In this document: in pieces, positions 1 to 44,589 of the stretch
Position numbering within the stretch: the stretch's first letter is position 1
Layout of the letters: each line of letters begins with the position of its first letter
Assembly: GCA_013389075.1 (NCBI GenBank)
Contig: JACAEB010000116.1
Coordinates: 1 to 44,589, forward strand
DNA: 44,589 bases
Direction: 5' to 3'
DNA from: Alphaproteobacteria bacterium
GTDB taxonomy: Bacteria > Pseudomonadota > Alphaproteobacteria > JACAEB01
Notes under the pieces: generated by a model
What the model was told of the DNA's origin: nothing
The model's input: the letters and a program-made list of their open reading frames with translations, nothing else
Database searches by the model: none
Made by a program: the position numbers and the translations under genes

Positions 1-1
1 C

Positions 2-688
2 GAGGGCCTCGTCGAGGTGCAGGACGAGGGCTCGCAGATCCTCGCAGAGCTCGTCGGCGCGCGGCCGGGGGACCGCGTCGCCGATTTCTGCGCGGGCGCG
101 GGCGGCAAGACGCTCGCCATCGCCGCCGCCATGCGGAACAAGGGCACGCTCGTCGCGACCGACACGCTCCCCGGCCGGCTCGAGCGGGCACGGCTGCGCT
201 TCCGGCGGGCGGGCGTGCACAATGTCACGACACGGAGCCTTTCCTCGGCCCGCGACAAATGGGTGAAGGGCCACAGGGGCGATTTCGACCGCGTGCTCGT
301 GGATGCGCCCTGCTCGGGCGTCGGTGCCTGGCGGCGCAATCCCGATGCACGCTGGAACCGGCTCGGCCCCGACCTCGCCGAGCTGATCGCCCTGCAGGCG
401 GACATTCTCGACAGCGCCGAGCGGCTGGTCCGGCCCGGCGGCCGCCTCGTCTATGCGACCTGTTCGCTTCTGCCCGAGGAGAACGAGGCGCAGGCTGAGA
501 GGTTTCTCGCCGCCCATCCCGAGTTTCGGCTCTGTCCGCTGCCGGCCGTCTGGGCCGAGACACTGGGCGGCCCGCCGCCGGTGGAGGGGACCTGTCTGCG
601 TCTCACGCCCGCCCGTCACGGCACGGACGGATTCTTCGCCGCCATTTTCGAGCGCGTCGCGGACGGCGTGCCGGGCGAGGACGGCTAG
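2..688 (+). CDS. RsmB/NOL1/NOP2/Sun-family RNA cytosine-C5 methyltransferase, C-terminal part (5' end outside window)
   Basis: The frame is open from base 2 (EGLVEVQDEGSQ...). It has the SAM-binding stretch DFCAGAGGKT and the two catalytic-Cys motifs DRVLVDAPCSGVG and YATCSL typical of the Sun/RsmB family. Stop is TAG 686-688. Confidence 0.85.
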   Translation, partial: EGLVEVQDEGSQILAELVGARPGDRVADFCAGAGGKTLAIAAAMRNKGTLVATDTLPGRLERARLRFRRAGVHNVTTRSLSSARDKWVKGHRGDFDRVLVDAPCSGVGAWRRNPDARWNRLGPDLAELIALQADILDSAERLVRPGGRLVYATCSLLPEENEAQAERFLAAHPEFRLCPLPAVWAETLGGPPPVEGTCLRLTPARHGTDGFFAAIFERVADGVPGEDG

Positions 689-1710
689 GCCGGACTGGTC
701 CGCCGGGCGGAAATGCCGCCGCGCAGCAGGGTCGCCACGGCCTCGGGCAGGGGGCGGGGCTCGTGATCGTTCAGCCAGAGCCTCAGGAGAAGCCGCCGCC
801 GCTCCGGCTCCGGATGATCCTCGAAGCGGTCCCGCTTGTGCAGGGTCAGGAGATTGCTGAAGACGACGAGCTCGCCGGGCGCCAGCCGCAGATCGACCCG
901 CAGGGCGTCGTCCTCGGCGTAGCGCTCGAGGAGGTCGATCGCCTCGATCTCCCGCGCGCTCAGCGCGATCCGGTTCTTCGCCGGCGCCGTGCGGATGGTC
1001 TTGCCGTTGTAGCCCGAGCTGAGATGCCCCTCATGATAGAGGAAGACGGGCCAGCGCGTCGGGCTCGTCTCCCGGCCGGTGCCCTTCTCGCCATAGCCGC
1101 GCAGGTCGTTGTAGAAGCCGCGATAGAGCAGGGGGAGGAGATCGGGCCGGGTCTCGCGCAGGATGTTGTGAATCGTCCCGGTACTGACGAGCGAGGTCGT
1201 TCCCCCGCTCTTCGCCGAACGCAGGCACAGGAGCGAGGAGAGATCGCACCCGTCCGAATGGGGCCGGAGTTCGTCATTCGACATGTAGCCGCGCGCGTTC
1301 GGGTCGATCGCGTAGTCCTGCCCGACATCCATGACCTCGCCGATGAGATCGCCGGCGACGTTCTGGGACTTCAGCGTCCCGAGCGCCTCCCCGAACCACA
1401 CATAGCCGCGCTCGATCTCCGGACGGTTCATCTCCTCGATCGGCCAGCCGGTGAGGAGGAAGAGGCCCCGCCCCCGGCGCAGCTCGTCCGCCACCCGGTC
1501 GAGCCGGGCCTCGAGATGGGGGGCAAGGCGCCGCCGGTCCTCGGGGCCGGGCGGGGGCGATGGCAGCCGCGCGATCCGCAGAATCTCGGCCCGTTCGGCA
1601 TCGGTGAGCCGATGGCGCCAGCTCGTGTCGGACGCGAGGTCGGCCGCGCGCCAGCAGGCCGGTCCCGTGAGGGGCGCATCGAGCATCGCCCCGGGTCGAT
1701 CGTCGGTCAT
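685..1710 (-). CDS. TauD/TfdA-family Fe(II)/2-oxoglutarate dioxygenase
   Basis: 341-aa ORF with GGAGG 7 nt upstream of the ATG at 1710. The core RPHSDGCDLSSLLCLRSAKSGGTTSLVS (H-x-D) and the overall length resemble TauD/TfdA or gamma-butyrobetaine-hydroxylase-like enzymes. The opposite-strand ORF 763..1755 is Arg/Gly/Pro-rich with no motif. Confidence 0.7.
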   Translation of the reverse strand: MTDDRPGAMLDAPLTGPACWRAADLASDTSWRHRLTDAERAEILRIARLPSPPPGPEDRRRLAPHLEARLDRVADELRRGRGLFLLTGWPIEEMNRPEIERGYVWFGEALGTLKSQNVAGDLIGEVMDVGQDYAIDPNARGYMSNDELRPHSDGCDLSSLLCLRSAKSGGTTSLVSTGTIHNILRETRPDLLPLLYRGFYNDLRGYGEKGTGRETSPTRWPVFLYHEGHLSSGYNGKTIRTAPAKNRIALSAREIEAIDLLERYAEDDALRVDLRLAPGELVVFSNLLTLHKRDRFEDHPEPERRRLLLRLWLNDHEPRPLPEAVATLLRGGISARRTSPA

Positions 1711-1917
1711 TCCGCTTCCTCCCGGTCTTCCGCCTCTTTGCGAGGTCGGGCATGAGGGAAGTTAGCCACGAACCGGCGCACGCGTCATCGCCCGATGCAT
1801 CTTTGCGGCCCCCGCGTGCCGGCGCCCGTCGACTTGACGCAGCCGTCATCCATTGGCGATGGTTGCACCAATAACGGGTGGCCGGTTGCAGCAGGACCGG
1901 GACTTCGGGGTGGGGGC

Positions 1918-4125
1918 ATGGAGCAGCCGGACCGGGCCGCGCCGGGAGAGGCGGGGGACGCACGCAGTGCGGCCGCGATCTGGGCTCATCGGCGGCAATG
2001 GCCGGAGCTGAGCGCCTACCGGCTGACCGCCCGCCTCGCGCGGCCGGCGCTCGTGCTGCTCGTCCTCGGGCTGCTTCTGGCACCGGGCGCCATGCTGGCG
2101 GCGGGCCTTGCGGCCTGCATGGGGTTTCATCTCGTCGACCTCGCCTTCACGCTGCGCATCGCCATGGCCGGCCGCGGCGGCGTGCCCCTCCGGCCGGGGC
2201 CGTGCCTGCCGGACGAGGCGCTGCCCGTCTACACGCTGCTTCTGCCCGTCCATGACGAGGCCGCGCAGATCGACCCCCTGCTTCGGTCGATCGACGCGCT
2301 CGCCTATCCGCGCGCCCGGCTCGATGCCCGCCTCCTCGTCGAGGCCGACGATGCCGCGACGCTGGCGGCGGCGCGGACGGCGGTGGCATCGCGGCCGCAT
2401 GTGACGCTGGTCCGCGTGCCGCCCTCCCTGCCGCGGACCAAGCCCAAGGCGATGAACTACGCGCTCGCCGATGTCCGGGGCGCCTTCCTGACCATCTACG
2501 ATGCCGAGGACCGTCCGCATCCGGACCAGCTCCGCCGCGCGGTCGAGGCCTTCGCCGAGGGCGGGCCGGCCCTCGCCTGTCTGCAGGCCCAGCTCGGCTA
2601 TCACAATGCCGGCCGGAACTGGCTCACCGGCCAGTTCGAGCTCGAATACCGGCAATGGTTCCAGCTCTTCCTGCCGGGGCTCGCCCGTCTCGGCCTGCCG
2701 ATCCCGCTCGGGGGGACGTCGAACCATTTCCGCGTCGATGTGCTGCGGCGGCTGGGCGGCTGGGATCCCTTCAACGTGACCGAGGATGCCGAGCTCGGGC
2801 TTCGCCTCGCAGAGGCGGGCTATCGTGTGGGCTGCCTGTCTTCGCTGACCGAGGAGGAAGCCTGCTCGCGCCTCGGGCCATGGCTGCGCCAGCGCACGCG
2901 CTGGACCAAGGGCTATCTCCAGACCTTTCTCCTGCGCTGCCTCGATCCGCGCCGGCATGTCCGGCGCATGGGCCTGCGCGCCTATGCCGCCGCGCAGCTC
3001 TTCCTCGGCGGGCGGATCGTCGCCGCGCTGATCAACCCGCTGCTCTGGCTCGGCCTCCTCTCCGGGATGCAGGCCGCCACGCCCGGTTCGCCCCTGACGC
3101 TCGCGGGCGGGATGGGGCTGTCGACCCTCGCCATGATGGGCCTTGCCGCCATCGTGCCGCTGCGCCAGCGGGCGAGGGGCCTCCTCTGGTTCGTGCCGAC
3201 CCTGCCTCTCTACTGGGTGCTGGGCGCGGTCGCGGGATACCGCGCGCTCCTGCAGCTCTTCATGGCGCCCCATCTGTGGGAGAAGACGCCGCACGGGCTC
3301 GACGGGCTCGCGCGTCCCGCCCGGCGGCCTCCCGCGCGGGCGGCCCTGCCGGCGCTCGGTCTCGGTCTTCTCGCCGTGCTTGTGACCCCCGGGCCGGCCG
3401 TCGGCGGCGCCTGGACGCGCGAGCGCGGGGACGCCCTCCTGATCTCGGAGCTGCGCCGGCTCGGGGCGGGCGAGCGCTTCGACGCGGCCGGGCAGCCCGA
3501 GGCGCTCGCCGCCTATGAGAAGCGCGAATTCGACGTGTACGCCGAATACGGCCTGCGCGACTGGCTGACCGGGGTGGGCACCCTCCTCGTGCAGACGGTC
3601 GAGGCGGAGGGGCCCTCGCCCTCGGGGGAGCGGGTCGAGCTCGGGCTCGGCGCGCGGGTGCGGCTATTCGAGGCGGCCGGCGTCGCCCTGGCCGCCGAGG
3701 GGCGGATCCTCGTTCCGAGCCGGGGGCTCGGCGGTGCCTCCGAGGCGCTCGAGAGCGGGGAGCCGGAAGTCGAGCTGCGCGGCCTTCTCGGTACCTCCTA
3801 CGAGGCGTTCGGCCGGCCGGGCTACAGCGAGGTGCAGGGCGCCTGGCGGCCGCGGACGGGCGCGTTCGGCGATCTCGTCGAGGCGACGGTGTCGCTCGGC
3901 TATTCGCTCACCGATCCCATCGAGGTGACGATCGGCGCGCGCCGGCTCGCCGAGCTGTCGGGGACCGAGGATCCGGCGATCGCGAGCTTCCTCGAGGTGA
4001 ATGCGGGCGTCCGCCTCGTGCTGGGGCCGCGCTGGTCGATGCGCCTGACGGCCCGCAAGACGCTCGAGGGACGAAACGCGGTCCGCGAAGCGGGTGGCGG
4101 AATCGCCCTCTGGCGCCGCCTCTAG
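1918..4125 (+). CDS. Processive family-2 glycosyltransferase (membrane synthase) with a C-terminal extension of about 240 aa that is rich in beta-strands
   Basis: ORF 1795..4125. ATG 1918 (MEQPDR) is preferred, but 1795 is not excluded. GT-A motifs are present: YTLLLPVHDE, KPKAMNYAL, YDAEDRP (DxD), TEDAELGLR, and the processive-synthase signature QRTRW (LRQRTRWTKGY). Hydrophobic helices lie before and after the catalytic domain. After WEKTPHG there is a signal-anchor-like segment (RRPPARAALPALGLGLLAVLVTPGPAVGG) and then alternating beta-like sequence to the stop. Confidence 0.8.
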   Translation: MEQPDRAAPGEAGDARSAAAIWAHRRQWPELSAYRLTARLARPALVLLVLGLLLAPGAMLAAGLAACMGFHLVDLAFTLRIAMAGRGGVPLRPGPCLPDEALPVYTLLLPVHDEAAQIDPLLRSIDALAYPRARLDARLLVEADDAATLAAARTAVASRPHVTLVRVPPSLPRTKPKAMNYALADVRGAFLTIYDAEDRPHPDQLRRAVEAFAEGGPALACLQAQLGYHNAGRNWLTGQFELEYRQWFQLFLPGLARLGLPIPLGGTSNHFRVDVLRRLGGWDPFNVTEDAELGLRLAEAGYRVGCLSSLTEEEACSRLGPWLRQRTRWTKGYLQTFLLRCLDPRRHVRRMGLRAYAAAQLFLGGRIVAALINPLLWLGLLSGMQAATPGSPLTLAGGMGLSTLAMMGLAAIVPLRQRARGLLWFVPTLPLYWVLGAVAGYRALLQLFMAPHLWEKTPHGLDGLARPARRPPARAALPALGLGLLAVLVTPGPAVGGAWTRERGDALLISELRRLGAGERFDAAGQPEALAAYEKREFDVYAEYGLRDWLTGVGTLLVQTVEAEGPSPSGERVELGLGARVRLFEAAGVALAAEGRILVPSRGLGGASEALESGEPEVELRGLLGTSYEAFGRPGYSEVQGAWRPRTGAFGDLVEATVSLGYSLTDPIEVTIGARRLAELSGTEDPAIASFLEVNAGVRLVLGPRWSMRLTARKTLEGRNAVREAGGGIALWRRL

Positions 4126-4343
4126 GAGGATGACGCCGGCGCGCGGCCCGACCGGACACCTTATTCGCAGGTGCCGCATGATGTGGGATGCACCTTCCGT
4201 TCTGGAGGTCTGGGGTGCGCGCGCGGGTGTCGGCCAGCGGCCGGTTCGGGCTTCCTGCCATCATCGTGTCGCATCCGGACGGGAATGTCGGACCCTCGGG
4301 CGTCGGATCGCCGGGAGAGGCTGACTTTCCCGACGCGAAGTGT

Positions 4344-5588
4344 ATGTCCCTCATGACCCCCCGCCAGCCGGCATCCGCCTGCCCGGGGGCACAGCAGATG
4401 GAACCGCGCATGGAGCCCTCGACGCCCAAAGAGCCCCGGACACGGCGCGCCGTGAAGCGCGAGGCTCTTTTTACCTTTGGTGCGGCCCTCGGCCTGGCGG
4501 GACTTCTCGTCGGCGGCTATCTCTGGCTCTGGCCCGGGTCGGGAGGGGATGCCGGGGCGCCGGGCGCCGCCCGGGGCGAACGCGCCGCGCGGGCCGTCCC
4601 GGTGGTCGTGGCCGAGATCGAGTATTCCGATTTCGTGGACCGGATTGAGGCGCTGGGCACGGCGGGCGCCAATGAATCCGTCACCCTCACCGCCAAGGTG
4701 TCCGACCAGGTCAGCGCCATCCATTTCACCGACGGCATGCTGGTCGAGGCAGGGGACGTGCTGGTCGAACTCGCGAGCGACGAGAACGCCGCCCAGCTCG
4801 CCCAGGCGCGCGCGAGCCTCGACGAGGCCGAGAAGGCCTATCGCCGCATCCTCGATCTCGAGCAGCGGGGCACCTCGACGCGCGCCCAGCTCGACAGCGC
4901 GCTCGCCCGCCGGAATGTCGCGCAGGCCCAGGTCGAGGCCATCGAGGCGCGCCTGGCCGACCGGATCGTGCGGGCGCCCTTCTCCGGGGTGCTCGGCCTG
5001 CGGATGGTCAGCCTCGGCACGCTGATGCGTCCGGGGGACGTGATCACGACGCTCGACGACATCAGCCGCATCAAGGTGGATTTCTCCCTGCCCGAGAAGT
5101 TTCTCACGGCCGTGGAGCCGGGCCAGCTCATCGAGGCCAAGGCGGCGGCCTATGCGGGCGAGACCTTTCGCGGCGAGGTCACGGCCGTCGACACGCGGGT
5201 CGATCCGGTGACGCGCGCGGCGACGGTGCGCGCCGAGATCCCGAACGAGGACCGCCGTCTCAAGCCGGGCATGCTGATGATGCTCGAGGTGCTGAGCAAC
5301 CAGCGCCGCTCCATGACCCTGCCCGAGGTCGCCGTCTATCCGGTCGCCGACCAGAACTATGTCTGGGTGGTCGAGAACGGGCGGGCCAAGCGGCGCGCGG
5401 TCGAGACGGGCGGGCGGCGCCCGGGCCTCGTCGAGATCCTCGCCGGCGTCGCGGAAGGCGAGAAGGTGATCGTCGAGGGTGTCAACCGCGTGCAGGAGAA
5501 CCGCGCGGTCGAGATCCTCAACGCGGCGGAGGACAGCGCGGAGAAGACCGCGGGCCTCGGCAGCGAGGGGGCTGCGCTCACGCCATGA
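4344..5588 (+). CDS. RND efflux periplasmic adaptor (membrane fusion protein)
   Basis: The stop overlaps the pump start (ATGA at 5585-5588). It has the membrane anchor ALFTFGAALGLAGLLVGGYLWL, a coiled-coil hairpin (AQLAQARASLDEAEKAYRR ... RRNVAQAQVEAIEARL) and the adaptor signature VRAPFSGVLGLR. The start is uncertain: ATG 4344 was chosen, and 4188, 4398 and 4410 are in-frame alternatives. Confidence 0.85.
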   Translation: MSLMTPRQPASACPGAQQMEPRMEPSTPKEPRTRRAVKREALFTFGAALGLAGLLVGGYLWLWPGSGGDAGAPGAARGERAARAVPVVVAEIEYSDFVDRIEALGTAGANESVTLTAKVSDQVSAIHFTDGMLVEAGDVLVELASDENAAQLAQARASLDEAEKAYRRILDLEQRGTSTRAQLDSALARRNVAQAQVEAIEARLADRIVRAPFSGVLGLRMVSLGTLMRPGDVITTLDDISRIKVDFSLPEKFLTAVEPGQLIEAKAAAYAGETFRGEVTAVDTRVDPVTRAATVRAEIPNEDRRLKPGMLMMLEVLSNQRRSMTLPEVAVYPVADQNYVWVVENGRAKRRAVETGGRRPGLVEILAGVAEGEKVIVEGVNRVQENRAVEILNAAEDSAEKTAGLGSEGAALTP

Positions 5589-8500
5589 TCCTCTCGGACA
5601 TCTCCATCAAGCGGCCCGTCTTCGCCACCGTCGTCTCGGTGCTGATGACCGCGTTCGGCGCGCTCGCCTATCTGTCGCTGCCGCTGCAGGAGAACCCGGA
5701 CGTCGAGTCGAGCTTCGTCTCCATCGAGACCTCCTATCGGGGCGCCTCGGCGGGGATCATCGACAGCCGCATCACCGAGATGATCGAGGACCGGGTTGGC
5801 GGCATTTCGGGGATCAAGTCGATCCAGTCGCGCAGCCGCGACGGACAGTCCGAGGTCAATCTCGAATTCGAGCCCTCGCGCGATGTGGACGACGCGGCCA
5901 ACGATGTGCGCGACGCCATATCGCGGATCCTCGACAACGTGCCCGACGGGGCCGATCCGCCTGAGATCGCCAAGGCCGGCTCGTCCGACGACACGGTGGC
6001 CTACTACCACCTCAATTCGAGCACGATGAACAATCTCGAGCTCACCGACTATGCCGAGCGCTTCATCGTCGACCAGTTCGCGGCCATCGAGGGCGTGGCG
6101 CGCATCCGCGTGTCGGGTCAGCGCTACGCCATGCGCATCTGGCTCGACCGCCAGGCGCTGGCCGCGCGCGGGCTCACCGTCACCGACATCGAGCAGCGCC
6201 TGCGCTCGGAGAACATCGAGCTGCCGGCCGGCTCCCTCGAATCCACCTCCCGCGACTTCACCGTCCGGGTCCCCCGCGCCTATCGGACGGCGGACGATTT
6301 CGCGAGCCTCGTGATCCGGGAGGGGCGGGACGGGCATCTCATCCGCCTCGGCGAGCTGGCCGAGGTGGTCCTCGCGGCCGAGGAGAACCGCATCCTCTAC
6401 GAGGGGAACGGCGAGCCCCAGGTCGGCATCGGCATCAATCGTCAGTCCAAGGCGAATCTCATCCAGGTGGCTGCCGATGCGGCCGCCGTCGCCGAGCGGA
6501 TCCGGGCCACCCTGCCGCCGGGCATGACGCTCGAGAAGAACTATGACGAGAGCGAGTTCGTCTCGGCGGCGATCCGCGAGGTCTATGCGACGCTCGCGAT
6601 CGCATTGCTCCTCGTGGTGCTCGTCATCTATCTCTTCCTCGGCTCGGTGCGCGCGGCGCTGATCCCGGCCGTCACCGTGCCGATCTGCCTCACGGCGAGC
6701 TTCCTCGTGCTCGCGGCGGCGGGCGCCACCATCAACATGATGACGCTGCTGGGGCTCGTGCTCGCCATCGGCCTCGTGGTCGACGATGCGATCGTGGTGC
6801 TCGAGAACGTGCAGCGCCGGATCGAACTTGGCGAGCCGCCGCTGATCGCGGCCTATCGCGGCACGCGGGAGGTGGGGTTCGCGGTGGTGGCGACCACGGT
6901 CGTGGTCATCGCCGTGTTCGTGCCCGTCATCTTCGTCAAGGGCGTCGTGGGCCCGCTCTTTGCCGAGCTCGGCATCGCCGTGTCGAGCGCGGTGGCCTTC
7001 TCGACCCTGGTCGCGCTCACCCTGTCGGCGATGATGTGCTCCAAGCTCCTCAAGCGCGACGAGCGGCGCGGCACGCTCGCCATGCTCTTCAGCCGGGGCG
7101 TCGACCGGGCGAGCGCGGGTTACGGGCGCGCCCTCGAGGCGGTCGTCGACCGGCCGCTGATCGCGACCGCGCTGATGGGGGGCATCTTCGCGGCCGGCTT
7201 TTATCTGTGGACCGAGCTTCCGCGCGAGCTGATGCCGAGCGAGGACCGCGGCATGGCCTTCGTCAACATCAACGGGCCGGAAGGGGCGGGCTTCGACTAC
7301 ATGCTCCCCTACACCCGCGCCATGCAGGAAAAGCTCGAGGAGCTCCGCCAGCAGGGCGCGATCGAGCGCTATTTCATCCGCCAGCCCTGGGGCTGGGGCG
7401 GCAACTCGTTCAACAGCGCCGGCGCGATGGTGACGCTGCCGCCCTGGGACAAGCGGACCGTCTCGGGCGAGGATTTCGTCTCCGACATGAACGCCTTCCT
7501 CGACCGCATGCCGGGCGTCCAGGGGCGGGCGGGGATGCGCGGGGGCTTCTCGCGGGGCGGCGGGGAAAGCGACGGCCCGCCGGTCAATTTCGTGATCGGT
7601 GGCGGCACCTATGACGAGCTCGCCCAGTGGCGCGACTATGTCCTCGAGCGCGCCGCCGAAAACCCCGGGCTCATCGGGGTGCGGTCCGACTATTGGGAGA
7701 CCCAGCCGCAGATGGACGTGCAGATCGACCGCGAGCGCGCGGCCGATCTCGGCGTCTCGATCGAGGACATCCACCGCACGCTGCAGACCATGCTGGGCGG
7801 ACGGCGGGTCACGACCTTCGTCCTCGATGGCGAGGAGCGTCCGGTGATGGTGCAGCTGCGGCCCGAGGACCGGGCCCAGCCCAACGATCTTGCCAATATC
7901 AACGTGCGCGCCGACCGGACCGGGGCGATCGTCCCGCTCTCCTCGCTCGTGACCCTCACCGAGTCGGGCAAGGCGCCGAGCCTCAACCGCTACAACCGCA
8001 TCCGGGCCATCACCATCACCGCCAATCTGGCCGAGGGCTACACGCTCGGAGAGGCGCTCGAATTCCTCGACAAGGTCGTGCTCAACGAGCTGCCCGAGGG
8101 CGCGCGCATCGACTACAAGGGCGAGTCGCTCGACTACAAGCAGTCGCGGGATTCGCTCGCCTTCACGCTGGCGCTGTCGCTGCTCGTCGTGTTTCTCGTC
8201 CTCGCCGCCCAGTTCGAGAGCTTCATCCACCCCTTCGTCATCATGCTGACGGTTCCGGTGGCCATGCTGGGCGCGCTCGCGGGGCTCTACGTCGCGGGCT
8301 CGACCATCAATGCCTACAGCCAGATCGGCATGGTCATACTGGTGGGACTTGCCGCCAAGAACGGCATCCTCATCGTGGAGTTCGCGAACCAGCTCCGGGA
8401 GCGCGGAGAGGCGGCGCGCGAGGCGCTGATCTCGGCCTGCCGGACGCGCTTCCGTCCGATCCTGATGACCGGCCTCTCGACGGCGCTCGGCGCGGTCCCG

Positions 8501-8701
8501 CTGATCATCGCCGACGGGGCCGGCTCGGCGGGCCGGATGACGATCGGCGTCGTCATCTTCTCGGGTGTCCTCTTCGCGACCTTCGTCACGCTGTTCATCG
8601 TGCCGGTCTATTACAACCTCCTTTCGCGCTTCACCGGGGCGCCCGGCCGCATCGCCCGCGAGATCGATGCCTTCGAGGCCCGGCCCGGCGCCGCCGAGTG
8701 A
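5585..8701 (+). CDS. RND (AcrB/HAE1-type) efflux transporter permease
   Basis: 1038 aa. The N-terminus MILSDISIKRPVFATVVSVLMTAFGALAYLSLPLQENPDVE is classic AcrB family. It shows the 12-TM layout with two large periplasmic loops, plus conserved GLVVDDAIVVLEN and AKNGILIVEFAN motifs. No outer-membrane factor gene follows. Confidence 0.95.
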   Translation: MILSDISIKRPVFATVVSVLMTAFGALAYLSLPLQENPDVESSFVSIETSYRGASAGIIDSRITEMIEDRVGGISGIKSIQSRSRDGQSEVNLEFEPSRDVDDAANDVRDAISRILDNVPDGADPPEIAKAGSSDDTVAYYHLNSSTMNNLELTDYAERFIVDQFAAIEGVARIRVSGQRYAMRIWLDRQALAARGLTVTDIEQRLRSENIELPAGSLESTSRDFTVRVPRAYRTADDFASLVIREGRDGHLIRLGELAEVVLAAEENRILYEGNGEPQVGIGINRQSKANLIQVAADAAAVAERIRATLPPGMTLEKNYDESEFVSAAIREVYATLAIALLLVVLVIYLFLGSVRAALIPAVTVPICLTASFLVLAAAGATINMMTLLGLVLAIGLVVDDAIVVLENVQRRIELGEPPLIAAYRGTREVGFAVVATTVVVIAVFVPVIFVKGVVGPLFAELGIAVSSAVAFSTLVALTLSAMMCSKLLKRDERRGTLAMLFSRGVDRASAGYGRALEAVVDRPLIATALMGGIFAAGFYLWTELPRELMPSEDRGMAFVNINGPEGAGFDYMLPYTRAMQEKLEELRQQGAIERYFIRQPWGWGGNSFNSAGAMVTLPPWDKRTVSGEDFVSDMNAFLDRMPGVQGRAGMRGGFSRGGGESDGPPVNFVIGGGTYDELAQWRDYVLERAAENPGLIGVRSDYWETQPQMDVQIDRERAADLGVSIEDIHRTLQTMLGGRRVTTFVLDGEERPVMVQLRPEDRAQPNDLANINVRADRTGAIVPLSSLVTLTESGKAPSLNRYNRIRAITITANLAEGYTLGEALEFLDKVVLNELPEGARIDYKGESLDYKQSRDSLAFTLALSLLVVFLVLAAQFESFIHPFVIMLTVPVAMLGALAGLYVAGSTINAYSQIGMVILVGLAAKNGILIVEFANQLRERGEAAREALISACRTRFRPILMTGLSTALGAVPLIIADGAGSAGRMTIGVVIFSGVLFATFVTLFIVPVYYNLLSRFTGAPGRIAREIDAFEARPGAAE

Positions 8702-8868
8702 GCCGCGCCGCCCCCGTGCGGGCCCCGGCGCATTGACGCGCAGGGCGCGGCGCGCCAGAACCACCCCGAAGAGCCGGATGGCCGCTGGTATGGTTCTTGG
8801 ATCGGACCGCCATCGGCCCCCGCGCCGAAAGACCCCCGCCCCGGGGGCATGGAGGACGAAGAGCGCCC

Positions 8869-10461
8869 ATGACCGACACGCAGAGCCCGACCGCCGCCGA
8901 CCCGACCATCCGGAGCGGCTATACCGTCGACATCCGCTTTCCGTCCTCCTTCGGCGCCTATCAGGCCCCCGCGCACATGGCCTGGGCGACGGCCACGCTC
9001 GACCGGCCCATGAGCCCCGTCGACGGTCCCTTCACCTATTGTGACCTCGGCTGCGGCAACGGGATGACGCTCAACGTCATCGCCACCTCCTATCCGGAGG
9101 CGAGCTTCTACGGCGTCGACATCAATCCGGGCCACATCGCGGAGGGGCGCAGCCTCGCCGAGCGGGGCGGGCTCAGGAACGTGACCTTCGTCGAGGCGAG
9201 CTTCGCCGATCTCCAGACGCAGGACCTGCCGCAATTCGACTACATCACCATCGCCGGCATCTATTCGTGGCTTTCGGGCGACATGCGGGCCGCGATCACG
9301 CGCTTCCTCGAGAGCCACCTCAAGCCGGGCGGCTATGTCTACATCCATTTCGCCGCGCTGCCGGGGTCGATGAACAGCGATGCTCTGTACACGTTCATTC
9401 AGGCCGTGGCCGAGCGGGTCCAGGGCGGCAGCGTTCCGCGCTTCACCAAGGGTGTGGAAGTGGCGCAGTCGCTGGCCGGCGTCGGCGCGCTCTTCTTCCG
9501 CGCCAATACGGTCGCGCAGCGCCATCTCGAGCATATCGTGTCGGTCGACAAGCAGGGCATGGCGCACGAGGTGCTGAACTCGCGCATCCACAGCCTCTAT
9601 CACTTCGAGGTCCGGCGCGAACTCGCCAAGGCGGGGCTCGACTTCGTCGGGCACGCGAACCACGAGCGGAACTATCCCGAGCTCTCCATGGCGCGCGAGC
9701 TGACGCCGCCCCTCGAGGCGATCGCCGCCGAGTTCGGTCGCGACTCCGCGCTCTACGAGACCGCGAGCGATTTCGTGCTGCAGAGTTCCGTCCGCTTCGA
9801 GATCTACCGCAAGGCGGGGGGCGAGGAGAGGGCCGGCTTCGAGGCCGCCGAGGGCCTCTTTCTCCACCGGTTCACCGATGGCGACGAGGGCATCCAGCGC
9901 CAGAAGATGACGGCCCGCACCGGCATCGACTTCCTGACCCCGCCGATCGGCACGGTGCTGAAGATCGTCGGCCGGCGGTCCATCGCCATTCGCGACGTCT
10001 TCGGGCATCCCGCGCTCGAGAAGTTCGACCGGGCGGCGATCCGCAAGGCGATCGAGAAGATCGTGGCGACCAACCTCGCCAATGTGCTGCTCCGCCCGGC
10101 GCCCGAAACCGTCTACGAGCCGGGCCTGAGCTACCGGTTCATCAGCCCGCTGAACGCCATCGCGCTCGAGGAGCACGTCCTCTCGCCCGATCCCATCCCC
10201 TTCGCGTCGCCGGTGATCGGCACGCGGCTCCTTCTGCCGCGCATCGACCGGGTGCGGCTCCTTGCCATACTGGGCGGCAATCTGGGGCCGGTCTGGAAGA
10301 AGTTCCTCGACGAGAAGACGAAGGTCACGGGGCCCAAGGGCGAGCCGGTGACGAGCTTCGAGGACTTCCGCGACACTATTCAGGCGAGCCTGCCCGATTT
10401 CGCGAAACAGGCGATCCCCGAGCTGCTGAGGCTCGGCATTCTCGAGCCCGTCGAGAGCTGA
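8869..10461 (+). CDS. Class I SAM-dependent methyltransferase with a large C-terminal (methyltransferase regulatory-type) domain
   Basis: SAM motif I YCDLGCGNGMTLNV and motif II-like FDYITIAGIYSW are present. About 330 further residues have no catalytic motif I recognise. ATG 8869 (MTDTQSP) is preferred over TTG 8797. Confidence 0.7.
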   Translation: MTDTQSPTAADPTIRSGYTVDIRFPSSFGAYQAPAHMAWATATLDRPMSPVDGPFTYCDLGCGNGMTLNVIATSYPEASFYGVDINPGHIAEGRSLAERGGLRNVTFVEASFADLQTQDLPQFDYITIAGIYSWLSGDMRAAITRFLESHLKPGGYVYIHFAALPGSMNSDALYTFIQAVAERVQGGSVPRFTKGVEVAQSLAGVGALFFRANTVAQRHLEHIVSVDKQGMAHEVLNSRIHSLYHFEVRRELAKAGLDFVGHANHERNYPELSMARELTPPLEAIAAEFGRDSALYETASDFVLQSSVRFEIYRKAGGEERAGFEAAEGLFLHRFTDGDEGIQRQKMTARTGIDFLTPPIGTVLKIVGRRSIAIRDVFGHPALEKFDRAAIRKAIEKIVATNLANVLLRPAPETVYEPGLSYRFISPLNAIALEEHVLSPDPIPFASPVIGTRLLLPRIDRVRLLAILGGNLGPVWKKFLDEKTKVTGPKGEPVTSFEDFRDTIQASLPDFAKQAIPELLRLGILEPVES

Positions 10462-10501
10462 CGGCCAGGACGGGCCGGCGCCTCGTCCGGTCCGTCCGTC
10501 A

Positions 10502-10518
10502 CCGCGGGGCGCCCGCGG
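10502..10518. terminator. GC hairpin between convergent genes (possible bidirectional terminator)
   Basis: CCGCGGG-GCG-CCCGCGG forms a 7-bp stem with a 3-nt loop, midway between the stops at 10461 (+) and 10535 (-). There is no U-tract on either side. Confidence 0.2.
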
Positions 10519-10534
10519 CGCGCGCGGCCGTCCC

Positions 10535-12733
10535 TCAGAAGGCCGCCCGCAGGGTCAGGAGGACGACGGGTCCGGATTCCTCGACCTCGGTCTCGTACTC
10601 GTCCACGGCTCCGCTGTCGAAATAGGTGAACTCCTCGAGCTTCTCCGCATCGAGAAGGTTCGTGCCCGACAGGCGGAGGACGAAGCTGTCCCCGAAGCGC
10701 TTCTCGACGAAGGCGTCGAGATTGCCGTCATAGGAGGTGATGGCGATCTCGTCCGGAACATGCTCCTCGCTCTCGCCGCGCTCGGAATAGGTGGCGCCGA
10801 AGGCGACGCCAAGGCTCGGGACGTTGTGGATGAAGCCGACATTGAAGATGTAGTTCGGCTGGTTCTGGAACTGCCGGTCGCGGCCCGTGTCCGGGTCCGT
10901 GATCTCGGAGTCGAGCCAGGTGAGGTTGCCGAAGAGGCCGGTGTTCGGCAGGCCGATGAAGCCGAGCGGGGCCGAAAGGTCGAACTCGACCCCGTAGGTC
11001 TCGCCATTGCCGACATTTTCGGCCGTGTACAGAGTGCCGGGGGCGAGATCGGCGATGCCGACGAGCTCGATCACGTCCTCGATGTCCCGGTAGAAGACGT
11101 TGATCCCGACGATGCCGTTGCCGACGATGCGCCGCTCGTAGCCGACATCGAGGCCCCAGGCCTTCTCGGCTCCCAGACCGGGATTGCCTTCGAATTCGTC
11201 GTCATCGCGCGGGCCGTCGATGGTGACCGGGTTGAGGAGGTCGAATTCGGGCAGGCGGATCGTCCGCGCGATCGAGGCGCGGAACTGGTCGACACGGGTC
11301 GGCGTGTACCGGACGTGCAGCGAGGGCGCGAACTCCCAGTCATTGCTGCTGCCCTCGCCGAGATCGCCGTCGATGTCGGCCTCGAGCTCCCGGTCGAGAT
11401 ATTCGCCCCGCAGGCCGGCCTCGGCATCGAGCGTCGGAGTGAGCTGCCACTTCGCCACGACGAAGGGGGCGGTCCGCCATTCGACGATGTCGAACGTCGC
11501 GTATTCCGAGTCGCTGTCGTCGAGCGCGCCGCCGACATATTCCCGTTCGAACGCCTGCAGCTCGAAGTCGCGGTCCTTGCGGAGGATGTCGACGCCGACC
11601 TTGATCTCGCCGGTGGCCCAGGGCTTGAAGCTGTAGTCGATCCCGCCGGACAGTTCCTGATCGGTGTTGTCGAGGATCTCCGTCGCGAGGGTGAGCTCGT
11701 CATCGCCGGGGCCCGGGCCCTCGAACGCCAGCTCGCGCTCGGATTCGGCGATGTCGTCGACGAAGGTCGCATAGCCGAGCGACAGGCCGAGCGTGCCGCC
11801 GCCGAGAGGGAAGCTGCCTTCCCCGTCGAGCCCGCCCGAATGCTGGTCGATGTCCTCGAGCTGATCGGCCGTCTCGACGAGCGTGCCGCTGTCGAAGGCG
11901 AGGGCCGCCTCGCGCTCCTCGCGGTCGGTGAAGACGTAGAAGCCGGTCAGCCGGCCGGTGCCGGCGCCGAGCGGGAACTCCATCTCGCCATTGGCGGCGT
12001 AGTCATCGCCCTCGCGCGTGTCGTCCTCGAAGATGCGCTCGCCGGTGAAGGTGTTGGTGTCGTCGAAGAGCTCGGTCACCTTCTGCTTGGGATTGCGACG
12101 CTCCTGGACGTCGAGCGAGCCCCACCAGGTGATATCGCCGGCGCGGCCGCCATAGCCGACGGCGGCCGAGCCGCGGACTTCCTCGTCGTCGTAATAGGCG
12201 CCACCCAGGCGGGCATAGCCGCCCTCGAGGGCCGCGCCGTCCTTGAGGATGATGTTCAGTACACCGCCGATGCCCTCGCTGGTCATGTCGGCGCCCGGCG
12301 AGCGGATGATCTCGATGCGCTCCACGAGTTCGGCCGGGATGCGGTCGACGAAGAAGGTCCGCTGACCGTCATCGGCGCCCGAGCCCGGAATGCGGCGGCC
12401 ATTGATGAGGATCTGCGTGTAGGACGAGGCGAGGCCGCGCAGCTGCGGCGCGTCGTACTCGCCGATGTCGCTCGTGAAGGCGACGCCGGGAACGCGCTTC
12501 AGCATCTCGCCCACGGAGATGGGCTCGAAGCGCTGGAAGAACTCGATGTCGTAGCTGAGGACCGGGTTCGTGGTTTCCGTCCGGTTGCGGAAGTCGATGT
12601 CCGGATTGACCACGATCTCCTGGATCGGCTGCGGGTCCGCGCTCGCGGCGGACGGAAGGGCGATGCCCGCGCCGATGACGCCGCAAACGCCATAGACAAG
12701 ACCCGCCGCGCCGGTCAGAAGCCGTCCCTTCAT
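10535..12733 (-). CDS. TonB-dependent outer-membrane receptor
   Basis: The track ORF runs to 13519, but the upstream part overlaps the phytase gene. The start was taken at ATG 12733 (MKGRLL; 12745 and 12748 are also possible). Features: signal peptide ...ALPSAASA, TonB-box-like QEIVVNP, plug motifs (RVPGVAF, NGRRIPG, IEIIRSP), a long beta-barrel, and the canonical terminal Phe (LTLRAAF). Confidence 0.9.
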   Translation of the reverse strand: MKGRLLTGAAGLVYGVCGVIGAGIALPSAASADPQPIQEIVVNPDIDFRNRTETTNPVLSYDIEFFQRFEPISVGEMLKRVPGVAFTSDIGEYDAPQLRGLASSYTQILINGRRIPGSGADDGQRTFFVDRIPAELVERIEIIRSPGADMTSEGIGGVLNIILKDGAALEGGYARLGGAYYDDEEVRGSAAVGYGGRAGDITWWGSLDVQERRNPKQKVTELFDDTNTFTGERIFEDDTREGDDYAANGEMEFPLGAGTGRLTGFYVFTDREEREAALAFDSGTLVETADQLEDIDQHSGGLDGEGSFPLGGGTLGLSLGYATFVDDIAESERELAFEGPGPGDDELTLATEILDNTDQELSGGIDYSFKPWATGEIKVGVDILRKDRDFELQAFEREYVGGALDDSDSEYATFDIVEWRTAPFVVAKWQLTPTLDAEAGLRGEYLDRELEADIDGDLGEGSSNDWEFAPSLHVRYTPTRVDQFRASIARTIRLPEFDLLNPVTIDGPRDDDEFEGNPGLGAEKAWGLDVGYERRIVGNGIVGINVFYRDIEDVIELVGIADLAPGTLYTAENVGNGETYGVEFDLSAPLGFIGLPNTGLFGNLTWLDSEITDPDTGRDRQFQNQPNYIFNVGFIHNVPSLGVAFGATYSERGESEEHVPDEIAITSYDGNLDAFVEKRFGDSFVLRLSGTNLLDAEKLEEFTYFDSGAVDEYETEVEESGPVVLLTLRAAF

Positions 12734-12897
12734 CCGTCCACCCATCATGTCCCACCCGATTGTCGCAAGCTCTCGATCCGGCGGCGCATGGCGCAGCCGG
12801 TCGCAGCATCCCAGTGTCAAGGCGGAAAGATCAGATCCCCGCCACCCCGCGCCGGACCATGATCGAAAACGGTGACTAGCCCGTGACAGCCGGCGCC

Positions 12898-13983
12898 TTA
12901 CGGAGCGCCGGGCTCGAGGATGTCGAGGATCTCGCCCAGCGGCGCGAACTTGAAGTTCTGGGTCTCGGCCGGCCCCGTGTTCTCGTCGTCCTGGGCGATG
13001 AAGATGCCGTCCGGAAAGGCGGGCCCGAGCGGCCCCGCATGGACGTCGATGCCGTCCGTATGCGTGACGCCGTCGGTGCCGTGATCGGCCGAGCCGCCGA
13101 TGGCGAAGACGCCGGCATAGGCGTTCTCGCCGGTCCGCCGATAGGCGCGATAGGTGGACTCCCCCTGCGCCGAGACCAGCACATAGCCGCTCTCGGGGCC
13201 GGTCGCGAGGATCGTCACGCCTTCCGCATCGGCGGGGATGCGCCCCCTGGGCGCGACGGCGTCGACGAGCTCGGGCGGGGCCGGATCGGCGGGATCGGCC
13301 GGCAGCCGCCAAAGCCCGACCGTTTCCTCCGCCACATAGAGGCGCCCGAGCGCGTCGTCGAAGGCGCAGCCCTCCGTGATCGAACCGAGGGTGAGCTCGC
13401 GGGCGAGCGTGCCGGCGACGGTGCCGTCCGCCCGCGTCTCGAGGCGCCAGTGGCGCAGCTCGCCGATCTTGCTCGTGGCGAGGACCTGCGTCCCGCCGGC
13501 CGGGTCGCGATACAGGCACACGCCATAGACTTCCTCAAACCCGGTCTCGATCCGTCCCACCGGGTCGGGGCGGAGCAGCCGCTCGCCCGCGTCGAAGCGG
13601 AACAGGGTGACGGTATTGTCCGTGCGGTTGGAGGCGGCGACGAGGGGGGCGGGCGCATCGGGGAAGGCGAAGTCCTCGCGCAGGTCGACATTGTTGAGCC
13701 GGCCCGCCGGCAGGAACTGCCGCACCTCGCCCGAGAGATCGTAGAGATAGAGCCCGCCCTTCTTCTGTGTGCCGAGGATGAGCGAGCGGGCGGGGTCGGC
13801 GCGGTCGACCCAGATGGCCGGGTCGTCGGCGGCATCGCCCTCCTGGGGGAAGGGCTCCGTCTCGACGGTCGCCCGGACGAGCGGCACGTCGGCCGGCGGC
13901 CCCAGGGCGGCGGGCTCACAGCCGGCGACCATCAGGCCAAGGAGGATGGCGGCCGCGGGGCCGGCGGGAGATGACGGGTGCAT
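12898..13983 (-). CDS. Beta-propeller phytase (3-phytase, BPP family), lipoprotein
   Basis: ATG 13983 is preceded by AAAGGA. The signal peptide has a lipobox (LLGLMVAGC). BPP hallmarks are present: ADDPAIWVD, GTQKKGGLYLYDL, NNVDLR, EGCAFDD, and repeated propeller blades. Confidence 0.85.
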   Translation of the reverse strand: MHPSSPAGPAAAILLGLMVAGCEPAALGPPADVPLVRATVETEPFPQEGDAADDPAIWVDRADPARSLILGTQKKGGLYLYDLSGEVRQFLPAGRLNNVDLREDFAFPDAPAPLVAASNRTDNTVTLFRFDAGERLLRPDPVGRIETGFEEVYGVCLYRDPAGGTQVLATSKIGELRHWRLETRADGTVAGTLARELTLGSITEGCAFDDALGRLYVAEETVGLWRLPADPADPAPPELVDAVAPRGRIPADAEGVTILATGPESGYVLVSAQGESTYRAYRRTGENAYAGVFAIGGSADHGTDGVTHTDGIDVHAGPLGPAFPDGIFIAQDDENTGPAETQNFKFAPLGEILDILEPGAP

Positions 13984-14139
13984 GGGCTGTCCTTTCGGTC
14001 CGGATGCCGCCACCCCCGTGACGACGGTCGGCAGGCTTTAGACGAGGTTCGTGTCGGCCGGATGACCGCGCGGGGCAGGCCCGTCACGGGCGCCTTGCGC
14101 GCGCCGTCAGGGGGGGGAGGACGACGCCAGGGCGGGCGC

Positions 14140-15174
14140 TCAGCGCCCCGCGTCCCCGGCTTCCTTGGCGCGCGCGCCGGTGAGGATGTGGGTCATCGCG
14201 TAATTGCCTTCATGGCAGGCATATTCGTAGACCGGCCCCTCGGTCCTGTGGAAGCTCAGTTCGGCCGTCCAGTCGCGCGTATAGAAGACGGGGTCCTTCA
14301 CCGTGAAGGCATAGACGATCTCGTCCTCGGCCGTGCGGGTGAAGCGCTCGATCACCACCGCGTCCGGCGAGAGCGGGAAGGAGCCCTGCGGCCCCTGGAG
14401 CGGGTGGATCTGCCGCGTCTCCATCACCAGCGTGTCGCCCTCCCACCGCGCGATGGTGTCGCCGAGCCAGGGACGGATGGCGGGCGGCAGGTGCTCCCCG
14501 CCGATGCGGGCGATGCGGGCGTCGTGATTCATCTCGACGAGGATCACGAAATGATCCGCCGTCTGAACGAACTGGTAAGTGTTGTTGTAGAGTACCGAGA
14601 GCATGCCGGGGCCGCCCGTATTGCCGAAGCCGATGAGGCAGCGCTCGGCGAGGCTCATGGCCTCGGGACCCTCATTGCCGCCCTCGCCCGTCACATAGCG
14701 CAGGAAGCTCTTCTGGCGCCGGGCGAGGATCCCGCCCCGGTCGCGATAGGGCAGGCGGCCATCGGGCGGGTCGATGATGTAGGAGGTGCGGTACTCCCCG
14801 TTCACGCGGGCGAGGGTCTGGCCCGGATCGACCCAAAAGCTGTCATAGCCCTGAACGCCGAAATCCCGGCTGCCCTTGGGCGGAGCCCCCTCATTGGGGT
14901 CCACGAAGTCGCTGTCGTCGCGCTGCTCGGCAGAGACGCCCGCGATGGACATGGCGGAGACGATCGCGGCGGCTTCCTCCGCGCTGACCACGAGCTTGCC
15001 GATCCCCTGCGGCCGCTCGAGATTGGTCAGCGAGATGTTGGTCCAGATGCCCTGGAAGTCGGGCCGGCCGTCCGGCGTCCGCGGCGGGTCATAGGCGCGG
15101 GCGGGGGCGGCGGGGAGGCTGAGGAGGGCGAGGGCCGCGGCACAGAGGGCGAGTAGGGGCAGGCGGGGTGACAT
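14140..15174 (-). CDS. Secreted protein of unknown function
   Basis: 344 aa with a clear Sec signal peptide (MSPRLPLLALCAAALALLSLPAAPARA). Conserved-looking blocks include TPDGRPDFQGIWTN, ERCLIGFGNTGGPGM, YNNTYQFVQTADHFVILVEMNHDARI and YACHEGNYAM. I recognise no catalytic motif. Confidence 0.6.
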   Translation of the reverse strand: MSPRLPLLALCAAALALLSLPAAPARAYDPPRTPDGRPDFQGIWTNISLTNLERPQGIGKLVVSAEEAAAIVSAMSIAGVSAEQRDDSDFVDPNEGAPPKGSRDFGVQGYDSFWVDPGQTLARVNGEYRTSYIIDPPDGRLPYRDRGGILARRQKSFLRYVTGEGGNEGPEAMSLAERCLIGFGNTGGPGMLSVLYNNTYQFVQTADHFVILVEMNHDARIARIGGEHLPPAIRPWLGDTIARWEGDTLVMETRQIHPLQGPQGSFPLSPDAVVIERFTRTAEDEIVYAFTVKDPVFYTRDWTAELSFHRTEGPVYEYACHEGNYAMTHILTGARAKEAGDAGR

Positions 15175-15255
15175 GGCGCAGGTCCTCCTCAGGCGGTCTT
15201 TTCTCTCGAACGGCCCGCGCCGCCAAGGCCCGTCGCGCCCGGCGCGCGCCGCCGC

Positions 15256-15894
15256 TCAATCGAGGCGCTTGAGCTCGCTGTAGTCGCCCCGGACGCGCAG
15301 GGTAATGGGGACGGGTGCCGCGTCGCGGTTGCGCCAGTACCAGCCGTGATTGCCGGTGAAGGCGGCCTCGATCACGCCCGCATCGCCGCTGACGCCGCGG
15401 CCCTTGCGGTAGCTCATCTCCTGATCGCCCTCGCCGTCGGCATGGAGGTCATAGTTGACCCGGCCACCCTCGGCCGTCCAGGCGAAGTCCGCGCGGGCGC
15501 CCTTCTCCATCACGAGCTTGATCTCGGTGCCCTTGGAGGGCTCGAGCGTGAAGACGACCTCGTCGGTCCAGCTCTCGCCTTGCGGCGATCCGGGCGTGTT
15601 CGCGCGGGCCGTGCCGAGGACGAACTCGCCGAGGAGCGTGGCGAAAGCGCCGGGCCGCGTGTCGGCGGCGCGGCCGTGGTCCTCCTCGGCTTCGCGCGCG
15701 AGCTGCTGCTTGATCTCGCCCATCTCGGCGAGGCCCAGAAGGCGGCCGATGCGCGTGGGGTCGTAGCCATATTCGGCCGGCAGGATGATCGTGACGAGAA
15801 GGATCAGCGCGGCGACGAGCGCGAGCAGTGTCGAGCGGATGAGCTGGGCCGAGCTCGGCAGGTCTTCGCGGTTCGGCTTGTCGGCATTGTACAT
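15256..15894 (-). CDS. Single-pass membrane-anchored periplasmic protein, unknown function
   Basis: 212 aa with the N-terminal anchor LIRSTLLALVAALILLVTIILP followed by a beta-rich, His-containing C-terminal domain (NYDLHADGEGDQ..., GNHGWYWRN). It starts 16 nt downstream of the HupE/UreJ-like gene. Confidence 0.6.
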   Translation of the reverse strand: MYNADKPNREDLPSSAQLIRSTLLALVAALILLVTIILPAEYGYDPTRIGRLLGLAEMGEIKQQLAREAEEDHGRAADTRPGAFATLLGEFVLGTARANTPGSPQGESWTDEVVFTLEPSKGTEIKLVMEKGARADFAWTAEGGRVNYDLHADGEGDQEMSYRKGRGVSGDAGVIEAAFTGNHGWYWRNRDAAPVPITLRVRGDYSELKRLD

Positions 15895-15910
15895 GGTGGG
15901 TTGCCTTTCC

Positions 15911-16525
15911 TTACAGGGACCGGATGAAGCCGGCGATGTGGAAGCCCATCAGGGTGAAGCCGGCACTCATGATGACGACATTCGCCGTGTAGGCGTGGCG
16001 CAGGAAACCCTCGCTGAGCCGCCACCAGCCCATGGCGATGAGAATGGCCGAAAGGGCCAGCAATTGTCCAAGCTCGACGCCCACATTGAAGGCGAGGAGG
16101 TTCCAGACGAGCCCCTCCCGCGCAATGTCGTAGTCGATGATCTTCGAGGCGAGGCCAAGGCCGTGGAAGAGCCCGAAGATCAGCGTCGCGAGGCGCGTGT
16201 CCGGCTGCACGCCGAACCAGCGCTGATAGGCGCCGAGATTGTCCAGCGCCTTGTAGACGATGGACAGGCCGATGATGGCGTCGATGACGTAGCTGTTGAT
16301 CCCGAAGCCGAGGAGCACGCCGAGCAGCATCGTCGTCGAATGCCCGATGGCGAAGAGGCTCACATAGAGGGCGATGTCCTTCATCCGGTAGAGGAAGAAG
16401 ATCACGCTCAGCAGGAAGAGGATGTGGTCGTAGCCCGTCACCATGTGCTTGGCGCCGAGATAGAGGAAGGGGCCGAGATGGACGCCGTAGATCTCCTGGA
16501 TGTAGCCCTTGTCACCCTGCGCCAC
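15911..16525 (-). CDS. HupE/UreJ-family membrane protein (putative Ni/Co-type metal transporter)
   Basis: Polytopic membrane protein with GAKHMVTGYDHILFLLSV, AIGHSTTM and FGLFHGLGLAS motifs typical of HupE/UreJ-like proteins. The track start is GTG 16525. The same frame stays open upstream and encodes a signal-peptide-like stretch with no canonical start codon (see findings). Confidence 0.75.
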   Translation of the reverse strand: MAQGDKGYIQEIYGVHLGPFLYLGAKHMVTGYDHILFLLSVIFFLYRMKDIALYVSLFAIGHSTTMLLGVLLGFGINSYVIDAIIGLSIVYKALDNLGAYQRWFGVQPDTRLATLIFGLFHGLGLASKIIDYDIAREGLVWNLLAFNVGVELGQLLALSAILIAMGWWRLSEGFLRHAYTANVVIMSAGFTLMGFHIAGFIRSL

Positions 16526-16661
16526 GGCATGGGCGAGGGCGTCCCCGACCGGCAGGCCGAGGACCGCCAGCGCCAGCAGGGCCGACAGACGACAGGTTCC
16601 ACGGATGTTCGTTGTCCCCGCTCCCGGTCCGGCGAGGCCGCGCGGACCCGCCTGTGCGAAC

Positions 16662-16736
16662 TGGTGCCGGGTGAGGGATTTGAACCCCCGGCCTTCGGTT
16701 TACAAAACCGCTGCACTACCGCTGTGCTAACCCGGC
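16662..16736 (-). tRNA. tRNA-Thr (anticodon UGU)
   Basis: The reverse complement reads GCCGGGT-TA-GCAC-AGCGGTA-GTGC-A-GCGGT-TTTGTAA-ACCGA-AGGCC-GGGGG-TTCAAAT-CCCTC-ACCCGGC-A-CCA. This folds as a cloverleaf with a 7-bp acceptor stem, a T-loop TTCAAAT and an encoded CCA. There is one G-A mismatch at the top of the anticodon stem. Confidence 0.9.
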
Positions 16737-16787
16737 GCCGGTCTTCGTCCTAGCGGATTTCGCGGCGCATGCAAGCCGGCTCGCCCC

Positions 16788-17834
16788 TCAGGCCGGGGCG
16801 TAGCCCTTGAGCCAGGTGCCGCGCGCCTGCCAGACCGCGCGCCAGTTCGCGAGCGCCTCCGCGCGGGCGGGGGAGGGGCGCAGGCGGGCGAGGACGCTGA
16901 GCGCGAGGACGCGGATCAGCGGCCAGGCCGCGAAGAGCCCGAGGGCGAGCCAGCGGGTGGCGGGCGGGAAGTGGCGGCGGATCAGCTCCACCTTCGCCGT
17001 GAAGAGGCGGATGACCTTCTGGGCACGGACCTTTTCCGAGGCTCCGCCATAATGGATGATCCGCGCCTGCGGCGTGACGCGCGGCCGCGCGCCCTGCGCC
17101 CGGGCGCGCAGGCAGAGGTCGGTCTCCTCGCCATACATGAAGAAGGCGGGCTCAAAACCCCCGAGCGCCTCCCAGAAGGACCGCTCGATGAGGAGGAAGC
17201 AGCCGGTGATGACATCGACCGCGCGTTCGGTGTCGCGCTTCCAGCCGCCATAGAGCTCCGAGTTGAGGACGGGGCTCGCCGGGAAGAGGGCGCTCAGCCC
17301 CGTCGAGCGGCAGAAGAGGTTCCAGAGGCTCAGCCGGCGATAGCAGTTGGTGGGGTTGAGCGTGCGGTCGCCGTAGAGCGTCTGCCCGCCCCAGATGCGC
17401 GCCTCGGGCCGGGCCTGCGCGAAGGCGAGGAGACGGTCGATCGCGCCCTCGAGCACCACCGTGTCCGGGTTGAGGAGAAGGAGATAGCGCCCGCGCGCCT
17501 GCCGGGCGCCGAGATTGTTCGCCCGCCCGAAGCCGATGTTCTCCGCAAGGCGGATGAGCCGGGCCTGCGGGATCTCGCGCGCGATGGCGTCGGCCGAGCC
17601 GTCGGCCGAGGCATTGTCGACGACGATCAGCTCCATGGGCGCCGACGTCTCGGCGAGCGCCGAGCGCAGGGCGGCGAGGGTGATCTCGCGGGTGTTGTAG
17701 CTGACGACGAGGACGGTGACGGCGGGCTCGGCGCCGTCGGGCAGGCCGCGGGGCGGACCGTCCGGCGCGGTCCGCAGGGCGGCCTCCTCGCTCATGGACA
17801 TGTCTGCATCGGACGTCATGCGCCGCTTACGCAC
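16788..17834 (-). CDS. Family-2 glycosyltransferase
   Basis: The N-terminal GT-A fold reads VTVLVVSYNTREITLAALRSAL...ELIVVDNASADGS, followed by LLLNPDTVV (DxD-like) and FFMYGEETDLCLRA. This matches rhamnosyl/galactosyl-type GT2 enzymes. Start is GTG 17834 or ATG 17819. Confidence 0.85.
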   Translation of the reverse strand: MRKRRMTSDADMSMSEEAALRTAPDGPPRGLPDGAEPAVTVLVVSYNTREITLAALRSALAETSAPMELIVVDNASADGSADAIAREIPQARLIRLAENIGFGRANNLGARQARGRYLLLLNPDTVVLEGAIDRLLAFAQARPEARIWGGQTLYGDRTLNPTNCYRRLSLWNLFCRSTGLSALFPASPVLNSELYGGWKRDTERAVDVITGCFLLIERSFWEALGGFEPAFFMYGEETDLCLRARAQGARPRVTPQARIIHYGGASEKVRAQKVIRLFTAKVELIRRHFPPATRWLALGLFAAWPLIRVLALSVLARLRPSPARAEALANWRAVWQARGTWLKGYAPA

Positions 17835-18022
17835 CTTTCTCGGGGGGAGGCCCTTCTCACAACAGAAGCCCTCGGGTCGCGTTCGCTCTTTTACGCTAAA
17901 AAGGGTTCGGATTTGATGACTCGCGCCGCCGGCGCCGCGCGCGTCGGGGGGCGAATCGGTACGGTCCGTGCAGGCGCCACCCCTCGCTTCCCGCCCCGGC
18001 CGCCTTCGGAGCCCTGCCGTTC

Positions 18023-18904
18023 ATGTCCTCGTCCTCCCCCTCGCGCGCGCCTTTCGACCCGGTCATCATGATCGGCATGCACCGCTCGGGCACCTCCGCC
18101 CTGACGCGGGCGCTCGAACGTCTCGGCCTCTTCGTCGGCGCGGCCAAGGACGTCAATGACGAAGCGCTGTTCTTCCAGCGGATCAATGTCTACTTCATGG
18201 GCCATGCCGGCGCGGGCTGGACCACGCCCGAGCCCTTCGAGGCCCTGCTCGCCAATGCCGAGCTCAGGGCGCTGCTCGCCGATTATGCGCGCCAGCGCGT
18301 CTCGGGGCCGGGCACGATCGGGTTTCTGGGCTGGCAGCGCGCGCTCGGGGGCACCGATCTGCGCAGGCGCACCCGGCCCTGGGGCTGGAAGGATCCGCGC
18401 AACACCTACACCCTGCCGCTCTGGCTCGATGTCTTCCCCCGCGCGCGCGTCGTGCACATCCGCCGCAACGGGGTCGACGTCGCGCTCAGCCTGAAGAAGC
18501 GGGAGAGCGAGATTCTCCGTGCACGGGCGGCCCGCTACGAGCGGCGCAAGGCCCTCTACCGCCTGATCGACAAGAGCGGCAACTTCGCCCTCTCGGCCGG
18601 CTTTCCCGATCTCGAGACCGGGTTTCGCCTGTGGGACCGGTATCTCAGCCGCGCCGATGCCCATTGCGCGGAGCTGGGCGAGCGGGCGCTGACGCTCAAT
18701 TACGAGGACTTCGTCGCCGACCCGCTGCCCGGTCTGAGGACGCTGGTGCGGTTCATCGGTCTTGATGCGGATGCTGATTCGATCGCGGCGGAGGCGGAGC
18801 GTCTCGATTCGGGACGGGCCAATTCCTATCGCAGCTCCGAGGCGTGCGTGCGCTTCGCCGAGGCGCATGCCGACATTCTCGCCCGGCACGGCTACACACC
18901 CTGA
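18023..18904 (+). CDS. Sulfotransferase-family protein (PAPS-dependent type)
   Basis: It has the 5'-PSB-like loop VIMIGMHRSGTSALTRAL and the 3'-PB-like VVHIRRNGVDVALS. It is 293 aa and diverges from the GT2 gene at 17834. Confidence 0.75.
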   Translation: MSSSSPSRAPFDPVIMIGMHRSGTSALTRALERLGLFVGAAKDVNDEALFFQRINVYFMGHAGAGWTTPEPFEALLANAELRALLADYARQRVSGPGTIGFLGWQRALGGTDLRRRTRPWGWKDPRNTYTLPLWLDVFPRARVVHIRRNGVDVALSLKKRESEILRARAARYERRKALYRLIDKSGNFALSAGFPDLETGFRLWDRYLSRADAHCAELGERALTLNYEDFVADPLPGLRTLVRFIGLDADADSIAAEAERLDSGRANSYRSSEACVRFAEAHADILARHGYTP

Positions 18905-19113
18905 AAAAACAACGGCTTGAGCGCCCATTCCGTCCACGGACGGAGACTTGCCGGAAGCTGACGGACAGATGAACTCTCTGTAAAGAAACCTATTTCGACT
19001 TCAGGCATTGTTCATGCTACGACCACCTGAACGAGAGGCCGGTCAGGCTGGCTGTCCGCAACGGGCAGGTGGGGTGCACTTCCCTGAAATCGTTCCAGAC
19101 GGGGGCTTTCTCC

Positions 19114-19857
19114 ATGAACTGCAGAAACGGCAAGCGGGCGCTCGCCTTCGGCGCGGCCTTCACCTTCATCGCCGCCATGGCGGGGGCGGACCCCGCCGAG
19201 GCCGCGACCCAGCGCTACTTCGTGGTGGACGGGACCGGCAGCACCCAGATCCAGCCGCTCACGGGCGTCGAAACGCTGGTGCAGCTCTATGGATACAACA
19301 CCGGTGTCCAGGCTTCGGCGAACACGCCCTACGACATCGAAGAGACGAACCAGAACACCCAGACCTTCTTCCTCTTCCGCTCGACGACCACCGGGGATCT
19401 CGGCCTCTTCTCGCTGGCCGGGGCGACGGTGAATGGCGGCTATGCCCAGAGCTCGGGCTCGCTCACGGGTCTGCCTCTGTCGACGACGCTCGCCGTGAAG
19501 GACGATCCGGGCGGAACGCTCGACAGCTATGTCCTGTCGGGCAGCACCTTCACCTATTCGAACCGCTCGGCGCCCAACAAGACCGACGGCTTCGCGCTGG
19601 GCGGGCTCGCGGGCCAGCTCTTCTCGATCACCTCCTCGATCGGGCCGGGCCTCAACATCGACAGCATCCGCATCGCCACCCGCCAGGGCGGCGGGGTGGG
19701 CTATTTCACGCTCTCGAACGTGCTGCCGGGCGGCAGCTTCGAGATCGTGGCCTCGCTCGTTCCCGAACCGGCGACCTGGGGCCTGATGATCGCCTCCTTC
19801 GCCCTGATCGGGGGCACGGTGAAGCGGCGCGCGCGCGCCGTGTCCGGGGCGGCCTGA
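19114..19857 (+). CDS. PEP-CTERM-type sorting-domain protein (exosortase cargo)
   Basis: Signal peptide MNCRNGKRALAFGAAFTFIAAMAGADPAEA, then a Ser/Thr/Gly-rich, Cys-free mature region. The C-terminus VPEPATWGLMIASFALIGGTVKRRARA (nt 19759-19854) has the tripartite PEP motif + TM helix + basic cluster. ATG 19114 is preferred over the upstream alternative start at 19069. Confidence 0.85.
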   Translation: MNCRNGKRALAFGAAFTFIAAMAGADPAEAATQRYFVVDGTGSTQIQPLTGVETLVQLYGYNTGVQASANTPYDIEETNQNTQTFFLFRSTTTGDLGLFSLAGATVNGGYAQSSGSLTGLPLSTTLAVKDDPGGTLDSYVLSGSTFTYSNRSAPNKTDGFALGGLAGQLFSITSSIGPGLNIDSIRIATRQGGGVGYFTLSNVLPGGSFEIVASLVPEPATWGLMIASFALIGGTVKRRARAVSGAA

Positions 19858-19884
19858 CCGCCGCCAGCCCGGCCGATGATCCGA

Positions 19885-19915
19885 GCGCCGCAGCCTTGCC
19901 GCTGCGGCGCTTTTT
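19885..19915 (+). terminator. Rho-independent terminator
   Basis: GCGCCGCAGC-cttgcc-GCTGCGGCGC forms a perfect 10-bp GC-rich stem and is followed directly by TTTTT. It lies 28 nt after the cargo-gene stop. Confidence 0.85.
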
Positions 19916-20019
19916 CGTGCGTTTCGCGCGCCGGGGCCGGCGACCGCCGGCTTAACGGCGCCTTGAAACTCACCGGCTAGGGTCGAGGGACGCGGCGCGA
20001 GGAGACGGGCAGGGAGGCC

Positions 20020-20262
20020 ATGGAGACCTATTTCGACTGGATCACGGTCCTTGCCTTCATGATCATCGCGGGCACCTTCTTCTATCGTGTCCGGGCGGAG
20101 GATCCTCCGCTCGTTCTCTATGTCGGGCTCAGCATCGGCTGCGCCATCGCCAACTGGCTCGGCAATGAGGGACATGTCATTCCGGCCTTCGTCGCCATCG
20201 GCGCGGTGGTGGGGGGCTATCTCCATGTCGGCTGGTCCGAGCGCCGGCCCGGCCGCGGCTGA
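20020..20262 (+). CDS. Small integral membrane protein (about 3 TM helices), unknown function
   Basis: 80 aa with AGGGAGG just upstream of the ATG. Three hydrophobic segments are present: WITVLAFMIIAGTFFY, LVLYVGLSIGCAIANWLG and VIPAFVAIGAVVGGYLHV. Third-codon-position GC is high, as in neighbouring genes. Confidence 0.6.
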   Translation: METYFDWITVLAFMIIAGTFFYRVRAEDPPLVLYVGLSIGCAIANWLGNEGHVIPAFVAIGAVVGGYLHVGWSERRPGRG

Positions 20263-20298
20263 CGCGCGGCCGAGGGGGACGAGGTGGGGGAAGCGGCG

Positions 20299-21207
20299 AT
20301 GGACGAGGCCGGCGAAGACGGGAGGACGGCGGCCGGGGGAGAGGCCCCGGAGATCAGCGTCATCGTTCCCCATTACAACGACACGGCCCGGCTCGGGCTC
20401 TGCCTCGAGCGTCTGATCGCCCAGAGCGTGCCCGCTCCGGACTACGAGATCATCGTCGTCGACAATGGCACGCCCGGCGGGCTCGGGCCGCTCGTGGCGC
20501 GTTTCCCGCAGGTGCGCTTCCTCGTCGAACCGCAGAAAGGCGCGGCCCATGCCCGCAACGCCGGGGTCGCCGCCGCGCGGGCGCCAAGGCTCGCCTTCAT
20601 CGATTGCGACTGCATCCCCGAGCCCGACTGGCTCGCGGCCGGCCTTGCGGGCCTTGCGCAGGCCGATCTCGTGGGCGGCTCCGTCACCGTGACCTGCTCC
20701 GATCCGGTCCGGCCGAGCCCCGTCGAGCGGTTCGAGCGCATCTTCGCCTTCGATCAGGCGCGATACGTGCAGGAAAAGCACTTCTCGGTGACCGCGAATC
20801 TACTAACACATCGGGTGGTGTTCGATGCCGTCGGACCCTTCCGCGACGGCTATCCCGAGGATGTCGACTGGTGCCACCGGGCAAGGGCCAAGGGCTATCG
20901 GCTCGCTTACGTGGAGGCGGCGCGCGTCTCCCATCCGGCGCGCCGGAGCTGGGCGGAGCTCGAGAGCAAATGGCGCCGGACGAGCCGCGAGGCCTTCCGC
21001 GCGGCCCGCGACCAGCCCGGCTGGCGCTGGCGCTGGCCGGCGCGGGCGCTCCTGGTTCTCGTCTCGCCCTTCGCGCATGCCGGCCGCGTTCTGGGCTCGT
21101 CCGAGGCCGGCGGACCGCTGGCACGGATCGCAACGCTCCTGGTGCTGTTTCGCCTGAGGCTGTTTCGAGTCCGCTTCATGCTCGCCCTTATGGGAAAGCG
21201 GCCTTGA
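20299..21207 (+). CDS. Family-2 glycosyltransferase
   Basis: Motifs: ISVIVPHYNDTARLGLCLERL...YEIIVVDNGT, then AFIDCDC (DxD-like) and EDVDWCHRA. Start is ATG 20299 or GTG 20284. Confidence 0.85.
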   Translation: MDEAGEDGRTAAGGEAPEISVIVPHYNDTARLGLCLERLIAQSVPAPDYEIIVVDNGTPGGLGPLVARFPQVRFLVEPQKGAAHARNAGVAAARAPRLAFIDCDCIPEPDWLAAGLAGLAQADLVGGSVTVTCSDPVRPSPVERFERIFAFDQARYVQEKHFSVTANLLTHRVVFDAVGPFRDGYPEDVDWCHRARAKGYRLAYVEAARVSHPARRSWAELESKWRRTSREAFRAARDQPGWRWRWPARALLVLVSPFAHAGRVLGSSEAGGPLARIATLLVLFRLRLFRVRFMLALMGKRP

Positions 21208-21516
21208 TGCGGTAAGATGGCCGGAGTAACAGGCGTGCCAACAGGCGGGCGGGCTTCGTTCACGGCCCGGCTCGGTTTATGCACAGGCTGTCCCGTGCCT
21301 TTTCCCCAAAGGGGGGGATCGTCGGGGGGCGGGGCCGGACGGCGAGGCAAGGGATTGTGACAGGGGTACGGGCGTCCGGAGGGGACTGCCGGTACAGATG
21401 CGGGGTCAGGCCCGCGACGCGCCGCCCGCGAGGCGGCGATGGCCTGCCGGGCGGTCCTCACCACCGGGAGGCGAAGCGTCCTGCAGGCAGGGCGCTGCGA
21501 AAGAGGGCTGAGTGTG

Positions 21517-22791
21517 ATGCGTAGTCGTGAGGACGGGAACCGCCGGACGGTCCGGGAGCTTCGCCCGAGCGGGGCGGGGAGCGTGAGCCGCATTGCCCTG
21601 TGCGTCGCGCTGGGCGCGGGACTGCTGATGCCGCAGGCAGCGGCGGGGGCGCAGCTGCGCGGCTCGATCTCCGCGAGCACGCAATATGACAGCAACCTCA
21701 CCAAGGCCGCGGACGAGGACGAGCTCGCCGCCATCTACGGCACCGACCGCCAGCTCTACGACCTCATCAGCACCATCGGCGCGGGGGCGAGCTACAGCCT
21801 TCAGTCGAGCCGCTCCGCCGTCTCGGCCAACGCCTCGATCAACTACACGAAATATCTCGAATATGACGAGTTCGACGCCGGCGGCGGCCAGGCGGGGCTG
21901 AACTGGACGCTCGACGTCACCCCGAACTGCAACACCGGCCTCAACGGCACCTATTCCCTGCGGCAGAGCAGTTTCGACGAGAACCAGGTCCGCAAGCGGA
22001 ACCTGCAGAGCCGGTACGCCGTGCGGGTGCAGGGCCGCTGCCTCATTCTCGGCCGCTTCGACACCGTCGCCTTCGCGGGCTACGACCAGGCGACCAACGA
22101 GGCGGAGATCCGGCAGAGCCAGGACCGCGAGCAGTATGTCTATGGCGGCTCGTTCGCCTATCGCACCGGGCGGGGCAATCTGTTCGGCGTGCGCGGCCAG
22201 TACCGGGAGAGCAAGTTCCTCAACCCCGACCCGCTGGCCACCCAGAGCCTGGACTTCACCGTCTCCCAGCTCACCGCCTTCACCCAGCTCGCGCTCGGCT
22301 CGACGCTGTCGCTGTCCTTCGATGCCGGCCATTCGCGCAGCGAGCGCGAGGGGGCGAGCTCGGCGAGCTCGCGGCCGTCCTATGCCGCCTCGCTCTCCTG
22401 GTCGCCGACGGCGCGGACCTCGCTCAGCTTCAGCGCCAAGCAGACCATCAGCGAGATCGAGGACCGCCTGAGCGCCGCCCGCGAGCGGCTCGATTTCGCT
22501 CTCGGCGTCAGTCATCAGCTCACGGGCCGCATGTCGGCGCGCCTGAGCGGCAACTACACGCAGGACAAGGTCCTCAACGACATTGGCGAGGTCGACCTTC
22601 TGCCCACCAATCTCACCACCGACGACGAGGAAGAATCCGTCCGCGCGTCGCTCGGCCTGTCCTATTCGCTGACGAGCCGCGTCGGCCTCACGGGCGCCCT
22701 GACCTATGCCCAGCGCATGTCCGACGTGGCGCTGCGGGAATATGAGAGCTACGGGGCCAGCCTGTCGCTCACCATCGCCCTCGGAAACTGA
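21517..22791 (+). CDS. Outer-membrane beta-barrel protein associated with PEP-CTERM/EPS loci
   Basis: Signal peptide ...RIALCVALGAGLLMPQAAAGA, then about 400 aa of alternating-polarity beta-strand sequence rich in Y/S/T/G/N/Q (ASYSLQ, GTYSLRQ, GGSFAYR, SLGLSYSLT, GASLSLTIALGN). It is the first gene of the export operon. ATG 21517 is preceded by AAGAGGG. Confidence 0.7.
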   Translation: MRSREDGNRRTVRELRPSGAGSVSRIALCVALGAGLLMPQAAAGAQLRGSISASTQYDSNLTKAADEDELAAIYGTDRQLYDLISTIGAGASYSLQSSRSAVSANASINYTKYLEYDEFDAGGGQAGLNWTLDVTPNCNTGLNGTYSLRQSSFDENQVRKRNLQSRYAVRVQGRCLILGRFDTVAFAGYDQATNEAEIRQSQDREQYVYGGSFAYRTGRGNLFGVRGQYRESKFLNPDPLATQSLDFTVSQLTAFTQLALGSTLSLSFDAGHSRSEREGASSASSRPSYAASLSWSPTARTSLSFSAKQTISEIEDRLSAARERLDFALGVSHQLTGRMSARLSGNYTQDKVLNDIGEVDLLPTNLTTDDEEESVRASLGLSYSLTSRVGLTGALTYAQRMSDVALREYESYGASLSLTIALGN

Positions 22792-22802
22792 GCGGAGCCG
22801 AT

Positions 22803-23882
22803 TTGACGCAGCACAGCCCCAGACCTGCCGACGCCGCCCCGCCCGTCCGCCCGGGGCGTGCGCGCCTTGCGCACATGCTCGCCCTTGCGCTGGCGCTCGG
22901 TCTGGGCGCCTGTCTTCCGGATACGGACAAGTCCGCCGAGGGCGAGGCTCGCAAGGACGAGGACGGTCAGGTCGTGGCGCGGGTCGATGGCGAGGAGATC
23001 ACCATCCACCAGGTGAATTCCGAGCTGCAGCGCAGCGGCCTTCTCGGCTCCGCCGACGAGGCCGCCCGTGACGCGGCGCTTCAGGCGATCGTCCGGCGCA
23101 AGCTGCTCGCGAACGCGGCGATGGCCGAGCGCCTCGACCGCAATCCGCTCGTCGTCCACAATCTCGAGGCGGCGCGCGACGCGGTGATGGGCGAGGCCTA
23201 CATGATGCAGGAGCTCGCGGTCGTGACCGAGCCCTCGCTCACCGAGATCGACGACTTCATCGCCCGCAATCCGCTTCTGTTCACCGACCGGCGCAGCTAT
23301 GTCGTCCGGGTGATCGAGATGCCGTCGGAGGCGTATACGGACGAGTTCGTTCCGCTCTTCGACGAGACGCCCGATTTCACCGCCTTCAAGCGCGAGCTTC
23401 TGGGCGCGGGGGTCGCCTTCGACGAGGCGCGGTCGATCCGTCTGTCCTCGGATTTTCCGGAGGCTGTGCGCGAGCGTCTGGCCCAGCTCGGTGTCAACGA
23501 CAATCTCGTGCTGCGCACGCGGAGCGCGACGCAGATCCTCAAGGTCGAGGCGATCACGCCCATGCCGCTCAGCACCGAACAGGCGCGCGTGGCGGCGCGG
23601 TCGATCCTGCTCCAGGACCGTCTGCGGCGGACGGCGGGAACGCTCGACCAGGCGCTCGCCGCGAAGGCGGAGATCGCCTATTACGGCGCCTTCGACCACC
23701 TGAACCCGCAGGCGGACGAGCCGGCGCTCGAACGCATCGGCCCGCTCGATCCCGATGGGGCGGCGGCCGGCGAGCCGGGCGCCGAAGCCGGAGCCGAGGC
23801 GGAGGCGGGACCGGAGGCCGAGGCGGAGGACGCGAGTGCCGTGCCCGCCATCCGCGGCGCCGCGGCCGCCGACACCATGTGA
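22803..23882 (+). CDS. EpsD-like lipoprotein (SurA/parvulin-related, degenerate PPIase) with an acidic Glu/Ala-rich tail
   Basis: TTG 22803 has GGAG 5 nt upstream; ATG 22875 is the alternative. It has the lipobox LALGLGAC and the SurA-N/EpsD-like opening VARVDGEEITIHQVNSELQ. The C-terminus is low complexity: GAAAGEPGAEAGAEAEAGPEAEAEDA. Confidence 0.65.
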   Translation: MTQHSPRPADAAPPVRPGRARLAHMLALALALGLGACLPDTDKSAEGEARKDEDGQVVARVDGEEITIHQVNSELQRSGLLGSADEAARDAALQAIVRRKLLANAAMAERLDRNPLVVHNLEAARDAVMGEAYMMQELAVVTEPSLTEIDDFIARNPLLFTDRRSYVVRVIEMPSEAYTDEFVPLFDETPDFTAFKRELLGAGVAFDEARSIRLSSDFPEAVRERLAQLGVNDNLVLRTRSATQILKVEAITPMPLSTEQARVAARSILLQDRLRRTAGTLDQALAAKAEIAYYGAFDHLNPQADEPALERIGPLDPDGAAAGEPGAEAGAEAEAGPEAEAEDASAVPAIRGAAAADTM

Positions 23883-23961
23883 TTGGCCGGCGCGTGGCCC
23901 TTGGGGCCTGCCGGCGTGGAACGGAAGAACGCCATCCGGTGTTCGCAACTGGAGACCAGCG

Positions 23962-24819
23962 ATGACCCCGACCCGACAAAGCGACATCATGGACAAGACG
24001 CAGCGCGGCGGCCTCGGCCTGATGGCCCTGGCTCTCCTTGCCTGTCTCCTCGGCGGCCTTCCCGGCAGCGGCCGCGCCCACGCGGCGGAGGGCCCGGCCT
24101 ACCGGCTGGGCGAGGGCGATGTCGTGTCCATCAACGTGTTCCAGCGGCCCGATCTCGCCGCCAGCGCCCGCATCGGGGCGAGCGGGGAGGTGTTCGTGCC
24201 CATGGGCGGGCATGTCCGTCTCACCGGCCTCACCCTCAAGGAAGCCGAGAACCTCGTCGCCGACGCCCTCCGCAAGACCGGCGCCATGCCCCGGCCCGAG
24301 GTCGATCTCCAGGTCTCGACCTTCAACTCGCAGCTCGTGTCGGTCTTCGGCGCCGTGAACAAGCCCGGCCGCTATGTCCTCGACCGCGCGACGAGCATTT
24401 CCGAGATCCTCGCCATGGCCGGCGGGCCGGCCGGCCAGCAGGCAGGGCCCATGGCCTTCATCACCCGCATCGAGGGGGGTGAGACCAAAAGGATCGAGGT
24501 CGATCTCGACTCGATCATTGAAAGAGGCAAGCGCTCGGACGATGTCCTTGTGCAGGGCGGCGACATCGTAACGGTTTCGGAAGCACCGATCGTGTACCTC
24601 TATGGCGCGGTCAATTCGCCCGGGGCCTATACGATCGAGCCCGGAATGAGCGTGATCCAGGTGCTTTCCCTCGCGGGAGGCGTGGCGCAGGACGGGTCGG
24701 ATTCGCGACTCGACGTGCGCCGGCGCGATGGCGATGGAAAACTCGTGGAGATCAATGTAGATCTGTTTGACGCGTTGCAGGACGAGGACATCCTGATCGT
24801 TCGGAAGAGCATATTCTGA
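23962..24819 (+). CDS. Outer-membrane polysaccharide export (OPX, Wza/EpsE-like) lipoprotein, short form
   Basis: GGAG lies 7 nt upstream of ATG 23962. It has the lipobox ALLAC, the Poly_export/PES motif YRLGEGDVVSINVFQRPDL and SLBB-like repeats (GAVNKPGRY, GAVNSPGAY). At 285 aa it ends right after the second SLBB-like repeat (…VRKSIF), with no long C-terminal helix. Confidence 0.85.
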   Translation: MTPTRQSDIMDKTQRGGLGLMALALLACLLGGLPGSGRAHAAEGPAYRLGEGDVVSINVFQRPDLAASARIGASGEVFVPMGGHVRLTGLTLKEAENLVADALRKTGAMPRPEVDLQVSTFNSQLVSVFGAVNKPGRYVLDRATSISEILAMAGGPAGQQAGPMAFITRIEGGETKRIEVDLDSIIERGKRSDDVLVQGGDIVTVSEAPIVYLYGAVNSPGAYTIEPGMSVIQVLSLAGGVAQDGSDSRLDVRRRDGDGKLVEINVDLFDALQDEDILIVRKSIF

Positions 24820-24850
24820 ACGGAGTATCGCGGCTGAGGTGGGAGCCGGA

Positions 24851-26218
24851 ATGGGTATCAATCAGCTTATCGCCATTCTGTGGGCGCGGCGTCTGATCAT
24901 TGTCGGTTGTGTTATCGTCCTGGTTGCAATAACCGGCGCGATTACGTACTCCATTCCGAAGCAGTATGAGGCCACGACCAAGGTTCTGATCGACTCCAAC
25001 GAGAAGAACCCGGTCTCCGATCAGGTGGAGCAGCGGCTCCGCCTGACCGAGTTCCTGGGCCGCGAGACCGCCCTGATCACCTCCAAGCGCGTCTCCGAGC
25101 AGGTGGTCACCGATCTCAAGCTCCAGGACCGGCCCGATTTCCAGAAGGCCTATCTCAGCGCCACCAAGGGCACCCAGCCCATCGAGGACTGGATCGCCGG
25201 ACGGCTGCGTCAGCAGATCTCGGTCTGGCCGGCCGCCAAGGAGTCGGCGATCCTGATCACCGCCCGGGCCACCGATCCGGCGACAGCCGCGCGCTATGCC
25301 AATGCCTTCGCCGAGGCCTACATCACGACCAGCGTCGAGCTGCGTCAGGGCGCCGCCGAGCGCAAGTCGCAGATCCTCGACGAGCAGCAGCCCGAGCTCA
25401 GCGCCAAGCTCGCCGAGGCGCAGCGCCGGCTGCGGGCCTTCCAGGAAAAGCACGGCATCGTGGGCGCGGGTTCGCTGTCTGAGGAACAGGCGACGCTGAC
25501 GCGGCTGACCACGGATGCGGCCGACGCCGCCGCCCTCGCGCAGAACGCGACGCTCAGCGCCAAGCTGTTCCACGAGGCTCTGGATGGCGGGCGCGAGATC
25601 AATTCGCTGCCCGAGGTCCGCGCCAACCCCATCATCAGCCAGATGCGCGCCAATCTCGCGATGGAGAACGCCAATCTGGCCGACACGCGCGCGCGGTTCG
25701 GCACGAGCCACCCCAATTACACGGCCGGGCTCGCCCGCAAGCGCGCCATGGAAGACGAGATCCAGTCCGAGTTCCTGAAGATCGGCAAGGGTCTCGATCT
25801 CGCCGCCGAGAATGCGCTGCGCCAGGTCGAGGACGTCAACAAGAACCTCGAGAAGCAGAAGCAGCTCGTCGTCGCCCTGCAGGAAGTGCAGAACGAATAC
25901 GACGTCCTGTTCCGCGAGGTGCAGTCCCGCCAGGCCATCCTGTCGCGGGTCATCCAGCGCGGCGGCGAGGAGAGCCTCGACAGCCGGCTCGACAACATCA
26001 GCGCGATGATCATCTCGAAGGCCGAGGCGCCGGGCGCGCCCTCCTTCCCGGACGTCCAGCTCAATATCGCGCTCGCCACCGTGATGGGCGGCGGGCTTGG
26101 CGTGCTGGTGGCTCTCCTGTTCGAGTTCCTGAGCCGCCGCATCCTGATCGATGAAGATCTCGTCTACGCAACGGGAGCGCCGGTGCTGCTTGCACTGCCG
26201 CGAAGAACAAATGGATAG
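24851..26218 (+). CDS. Polysaccharide co-polymerase / chain-length determinant (Wzz, GumC, EpsF-like)
   Basis: N-terminal TM LIIVGCVIVLVAITGAI, then the Wzz motif YEATTKVLID, a long coiled-coil periplasmic region, and the C-terminal TM IALATVMGGGLGVLVALLFEFL. It has no kinase domain of its own. ATG 24851 is preceded by GGGAG. Confidence 0.85.
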   Translation: MGINQLIAILWARRLIIVGCVIVLVAITGAITYSIPKQYEATTKVLIDSNEKNPVSDQVEQRLRLTEFLGRETALITSKRVSEQVVTDLKLQDRPDFQKAYLSATKGTQPIEDWIAGRLRQQISVWPAAKESAILITARATDPATAARYANAFAEAYITTSVELRQGAAERKSQILDEQQPELSAKLAEAQRRLRAFQEKHGIVGAGSLSEEQATLTRLTTDAADAAALAQNATLSAKLFHEALDGGREINSLPEVRANPIISQMRANLAMENANLADTRARFGTSHPNYTAGLARKRAMEDEIQSEFLKIGKGLDLAAENALRQVEDVNKNLEKQKQLVVALQEVQNEYDVLFREVQSRQAILSRVIQRGGEESLDSRLDNISAMIISKAEAPGAPSFPDVQLNIALATVMGGGLGVLVALLFEFLSRRILIDEDLVYATGAPVLLALPRRTNG

Positions 26219-26266
26219 GGAAGGGAGTGCGCCCAGCCGTTCGGTGCGGGAGCGAAAGGTAGTCCG

Positions 26267-27184
26267 ATGAACCGACCGACCCTAAGACCCGACATGTCGG
26301 CGCACGAGCCGCCCGCCCATACGGAGCGGCTGGGCGAGATCCTCGTGCGCATGGGGGCGCTCGCTCCCGCTGACGTCGATCGGGTGGTGCAGGTTCAGGC
26401 CAAGACCGGCGGCTCGTTCGGCCATGTGGCCGTGCGCCAGTCCCTGGTGACCGCGGACCAGGTGCGCGCCGCGCTCGCCCATCAGTTCGGCTATATGAGC
26501 GCCGACGGCATCGACGTGCCGCAGGGCATGTCGCGCGAGCTCATCATGCTGTTCGACACGATGGGCCGCAGCGCGGAGCGCATCCGCATCCTGCGCTCGC
26601 ATCTGATGATCCACCATTTCCAGAACGGCGAGCGCATGCTGGCCGTCACCGGCATCGGCGACAATTCCGGGTCGACCTATATCGCGGCCAATCTCGCCAC
26701 CTCGATCGCGCAGCTCGGCCGGCGCGTCCTGCTCATCGATGCGAACCTGCGCGCCCCGCGGATGCGTCAGCTCTTCGGGATCGACAATCCGCTCGGCCTC
26801 TCGGACGTGCTCGCCGGACGGGCCTCCGTCGACAATGTGATCATGTCCAACCTCATCGAGAACCTCGCCATCCTGCCGGCGGGCACCATTCCGCCCAACC
26901 CGCAGGAACTTCTCGGATCGCCGCGGTTCCAGGAGATGATGGCCCAGTTCAAGAGCGTGTTCGGCGTGATCATCATCGACACCTGCGGCGATGAAGGCAT
27001 CGCGGACGCCGAGCAGGTCTGGAACGAGGCCCGCAGCGTGCTGCTCGTCGCGCGGCGCGGCCGCTCGCGGTACAATCACGCGCGGCGGATGGCCGACGGG
27101 ATCCGCGCCATGGGCGCGACGGTTGTCGGTACCGTGATGAACGGGTACGCGGGACCGGCACCCAAGCGCCGCCGGGCCTTCTGA
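26267..27184 (+). CDS. EpsG/BY-kinase-like ParA-fold ATPase homologue with a degenerate Walker A and an N-terminal MshEN/T2SSE_N-like domain
   Basis: The C-terminal two-thirds align with BY-kinase modules (VLLIDANLR, VIIIDTCG, LAILPAGTIPPNPQELL). The Walker A position reads GIGDNSGST, with no Lys. The N-terminus carries RLGEILVRMGALAPADVDRVVQVQ-AKTGG-SFGHVAVRQSLVTADQVRAALAHQ. Confidence 0.75.
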   Translation: MNRPTLRPDMSAHEPPAHTERLGEILVRMGALAPADVDRVVQVQAKTGGSFGHVAVRQSLVTADQVRAALAHQFGYMSADGIDVPQGMSRELIMLFDTMGRSAERIRILRSHLMIHHFQNGERMLAVTGIGDNSGSTYIAANLATSIAQLGRRVLLIDANLRAPRMRQLFGIDNPLGLSDVLAGRASVDNVIMSNLIENLAILPAGTIPPNPQELLGSPRFQEMMAQFKSVFGVIIIDTCGDEGIADAEQVWNEARSVLLVARRGRSRYNHARRMADGIRAMGATVVGTVMNGYAGPAPKRRRAF

Positions 27185-27221
27185 AACAGCGCTCGGCGCG
27201 ACCACGGGGCGGCAGACGGCT

Positions 27222-28130
27222 TTGGCGGTCACGGCACAGCACCAGCATGGCCATGGCGAGGCACGCGGCGCGATCGCGCCGCTTCTGCCCGGGCTCGCCG
27301 CGCTCGCCCCGGTGCTCCTGTGCCTGTCTCTCCTCTACGGGCTGACGATCCTCGACCTTGCCCGCGAGGTCTGGCCAGACCCCCAGCAGGGGCACGGCCC
27401 CTTCATCCTTGCCATCGCCCTCGGGGCCGCCGCCGCCCGCATCCGCCTCTTTCTCGGCATCGAGGGGAGCGCGCCGGTCGCGGGCACGGCGGTACTGCTT
27501 CTCGGGCTCGCGGCCTATGCGCTCGGCCGCTCGCAGGAGATCCTCCTCTTCGAGACCGCGTCGATCCTGCCCGTCATCGCGGGGTCGGTTCTCATCCTCA
27601 AGGGCTGGCCCGGGTTGAGGCTTCTCTGGTTTCCCGTGGTCTTTCTCGGCTTCTGGATCGTCTGGCCGGGCTGGCTCATCGACGGCGTCACCCAGCCGCT
27701 GAAGATCCTCCTCTCGGACGCGACGGTCGAGCTCCTCTACCGGCTCGGCTTTCCGGTCGGGCACAGCGGGGTCGCGATCACAATCGGCGCCTATCAGGTG
27801 CTGATCGCCGATGCCTGTTCGGGGCTCAATTCGCTCCTCACACTGACGGCGGTGGGGGTCCTCTATCTCTACATCTGCAAATACCGGTCGCTGACGCGCA
27901 ATCTCGTGATCCTCGCAGCGCTCGTGCCCATCGCCATCTTCGCCAACTGGCTGCGCGTCATCGCGCTCACCCTGATCACCTATGCCTTCGGCGCGGAGGC
28001 GGGCGAGGGCTTCGTGCATGATTTCACCGGCCTCTTCCTCTTCTCGACCGCCCTTCTCGGCGTGCTCGCGCTCGATGGTCTGATCGGGCTCGGCGGGGTG
28101 TTCTCGCGCGCGCGGCGGGCCGGGCCATGA
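27222..28130 (+). CDS. Exosortase (EpsH/Xrt family transpeptidase)
   Basis: 302-aa polytopic membrane protein with the catalytic-Cys motif LIADACSGLNSL and the conserved Arg motif FANWLRVIAL. The only available start in the frame is TTG 27222, and there is no internal Met. The stop overlaps the EpsI start (ATGA at 28127-28130). Confidence 0.85.
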   Translation: MAVTAQHQHGHGEARGAIAPLLPGLAALAPVLLCLSLLYGLTILDLAREVWPDPQQGHGPFILAIALGAAAARIRLFLGIEGSAPVAGTAVLLLGLAAYALGRSQEILLFETASILPVIAGSVLILKGWPGLRLLWFPVVFLGFWIVWPGWLIDGVTQPLKILLSDATVELLYRLGFPVGHSGVAITIGAYQVLIADACSGLNSLLTLTAVGVLYLYICKYRSLTRNLVILAALVPIAIFANWLRVIALTLITYAFGAEAGEGFVHDFTGLFLFSTALLGVLALDGLIGLGGVFSRARRAGP

Positions 28131-28855
28131 GGGTGGACGGAACGCTCCTCCTGCGGGCCGGCGCCATCGCCCTTCTGATGCTGGGCGCGCTCGGCGCCAC
28201 GGCCGCGATCACGCCGCAGTCGCGGGCGCTGTCGGCCGACAGGGTCGCAGCTCTCGGCGAGATGCTGCCCATGGCGTTCGGCGACTGGCGGCAGGCCGAG
28301 GACCTGACGGTGGTGCTGCCCGACCCCCGTGTCCAGCGCATGGTCGAGACCCTCTATACCGAGACGGTCGCGCGGACCTACGAGAATGCCGAGGGGCGGC
28401 AGATCATGCTCGTCCTCGCCTATGGCGAGGACCAGTCCGCCCAGCTTCAGCTCCACCGCCCCGAGACCTGCTACCGGGCGCAAGGCTTCACCGTGCGCGA
28501 GACCGGGCGGCCGGCGCTGGCCATCGGCGGGGGCGTCCTGCCGGTCAAGCAGCTCCTCACCGAGCGGCCCCTGCGCCGGGAGCCCGTCACCTACTGGATG
28601 CGGGTCGGCGGGAGCGTCGTGACGGGGGTGGCCGACCGTCAGTGGGCGAAGCTGTCGGCGGGCCTGTCGGGCACCGTGCCGGACGGCATACTGGTGCGCG
28701 TCTCCAGCCTGTCGAGCGATGCCGATCAGGCATTCGCCCTGCAGGCGGACTTCATCCGGGAGCTCCTTCTCGCGCTCGATCCGGCCGGACGCCGCCTTCT
28801 TCTGGGGACGCAGGCCGAGCGCGTGGAGCCGCCGACACGGGCGGTCGAGGGATAG
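28127..28855 (+). CDS. EpsI-family exosortase-associated protein
   Basis: N-terminal anchor LLLRAGAIALLMLGALGATAA and the family signature LQLHRPETCYRAQGF. It is translationally coupled to the exosortase. Confidence 0.8.
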   Translation: MRVDGTLLLRAGAIALLMLGALGATAAITPQSRALSADRVAALGEMLPMAFGDWRQAEDLTVVLPDPRVQRMVETLYTETVARTYENAEGRQIMLVLAYGEDQSAQLQLHRPETCYRAQGFTVRETGRPALAIGGGVLPVKQLLTERPLRREPVTYWMRVGGSVVTGVADRQWAKLSAGLSGTVPDGILVRVSSLSSDADQAFALQADFIRELLLALDPAGRRLLLGTQAERVEPPTRAVEG

Positions 28856-29129
28856 GCAGGGGCCCCGTGACCATGTCGCATGAGGGGACGGGGACGGCGC
28901 ACGGGCGCGTAAGGGAGCCTTCACCCGGCCGTGCCAAAGTGGAACCTCGCCCCGGCCGGCGGCTTGCCATCACGGGGACCGGGCAGCCGGGGCACACAGA
29001 ATCGTGGCATTGGCCCCGGAGCGTCCCGCCTCGGGCCCTGCCGGAAGGGCCTTTGGCCGGGGTGGCACGGGCAGGACGGTCTGCGCCCTGGGGCGGGGGC
29101 GGTGCGTGAGACAGGAAGGGTCCGAACCG

Positions 29130-30581
29130 GTGAGTGAGGGCAAGGGTCTCGGGGCTGCCGGAGTGCCGGCGGCCGATCAGGGAGCCGCTTCCGGCGTGGA
29201 GGCGGCCCTGCCGGCTGCGGTCGAGCGCTTTCTCGAGCGGATCCCGCCCGGGGCGCGCGGCCTCAAGCGCCTGCTTCGGCGCGGCGTGCGGCTCGGCCTC
29301 TCCCATCGGGCACTCTTGGAGAAGGCCGCGCTGGCCCTGGGGCTCAGGGGGCTTGCGGCGGTCTCCTCGCTTCTCCTCAACATCATGCTCGGCCGCGCCC
29401 TCGGGCCGGCGGGCCTCGGCCTCTATTTCCTCGCCACCACCATCGCCCGCATGCTCGGCCTGGTCGGCACCTGGGGGGGCGAGCAGTCGAGCACCCGCCT
29501 CGTCGCCCGCGCGCGGGCGCGGGGGCGCCATGACGAGGCGCGCGGCGCGGCACAGACGGCGATGATCATCTGCGGCGCCGGATCGACCGTCATGGCGGTG
29601 CTGCTCTATCTCCTCGCCGGACCGATCGCCGTCGGCATCTTCAACAATCCCGATCTCGTGCCGGTGCTGAAGGCGGTGGCGCCGCTGATCGTGCTGCACG
29701 GCTTCACCCTCGTCATCGGCGGGCTCTTCGTCGCGGTCGAACGGGCCGGGCTCGCCGTGTTCATCAACGCGCTCGGCGCCCCGCTCGCGGGCGTGATCAT
29801 CTATGGCTTCCTCGTCGGCGAGCGCACGCTCGGAACCGCCATCCAGTCCGTGCTGATCTCGACCGCCCTGACGGGGCTCGCGGGGCTCGCCCTCTGGGCC
29901 GTGATCGCGCGCAAGGCGCTCGGGAGCGGGCAGGCGCCGATCGATTTCGGCCCGGCCTTCAAGAGCGGCGTCCATCTCGTCCTCGTGACCCTGGTCGCGC
30001 GGGCGCAGGAATGGATGACGGTGATCCTCCTCGGCATTCTCGCAACGGCCACCGAGCTCGCCCAGTTCTCGCTTCCCAACCGCATCACCGGGCTGATGAT
30101 GATCATTCTGATCGCCGTCAACATGACGGTGCGCGGCCGCTATGCCTCGCTCCACGCCACGGGCGACACGGCCGGGCTCGAGCGGCTCGCGCGGGTGGTG
30201 AACGGGCTCACCATGGTGCTGGCGGCGGGGCCGACGCTCGTCCTTCTGGCCTTCCCGGGCTTCATCATGGGCCTCTTCGGCGACGGGTTCGTCAGTGCCG
30301 CTCCCATTCTCCAGCTCCTCGCGGTGACGCAGTGGTTCGCGGTCTCCATGGGATCGGTCGGCCAGCTGCTCCTGATGGGCGGGCTCGAGCGCGTCGCCAT
30401 GCGCATCTCGGTCGGCTGCGCCCTCCTGCTGCTGGTCGCGCTCCTCATCGCCATTCCGGTCTGGGGCGCCATCGGCGCGGCCGTGGCGGCGGCGCTGACG
30501 ACGGTAATCCAGCGGATCTGGACGACCATGGCCGTGCGACGGCACATGGGCATCCGGCTCGGGGTCACGGCATTCTTCTGA
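29130..30581 (+). CDS. Wzx-like oligosaccharide flippase (polysaccharide biosynthesis / MOP superfamily)
   Basis: It has a multi-TM hydrophobic profile throughout, starting with LALGLRGLAAVSSLLLNIMLGRALGPAGLGLYFLA. The start is uncertain: the ORF opens at ATG 29004, and GTG 29130 was chosen because the first about 40 codons are Gly/Arg/Pro-rich and unlike real protein. There is no in-frame ATG before the first TM helix. Confidence 0.75.
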   Translation: MSEGKGLGAAGVPAADQGAASGVEAALPAAVERFLERIPPGARGLKRLLRRGVRLGLSHRALLEKAALALGLRGLAAVSSLLLNIMLGRALGPAGLGLYFLATTIARMLGLVGTWGGEQSSTRLVARARARGRHDEARGAAQTAMIICGAGSTVMAVLLYLLAGPIAVGIFNNPDLVPVLKAVAPLIVLHGFTLVIGGLFVAVERAGLAVFINALGAPLAGVIIYGFLVGERTLGTAIQSVLISTALTGLAGLALWAVIARKALGSGQAPIDFGPAFKSGVHLVLVTLVARAQEWMTVILLGILATATELAQFSLPNRITGLMMIILIAVNMTVRGRYASLHATGDTAGLERLARVVNGLTMVLAAGPTLVLLAFPGFIMGLFGDGFVSAAPILQLLAVTQWFAVSMGSVGQLLLMGGLERVAMRISVGCALLLLVALLIAIPVWGAIGAAVAAALTTVIQRIWTTMAVRRHMGIRLGVTAFF

Positions 30582-30602
30582 GGCGGGGCCCGCGAGGGGC
30601 GG

Positions 30603-31511
30603 TCAGGCGGCGTAGGCCGGATCGACCTCGAAGCCAAGGGCCCGGACGGCTTCGATGTCCCGCGCCGCGAAGGCCTCGGGGGGAGCCGCGCGATAACGCC
30701 CCATCGAGCCCGGTTCGCGCGGCAGCCCCGCGAGGCGGTCGCGCTCCTGCGGGGGCAGGGAGAGGCCCGCAAAGGCGAGGATCTCGTCGACGGCGGCGCG
30801 TGGATCGGCGACGAGCGTCTCGAAGCGCAGCACGAGATGCCGGCCCGGTAGGGCGCGGGCCGAGAAATCCAGCGTGCGCTGATTGGAACGGACCCAGTAG
30901 GCGAGGCTGCGGCGCGGGGCATCCTCCGCCCCCGTCCCGTCTATGCCGAAGAGCGGCCCCCAATTGTAGAGCTGCTGCTGGTTGCCGCTCAGCGCCATGT
31001 CGAGCCCGTGCCGCATGACGTGGATGTAGCGCAGGCCCGGAAAGGCGCGCGCGAGCTGCGGCAGGAAGATGTGGGCGTTCGGCTCCTTGAAGCCCCAGCC
31101 GAGCCGGTCGTCGGGCAGCGTGAAGGGCAGGAGGCCCTTGCCGAGGCGAAGATAGGGCCAGAGGCCCTTGCCCGACCCGTTGGGGGCATGCCCCGTCCGC
31201 GCCATCGCCGCCGCCTTGCCGAGCAGGAAGGCAAGATCGCTCCCCGAGCGCGCGGCGGGACCGAAGAGGCCGGCCTTCAGCAGGCGGAGTTCCGTCTCGA
31301 GCGCGGGAAGCTCCGCCTCCGGAGGAAGCGGTCCCGTCCCGAGCAGGCCGCGCTGCTTGAAGAGGAGCGTGAACCAGAGATTGTCGAGCGGGCCGTTGAG
31401 GTCCCGCCCGATATAGAGCCCGGCCTCGGTCAGGATCTGGGCGACGACGCGCGTTCCCGATCCGCCGCCGCCACCGACCACGAGGGGAGGGGTGTCCGCG
31501 ACGGGCGTCAT
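30603..31511 (-). CDS. Sulfotransferase-family protein
   Basis: This is the C-terminal part of the 836-aa track ORF. The real start is ATG 31511 (MTPVADTPP), overlapping the upstream gene's stop (ATGA). It has the PAPS-loop-like VVGGGGGSGTRVVAQIL and the 3'-PB-like YIHVMRHGLDMALS. Confidence 0.75.
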   Translation of the reverse strand: MTPVADTPPLVVGGGGGSGTRVVAQILTEAGLYIGRDLNGPLDNLWFTLLFKQRGLLGTGPLPPEAELPALETELRLLKAGLFGPAARSGSDLAFLLGKAAAMARTGHAPNGSGKGLWPYLRLGKGLLPFTLPDDRLGWGFKEPNAHIFLPQLARAFPGLRYIHVMRHGLDMALSGNQQQLYNWGPLFGIDGTGAEDAPRRSLAYWVRSNQRTLDFSARALPGRHLVLRFETLVADPRAAVDEILAFAGLSLPPQERDRLAGLPREPGSMGRYRAAPPEAFAARDIEAVRALGFEVDPAYAA

Positions 31512-33067
31512 GACCGCGGCCCCGATCCGTGCGGCAGGAGACCCCGCCGGTCGAGGTCGAGCGCCACGAGCGCGGTGCCGCAGACCATGAAGAAGATCGG
31601 AAAGTTCGCGTCGATCGACAGCACGAGCTTGACGATCGCAAAGCCCATGATCGCGCAGGCGAGCGCGAGCAGGAGGTGACCCTCCGGCCCGTCGCGCGAA
31701 TAGGATCGCAGGAAGAGCTGATACATGAGCAGGCCGAACAGCGTCACCATGGCGATGAGGCCGGGAATGCCGGTATCGAGCACGATGTTGATGTAGTAGC
31801 AGTCGACCGTCAGGTTCTTGAAGGTGCGGTAGCCGAGCACCTGCAGCGCATTGCCCGCGCCGTATCCCACGACCGGGCTCGCCGCGATGCGGGGGATGGC
31901 CTGCTTCCACTGGTCGATCCGGTGCTGGCTCGAGGCGGCCGTCGACGCGGTGTCGCCCTTGGCGATCTTGGCCGTCGCGGCGAGGATGGCCGGCCCCCCC
32001 ATGGCGAGCCCCCCGGCGATGAACAGGGCGACGAGAACCCGGTAGCGCGAGAACGGGTTGAAGCGCTGGAAGCGCACGAGGCCGAGGCCGATGAACAGCG
32101 CGATCTCGAACAGGAAGGCCACCTGCGCGCTGCGCGAGTCGGCCGCCAGCACGGCCATCACGCAGGTCACGACGATCCCGAAATAGATGACCTGCATCAG
32201 GAAGTTGCGCGCCGTGATCAGGCGGTAGAGCACGAAGGGCACGCACAGCGCCACGAACTCGGCCATGGCGAGCGGATGGCTGAACGGCCCCTGGACCCGG
32301 TACTCGCCGGCGCGGAAGCGGCTCTCCTGGGCGATCATCGTCCATTCGGAGGAGATGGTCAGGAAGGCCGGCCAGTAGCGGACATAGGGGTTTTCCTGCT
32401 GCACCGCCTCGATGTTGGCGAGCACGGAGAGAAGTGTGACCGAGGCCACCAGCGCGGAGATGACCATCTCGATCCGCGCCCGCGAATTGATCACCACGCA
32501 GGCGATGATGACCGGCAGGAACCAGAAGAGGATCCGCTGCACCAGCTCGTAGGTGGTGATGTTCATGTTGTAGGCGAGCGGCGTCGAGGCGAGGAAGCAG
32601 ACGAGGAGGACGCCCAGCGTTACGAAGACCGGCTTGTTGTTCCCCACGATGGAGCTGAGCTCCCGGCGCAGCACCATGGAGGTCGCGAGCTGCCAGATCG
32701 TCATCACGAGGATGGCGTAGAACAGCACCTTGGGAAGGCTCAGGACCGGCATGCCCGGAACGTCGATCCCGCCATATTGCGGCCAGAGCGACCAGACGAA
32801 GACCATGAAGGCGAGAAGGCCGAAGGTGATGGCGCGCGTGTGGCTGCGGTTCTGGGCGGGCACGGCGAGCAGCACGGCGAGCCCGAAGGGCGCGAGCACC
32901 ACGATCGCCATCAGCGGGTTGAAGGTCAGGACGAAATAGCTGAGGAACAGCATGGCGAGCACGGCGCAGAGCACGAGCGCCACCACCCCCCAGGGGCTCG
33001 GCCCCCGGAAGGAGTGGTAGGTGGGGGGTGTCGGATAGACCCTGCCCCTCGTCGCCTCGTTCGCCAT
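31508..33067 (-). CDS. O-antigen ligase/polymerase-like (Wzy_C-type) polytopic membrane protein
   Basis: 519 aa with at least 10 hydrophobic helices and a large loop late in the protein (…TAKIAKGDTASTAASSQHRIDQWKQAIPRIAASPVVGYGAGN), as in O-antigen ligase/Wzy-family proteins found in exosortase loci. Confidence 0.7.
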   Translation of the reverse strand: MANEATRGRVYPTPPTYHSFRGPSPWGVVALVLCAVLAMLFLSYFVLTFNPLMAIVVLAPFGLAVLLAVPAQNRSHTRAITFGLLAFMVFVWSLWPQYGGIDVPGMPVLSLPKVLFYAILVMTIWQLATSMVLRRELSSIVGNNKPVFVTLGVLLVCFLASTPLAYNMNITTYELVQRILFWFLPVIIACVVINSRARIEMVISALVASVTLLSVLANIEAVQQENPYVRYWPAFLTISSEWTMIAQESRFRAGEYRVQGPFSHPLAMAEFVALCVPFVLYRLITARNFLMQVIYFGIVVTCVMAVLAADSRSAQVAFLFEIALFIGLGLVRFQRFNPFSRYRVLVALFIAGGLAMGGPAILAATAKIAKGDTASTAASSQHRIDQWKQAIPRIAASPVVGYGAGNALQVLGYRTFKNLTVDCYYINIVLDTGIPGLIAMVTLFGLLMYQLFLRSYSRDGPEGHLLLALACAIMGFAIVKLVLSIDANFPIFFMVCGTALVALDLDRRGLLPHGSGPRS

Positions 33068-33221
33068 CGGCGCGGTGCTCCCCGGGTTCCTGACGGACCC
33101 GTGCCTTGTCCAAAGCCTCGCAGAGCTAGCAGACTCCGCGGTCGGCGATAAAGATCGCGCATCGCCGCAGCGCGCTCAAATCCGGTCCGTCGCGGCGAAG
33201 GTATCGGCCCCTCGCCGGGCG

Positions 33222-34451
33222 TCAGCGGGCCGGATCCTCGGCCGGCGCGCCCGTCTTCGAAACGGCGGGGAACCCCGCGAAGAGGCGCGCATAGGCCGCC
33301 AGCAGCTTGGGCGCCTCGTGCGGCCAGCTCAGCTCGGTCTCGACGCGCCGGCGGCCGAAGGCCCCCATGCGCGCGCGCGCCTCCTTGTCGTCGATCAGCG
33401 TCAGGATCTTGTCGCCGAAATTGGCCGGATCGCCGTTGCGGGCATAGAGGGAGGCCTCCTGCGCCGAGAAGCGGCCCTCGGTGAGATCGTATTGCACGAT
33501 CGGCTTGCCGAGCGCCATGTACTCCATGATCTTGTTCATGGTCGACTTGTCGTTCATCTCGTTCGGCGTGTCCGGATTGACGCAGACATCGGCCGTGTTG
33601 AGCATGGCGAGGAGCGTGTCGTCCGGGACCCGGCCCGTGAAGGTCACATAGTCGGCGACGCCCATTTGTGCGGCGAGCGCCACGATGTCGTCGAAGGCCG
33701 GCCCGGAGCCGACGATGCCGAACTGGATGTCGGTCCGCCCGCGCGTGCGGACGATGTGCCGGACGCTCTCGAGCAGGAGGTCGAGCCCTTCCTGCGCGCC
33801 GATCACGCCCACATAGCCCACGAGATGGGCCCGGCCCTTCCTCAGGGCGGGGTCGGGGGGCAGGATCCTCAGCCGCTCGAGCTTGGGGCCGGAGCGCACG
33901 ACCACCACCTTGTCGGGGTCCATGCGGCCGCGCTCGATGGCGATGCGGCGATAGGATTCGTTGGTGGCGATCGAGATGTCGGCGGTCGCGAAGCTCGCCC
34001 GCTCGAGCCAGACGAGAAGGCGCCAGAAGAAATCCCGGCGGCCGAACTTCGCCTCGTAGAGCTCGGGATTGATGTCGTGATGGTCGAAGACGAAGCGCTT
34101 GCCGAAGAGCTTGAGGACCGCGCCGATCAGAAAGATCGTGTCCGGAGGATTGCAGGCCTGAAGCGCGTCGATGCCGTGCCGGCGCCAGACCTTCAGTGTG
34201 AGGAGCGCTTCCCAGAAGAGCGCGCTGCCATATTCGAGCACATAGCCGAGCGCGCCCTTGGCCTCGAGCGGCAGCGGATGGCGATAGACGTGGATGCCGT
34301 CGATCTCCTCGTGGGAGGCTTCCGCGTCCTTGCCCTTGGGGCAGATCACGCTGACGGTGTAACCGGCGGCGCGCAGTGTCGTCGCCTCGGCCCAGACCCG
34401 CCGGTCGAAGGGCACGGGCAGGTTCTCGACGATGATCAGGATGCGCTGCAT
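33222..34451 (-). CDS. Family-4 (GT-B, group 1) glycosyltransferase
   Basis: ATG 34451 has GGAGG 8 nt upstream. The N-terminus is MQRILIIVENLPVPFDRRVW. The C-terminal half carries a GT-B nucleotide-sugar-binding region including the EX7E-type motif (NEMNDKSTMNKIMEYMALGKPIV). Confidence 0.85.
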   Translation of the reverse strand: MQRILIIVENLPVPFDRRVWAEATTLRAAGYTVSVICPKGKDAEASHEEIDGIHVYRHPLPLEAKGALGYVLEYGSALFWEALLTLKVWRRHGIDALQACNPPDTIFLIGAVLKLFGKRFVFDHHDINPELYEAKFGRRDFFWRLLVWLERASFATADISIATNESYRRIAIERGRMDPDKVVVVRSGPKLERLRILPPDPALRKGRAHLVGYVGVIGAQEGLDLLLESVRHIVRTRGRTDIQFGIVGSGPAFDDIVALAAQMGVADYVTFTGRVPDDTLLAMLNTADVCVNPDTPNEMNDKSTMNKIMEYMALGKPIVQYDLTEGRFSAQEASLYARNGDPANFGDKILTLIDDKEARARMGAFGRRRVETELSWPHEAPKLLAAYARLFAGFPAVSKTGAPAEDPAR

Positions 34452-34479
34452 CGCTCGAACCTCCCCGGACGAGCCGGCC

Positions 34480-35793
34480 CTACCAGTTGATCCCGTCATA
34501 GCGGTCTCCGAGGCCGTCCGTGCCCGGAATGCGCACGAGGTCGACGAGCCGCTGATCGGCCCGCATCAGCCCCGGCACCCCGGCGAAGGCGGGGTCGTTG
34601 TTGCCGATCACGACGATCTCGCCATGGGCCACGGTGGCGGCGAGGTCCTCGCTCATCAGCTCGGCGATGTGCGGGATGACGCGCAGGATGTAGTCCTGAT
34701 TGGCGCCCGTGAGCCGCGCGAGGTGGACGTTGCGGTCATAGAGGCGCAGCTCGCAGCCCTTGCCGATCAGCCGCTCGATCACCTCCACCTGCGGGCTCTC
34801 GCGCAGATCGTCCGTCCCCGCCTTGAAGGAGAAGCCGAGGAAGGCGATCTTGCGCCTGCCGGTGGCGAGAATGCGCTCGACGCAGCGGTCGATCTGTTCG
34901 CGGTTCGAGGGCAGGACGGAGTCCAGCACCGGAAGGGCGAGGTCGAGCGAGCGCCCCATATAGGTCAGTGCCCGGAGGTCCTTGGGCAGGCAGGAGCCGC
35001 CAAAGGCGAAGCCCGGCATCAGGTAGGTGCGGGAGATGTTGAGCTTGGTGTCCTGGCAGAAGATCTCCATCACCTCGTGGCTGTCGATGGAGAGCGCCTT
35101 GGCGATGTTGCCGATCTCGTTGCCGAAGGCGACCTTGAGGGCGTGCCAGGCATTGTCCGCATACTTCACGAGCTCGGCCGTCTCAACCGAGGTGACGAAG
35201 AGCGGTGCATCGAGCATGGCGTAAAGCTCGGCCACCGCCTTGCCGGTTTCGGGATGGAGCGAGCCGATCACCGTCTTGGGCGGATTGTAGAAATCCTTGA
35301 CCGCCGTAGACTCGCGCAGGAATTCCGGATTGTTCGCGACGCCGAAATCGGTGCCGGCGGCAAGCCCGCTCGCGGCTTCGAGCGCGGGGATGACGAGGCC
35401 GCGCATGGTGCCGGGCAGGATGGTCGAGCGGATGACGACCGTATGCCGCGAGGACTTGCCCGCGATGGCCCGGCCGATCTCGCCGCACACGGCCTCGACC
35501 GCGCGCGTGTCGAGGCTGCCGTTCCGGCGGCTCGGCGTGCCCACGCAGACGAGCGAGATGTCGGTGGCGGCGATGGCGGCGGTGCTGTCGGTGGTGGCGC
35601 GGATGGCGCCGCGCCCGACGGCGTCCTCGATGATCTCGGGAACGCCGGGCTCGATGATCGGCGCCTGGCCGCGATTGATCAGGTCGACCTTGACGGGGCT
35701 CACATCGACGCCGACGACCTCATGGCCCTCCCTGGCGAGGCAGGCGGCCGTGACGGCTCCGACATAGCCGAGCCCGAAAACGCTGATCTTCAT
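34480..35793 (-). CDS. algD: GDP-mannose 6-dehydrogenase-like nucleotide-sugar dehydrogenase (AlgD family)
   Basis: 437 aa. MKISVFGLGYVGAVTAACLAREGHEVVGVDVSPVKVDLINRGQAPIIEPG, NPEFLRESTAVKD, GFAFGGSCLPKDLRALTY, SFKAGTDDLRESP and the C-terminal ...GINW run collinear, as I recall it, with Pseudomonas AlgD (MRISIFGLGYVGAV... ending GICW). They fit AlgD better than Ugd-type UDP-glucose dehydrogenases. Confidence 0.8.
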   Translation of the reverse strand: MKISVFGLGYVGAVTAACLAREGHEVVGVDVSPVKVDLINRGQAPIIEPGVPEIIEDAVGRGAIRATTDSTAAIAATDISLVCVGTPSRRNGSLDTRAVEAVCGEIGRAIAGKSSRHTVVIRSTILPGTMRGLVIPALEAASGLAAGTDFGVANNPEFLRESTAVKDFYNPPKTVIGSLHPETGKAVAELYAMLDAPLFVTSVETAELVKYADNAWHALKVAFGNEIGNIAKALSIDSHEVMEIFCQDTKLNISRTYLMPGFAFGGSCLPKDLRALTYMGRSLDLALPVLDSVLPSNREQIDRCVERILATGRRKIAFLGFSFKAGTDDLRESPQVEVIERLIGKGCELRLYDRNVHLARLTGANQDYILRVIPHIAELMSEDLAATVAHGEIVVIGNNDPAFAGVPGLMRADQRLVDLVRIPGTDGLGDRYDGINW

Positions 35794-36012
35794 GCAGTCC
35801 GTCCCTTTTCCCTGACGCTACCGGCTCTTTTGCACTGCAACAAGCGCGCCATGCCTGTCCTAGAGAGGGTGTGGCTCCCGCCATGCGTGTCGGGGCATCC
35901 GGAGCGAGCCTCCCGCCAGCCTAGAGGGGAAAGATTGCGATCCGGTTCAAGGAGATGCCCCGACCACGGCCAACCCGGTGGAGGTCCGCCCGTTCCGCGC
36001 CGCGGCCCCGCC

Positions 36013-37101
36013 TCAGGGCGTCCCGTCGAGGTCGGGCCGGACATAGGGCGCGAGCATCGGCCCGAGGGCGCGCGAGACGATCTGGCTGCCCGTCCAGTTC
36101 ACATGGGTCTCGTCGAGCCAGAGATGGCTCTCCTGCACCAGCGGATGGACGGTTAGGACAGGGCCGGCCCCGCCCCAGACAGAGCGCTCGGCGGGCTCGG
36201 GCGGCGCCCCGAAGCTCGGCAGGTAGAGGAAGACGAGCCGCGTCCCGTGGGCGCGGGCGAGGGCGATGATCCTGCGGATGTAGAAGCGGTTGGCGCCGAA
36301 CTCGACCTCGGCGAGCGCCTCGGGGAGGAGCGGATCGTCGATGCCGGCCTGGAACCGCCGGGCGGCGGCCCTCAGCTCGGCCTCGGGCATGGTGCGGTCG
36401 CGGGATTTCCGGTTGCCCTCGGCATCGATCAGCACATCGCCCCGGTCGAGATTGGCGCCCGCATACTGGCCCGGCTCGAAGCGCGGGGCCGGCTCGAGGC
36501 CGACCGTCTGGGGCAGGGAGCGCAGGAACAGGTCGAGCTGGCGGCCGGGCAGGGCGACGAGGTCGCGCGCATAGCGCAGATTGCCGATGACCGGCGCCTC
36601 GAGAATGTCGCCCGCATCGGCGATGGTGGAGAACTGCGGGTGCAGGTGGCGTTCGGCGATCTCGGTCACCTCGAGGACGATGACGGGCACATCGCGCGAT
36701 TCGAGCAGCTCCTTGACGAGCGCATAGTGCAGGTTCCGGCCCATCTGCGGCAGGTTGAAGTTCACCGCATGCGCGGCAATCCCCTCCCGCGCGAGCGCCT
36801 CCTCGACGATCGCGGTCTGGATGGCCCCGCCCGTGCGCGAGGAGCCAAAGAAGGCGACGTCGATGGGGGTCGGGTCGAAATGGATGCGCTCGTAGATCCA
36901 GCGCGTCTTCGGATATTGCTGCGTCTCGTCGGCGCGGATGTAGCGCAGATAGTCCGAATGCGGAAGAAGACACATGAGGACGAGCGTCGCCACCATGGAG
37001 AGCGCCGTCACCCCGGCGAAGGCCGCCGTGGTGCGCCAGCCGCCGGCAAGCCGCCCCGCGGGCGCGGCATCGGTCGTGGCTGTGGTGGGCACGGTGTCCA
37101 T
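36013..37101 (-). CDS. AlgJ/AlgX-like (SGNH/DHHW-type) polysaccharide O-acetylation partner protein, membrane-anchored
   Basis: It starts 8 nt after the MBOAT stop. It has the N-terminal anchor AFAGVTALSMVATLVLMCLL, early FFGSSRTGG, and late LDETHVNWTG (a D-x-x-H type motif), as in AlgJ/AlgX/PatB-like acetyltransferases that pair with MBOAT proteins. Confidence 0.55.
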   Translation of the reverse strand: MDTVPTTATTDAAPAGRLAGGWRTTAAFAGVTALSMVATLVLMCLLPHSDYLRYIRADETQQYPKTRWIYERIHFDPTPIDVAFFGSSRTGGAIQTAIVEEALAREGIAAHAVNFNLPQMGRNLHYALVKELLESRDVPVIVLEVTEIAERHLHPQFSTIADAGDILEAPVIGNLRYARDLVALPGRQLDLFLRSLPQTVGLEPAPRFEPGQYAGANLDRGDVLIDAEGNRKSRDRTMPEAELRAAARRFQAGIDDPLLPEALAEVEFGANRFYIRRIIALARAHGTRLVFLYLPSFGAPPEPAERSVWGGAGPVLTVHPLVQESHLWLDETHVNWTGSQIVSRALGPMLAPYVRPDLDGTP

Positions 37102-37109
37102 GAAGGGGC

Positions 37110-38624
37110 TCAGAAGTTGAAGTAGATGAAGATCTGCGGGCGCCAGATGAGGGCTATCACGAGCGCGAGCATCATGCCCGAGGCGATCGCGACCGGGACG
37201 CTCGCCGCCGGCAGCAGCACCCCGCCCCGCTCCGCCGCGAACCCCGCGCCCTGCGCCGCCGGCGGGCCGAGGAGCCAGCGCGGCCGGGCGAGAGGACGGT
37301 CCGGATGCGGATCATAGGCGATGAGCCGCAGGATGGGCGGGGCCCGGAAGGCGAGGAGCGCGGCGAGGGCGACCATGAGGAGGTCGGCCATGCCATAGGA
37401 CGGGGCGGCCTCGCCCGGCGCGCCGCCGGTCATGCCCGACAGGAGCGTCAGGGCGCCGCCCACGCTCTCGGCCCGGAAGAACACCCAGGCGAGCGTGACG
37501 AGGAGGAAGGTGAGCGCCATCTTGGCGGCCGGCGGCAGCCAGCGGGGATCGCGGTCGAGGGCCGGGAGCCCCGCGCGCATCAGGTGGTTTGCGGTGATGA
37601 GCGAGGCATGGATGAAGCCCCAGATGACGAAGGTCCAGCCCGCGCCGTGCCAGATGCCGCCGAGCAGCATGGTGACGAAGATGTTCTGCAGGCGCGAGAT
37701 CTCGCCGCGCCGGTTGCCGCCGAGCGGGATGTAGATGTAGTCGCGCAGCCAGGTCGAGAGCGTGATGTGCCAGCGCCGCCAGAACTCGATGATGGAGAGC
37801 GAGCGGTAGGGCGTGTCGAAATTGAGCGGCAGCTTCAGACCGAAGAGGAGGCCGAGGCCGATCGCCATCTCCGAATAACCCGAGAAGTCGAAATAGATCT
37901 GGAAGCTGTAGGCGAGGGCGGCGACCCAGCTCGCCCCCATGTCGGGCGCGTGGCCCGCCTCGGCGAGGCGGAAGCCCAAATCGGCGATGGGCGCGAGATT
38001 GTCTGCGATCAGAACTTTCTTGCCGAGCCCCACGCAGAAGACGACGAGCCCCAGCATGGGCGCCACCGGATCGAGCGGGCGATGGGTGAGGGCGGCGAAT
38101 TGCGGCCGCATGTAGCTGTGGTGGACGATCGGGCCCGCCACAAGCTGGGGAAAGAAGCTCACGAAGAGCGCGTACTGGCTGAAGCTGCGCTCGTGGCTGC
38201 GGCTCGCATAGCAGTCGGCCACATAGGCGATCTGCTGGAAGGTGTAGAAGGAGATGCCGAGCGGCAGGAGGAGCCCGAGCGGCTCGTATGGCAGGCCCAG
38301 CGCCTCGGCCATGTTGCCGGCGAGGAAGTCCCAGTACTTGAAGAAGCCGAGAATGCCGAGATTGAGGCAGATGCCGACGATCGCGATCACCCGCGCCTCG
38401 GGCTTGGGGCGCTCGGCGCAGGCCGCGCCGAAATAGTAGTTCGCGACCAGGGTCACGATCAGGATGGCGAAGTGGAAGAGGCTCCACCAGGCGTAGAAGG
38501 CCCAGGAGGCCGCGATGAGAAGTCCCACGCAGGCGCCCCAGCGGCCGAAGCGACGTGCGAGGAAGAAGACCCCGAGCGTCAGCGGCATGAAGACGAGCAG
38601 GAAGATGTAGGAATTGAACAGCAT
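37110..38624 (-). CDS. MBOAT-family membrane O-acyltransferase (AlgI/DltB/PatA-like)
   Basis: The N-terminus MLFNSYIFLLVFMPLTLGVFF is typical of AlgI-like proteins. It also has the conserved FWRRWHITLSTWLRDYIYIPLGGNR with the catalytic His region. It is 504 aa and polytopic. Confidence 0.9.
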   Translation of the reverse strand: MLFNSYIFLLVFMPLTLGVFFLARRFGRWGACVGLLIAASWAFYAWWSLFHFAILIVTLVANYYFGAACAERPKPEARVIAIVGICLNLGILGFFKYWDFLAGNMAEALGLPYEPLGLLLPLGISFYTFQQIAYVADCYASRSHERSFSQYALFVSFFPQLVAGPIVHHSYMRPQFAALTHRPLDPVAPMLGLVVFCVGLGKKVLIADNLAPIADLGFRLAEAGHAPDMGASWVAALAYSFQIYFDFSGYSEMAIGLGLLFGLKLPLNFDTPYRSLSIIEFWRRWHITLSTWLRDYIYIPLGGNRRGEISRLQNIFVTMLLGGIWHGAGWTFVIWGFIHASLITANHLMRAGLPALDRDPRWLPPAAKMALTFLLVTLAWVFFRAESVGGALTLLSGMTGGAPGEAAPSYGMADLLMVALAALLAFRAPPILRLIAYDPHPDRPLARPRWLLGPPAAQGAGFAAERGGVLLPAASVPVAIASGMMLALVIALIWRPQIFIYFNF

Positions 38625-38839
38625 GCGCGCCGGAGGTCCTGTGTGGCCGGACGGTGCGGCCGGGAGAGCCCGGGGGACGGAGGGGCCGGCCCGCCGCCCC
38701 CACTATCTCTCCCAACAATTACAATTGCGTTCAATCCCGCCGGTGCCGGCCCCTCGGGACGGGGACTTGCAGGGCGCGGGCCGGCAGGATACCCCCGGGG
38801 TCTCCATGACGATCCCCGGAGAGGGAGTACCCCGGACCC

Positions 38840-40588
38840 ATGTCGCGCATCCTTATCACGAGCGCCTTGCCCTATGTGAACGGCGTCAAGCATCTGGGCA
38901 ATCTTGCGGGCTCGATGCTGCCGGCGGATGTGTTCGCGCGGTTCTGCCGGGCCTGCGGGCACGAGACGCTCGCCATCTGCGCGACCGACGAGCACGGCAC
39001 CCCCGCCGAGCTCGCCGCGGCCGAGGCGGGCGAGGAGGTGGCGGCGTTCTGCGCCCGCTGGCATGAGCGCCAGCGCGAGCTCGGGGAGGCGTTCGGCCTC
39101 TCCTGGGACCATTTTGGACGGACCTCGAGCCCGCAGAATCACGCCTTCACGCAGCATCTCGCCGACCGGCTCGACGCCAACGGCTATATCGAGGAGCGGA
39201 CCATCCGGCAGGTCTATTCGCTCGAGGACGAGCGCTTCCTGCCCGACCGTTACGTGGTCGGCACCTGCCCCCATTGCGGCTATGACCGGGCGCGGGGCGA
39301 CCAGTGCGAGAACTGCACGCGCGTGCTCGATCCCACCGATCTTCTCGAGCCGCGCTCGGCCATTTCGGGCTTGACCCGGCTCGAGGTGCGCGAGTCGCGC
39401 CATCTCTACCTGCTCCAGTCGAAGCTCGTGGACCGGCTGCGGCAGTGGATCGGCAGCCAGACCGAATGGCCCCATCTGGTCACCTCCATCGCCCTCAAAT
39501 GGCTCGATGAGGGGCTGCAGGACCGGGGCATCACGCGCGACCTCAAATGGGGCGTGCCGGTCGCCCATGACGGCAAATGGGAGGGGCTGGCCGGCAAGGT
39601 CTTCTATGTCTGGTTCGACGCGCCCATCGGCTATATTGGCGCGACGAAGGAATGGGCCGATCTCGATCCGAAGGCGCGCGACTGGGAGCGCTGGTGGCGC
39701 CTGGGCAAGGGCGCGGACGCGGTCCGCTACGTCCAGTTCATGGGCAAGGACAACGTGCCCTTCCACACGGTGGGCTTCCCGGCGACCCTGCTCGGCTCGG
39801 GCGAGGACTGGAAGCTCGTCGACGTCATCAAGGGCGTGAACTGGCTCACCTATTACGGCGGCAAGTTCTCCACGAGCCAGCGGCGCGGCGTCTTCATGGA
39901 CCAGGCGCTCGAGGTCCTGCCGGCCGATTACTGGCGCTACTACCTCACCGCCAACGCGCCGGAGGGCTCGGACAGCTCCTTCACCTGGGAGCATTTCGCG
40001 GCGACGGTGAACAAGGACCTCGCCGACGTCCTCGGCAATTTCGTGAACCGGCTCCTGAAGTTCTCGACCGCCCGCTTCGGCGAGACCGTGCCGGCGGGGG
40101 GCGCGCCGGGGCCGGAGGAGGCCGCGCTCCTGCCCGCGCTCGCCGCGCGCATGGCCGCCTACAAGGGCCATCTCGAGGCGATCGAGCTCAGAAAGGCTAT
40201 GGGGGAGCTGCGCGCCATCTGGGTGCTCGGCAACGAGTATCTCGCGCGCGCCGCGCCCTGGGTGGCGATCAAGACCGATCCCGAGCGGGCGGCCATCATC
40301 ATCCGGACCGGGATCAATCTCGCCCGGCTGATGGCGCTCCTCTCCTGGCCCGTGATCCCCGGAACGGCCGAGCGCATCCTCGCCGCCGTCGACCCCGCCC
40401 TCGCCGACAGGGCGGGCGGGATCGTCCGCTGGCCCTCGGGTTCCATCGAGGACGAGATGAGCCGGCTCGGGCCCGGCGCGCCGATCGCGGTCCCCGGCCT
40501 CCTCTTCCGCAAGCTCGACCCCGAGGAGGTGGCCGCCCTCGAGGCCCGCTTCGGCGGGGCGGACGCCGCGCCCGCGCCCGGCAAATGA
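38840..40588 (+). CDS. metG: Methionine--tRNA ligase
   Basis: [22 protein letters not shown] (HIGH-type region), the zinc knuckle [17 protein letters not shown], and KFSTSQRRG (KMSKS-type). Confidence 0.95.
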
Positions 40589-40665
40589 GGTTGCCTGCCG
40601 CCGCCATCCCGCGCATCATCGACCTTCCTTCGGCGCGGGGGCGCCGGCAGAGCGAGGCGCGGGGC

Positions 40666-41157
40666 ATGGGCGTTGGCAGGGACATCGGTCATGCGAGCCG
40701 GCGGGGCGCGGCGCTCCTGCTCGCTTCGGCGCTTGCGGTCGTGCTCGCAGGCGCTCCGCCCGCGCTCGCGCGGTCCCAGAGCCTCGACTATGTGGACTTC
40801 CTCGGCGACCGGGGAACGGATGCGCCGGGCGCCTATGTCGCGCGGACGGCCGAGCAATGGCTCGACCTCTGGGCCCTAACGGCCGCGACCCCGCCCCGCG
40901 GGCTCGGCAAGGGCGAGATCGCGGTCGGCATCTTCGCGGGAACGCGGCCCACGGGCGGCTACAGCCTCACCACGCGCAAGGTGATCGCGGACGGCGATAC
41001 GGTCACGGTCGAGATCGAGGAGCGCCGGCCCTGGCCGGGTGCCGTCGTCACCCAGGCCCTGACCGCGCCCTATGTCATCGTCGTCTTCGACAGCGAGGCC
41101 GAGGAGGTGACGGTCTACAGCCGCACCGTGCCCGTGCCCCCGCCAGAGCGGCCCTGA
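40666..41157 (+). CDS. PrcB-C-like domain protein, secreted
   Basis: This is the last 163 codons of the track ORF 39577..41157; the rest overlaps metG out of frame. It has the signal peptide RRGAALLLASALAVVLAGAPPALA and the core IAVGIFAGTRPTGGYSLTT...VTVEIEERRP, resembling the protease-complex PrcB C-terminal domain. Confidence 0.55.
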   Translation: MGVGRDIGHASRRGAALLLASALAVVLAGAPPALARSQSLDYVDFLGDRGTDAPGAYVARTAEQWLDLWALTAATPPRGLGKGEIAVGIFAGTRPTGGYSLTTRKVIADGDTVTVEIEERRPWPGAVVTQALTAPYVIVVFDSEAEEVTVYSRTVPVPPPERP

Positions 41158-41175
41158 CGGTCCGGCGGAGGCTCC

Positions 41176-42276
41176 ATGGCGCTGCCGCTGGGAGCGTTCC
41201 TGCCCTGGTTCGCCGTTCCGGCCAGCAATGCCGCGCGTTTTGCCATCGACACGGTCGGTGGGCGGATCGTCCTTCTCACCCTCCTCGGCCGGGCCGAGGC
41301 CCCCGATACCGAAGCGCTCGGCCGGGCCTTCCTCGAGGTCGAGGCGCCCTTCGCGGGCGAGCGGATCATCTGGTTCGGCCTCGTCACGGGCGCCCCTGAC
41401 GCCCAGCCCGACTGGGTGCGCCAGCGCATTCCGGGCCGGCGCTTCCTCTTCGACACCGACGGCAGCCTCGCGCGCGAGCTCGCCGGGGCCGGGATCGAGG
41501 CGCCGCAGGCCCGGCCGGCGACGCTCCTTCTCGACCGGCTCCTGCGCCTGCGGGGGCTCGTGCGCCATGCCGAGCCCGCACTTCACGCGAGCGACAGCGT
41601 GCGCGGGGCCCGCGCCCTCCTCGCCGAGGCCGAGCGGCTCGATGCGGGGCAGGCCGCGCCGGTCCTGACGCTCACGGACGTGTTCGAGCGGTCCTTCTGC
41701 GAGCGGCTGATCGCGACCTATGAGGCCGGGCAGCCCGAGGAGTCGGGCTTCATGACCGAGGAGGGCGGGCGCACGGTCGGGCGCTATGATCACGGCTTCA
41801 AGAGCCGGCACGACCTTCTCATCGCCGACGAGGGCCTGCGGGCGGAGGTGCGGGCCCGCATATCCGCCCGCCTCGTGCCGGCGGTGCACCGCGCCTTCGC
41901 CTTCAAGGCCGACTATATCGAGCGCTATCTCGTGGCCTGCTACGATGCCGAGGCGGGCGGACGGTTCAGAGCCCATCGCGACAACACCACCGCCGGCACG
42001 GCCCATCGCCGCTTCGCGGTGACGATCAATCTGAATGCGGAGGACTATGAGGGGGGCGATCTCTCGTTCCCCGAATTCGGCCCCCGCCGCTATCGCGCGC
42101 CGACGGGCGGTGCGGTGGTGTTCTCCTGCTCGCTCCTGCACGAGGTGGACCCGGTGCGGCGGGGCCGGCGCTTCTGCTGCCTGCCATTTCTCTACGATGC
42201 GGCGGCGCGGGACATACGCGAGCGGAACATCGGCCTCGTGGGTCAGTCGCCGGCGGATCCGCCGCCCGCCACATAG
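41176..42276 (+). CDS. 2OG-Fe(II) oxygenase (prolyl-4-hydroxylase-like) with an N-terminal thioredoxin-fold-like, Cys-less domain
   Basis: GGAGG lies upstream of ATG 41176. The C-terminal part FRAHRDNTTAGTAHRRFAVTINLNAEDYEGGDLSFPEF...VVFSCSLLHEV carries the H-x-D...H pattern. The N-terminal 130 aa resemble a redoxin fold but have no Cys. Confidence 0.65.
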   Translation: MALPLGAFLPWFAVPASNAARFAIDTVGGRIVLLTLLGRAEAPDTEALGRAFLEVEAPFAGERIIWFGLVTGAPDAQPDWVRQRIPGRRFLFDTDGSLARELAGAGIEAPQARPATLLLDRLLRLRGLVRHAEPALHASDSVRGARALLAEAERLDAGQAAPVLTLTDVFERSFCERLIATYEAGQPEESGFMTEEGGRTVGRYDHGFKSRHDLLIADEGLRAEVRARISARLVPAVHRAFAFKADYIERYLVACYDAEAGGRFRAHRDNTTAGTAHRRFAVTINLNAEDYEGGDLSFPEFGPRRYRAPTGGAVVFSCSLLHEVDPVRRGRRFCCLPFLYDAAARDIRERNIGLVGQSPADPPPAT

Positions 42277-43001
42277 AGCGCTACGGCCACCGCGTTCGAG
42301 ACATTGAGCGAGGCGAGGGACCCGCGCGTCGGAAGCCGGGCGAGGCTGTCGCAGGTCTTGCGCGTGAGCTCGCGCAGCCCCGCGCCCTCCGCGCCGAAGA
42401 CGAGGGCGAGCGGGTCGCCGTCGACGAAGGCGGGCAGGGCGGCGGGTGCGCCTCCCTCGAGTCCGATGACCCGCCAGCCGCTGTCCTTCAGCGTGTCGAG
42501 CGCGCGGGCGAGATTGACGACGCGGGCGATGGGGACGGCTTCGAGCGCGCCCGAGGCCGCCTTGGCGAGGACGCCGCTCTCGCGCGGGGCGTTGCGGGTG
42601 GTCATCACGAGCCCGAGCGCGCCGAAGGCGGCGGCACTGCGCAGGATGGCGCCGACATTGTGCGGGTCCGTCACCTGATCGAGCACGACGAGCGGGGCGC
42701 CCGGTGTTGCGGGGCTCGCGAGCGTGTCGAGCTCGGCATCGGGGAGCGGGCGCACCCGAATCGCCGCCCCCTGATGAACGGCCTCGGGCGGCAGGAGGCG
42801 CGAGAGCTCGCGCGGATCGACGAGGCGCACCGCCGGCTCGGCGAGGCCGAGCTCCTGCGCGGCGTTCCGTGTAGCGACGGCCTCGAGCACGGTCCGCCCG
42901 GGATTGGCGAGGGCGGCGCGCACCGCGTGCAGCCCGTAGAGCCAGAGCGAGTCGGGCGGCGCGGGCGGGCGGCTCCCCCGGGAGGGACCTGGGCGGGTCA
43001 T
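42243..43001 (-). CDS. rlmB: TrmH/SpoU-family RNA 2'-O-methyltransferase (RlmB-like)
   Basis: ATG 43001 overlaps the upstream stop (ATGA). Motifs: LWLYGLHAVRAAL, VVLDQVTDPHNVGAILRSAAAFG, ALVFGAEGAGL and SLNVSNAVAVALY, which are SpoU motifs 1-3. Confidence 0.8.
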   Translation of the reverse strand: MTRPGPSRGSRPPAPPDSLWLYGLHAVRAALANPGRTVLEAVATRNAAQELGLAEPAVRLVDPRELSRLLPPEAVHQGAAIRVRPLPDAELDTLASPATPGAPLVVLDQVTDPHNVGAILRSAAAFGALGLVMTTRNAPRESGVLAKAASGALEAVPIARVVNLARALDTLKDSGWRVIGLEGGAPAALPAFVDGDPLALVFGAEGAGLRELTRKTCDSLARLPTRGSLASLNVSNAVAVALYVAGGGSAGD

Positions 43002-43819
43002 GCGCGCGCCGCGGTCGGGGCGGCGAGCCGGCTCGTCAGCTCCGTATTGGCACCCGAGGGATCGGCGATGAAGGCGATATGGGCGATGCCGCGCCATTCC
43101 ATGGTCGGCATGGGAACGCTGACGCCGTCGGCCGCGAGGCGATCGACCGCCTCGGGCACGGAGGGTACGGCGGCGGTCAGATAGCGGATGCCGGCGCGCG
43201 CGCTGTGGCGCTCGCCGGGCTCGGGCGCGGCCACGCTGTCCGGCAGGCCCCAGATGTTGAGCCGCACCGGACCCCAGTCGACCTTCTCGTTGCTGTGCCC
43301 GTCCGGATAGGGGAAATGGCCGATATACCGAGCCCCGAAGAAGCGCTCGTAGAAGCGGGCGACGGCCTCCGGATCATGGGCGGCGATGCCGATCTGCACC
43401 GCGGGGCCGGCCTCCTCGGGCCGCTTCATGGTGGCGAGCTCGACCGCATTGCCGTCCGGGTCGCGGATGAAGAGGGCGCGCGCGGCCTCCGTCTCGACGG
43501 CCCTTGAGGTGTCGATGCCGGCGGCGGCGAGGCGGGCGAGGCGGTCCTCATACCAGGCGGCGTCGCCGAGCAGCGTGAGAAGCCGCAGTCCGGGCGCGCG
43601 CGACAGGCCCCGGACGGGCGCGGGCGGGGGCTTCTTCAGGCAGAGCAGCTTGATGGTGATGCCTGCATGCGCATAGCGCCGGTTCACGCCCACGGGAATC
43701 TCGGTGTCGCTGACGGGAACGAGCCCCAGCACCTCCGTATAGAAGGCGCGCATGGCGGCCTCCTCATGCGGAATGAGGCCGAGCTCGGTGAAGCGGGCGG
43801 CGAGCGGCAGGTCGGTCAT
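42998..43819 (-). CDS. VOC (glyoxalase/bleomycin-resistance/dioxygenase) family protein, two-domain
   Basis: ATG 43819 has GGAG 7 nt upstream. There are two repeats of the beta-alpha-beta-beta-beta module (FYTEVLGL...FIRDPDGNAVEL and FYERFFGA...FIADPSGANTEL). Confidence 0.7.
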   Translation of the reverse strand: MTDLPLAARFTELGLIPHEEAAMRAFYTEVLGLVPVSDTEIPVGVNRRYAHAGITIKLLCLKKPPPAPVRGLSRAPGLRLLTLLGDAAWYEDRLARLAAAGIDTSRAVETEAARALFIRDPDGNAVELATMKRPEEAGPAVQIGIAAHDPEAVARFYERFFGARYIGHFPYPDGHSNEKVDWGPVRLNIWGLPDSVAAPEPGERHSARAGIRYLTAAVPSVPEAVDRLAADGVSVPMPTMEWRGIAHIAFIADPSGANTELTSRLAAPTAARA

Positions 43820-43896
43820 CGGGGGCTCCGGGTACCAGGGGGGACGGGGTGCGAGTGAGGCGGGAAAAAGATCCGGCTGCAACCCCAAATCCCGTA

Positions 43897-43925
43897 TTGC
43901 ATGTGGGCGGCTGTGCGCCTATAGT
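43897..43925 (+). promoter_or_regulatory. Sigma-70-like promoter candidate upstream of tRNA-Tyr/tRNA-Gly/tuf
   Basis: TTGCAT (43897-43902), an exact 17-nt spacer, then TATAGT (43920-43925). It sits in the divergent intergenic region about 150 nt upstream of tRNA-Tyr. Confidence 0.35.
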
Positions 43926-44082
43926 CCCGCGCTCACAGTGAGACTTGCAATGGCCCTCACGCAGACCACCCAACCCATCCCGCTGCCCCGGGTGGTCGAT
44001 GCGCGGGGGGTTTTTGTCTGTTTCGCGCGGTCCAGGCCAGGTCTTGGCAGCACAGGTTTGGCAGGACGAGTTTGACCAGTTT

Positions 44083-44167
44083 GGAGGAGTGCCCGAGTGG
44101 TTAAAGGGGACGGACTGTAAATCCGTTGGCTCAGCCTACGTTGGTTCGAATCCAACCTCCTCCACCA
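44083..44167 (+). tRNA. tRNA-Tyr (anticodon GUA)
   Basis: GGAGGAG-TG-CCCG-AGTGGTTAAA-GGGG-A-CGGAC-TGTAAAT-CCGTT-(long variable arm GGCTCAGCCTACG)-TTGGT...TCGAATCCAAC-CTCCTCC-A-CCA. The 7-bp acceptor stem, long extra arm and encoded CCA are all present. Confidence 0.9.
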
Positions 44168-44283
44168 AAGCTTGGGCGCTCATTCACGGTAGAGAACCCA
44201 CGATAGAGGACGCAGGACCACACCGCAAAGCCTCAAGGTGCCACCCGCTTGGGGCCGCGAATCGGCCCAGAGGGCTCCGGACC

Positions 44284-44357
44284 GCGGGTATAGCTCAATG
44301 GTAGAGCCACAGCCTTCCAAGCTGAAGATGCGGGTTCGATTCCCGCTACCCGCTCCA
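44284..44357 (+). tRNA. tRNA-Gly (anticodon UCC)
   Basis: GCGGGTA-TA-GCTC-AATGGTA-GAGC-C-ACAGC-CTTCCAA-GCTGA-AGATG-CGGGT-TCGATTC-CCGC-TACCCGC-T-CCA. The cloverleaf has an encoded CCA. Confidence 0.9.
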
Positions 44358-44483
44358 GCCCGGCCGTCGGCTCCGTCCTCGGGTTCCCGGGCGGGCCGTC
44401 GTGGCAGGTGAGGTCGACTGAGGCAGCGCGCCGCGCGCCCCGTCCCCGGGGTCCGGCCCGACAGGAATCGCGGAGAGACGAAG

Positions 44484-44589
44484 ATGGCTAAAGAGAAGTT
44501 TGAGCGTACGAAGCCGCACTGCAACATTGGGACGATTGGTCACGTGGACCATGGGAAGACGTCCCTGACGGCGGCGATCACGAAGGTTC
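44484..44589 (+). CDS. tuf: Elongation factor Tu, N-terminal 35 codons (3' end outside window)
   Basis: ATG 44484 is preceded by GGAGAG. The translation [35 protein letters not shown] contains the G1 P-loop GHVDHGKT. The gene follows tRNA-Tyr and tRNA-Gly, as in the classic tufB operon layout. Confidence 0.95.

Follow-up and report, generated by a model that had tools for sequence, protein, structure and literature searches.

The 19 genes between a tRNA-Thr gene and metG (positions 16788-38624, a cluster of ~22 kb) combine the making, decorating and exporting of a surface polysaccharide with an exosortase protein-sorting module. The cluster is likely a functional Wzx/Wzy-dependent exopolysaccharide (EPS) locus coupled to a sorting module of the exosortase B (XrtB) lineage, a reading that draws directly on the families to which the proteins belong, the order of the genes, the retention of catalytic residues and synteny in a relative, Logan contig L001, with a 71%-identical exosortase. 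Loci of this kind are already catalogued, and this one is divergent among them. The window, i.e., the whole 44.6-kb stretch of DNA that was analysed, is an entire contig. Genes were called via third-position GC (GC3) and scanned with NCBIfam and Pfam profiles, which bore out the gene list, order and strands of the original prediction. GC3 is 0.83-0.94 in every called gene, and no frameshifts or truncations were seen. The genes and their boundaries are:

16662-16736, minus: tRNA-Thr(TGT), left boundary, 3' end facing away from the locus (ARAGORN; Rfam 70.1 bits)
16788-17834, minus: family-2 glycosyltransferase GT2a, divergent from the rest of block 1 (PF00535 73.2 bits)
18023-18904, plus: sulfotransferase 1, cytoplasmic PAPS-type, HRSGTS motif, no TM segment or signal peptide (PF13469, Sulfotransfer_3, 73.7 bits)
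19114-19857, plus: PEP-CTERM cargo, ORF from 19069, probable start ATG 19114 (NF035944 PEPxxWA-CTERM 37.7 bits, cutoff 35; PF07589 21.2, cutoff 20.7)
20020-20262, plus: 80-aa membrane protein, XrtV sorting-system accessory protein (NF045607 78.2 bits, cutoff 35)
20284-21207, plus: family-2 glycosyltransferase GT2b (PF00535 85.5 bits)
21439-22791, plus: EpsL-like outer-membrane beta-barrel, start codon uncertain (TIGR03014 135.1 bits, below cutoff 275; PF10082 55 bits)
22803-23882, plus: EpsD-family periplasmic peptidyl-prolyl isomerase/chaperone (TIGR02925 113.6 bits, cutoff 108.9)
23962-24819, plus: EpsE-type short OPX polysaccharide export protein (TIGR03028 224.1 bits, below cutoff 262.65; PF02563, SLBB)
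24839-26218, plus: EpsF-type polysaccharide co-polymerase, Wzz (TIGR03017 272.6 bits, below cutoff 422.75; PF02706)
26267-27184, plus: EpsG-type BY-kinase-like ATPase (TIGR03029 238 bits, below cutoff 313.8; NF053729 42.6 bits, cutoff 38)
27222-28130, plus: exosortase (TIGR03113, XrtB, 265.2 bits, cutoff 275; NF035943, XrtV, 254.3, cutoff 313; TIGR02602 133.3, cutoff 105.55)
28127-28855, plus: exosortase-associated EpsI, B-type (NF045609 247.7 bits, cutoff 220; V-type NF045608 212 bits, below 228)
29004-30581, plus: MOP-family flippase, Wzx, first ~100 codons uncertain (PF01943 53.2 bits)
30603-31511, minus: sulfotransferase 2, cytoplasmic (PF13469 60.9 bits; weak match to CurM sulfotransferase 4gbm)
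31508-33067, minus: Wzy_C-domain protein, polymerase or O-antigen-ligase-like enzyme (PF04932 50.4 bits)
33222-34499, minus: GT4 (group 1) glycosyltransferase (PF13692 81.1 bits, PF00534 63.9 bits)
34480-35793, minus: AlgD-like GDP-mannose 6-dehydrogenase
36013-37101, minus: 362-aa membrane-anchored SGNH-type protein (no Pfam/NCBIfam match)
37110-38624, minus: MBOAT membrane O-acyltransferase, DltB/AlgI/PatA class (PF03062 124.1 bits; 100 bits to DltB 6bug)
38840-40588, plus: metG, right boundary (NF001100 543 bits)

The second block lies on the plus strand (21439-30581; intergenic gaps of -4 to 231 nt) and is arranged EpsL-D-E-F-G-H-I, which is the Methylobacillus (exosortase B) type and not that of XrtA. 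This contiguous order is shared with the XrtB/EpsH system of the methanolan eps cluster in Methylobacillus sp. 12S and also occurs in bona fide XrtB loci, e.g., that of Parasulfuritortus (L007; XrtB 371.8 bits), and the family matches support the exosortase/PEP-CTERM EPS locus with this signature that had been predicted. Against the XrtB-system models (TIGR03113, TIGR03014, TIGR02925, TIGR03028, TIGR03017, TIGR03029, NF045609), the curated equivalog cutoffs are passed by EpsD and the B-type EpsI only; the other five of the seven, namely EpsL, EpsE, EpsF, EpsG and the exosortase, stay below. The exosortase falls short of both the XrtB and the XrtV cutoffs, with a mean identity of 41% to XrtB vs. 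32% to 31 exosortases adjoining accessory genes. A neighbour-joining tree joins its clade, which is small and known from metagenomes only, to XrtB; the clade is alphaproteobacterial, not betaproteobacterial. By these sequence comparisons, the exosortase is assigned to the XrtB (Methylobacillus EpsH) lineage. Its catalytic Cys199, Arg245 and His266 are invariant across 22 exosortases, indicating an intact enzyme. EpsG resembles the XrtB system in its N-terminus, a tandem MshEN-like c-di-GMP motif that passes NF053729; earlier work (PMC5013675) had already pointed out an MshEN-like domain in the EPS system of Methylobacillus. In alignments, EpsG is missing the Walker A lysine (GDNSGST) and the C-terminal tyrosine cluster. 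The lysine is found in 16 of 74 EpsG homologues, so its loss is a family-wide trait. The protein is probably a c-di-GMP-sensing pseudokinase, not a kinase.

The locus is mixed in that its exosortase groups with XrtB while its accessory protein belongs to the XrtV system and its cargo is of the PEPATW type. The cargo has a signal peptide and the tail VPEPATWGLMIASFALIGGTVKRRAR. Both the small TM protein and this tail are curated XrtV-system markers, which the original prediction had not recognised as such. The XrtV system (NF035943, NF045608, NF045607, NF035944, Pfam PF28242) is known only as curated models, with no mention found in the literature searched, and probably corresponds to the exosortase-associated exoPS cluster of Sphingomonadales in the epsSMASH preprint (10.64898/2025.12.21.693542). 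That the locus is a divergent XrtV-system member rather than XrtB is unlikely. The accessory protein and the PEPxxWA-type tail do pass XrtV-system models, the homologue of the former in the relative L001 carries PF28242, the host is alphaproteobacterial, and L083, which is a bona fide XrtV locus, and L049 have matching PEPATW tails, whereas the tail in L007 is PEPGE(L/W)A. However, neither the exosortase nor EpsI reaches its V-type cutoff, EpsI passes as B-type, exosortase identity and tree placement favour XrtB, and the gene order is that of XrtB and differs from L083. Moreover, sulfotransferase, AlgD-like and SGNH-partner genes occur in no XrtV-context locus examined. The XrtA/PEP-CTERM system with PrsK/PrsR/PrsT (Haft et al., 2006) shares the general logic of an exosortase and PEP-CTERM cargo within an EPS locus, but the exosortase scores 124.6 bits against the XrtA cutoff of 208, and the Prs genes and a sigma-54 box upstream of the cargo gene are missing here. 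No histidine kinase, sigma-54 activator or TPR lipoprotein was found in the whole window, confirming the predicted lack of Prs regulators. The proposal that this lack makes the locus unusual is not supported, because PrsK/PrsR/PrsT are markers of XrtA, a different subtype, and a full-length GAFTGA sigma-54 activator lies within 10 kb in none of 80 comparison XrtB-type loci. The definition of these proteins covers only some proteobacterial systems, and even among those just 3 of 13 genomes have them close to EpsH (Haft 2006, PMC1569441).

Likewise, no Bac_transf or Glycos_transf_4 priming enzyme was found in the window, as predicted; this does not support calling the locus unusual either, since of 42 fully flanked XrtB loci, 24 have no Bac_transf enzyme within 10 kb. 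The contig extends no further than the window, so the enzyme cannot be called absent from the genome and may be encoded elsewhere. Wzx/Wzy/PCP/OPX systems require a lipid-linked repeat unit, and it is common for a cluster to share a priming enzyme encoded elsewhere, e.g., WecA for E. coli O antigens. It is therefore improbable that the locus is a variant truly dispensing with a dedicated priming transferase and PrsK/PrsR-type regulation, with, for example, a GT2 initiating or no lipid carrier; the window and the DNA retrieved from its four closest relatives among Alphaproteobacteria (L001-L003, L084) contain no priming enzyme, but the locus encodes the full set of Wzx, Wzy, PCP and OPX. Of the "uncharacterised variant" proposed originally, the exosortase-EPS locus stands, whereas the absences do not mark it as unusual once the proper subtype is compared. 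It is also doubtful that the polymer is not free EPS and that the Wzy_C protein is a ligase transferring glycan onto lipid A-core (O antigen/capsule) or the PEP-CTERM cargo (protein O-glycosylation). Its sole Pfam match is the O-antigen ligase domain, and a homologue directly 3' of EpsI in L084 and L003 hints at a link with protein sorting. Yet PF04932 is common to Wzy polymerases and ligases, exosortase-associated O-ligase families give no match at E<0.01, and the locus has no other polymerase candidate despite Wzx, PCP and OPX. A decaying or silent remnant is the least credible alternative and highly improbable. The missed equivalog cutoffs, the missing priming gene and the EpsG Walker A would fit decay, but the lysine loss is family-wide, coding-type GC3 is uniform across unbroken genes, catalytic residues are retained, and L001 preserves the gene order at only 65-71% identity. 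Nothing that the original prediction had named as counting against it was found; exosortase and cargo are intact.

The third block is on the minus strand throughout (MBOAT, SGNH-type, AlgD-like, GT4, Wzy_C, sulfotransferase). Sulfation, O-acylation and uronic-acid modules are all present, as originally described. Their combination had been listed as an unusual point. Sulfotransferases recur in 9 of 80 XrtB loci; what stands out against XrtB-type loci is the AlgD-like dehydrogenase and the pairing of MBOAT with an SGNH protein. The AlgD-like label proved right, with 522.6 bits to the P. aeruginosa GDP-mannose 6-dehydrogenase (1mfz) vs. 257 to the best UDP-glucose dehydrogenase, and the enzyme would supply GDP-mannuronate. 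The label "AlgJ/X-like" for the 362-aa protein did not hold: its AF2 model (pLDDT 92) is nearest in fold to DltD, then PatB, with a classical SGNH order (Ser...Asp-x-x-His) in which S88, G121 and H333 never vary and D330 hardly does. From this model, it is a predicted acyl-transfer partner of the MBOAT, of an undescribed family. Alginate systems (AlgD, AlgI/AlgJ/AlgF/AlgX) similarly pair an AlgD with an MBOAT adjoining a periplasmic acyl-transfer partner, but the locus is without Alg8/Alg44 synthase, AlgF or an AlgX/AlgJ domain, and assembly is of Wzx/Wzy type. The synechan (xss) cluster of Synechocystis PCC 6803 (PMC8205485) likewise contains two sulfotransferase genes and is an EPS cluster of Wzx/Wzy type; unlike the locus, it is cyanobacterial, lacks an exosortase module, and has eight glycosyltransferases and its own XssS/R/Q regulators. 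The predicted three glycosyltransferases are the exact count within the locus. A fourth, a 776-aa GT2, lies 12.7 kb upstream of it beside RND efflux genes.

As read from enzyme families only, polymer assembly would begin with GDP-mannuronate made by the AlgD-like enzyme; genes for PAPS and GDP-mannose synthesis were not found in the window. An off-contig priming phosphoglycosyl transferase would start the repeat unit on undecaprenyl phosphate, and GT2a, GT2b and GT4 would extend it; because no priming transferase is visible, the complete pathway is not demonstrated. Since neither sulfotransferase has a signal peptide or TM segment, sulfation would precede flipping by Wzx and polymerisation by the Wzy_C protein. 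EpsF and the putative pseudokinase EpsG would control polymerisation, the short OPX protein EpsE and the EpsL barrel would export the polymer, and the MBOAT and its SGNH partner would O-acylate it in the periplasm. According to the citing passage of PMC1569441, disruption of Methylobacillus EpsH left methanolan production unaffected, so in no system is sorting known to be coupled to the synthesis of the polysaccharide. In parallel, the exosortase and EpsI may cleave the VPEPATW-TM-KRRAR tail of the cargo, which would be released or attached to the matrix, with EpsD and the 80-aa accessory protein presumably assisting cargo sorting.

The stretch at 16788-38624 holds a genuine exosortase-associated exopolysaccharide (EPS) locus, as originally predicted. 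The accompanying idea of an unusual, possibly uncharacterised variant is not supported; the locus is a new, divergent member of the catalogued exosortase-EPS systems and is ordinary in kind. Gene calling relied on third-position GC (0.83 to 0.94 across all called genes, in a window of about 69% GC), and the calls were then scanned against NCBIfam and Pfam. The scans confirmed the predicted genes, their order and their strands throughout.

Features of the locus and its boundaries
16662-16736, minus strand: tRNA-Thr(TGT), left boundary of the locus
Block 1: family-2 glycosyltransferase (GT2, minus strand) diverging from a Sulfotransfer_3 protein, a PEP-CTERM protein (the cargo), an 80-aa membrane protein and a second GT2
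Block 2: EpsL-like barrel, EpsD PPIase, OPX protein, Wzz/EpsF, EpsG, exosortase, EpsI and MOP flippase
Block 3, minus strand: MBOAT protein, 362-aa protein, AlgD-like dehydrogenase, GT4, Wzy_C protein and a second sulfotransferase
38840-40588, plus strand: metG, right boundary of the locus

Superfamily membership of the exosortase is supported by TIGR02602 (EpsH superfamily; 133.3 bits, cutoff 105.55) and PF09721 (202.8 bits), and its residues C199, R245 and H266 are invariant among 22 aligned sequences. At the subtype level, the protein scores below cutoff with the XrtB model TIGR03113 (265.2 bits, cutoff 275), the XrtV model NF035943 (254.3 bits, cutoff 313) and the XrtA model TIGR03109 (124.6 bits, cutoff 208). 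Two of its nearest relatives, from loci L001 and L003, narrowly exceed the XrtB cutoff at 282 and 278 bits, and scores within the clade straddle both models (260-282 bits for XrtB, 254-277 bits for XrtV). The contiguous order of genes from EpsL through EpsD, EpsE, EpsF, EpsG and the exosortase to EpsI is that of XrtB systems. Among the operon products, EpsI passes the B-type model NF045609 (247.7 bits, cutoff 220) and falls under the V-type cutoff (212 bits against 228), and EpsD passes TIGR02925 (113.6 bits, cutoff 108.9). EpsL (135 against 275 bits), EpsE (224 against 263), EpsF (273 against 423) and EpsG (238 against 314) all remain under their equivalog cutoffs, with the XrtB-system family still the best-scoring one for each.

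Two neighbouring genes carry features associated with XrtV. The 80-aa protein passes the XrtV accessory model NF045607 (78.2 bits, cutoff 35), and the cargo passes the PEPxxWA-CTERM model NF035944 (37.7 bits, cutoff 35) with a tail, VPEPATWG...KRRAR, in which glycine replaces the final alanine of PEPxxWA. The PEPATW motif is common to the window cargo, L001, the comparison locus L049 and the bona fide XrtV locus L083, in contrast to the PEPGE(L/W)A tail of the bona fide XrtB locus of Parasulfuritortus (L007). The cargo has no sequence match in the PDB, and its single-sequence AlphaFold model is unusable (pLDDT 33). A word-index search with the accessory protein returned three relatives only. 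In an exhaustive search of 1.84 billion representative proteins the family still proved small: counting that of the query, it forms 58 clusters at 50% identity. These features would suit a divergent XrtV system. That reading is nevertheless the less likely one: locus L083, used as a positive control, exceeds both V-type cutoffs that the window proteins miss (exosortase 319.6 bits, EpsI 238 bits), a neighbour-joining tree (distance-based and midpoint-rooted only) groups the exosortase with the XrtB side, and its mean identity is 41% to 67 XrtB sequences versus 32% to 31 exosortases adjoining accessory genes. An XrtB-lineage exosortase, coupled to the polysaccharide pathway, would most likely process the neighbouring PEPATW cargo. 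No relevant paper on XrtV was found in the literature searched.

The nearest exosortase, on the metagenomic contig L001, is 71% identical; roughly twenty more, mostly unnamed and metagenomic with one labelled as an alphaproteobacterial MAG, share 50-58% identity, and betaproteobacterial XrtB proteins share 41-49%. L001 matches the window order from the sulfotransferase through GT4 apart from one additional 510-aa gene. This gene (L001:1638-3170), which the window lacks, is flanked by the XrtV accessory gene and the GT2 and matches no family in Pfam or NCBIfam. The core from EpsL to EpsI is retained in the alphaproteobacterial relatives L002, L003 and L084, the last two of which also have the accessory gene. 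A small alphaproteobacterial clade is left unassigned by the curated XrtB and XrtV models, so XrtV exosortases are not alone in having the "XrtV" accessory protein and PEPxxWA tail. That is helpful when annotation models are tuned, and when the role of the accessory protein is considered. A bolder proposal, advanced here tentatively and considered rather unlikely, is that the window, L001, L002, L003 and L084 represent a distinct third exosortase subtype of uncultured Alphaproteobacteria that bridges XrtB and XrtV by combining an XrtB-type operon with an XrtV accessory protein and PEPATW cargo. In its window/L001 branch the polymer made would be sulfated, O-acylated and mannuronate-containing, and a kinase-dead EpsG that binds c-di-GMP would set output, instead of a two-component system acting on transcription. 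An exosortase-associated exoPS cluster is widespread in Sphingomonadales (2025 preprint, 10.64898/2025.12.21.693542).

The absence of a priming transferase had been considered unusual. The absence itself is confirmed for the whole 44.6-kb contig: Pfam and NCBIfam scans, a motif scan and phmmer, the last with a WcaJ-type seed whose identity was verified at 510.8 bits, revealed no Bac_transf/WecA-type enzyme. That it is unusual is not borne out. In a comparison set of 80 XrtB-type loci from species-representative genomes, 42 are fully flanked; 18 of these have a Bac_transf enzyme within 10 kb and 24 lack one, and nine of 19 accessory-carrying metagenome loci of at least 9 kb have one. Priming enzymes are often supplied from another locus. 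Because the window is an entire contig and such enzymes can be shared, a truly primer-less variant is less likely than priming from elsewhere in the genome. The flippase, Wzy-type polymerase, PCP and OPX components (PF01943, PF04932, PF02706 and PF02563) all exceed their gathering scores. That the Wzy_C protein acts as a ligase, in keeping with its original O-antigen-ligase-like label, is less probable than a polymerase role beside these partners, and a decaying locus, which might be read from the missing priming gene, is likewise less probable given the intact genes and the invariant exosortase residues. A working Wzx/Wzy pathway, with its priming enzyme encoded elsewhere and a sulfated, O-acylated and mannuronate-containing polymer as its predicted product, is most likely.

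The same comparison set bears on the missing regulators. PrsK, PrsR and PrsT are indeed absent from the called genes, and family and motif scans detected no histidine kinase, sigma-54 activator or TPR lipoprotein anywhere in the 44.6-kb window, with the GAFTGA motif in none of its ORFs of at least 50 aa. The definition of PrsK, PrsR and PrsT comes from only some proteobacterial genomes, and in no more than three of 13 are they close to EpsH (PMC1569441); a full-length GAFTGA activator occurs within 10 kb in none of the 80 XrtB-type loci. Neither the missing Prs proteins nor the missing priming enzyme sets the locus apart as aberrant. Full-length GAFTGA (sigma-54 activator-like) proteins do occur no more than 10 kb from the accessory gene in four XrtV-context metagenome loci (L088:4522-6243, L096:13177-14457, L098:13160-14452 and L107:4494-5876). 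A sigma-54 box scan of the window returned 12 matches against 10.4 expected, which is chance level, and none upstream of the cargo gene. One such element, TGGCGCGCTTGTTGCA (35836-35851, minus strand), has a single mismatch to TGGCAC-N5-TTGCW and stands in the correct orientation 43 nt upstream of the AlgD-like gene; matches of this kind are at chance level window-wide. Promoter and terminator scans gave matches no more frequent than in shuffled sequence, and Rfam matches in the window comprise three tRNAs only, with no riboswitch for c-di-GMP or any other ligand.

EpsG (26267-27184) offers a candidate regulatory input of another kind. At the N-terminus, RLGEILVRMGALAPADVDRVVQVQ and then SFGHVAVRQSLVTADQVRAALAHQ make up a tandem MshEN-like c-di-GMP motif, in a domain that passes NF053729 (42.6 bits, cutoff 38) and is kept in all EpsG homologues aligned. 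The alphaproteobacterial clade has the arginine in motif 1, most betaproteobacterial homologues in motif 2. The Methylobacillus EPS system was already listed in the MshEN paper (PMC5013675). The Walker A region reads GDNSGST and has no lysine, a residue present in 16 of 74 EpsG homologues, and the C-terminal tyrosine cluster typical of BY-kinases is absent, the tail having one tyrosine, as is the case in most homologues. Because both kinase features are missing, a role as a c-di-GMP-responsive pseudokinase is predicted for EpsG as more probable than one as a kinase. The MshEN-like motif and the lack of both kinase features are family-wide in XrtB-locus EpsG homologues, and the "tyrosine kinases" of this family therefore resemble pseudokinases that sense c-di-GMP. 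As a post-translational regulatory input, sensing of c-di-GMP by EpsG would take the place of a transcription factor encoded at the locus, and the protein is a concrete, testable candidate for a BY-pseudokinase with a c-di-GMP-binding module.

Sulfation is a little-described trait. Iterated profile searches located sulfotransferase genes within 10 kb of the exosortase in nine of the 80 XrtB-type loci (L005, L007, L008, L040, L051, L058, L059, L061 and L074), in one to three copies and often two or three, as well as in L001, and in none of the XrtV-context loci. Several of the nine come from Thiobacillus and its sulfur-oxidising relatives. In Parasulfuritortus cantonensis, a bifunctional sulfate adenylyltransferase/APS kinase gene (L007:10921-12417) lies between XrtB and EpsI. 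Together, these nine loci and the APS kinase mark sulfation as a recurrent, hardly described theme of XrtB loci. The first sulfotransferase of the window has no sequence match in the PDB. Sulfated extracellular polysaccharides have been viewed as an essentially cyanobacterial trait, and such clusters and polysaccharides were described as unknown outside cyanobacteria in the synechan study (PMC8205485); the window supplies a Wzx/Wzy cluster from outside the cyanobacteria that has two sulfotransferase genes. The locus does not change the understanding of exosortase-EPS systems as a class; it is of some classification interest and holds an under-described sulfation trait, and sulfated, acetylated uronic polymers are of applied interest.

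The remaining decoration genes, namely those for the AlgD-like enzyme, the MBOAT protein and the SGNH partner of the latter, occur only rarely among the comparison loci. The AlgD-like label is upheld by 522.6 bits to the Pseudomonas aeruginosa GDP-mannose 6-dehydrogenase 1mfz versus 257 for the best UDP-glucose dehydrogenase, which makes mannuronate the predicted uronic acid. The AlgJ/X-like label of the 362-aa protein (36013-37101) has to be dropped: its AlphaFold model (pLDDT 92) matches DltD first and then GDSL lipases and PatB, with AlgX and AlgJ absent from the top 50 folds, and AlgF has no match in any other ORF of the locus. The protein has no Pfam or NCBIfam match, and a profile search of PDB sequences with its family gave nothing under E=0.5. 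Its family shows no variation at Ser88, Gly121 and His333 and almost none at Asp330, and these residues follow the classical SGNH order. The adjoining MBOAT is DltB-like, and the pair is therefore assigned as an MBOAT/SGNH O-acyltransferase couple, analogous to AlgI/AlgJ-X but outside that family. The 362-aa family comprises about 110 undescribed "hypothetical" proteins that have no Pfam model, from Steroidobacteraceae, Caulobacter, Sphingomonadaceae, Azohydromonas and Vibrio.

A genomic-island origin was rejected, as GC content is uniform, att-like repeats and IS elements were not found, no called window gene matches a phage integrase, and it is the 5' side of the tRNA that faces the locus. 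When 15 billion proteins are clustered at 90% identity, MetG, the RND pump, the AlgD-like enzyme and the exosortase each stand alone as singletons, and the collection contains no closely related sequenced relative of the organism. The flanking genes are unrelated to the locus (RsmB, TauD, a 776-aa GT2, HlyD/AcrB, a methyltransferase, a TonB receptor, phytase, HupE, PrcB_C, a 2OG oxygenase, SpoU and glyoxalase). The 776-aa protein, a synthase-type GT2 with weak cellulose-synthase-like matches, is encoded directly upstream of HlyD-family and AcrB-family RND genes (1795-8701), and these genes might form a separate synthase-dependent polysaccharide or glucan system. A minus-strand run at 10535-16525 encodes the TonB-dependent receptor, the phytase, a HupE/UreJ_2 membrane protein and two proteins with no family match, one of 344 aa with a signal peptide and one of 212 aa with a TM segment. 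Just downstream of metG, at 40630-41157, lies the gene for a small PrcB_C-domain protein resembling dentilisin PrcB.

Follow-up and report, generated by a model that had tools for sequence, protein, structure and literature searches.

Does the EpsG-family gene of an exosortase-linked exopolysaccharide (EPS) locus encode a tyrosine autokinase, as databases annotate this family, or a protein that couples polysaccharide export to c-di-GMP? [quoted passage not shown] The in silico work described here shows homology, fold, motif states and gene context, and the explanation that fits them best, with a probability of roughly 0.55, is that EpsG is the pseudokinase half of a split Wzc-like co-polymerase, gated by c-di-GMP through its MshEN_N module. 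The features of the locus are collected in Table 1.

Table 1. Features of the EpsG locus in the window, with the evidence for each (res, residues).
Feature	Position	Strand	Evidence
PEPxxWA-CTERM protein, candidate exosortase substrate in the locus	19069..19857	+	NF035944, 37.7 bits > 35, res 231-254
EpsL outer-membrane protein	21439..22791	+	TIGR03014, E 3e-39
EpsD-family peptidyl-prolyl isomerase	22803..23882	+	TIGR02925, 113.6 bits > 108.9
EpsE, Wza-like outer-membrane polysaccharide export protein	23755..24819	+	TIGR03028, E 3e-66, match from residue 116
EpsF (459 aa), Wzz/PCP-type membrane partner with two TM segments and without a kinase domain	24839..26218	+	TIGR03017, E 5e-81
EpsF cytoplasmic juxtamembrane tail, res 432-459, SRRILIDEDLVYATGAPVLLALPRRTNG: candidate EpsG docking strand	26132..26215	+	Wzc alignment
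EpsG-family gene, 305 aa (MshEN_N module + BY-kinase-like, putative pseudokinase domain)	26267..27184	+	translation, TIGR03029, TIGR01007, AF2
EpsG alternative start Met10	26294	+	gene callers' choice (P0001, 296 aa)
MshEN motif I, res 21-44, RLGEILVRMGALAPADVDRVVQVQ	26327..26398	+	NF053729 model 1-24; helices 22-28, 34-47
5-residue spacer AKTGG, res 45-49	26399..26413	+	sequence
MshEN motif II, res 50-73, SFGHVAVRQSLVTADQVRAALAHQ	26414..26485	+	NF053729 30-53; helices 51-57, 63-73
Linker from MshEN_N to kinase-like domain, res 74-100	26486..26566	+	pLDDT 72-78, lower model confidence
EX2RX2R helix (E104, R107, R110), BY-kinase ring-interface motif	26567..26614	+	invariant in 51 sequences; helix 101-116
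Degenerate P-loop, res 129-138, GIGDNSGSTY	26651..26680	+	aligned to CapB GAGKST, Wzc(K540M) SIGMTF
Walker A', res 154-162, VLLIDANLR	26726..26752	+	aligned to CapB LVIDGDMR
Walker B, res 234-241, VIIIDTCG	26966..26989	+	aligned to CapB IIIVDTPP
C-terminal tail, res 293-305, GYAGPAPKRRRAF: one Tyr, basic	27143..27181	+	sequence
Exosortase, XrtB/XrtV-like	27222..28130	+	TIGR03113 XrtB 265 bits (cutoff 275); XrtV 254 bits
EpsI, exosortase-associated, B-type	28127..28855	+	NF045609, 247.7 bits > 220
Wzx-type flippase (Polysacc_synt/MatE)	29004..30581	+	PF01943, PF01554
Wzy-like polymerase (Wzy_C)	31508..33067	-	PF04932, E 2.6e-13
Ugd (UDP-glucose dehydrogenase) gene in the locus	34480-35793		

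The protein quoted in the original prediction is the exact translation of 26267-27184 on the forward strand. Its open reading frame is intact and coding-like (GC3 = 0.89), the ATG at 26267 has a Shine-Dalgarno sequence (AAAGG) 7 nt upstream, and the tandem motif is kept with either this start or Met10. The NCBIfam EpsG model TIGR03029 matches residues 21-292 (model positions 4-273 of 274) with 238 bits and an E value of 1e-70, a score that, despite full-length coverage, does not reach the equivalog cutoff of 313.8 bits. The BY-kinase model TIGR01007 (Wzc/CapB type) gives 128.1 bits, above its cutoff of 108.05. In a sequence search of the PDB the chain is composed of a PilF-GSPII-like part (residues 6-98) and a CapB/Wzc/Etk/BceF/VpsO-like part (residues ~100-293), and the full-length AF2 model has a pLDDT of 90.2 and a pTM of 0.82. 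By its profile scores the protein is a divergent family member, below the equivalog level, and it is probably an alphaproteobacterial member of the EpsG family.

The N-terminal part is organized as originally described, in a tandem layout of 24 + 5 + 24 residues (residues 21-73, nt 26327-26485) in which every listed residue stands at its claimed motif position. The profile search that had been proposed for this segment was positive with the NCBIfam model NF053729 ("c-di-GMP_motif, MshE-related"), which matches residues 21-73 over its whole length (1-53 of 53) with 42.6 bits, above its cutoff of 38, and an E value of 3.9e-11. It was negative with Pfam T2SSE_N (PF05157), to which the window EpsG has no match even at E ≤ 10. 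This null result is consistent with EpsG having only the MshEN_N half of the domain, without MshEN_C (T2SSE_N1), and it is not counted as refuting the motif, since the NCBIfam model agrees with the searches by sequence (PDB) and by fold. In fact, the chain passes after Q73 into the kinase-like domain, matching the "MshEN_N-only" class of Wang et al. (2016; PMC5013675). In a phmmer search of the PDB with residues 14-100, Thermus PilF was retrieved with an E value of 1.5e-14 and all three of its GSPII repeats aligned, and MshE (5HTL) aligned in register. The AF2 model of the same residues has the four-helix MshEN_N fold, and its top 16 Foldseek matches are all GSPII/MshEN domains; the c-di-GMP-bound MshE chain 5HTL_B superposes with an rmsd of 0.8 Å over 56 columns (prob 1.0), and the values for c-di-GMP-bound MshE and PilF-GSPII-B span 0.8-1.3 Å.

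The residues on which ligand binding depends are also in place. From a biochemical perspective, the 5-residue linker is a defining MshEN feature, c-di-GMP binding is chiefly hydrophobic, and mutants of Arg9, Asp12 and Gln32 shift the affinity of VcMshE by at most 5-fold, while the substitutions G11L and G40I abolish binding, making the position-3 Gly essential; moreover, MshEN_N binds c-di-GMP by itself, as found for VcMshE 1-65 (KD 0.35 µM) and for Bd2402 (Wang et al., 2016; PMC5013675). Motif I of EpsG maps to VcMshE R9...Q32. The position-3 Gly of both motifs (G23 and G52) and Q73 of motif II are invariant in 51 aligned family sequences, and the window EpsG retains G23, G52, Q44, Q73 and every position of the hydrophobic cluster, with L22/V37/V41/Q44 in motif I and F51/V66/L70/Q73 in motif II at positions 2/17/21/24. 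The changes from Leu to Val or Phe at hydrophobic positions are conservative. In the linker F74 is conserved, and F74 together with the ELxxxxxP segment is nearly invariant in the same 51 sequences. The module is thus predicted to bind one c-di-GMP. EpsG does not appear in the ITC table of Wang et al. (2016; PMC5013675), and no report of c-di-GMP binding by an EpsG was found in the literature published after it.

Motif II is off consensus at 3 of 11 key positions, namely S50 (position 1, Ser for Arg, where motif I has R21), A55 (position 6) and S59 (position 10, Ser for Gly). The fold could therefore have lost its ligand and serve as a structural or protein-interaction domain, EpsG being a non-sensing scaffold for EpsF; precedents are the N-termini of XpsE/GspE, PilF GSPII-A and the PilZ-binding N-terminus of PilB. 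GSPII-A, which has a degenerate motif II, and Xcc GspE/XpsE share the fold yet do not bind, and the structural neighbours of the EpsG module include the PilB-PilZ complex 7lkm, GSPII-A 9g1w and XpsE 2d28. The missing Pfam match, and the 26 of 199 family members in which both motifs lack a basic residue (Arg or Lys) at position 1, are in line with this explanation. We consider it unlikely, although it deserves to be taken seriously: the essential residues (both position-3 Gly, the hydrophobic cluster and the terminal Gln) are present and invariant or nearly so, the closest structural matches are ligand-bound binders, and in the clade of the window protein the MshEN motifs are conserved at or above the protein average. 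R, K, L and P are all tolerated at position 1. This clade (P0002-P0008) is small, with one member labelled Alphaproteobacteria and an XrtV-type locus, and at position 1 its motif I has Arg and its motif II Ser, whereas the main family has the reverse. In the family as a whole, NF053729 matches 50 of 51 members. Position 11 of the motif is Lys or Arg in EpsG proteins, and the tandem motif was therefore counted by HMM coverage.

The remainder of the chain has the fold of a BY-kinase (Wzc 3la6, Foldseek E 2e-16 with the full-length model) and aligns with Wzc 493-702. All three catalytic departures noted in the original prediction were found at the residue level. The P-loop GIGDNSGST (nt 26651-26677) has no Walker A Lys, S136 being aligned with CapB K55 and Wzc K540; Walker A' is D-A-N (158-160) where CapB has D-G-D, so that D158 and R162 are kept and the second Asp is N160; and the C-terminus has one Tyr in its last 13 residues and no Tyr cluster. 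Walker B keeps D238 and the Thr, with PP replaced (DTPP to DTCG), and D158, R162 and D238 are invariant in the 51 sequences. The signature of LMW-PTP (Wzb), C.GN.CRS, occurs neither in the window nor in any of 80 relatives' loci, and Pfam gave no phosphatase family among the window genes scanned; a PHP-type enzyme may be encoded elsewhere in the genome. Having neither Lys nor Arg in Walker A, D-x-N for D-x-D and a tail with no Tyr cluster, EpsG is therefore interpreted as a pseudokinase scaffold and would lack tyrosine autokinase activity.

It is quite improbable, in our estimate, that EpsG is instead still an active ATPase or kinase with a non-canonical P-loop, modulated by MshEN_N and acting on a Tyr outside the tail, on EpsF or on another target such as Ugd. 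The protein does keep D158, R162, D238, G135 and the hydroxyl of T137. Across the family, D-x-D accompanies an Arg at the Walker A position in about half of the members and a Lys in 3-13%, so that the ancestral or a sister state may bind or hydrolyse ATP. Moreover, Wzc K540M binds ADP, according to PDB titles and the alignment, and a Lys-less P-loop is therefore no proof of a nucleotide-free protein. A Ugd gene lies in the locus, and in E. coli and B. subtilis BY-kinases phosphorylate enzymes of this kind. Against activity, replacing the Lys by Met or Ala abolishes kinase activity in Wzc, CapB and Etk, the window P-loop has neither Lys nor Arg, and Asn replaces the Mg-coordinating Asp. Furthermore, the Tyr cluster is absent family-wide and no cognate phosphatase signature was found in 81 loci. 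In the comparison with P0002, which is 78%-81% identical overall, the P-loop ranks lowest among the functional segments (50%, 5 of 10 positions differing), while the MshEN motifs are 83-92%, the EX2RX2R helix 94% and PPNPxELL 100% identical. EpsG proteins are still labelled autokinases in the literature, and recent papers discuss their phosphorylation state; the statement that they autophosphorylate was met as a second-hand citation, in a passage of another 2016 paper that refers to Ayabe-Chujo et al. (2012; PMID 22451411).

The three departures are not confined to the window gene; they are traits of the whole EpsG family. Among ~350 relatives the position of the Walker A Lys is Arg in ~50%, non-basic in ~40% and Lys in at most 13% (3-13%), and the commonest residues of column 136 among 199 members are R (109), A (30), V (18), S (16), C (11) and K (6). 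Position 160, either N or D, varies together with the basic P-loop residue: where the latter is lost, the second Walker A' Asp tends to be lost too (89/26/5/79; Fisher 7e-26, uncorrected), and so does the Walker B Thr. On an NJ tree at least 26 state changes are counted, and large clades keep the same degenerate state stably. None of the ~350 relatives has a Tyr cluster, the last 25-30 residues containing at most 2 Tyr, and the universal trait of the family is the absence of this cluster, not the loss of Lys. The co-variation proposed between Lys loss and presence of the N-terminal motif is only partial, with GK[ST] kept by 20 of 148 diverse MshEN-bearing representatives. Judging from these alignments, canonical autokinase activity is beyond most EpsG members, whose MshEN_N module is a bona fide one.

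Several degenerate catalytic motifs, and a score below the TIGR03029 equivalog cutoff, might also be expected of a decaying, non-functional BY-kinase remnant on which selection has been lost. This is hardly credible for an intact 305-aa ORF with the codon composition and Shine-Dalgarno sequence given above and an AF2 pLDDT of 90, in which EX2RX2R, PPNPxELL and the Gly and Gln of the MshEN motifs are strongly conserved. The synteny is conserved as well, relatives form 522 clusters at E ≤ 1e-30 (~520 clusters at 50% identity), and the degenerate state is passed on stably in large clades.

The gene context agrees with the original prediction on two points. The kinase-less Wzz-like partner directly upstream is EpsF (TIGR03017), and the setting is of the Wzx/Wzy type and exosortase-linked, with EpsL-D-E-F-G-exosortase-EpsI plus Wzx and Wzy. 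The longest ORF of EpsE overlaps EpsD, and the true EpsE start is probably downstream of 23882. EpsG directly follows EpsF in the eps cluster, with the same order in the closest clade, and the EpsE-EpsF-EpsG synteny is found in 66-73 of 80 loci from relatives that are at most 42% identical to the window EpsG (sampled outside P0002-P0008). EpsF is collinear with Wzc residues 29-461, and its tail aligns with the Wzc segment right after TM2, FLRRGIESPEQL; a tail motif, RRxRSx[ED]DLx3LxhPVL[GA], is conserved across the EpsF proteins of the 80 loci. We take this tail as a candidate docking strand by analogy with the tail of CapA. Natural fusions of EpsF, MshEN and the kinase-like domain exist in P0126 and P0145. 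By alignment, EpsF and EpsG thus appear to be the two parts of a divided Wzc, with MshEN_N placed at the break, and the conserved EpsF tail and the natural fusions point indirectly to a docking of EpsG onto EpsF. No GGDEF, EAL or PilZ gene was found among the window ORFs scanned, and an Rfam search of the window gave three tRNAs only and no c-di-GMP riboswitch; the window thus offers no independent link of the locus to c-di-GMP, which counts against the proposal. An NfrB-sized GT2 at 1795-4125, considered as a second MshEN protein of the window, has no motif.

From these observations we infer c-di-GMP binding, absence of catalysis, docking on EpsF and the direction of regulation, and the mechanism that they would compose is the following. 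EpsG would be the cytoplasmic half, and EpsF the membrane half, of a split Wzc-like polysaccharide co-polymerase. In the ParA/BY-kinase fold the surfaces for ring assembly and docking are kept, namely the helix with EX2RX2R, the PPNPxELL loop and the Asp residues of the core, and the 53 residues of MshEN_N are placed where in Wzc the juxtamembrane linker meets the kinase domain. With EpsG docked on the conserved cytoplasmic tail of EpsF, binding of c-di-GMP to MshEN_N might, purely as we infer it, alter the oligomerisation of EpsG or its coupling to EpsF. Occupancy by c-di-GMP would in this way gate Wzy-dependent polymerisation and EpsE-mediated export post-translationally, a switch replacing the phosphorylation and dephosphorylation cycling of canonical Wzc. 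Only tentatively, and with somewhat less than even odds, can the proposal be extended to the family as a whole, that is, that c-di-GMP at MshEN_N replaced the Tyr phosphorylation cycle as the switch of the co-polymerase ring during a stepwise passage from kinase to pseudokinase. The route may have led from Lys to Arg to a non-basic residue, with the Mg-binding Asp lost together, and the window EpsG, from a lineage that is not betaproteobacterial, may stand at its fully degenerate end.

For the window gene alone the result is a modest one: it is a divergent representative of an architecture that was already listed in 2016, and it probably couples polysaccharide export to c-di-GMP instead of serving as a kinase. 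The family is widespread in floc- and biofilm-forming Betaproteobacteria (Nitrosomonas, Methylophilaceae, Massilia, Ramlibacter, Polaromonas, Rubrivivax). If c-di-GMP binding is true, the annotation "tyrosine autokinase" of the whole EpsG family would be corrected, a PCP component would join the list of c-di-GMP effectors, and the natural series of K, R and degenerate P-loops would be available for studying the passage from a kinase to a ligand-gated scaffold. If the replacement of the switch is true as well, this would be the first second-messenger-gated component of PCP/BY-kinase type in a Wzx/Wzy-dependent pathway.

The original prediction knew of no characterisation of this architecture; however, the supplement of Wang et al. 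(2016; PMC5013675) lists EpsG of Methylobacillus (Mfla_2024) among the MshEN_N-only proteins, joined to an ATPase of non-T2SSE type, and the N-terminal module is already included in the NCBIfam EpsG model TIGR03029. No experimental study of MshEN_N joined to a BY-kinase-like domain was found in the published literature. Like the window EpsG, the Methylobacillus protein has MshEN_N followed by a BY-kinase-like ATPase fold, in the same EpsE-EpsF-EpsG-exosortase-EpsI neighbourhood, and the Methylophilaceae homologues are also devoid of the Walker A Lys and the Tyr cluster. The two proteins are, however, only ~35-42% identical, the window EpsG scores 238 bits against 313.8, and its Walker B is DTCG, not DTPP.

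With the canonical BY-kinases Wzc, Etk, CapB, BceF and VpsO, EpsG shares the fold (Foldseek E 1e-16 to 1e-13, rmsd ~1.5-2 Å over ~200 residues, sequence E 1e-29 to 1e-19), EX2RX2R, the Asp and Arg of Walker A', the Asp of Walker B and an adjacent gene for a Wza-like exporter. As in CapA/CapB of S. aureus, the arrangement is split, with a TM adaptor, EpsF, carrying the juxtamembrane tail. It differs from the canonical enzymes in its lack of the Walker A Lys, D-x-N in place of D-x-D, the absence of a Tyr cluster and of a Wzb or PHP phosphatase near the gene in the locus, and the extra N-terminal MshEN_N module. This module has in common with the MshEN/GSPII receptors (VcMshE 5HTL, PilF GSPII-B and GSPII-C, Bd2402, PA3740 and E. 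coli NfrB) the 24+5+24 motif, the four-helix MshEN_N fold, the position-3 Gly, the terminal Gln and the hydrophobic cluster; unlike in these receptors, positions 1 and 10 of motif II are Ser. EpsG also has no MshEN_C (T2SSE_N1) subdomain, and its output domain is a degenerate BY-kinase fold, whereas the other receptors have a T2SS/T4P ATPase, a glycosyltransferase or a receiver domain. It resembles NfrB in joining the module to a polysaccharide-biosynthesis protein, and weak NfrB and PRK15489 profile matches fall on the same EpsG residues as the motif. A 2025 review on chain-length control mentions c-di-GMP for synthase-dependent systems only. As for the PilZ domains of BcsA and Alg44, PelD, PgaCD, BgsA and NfrB, the putative c-di-GMP receptor lies within the secretion and polymerisation machinery itself; while those systems are synthase-dependent, the EpsG receptor would sit on the PCP/BY-kinase component of a Wzx/Wzy pathway.

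Translation of the epsG gene gives a 305-aa protein in which two 24-residue MshEN motifs, joined by a 5-residue spacer (24+5+24, nt 26327-26485, residues 21-73), precede a kinase-like domain; the motifs, the altered P-loop, both Walker sequences and the single C-terminal Tyr read exactly as in the original prediction. The ORF is coding-like (GC3 0.89, in a window of 69% GC) and has a Shine-Dalgarno sequence, AAAGG, 7 nt upstream of the ATG at 26267. The gene-caller version starts at Met10 (P0001, 296 aa), and the motif is kept with either start.

The N-terminal motif is real by four lines of evidence, namely a profile, a PDB sequence search and two structural models. The NCBIfam model NF053729 ([quoted passage not shown]; 53 positions) matches residues 21-73 end to end with 42.6 bits (E 3.9e-11), above its curated cutoff of 38 bits, whereas Pfam T2SSE_N finds no match in the protein, so that recognition of the motif by profile search was borne out with the first model and not with the second. 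The protein carries the MshEN_N half of T2SSE_N only, followed by a 27-residue linker from Gln73 to the kinase-like domain. Searched with phmmer against all PDB sequences, residues 14-100 match Thermus thermophilus PilF (E 1.5e-14), all three GSPII repeats of which align to this region, GSPII-C best; V. cholerae MshE (5HTL) and the GSPII-B entries with bound c-di-GMP also match in register. The full-length AF2 model (pLDDT 90.2, pTM 0.82) has helices at residues 22-28, 34-47, 51-57 and 63-73, forming two short-long hairpins, and a separate model of residues 14-100 reaches a pLDDT of ~91 across the motif. The best 16 PDB matches of the latter in Foldseek are all GSPII/MshEN structures, mostly ligand-bound, with 5HTL_B superposing at an rmsd of 0.8 Å over 56 columns (probability 1.0) and unrelated folds appearing only at E>2.

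Features of the window, with residues counted from the EpsG ATG
Feature	Position	Strand	Remark
GT2, HlyD-type membrane-fusion protein, RND permease	1795-8701	+	776-aa GT2, 1038-aa permease
TonB-dependent receptor	10535-13519	-	994 aa
tRNA	16665-16736	-	
GT2	16788-17834		
Sulfotransfer_3 enzyme	18023-18904	+	
PEPxxWA-CTERM protein	19069-19857	+	262 aa
EpsL	21439-22791	+	
EpsD PPIase	22803-23882	+	
EpsE, Wza-like	23755-24819	+	longest ORF
EpsF	24839-26218	+	TIGR03017
EpsG	26267-27184	+	305 aa
MshEN motif I	residues 21-44	+	RLGEILVRMGALAPADVDRVVQVQ
Spacer	residues 45-49	+	AKTGG
MshEN motif II	residues 50-73	+	SFGHVAVRQSLVTADQVRAALAHQ
Degenerate P-loop	26651-26677	+	GIGDNSGST
Walker A'	residues 154-162	+	VLLIDANLR
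Walker B	residues 234-241	+	VIIIDTCG
EpsG C-terminus		+	GYAGPAPKRRRAF, single Tyr
XrtB/XrtV-like exosortase	27222-28130	+	
EpsI type B	28127-28855	+	
ORF without family match	36013-37101	-	362 aa
MBOAT acyltransferase	37110-38624	-	
Methionyl-tRNA synthetase	38840-40588		
tRNA	44083-44164	+	
tRNA	44284-44354	+	

The contact between MshEN and c-di-GMP is chiefly hydrophobic: binding by VcMshE is abolished by G11L and G40I, substitutions of Arg9, Asp12 and Gln32 cost at most ~5-fold, MshEN_N alone (VcMshE 1-65) binds with a KD of 0.35 µM, and the MshEN_N-only protein Bd2402 is a binder too (Wang et al., 2016, PMC5013675). At motif position 1, R, K and L are tolerated, and GSPII-C binds at ~460 nM despite a Pro at this position of one motif; the non-binder GSPII-A has only 45% consensus at the key positions of its motif II (Neissner et al., 2024, PMC11731258). 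VcMshE residues correspond to those of the window EpsG as R9 to R21, L10 to L22, G11 to G23, G18 to G30, L25 to V37, L29 to V41 and Q32 to Q44 in motif I, and as R38 to S50, L39 to F51, G40 to G52, G47 to S59, L54 to V66, L58 to L70 and Q61 to Q73 in motif II. On this mapping all residues shown to be essential for binding are kept, and motif II is off-consensus at positions 1, 6 and 10. The alternative that MshEN_N is a GSPII-like interaction domain that does not bind, to be set beside the example of GSPII-A on one side and the kept essential residues on the other, appears possible and rather doubtful; the window EpsG is predicted, with reasonable though not high confidence, to be a c-di-GMP binder.

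EpsG residues ~100-293 match the catalytic domain of S. aureus CapB (E 1.4e-29) and, in sequence, also E. coli Wzc and Etk, B. cenocepacia BceF and V. cholerae VpsO, while Foldseek aligns EpsG with Wzc 3la6 (E 2e-16) and with several chains at an rmsd of ~1.5 Å over ~200 residues. The alignments pair S136 with the CapB Lys (in GAGKST) and with the Met of the Wzc construct crystallised as K540M; D-A-N is paired with D-G-D of CapB, and DTCG with DTPP. These alignments and the 3la6 fold match uphold the proposal of a BY-kinase-like C-terminal two-thirds devoid of the Walker Lys. EpsG likewise lacks the second Asp of Walker A' and the tail with the Tyr cluster that serves as substrate. The EX2RX2R motif (E104, R107, R110) is intact and invariant among relatives, as are D158, R162 and D238. 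Given the BY-kinase homologues and the intact EX2RX2R, EpsG has the fold and ring-interface motif of a BY-kinase. Since bound ADP is present in the Wzc K540M structures, loss of the Lys speaks against catalysis, but a nucleotide might still be bound. That EpsG retains ATPase or kinase activity toward other substrates, for example Ugd of the locus, seems unlikely.

The odd features that the original prediction listed for the window gene are family traits of EpsG. One relative, P0002, shares 78% identity; a clade at ~50% identity (P0003-P0008), which includes a protein with the label Alphaproteobacteria and the NCBI name "tyrosine autokinase", has an XrtV-type locus with the gene order of the window, and the main family, mostly from Betaproteobacteria, lies at 35-44%. 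At E<=1e-30, an exhaustive search retrieves relatives in 522 clusters defined by 50% identity. The match begins at query residue 22 or earlier in 147 of the 150 top relatives, and NF053729 matches 50 of 51 sampled family members. At the Walker A Lys position, 199 non-identical close relatives have R (109), K (6) or a non-basic residue (84), and the 148 MshEN-bearing members of a more diverse 50%-identity sample have R (73), K (18) or a non-basic residue (57); K totals 20 over all 150 representatives, two of these being P0254 and P0269 (842-863 aa), the MshEN-less top matches, both of which keep GK[ST]. No relative in any of the sequence sets has a Tyr cluster, the C-terminal 25-30 residues containing 2 Tyr at most, and the LMW-PTP signature C.GN.CRS is found neither in the window nor in any of 80 loci of ~16 kb.

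Among the 199 close relatives, loss of the basic residue covaries with the change from D-x-D to D-x-N (89/26/5/79, Fisher 7e-26, without phylogeny correction), and loss of the Walker B Thr is confined to the non-basic class of P-loops. The P-loop state has three grades, as seen at window residues 136, 160 and 239: K and R occur with D-x-D and DT, and a non-basic residue with D-x-N, the Walker B Thr being then often lost. A rough NJ tree was computed with these columns left out, and on it the three-state character requires at least 26 changes, versus ~60 when shuffled; P-loop state is clade-structured yet repeatedly altered. All EpsG proteins of Methylophilaceae, to which the founding EpsG belongs, are of the degenerate grade, and the window EpsG is, by its sequence, fully degenerate. 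Compared with P0002 it shows 50% identity in the P-loop and 81% overall, with 83-92% in the MshEN motifs, 94% in the EX2RX2R helix and 100% in PPNPxELL. This pattern fits catalysis under relaxed constraint, the sensor module and interaction surfaces remaining constrained; that EpsG is simply a decaying gene, as the eroded P-loop might be read, is very improbable beside such conservation.

The locus also encodes a Wzx flippase, a Wzy_C polymerase, GT2 and GT4 glycosyltransferases, a sulfotransferase, UDP-glucose dehydrogenase and an MBOAT protein. No GGDEF, EAL, PilZ or phosphatase gene occurs among the scanned locus and window genes, and no riboswitch in the window. The longest EpsE ORF overlaps that of EpsD by 128 nt and its profile match starts at residue 116, the true start probably lying downstream of 23882. 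The PEPxxWA-CTERM protein, with a C-terminal sorting signal (NF035944, above cutoff) and no further family match, is encoded within the eps locus, 7 kb upstream of the exosortase gene, and is a candidate substrate that shares a locus with its sorting system. The Sulfotransfer_3 and MBOAT genes, the latter adjoined by an ORF without family match, suggest a sulfated and O-acylated exopolysaccharide. One of three tRNA genes adjoins the left end of the locus, right before a GT2 gene, and may mark an island boundary; methionyl-tRNA synthetase bounds the right end. Elsewhere, an unusual trio of a synthase-like GT2 (Glyco_trans_2_3), an HlyD-type protein and an RND permease might be a second polymer synthesis/export system, the GT2 giving no MshEN or PilZ match, and a TonB-dependent receptor, with its Plug domain from residue 314, has a ~300-residue N-terminal extension without family match. 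In about half of the EpsE-EpsF-EpsG loci among L001-L080 from named genomes XrtB/EpsI is missing within 8 kb downstream (for example the Ramlibacter and Polaromonas loci L007, L009, L014, L019 and L021), so that the link between the EpsG module with MshEN and exosortase systems is not a strict one.

EpsF has two TM segments followed by a 28-residue cytoplasmic tail, SRRILIDEDLVYATGAPVLLALPRRTNG, whose motif RRxRSx[ED]DLx3LxhPVL[GA] is conserved across the 80 named genomes; many EpsF proteins of these loci have long Arg/Pro-rich C-terminal extensions past it. EpsF is collinear with Wzc residues 29-461, ending just beyond TM2, and the counterpart of EpsG residues 89-298 is Wzc 493-702; together, EpsF and EpsG thus amount to a Wzc in two parts, and MshEN_N sits where it is divided. 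The natural fusions P0126 (749 aa) and P0145 (790 aa) combine in one chain an EpsF-like half (E 1e-55 and 3e-46 when compared with the window EpsF), then MshEN and last the kinase-like domain, GK[ST] being retained in P0145; this lends Rosetta-stone support to physical coupling of EpsF and EpsG. P0131 (525 aa) is a further such fusion. All three come from outside the window and resemble full-length Wzc, except that the c-di-GMP motif has been inserted after TM2, ahead of the kinase-like domain.

In silico, EpsG is thus a BY-kinase fold without catalytic Lys or Tyr tail, with an MshEN_N fold in front, encoded beside and co-inherited with an EpsF that has a tail similar to the juxtamembrane linker of Wzc. 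EpsG would dock onto this tail and oligomerise via its EX2RX2R surface, as in Wzc and CapB; c-di-GMP on MshEN_N, only ~30 residues upstream of the EX2RX2R helix, would shift assembly or coupling, and this shift, in place of phospho-cycling, would control polymerisation by Wzy and export through EpsE. We give this composite reading a probability of roughly 0.55.

The first reading of the window EpsG is partly supported, and the architecture is not new: Wang et al. (2016, PMC5013675) already catalogued it, with Methylobacillus EpsG (Mfla_2024) and its aligned motif among the predicted binders and an ITC table without EpsG. Our literature search found no later experimental work on the MshEN-kinase-like architecture of EpsG. 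Given this catalogue and the family-wide features, the window locus is therefore a divergent member of a known, experimentally uncharacterised architecture. What goes beyond the searchable literature is the evidence, drawn from the whole family, that most "EpsG tyrosine kinases" are probably pseudokinases, and the graded erosion of the P-loop (K, R, non-basic), coupled to the Walker A' Asp. EpsG is still presented as a Wzc-like autokinase acting by its phosphorylation state in a 2016 paper and a 2025 preprint, and in a 2025 review on chain-length control c-di-GMP comes up for synthase-dependent systems only.
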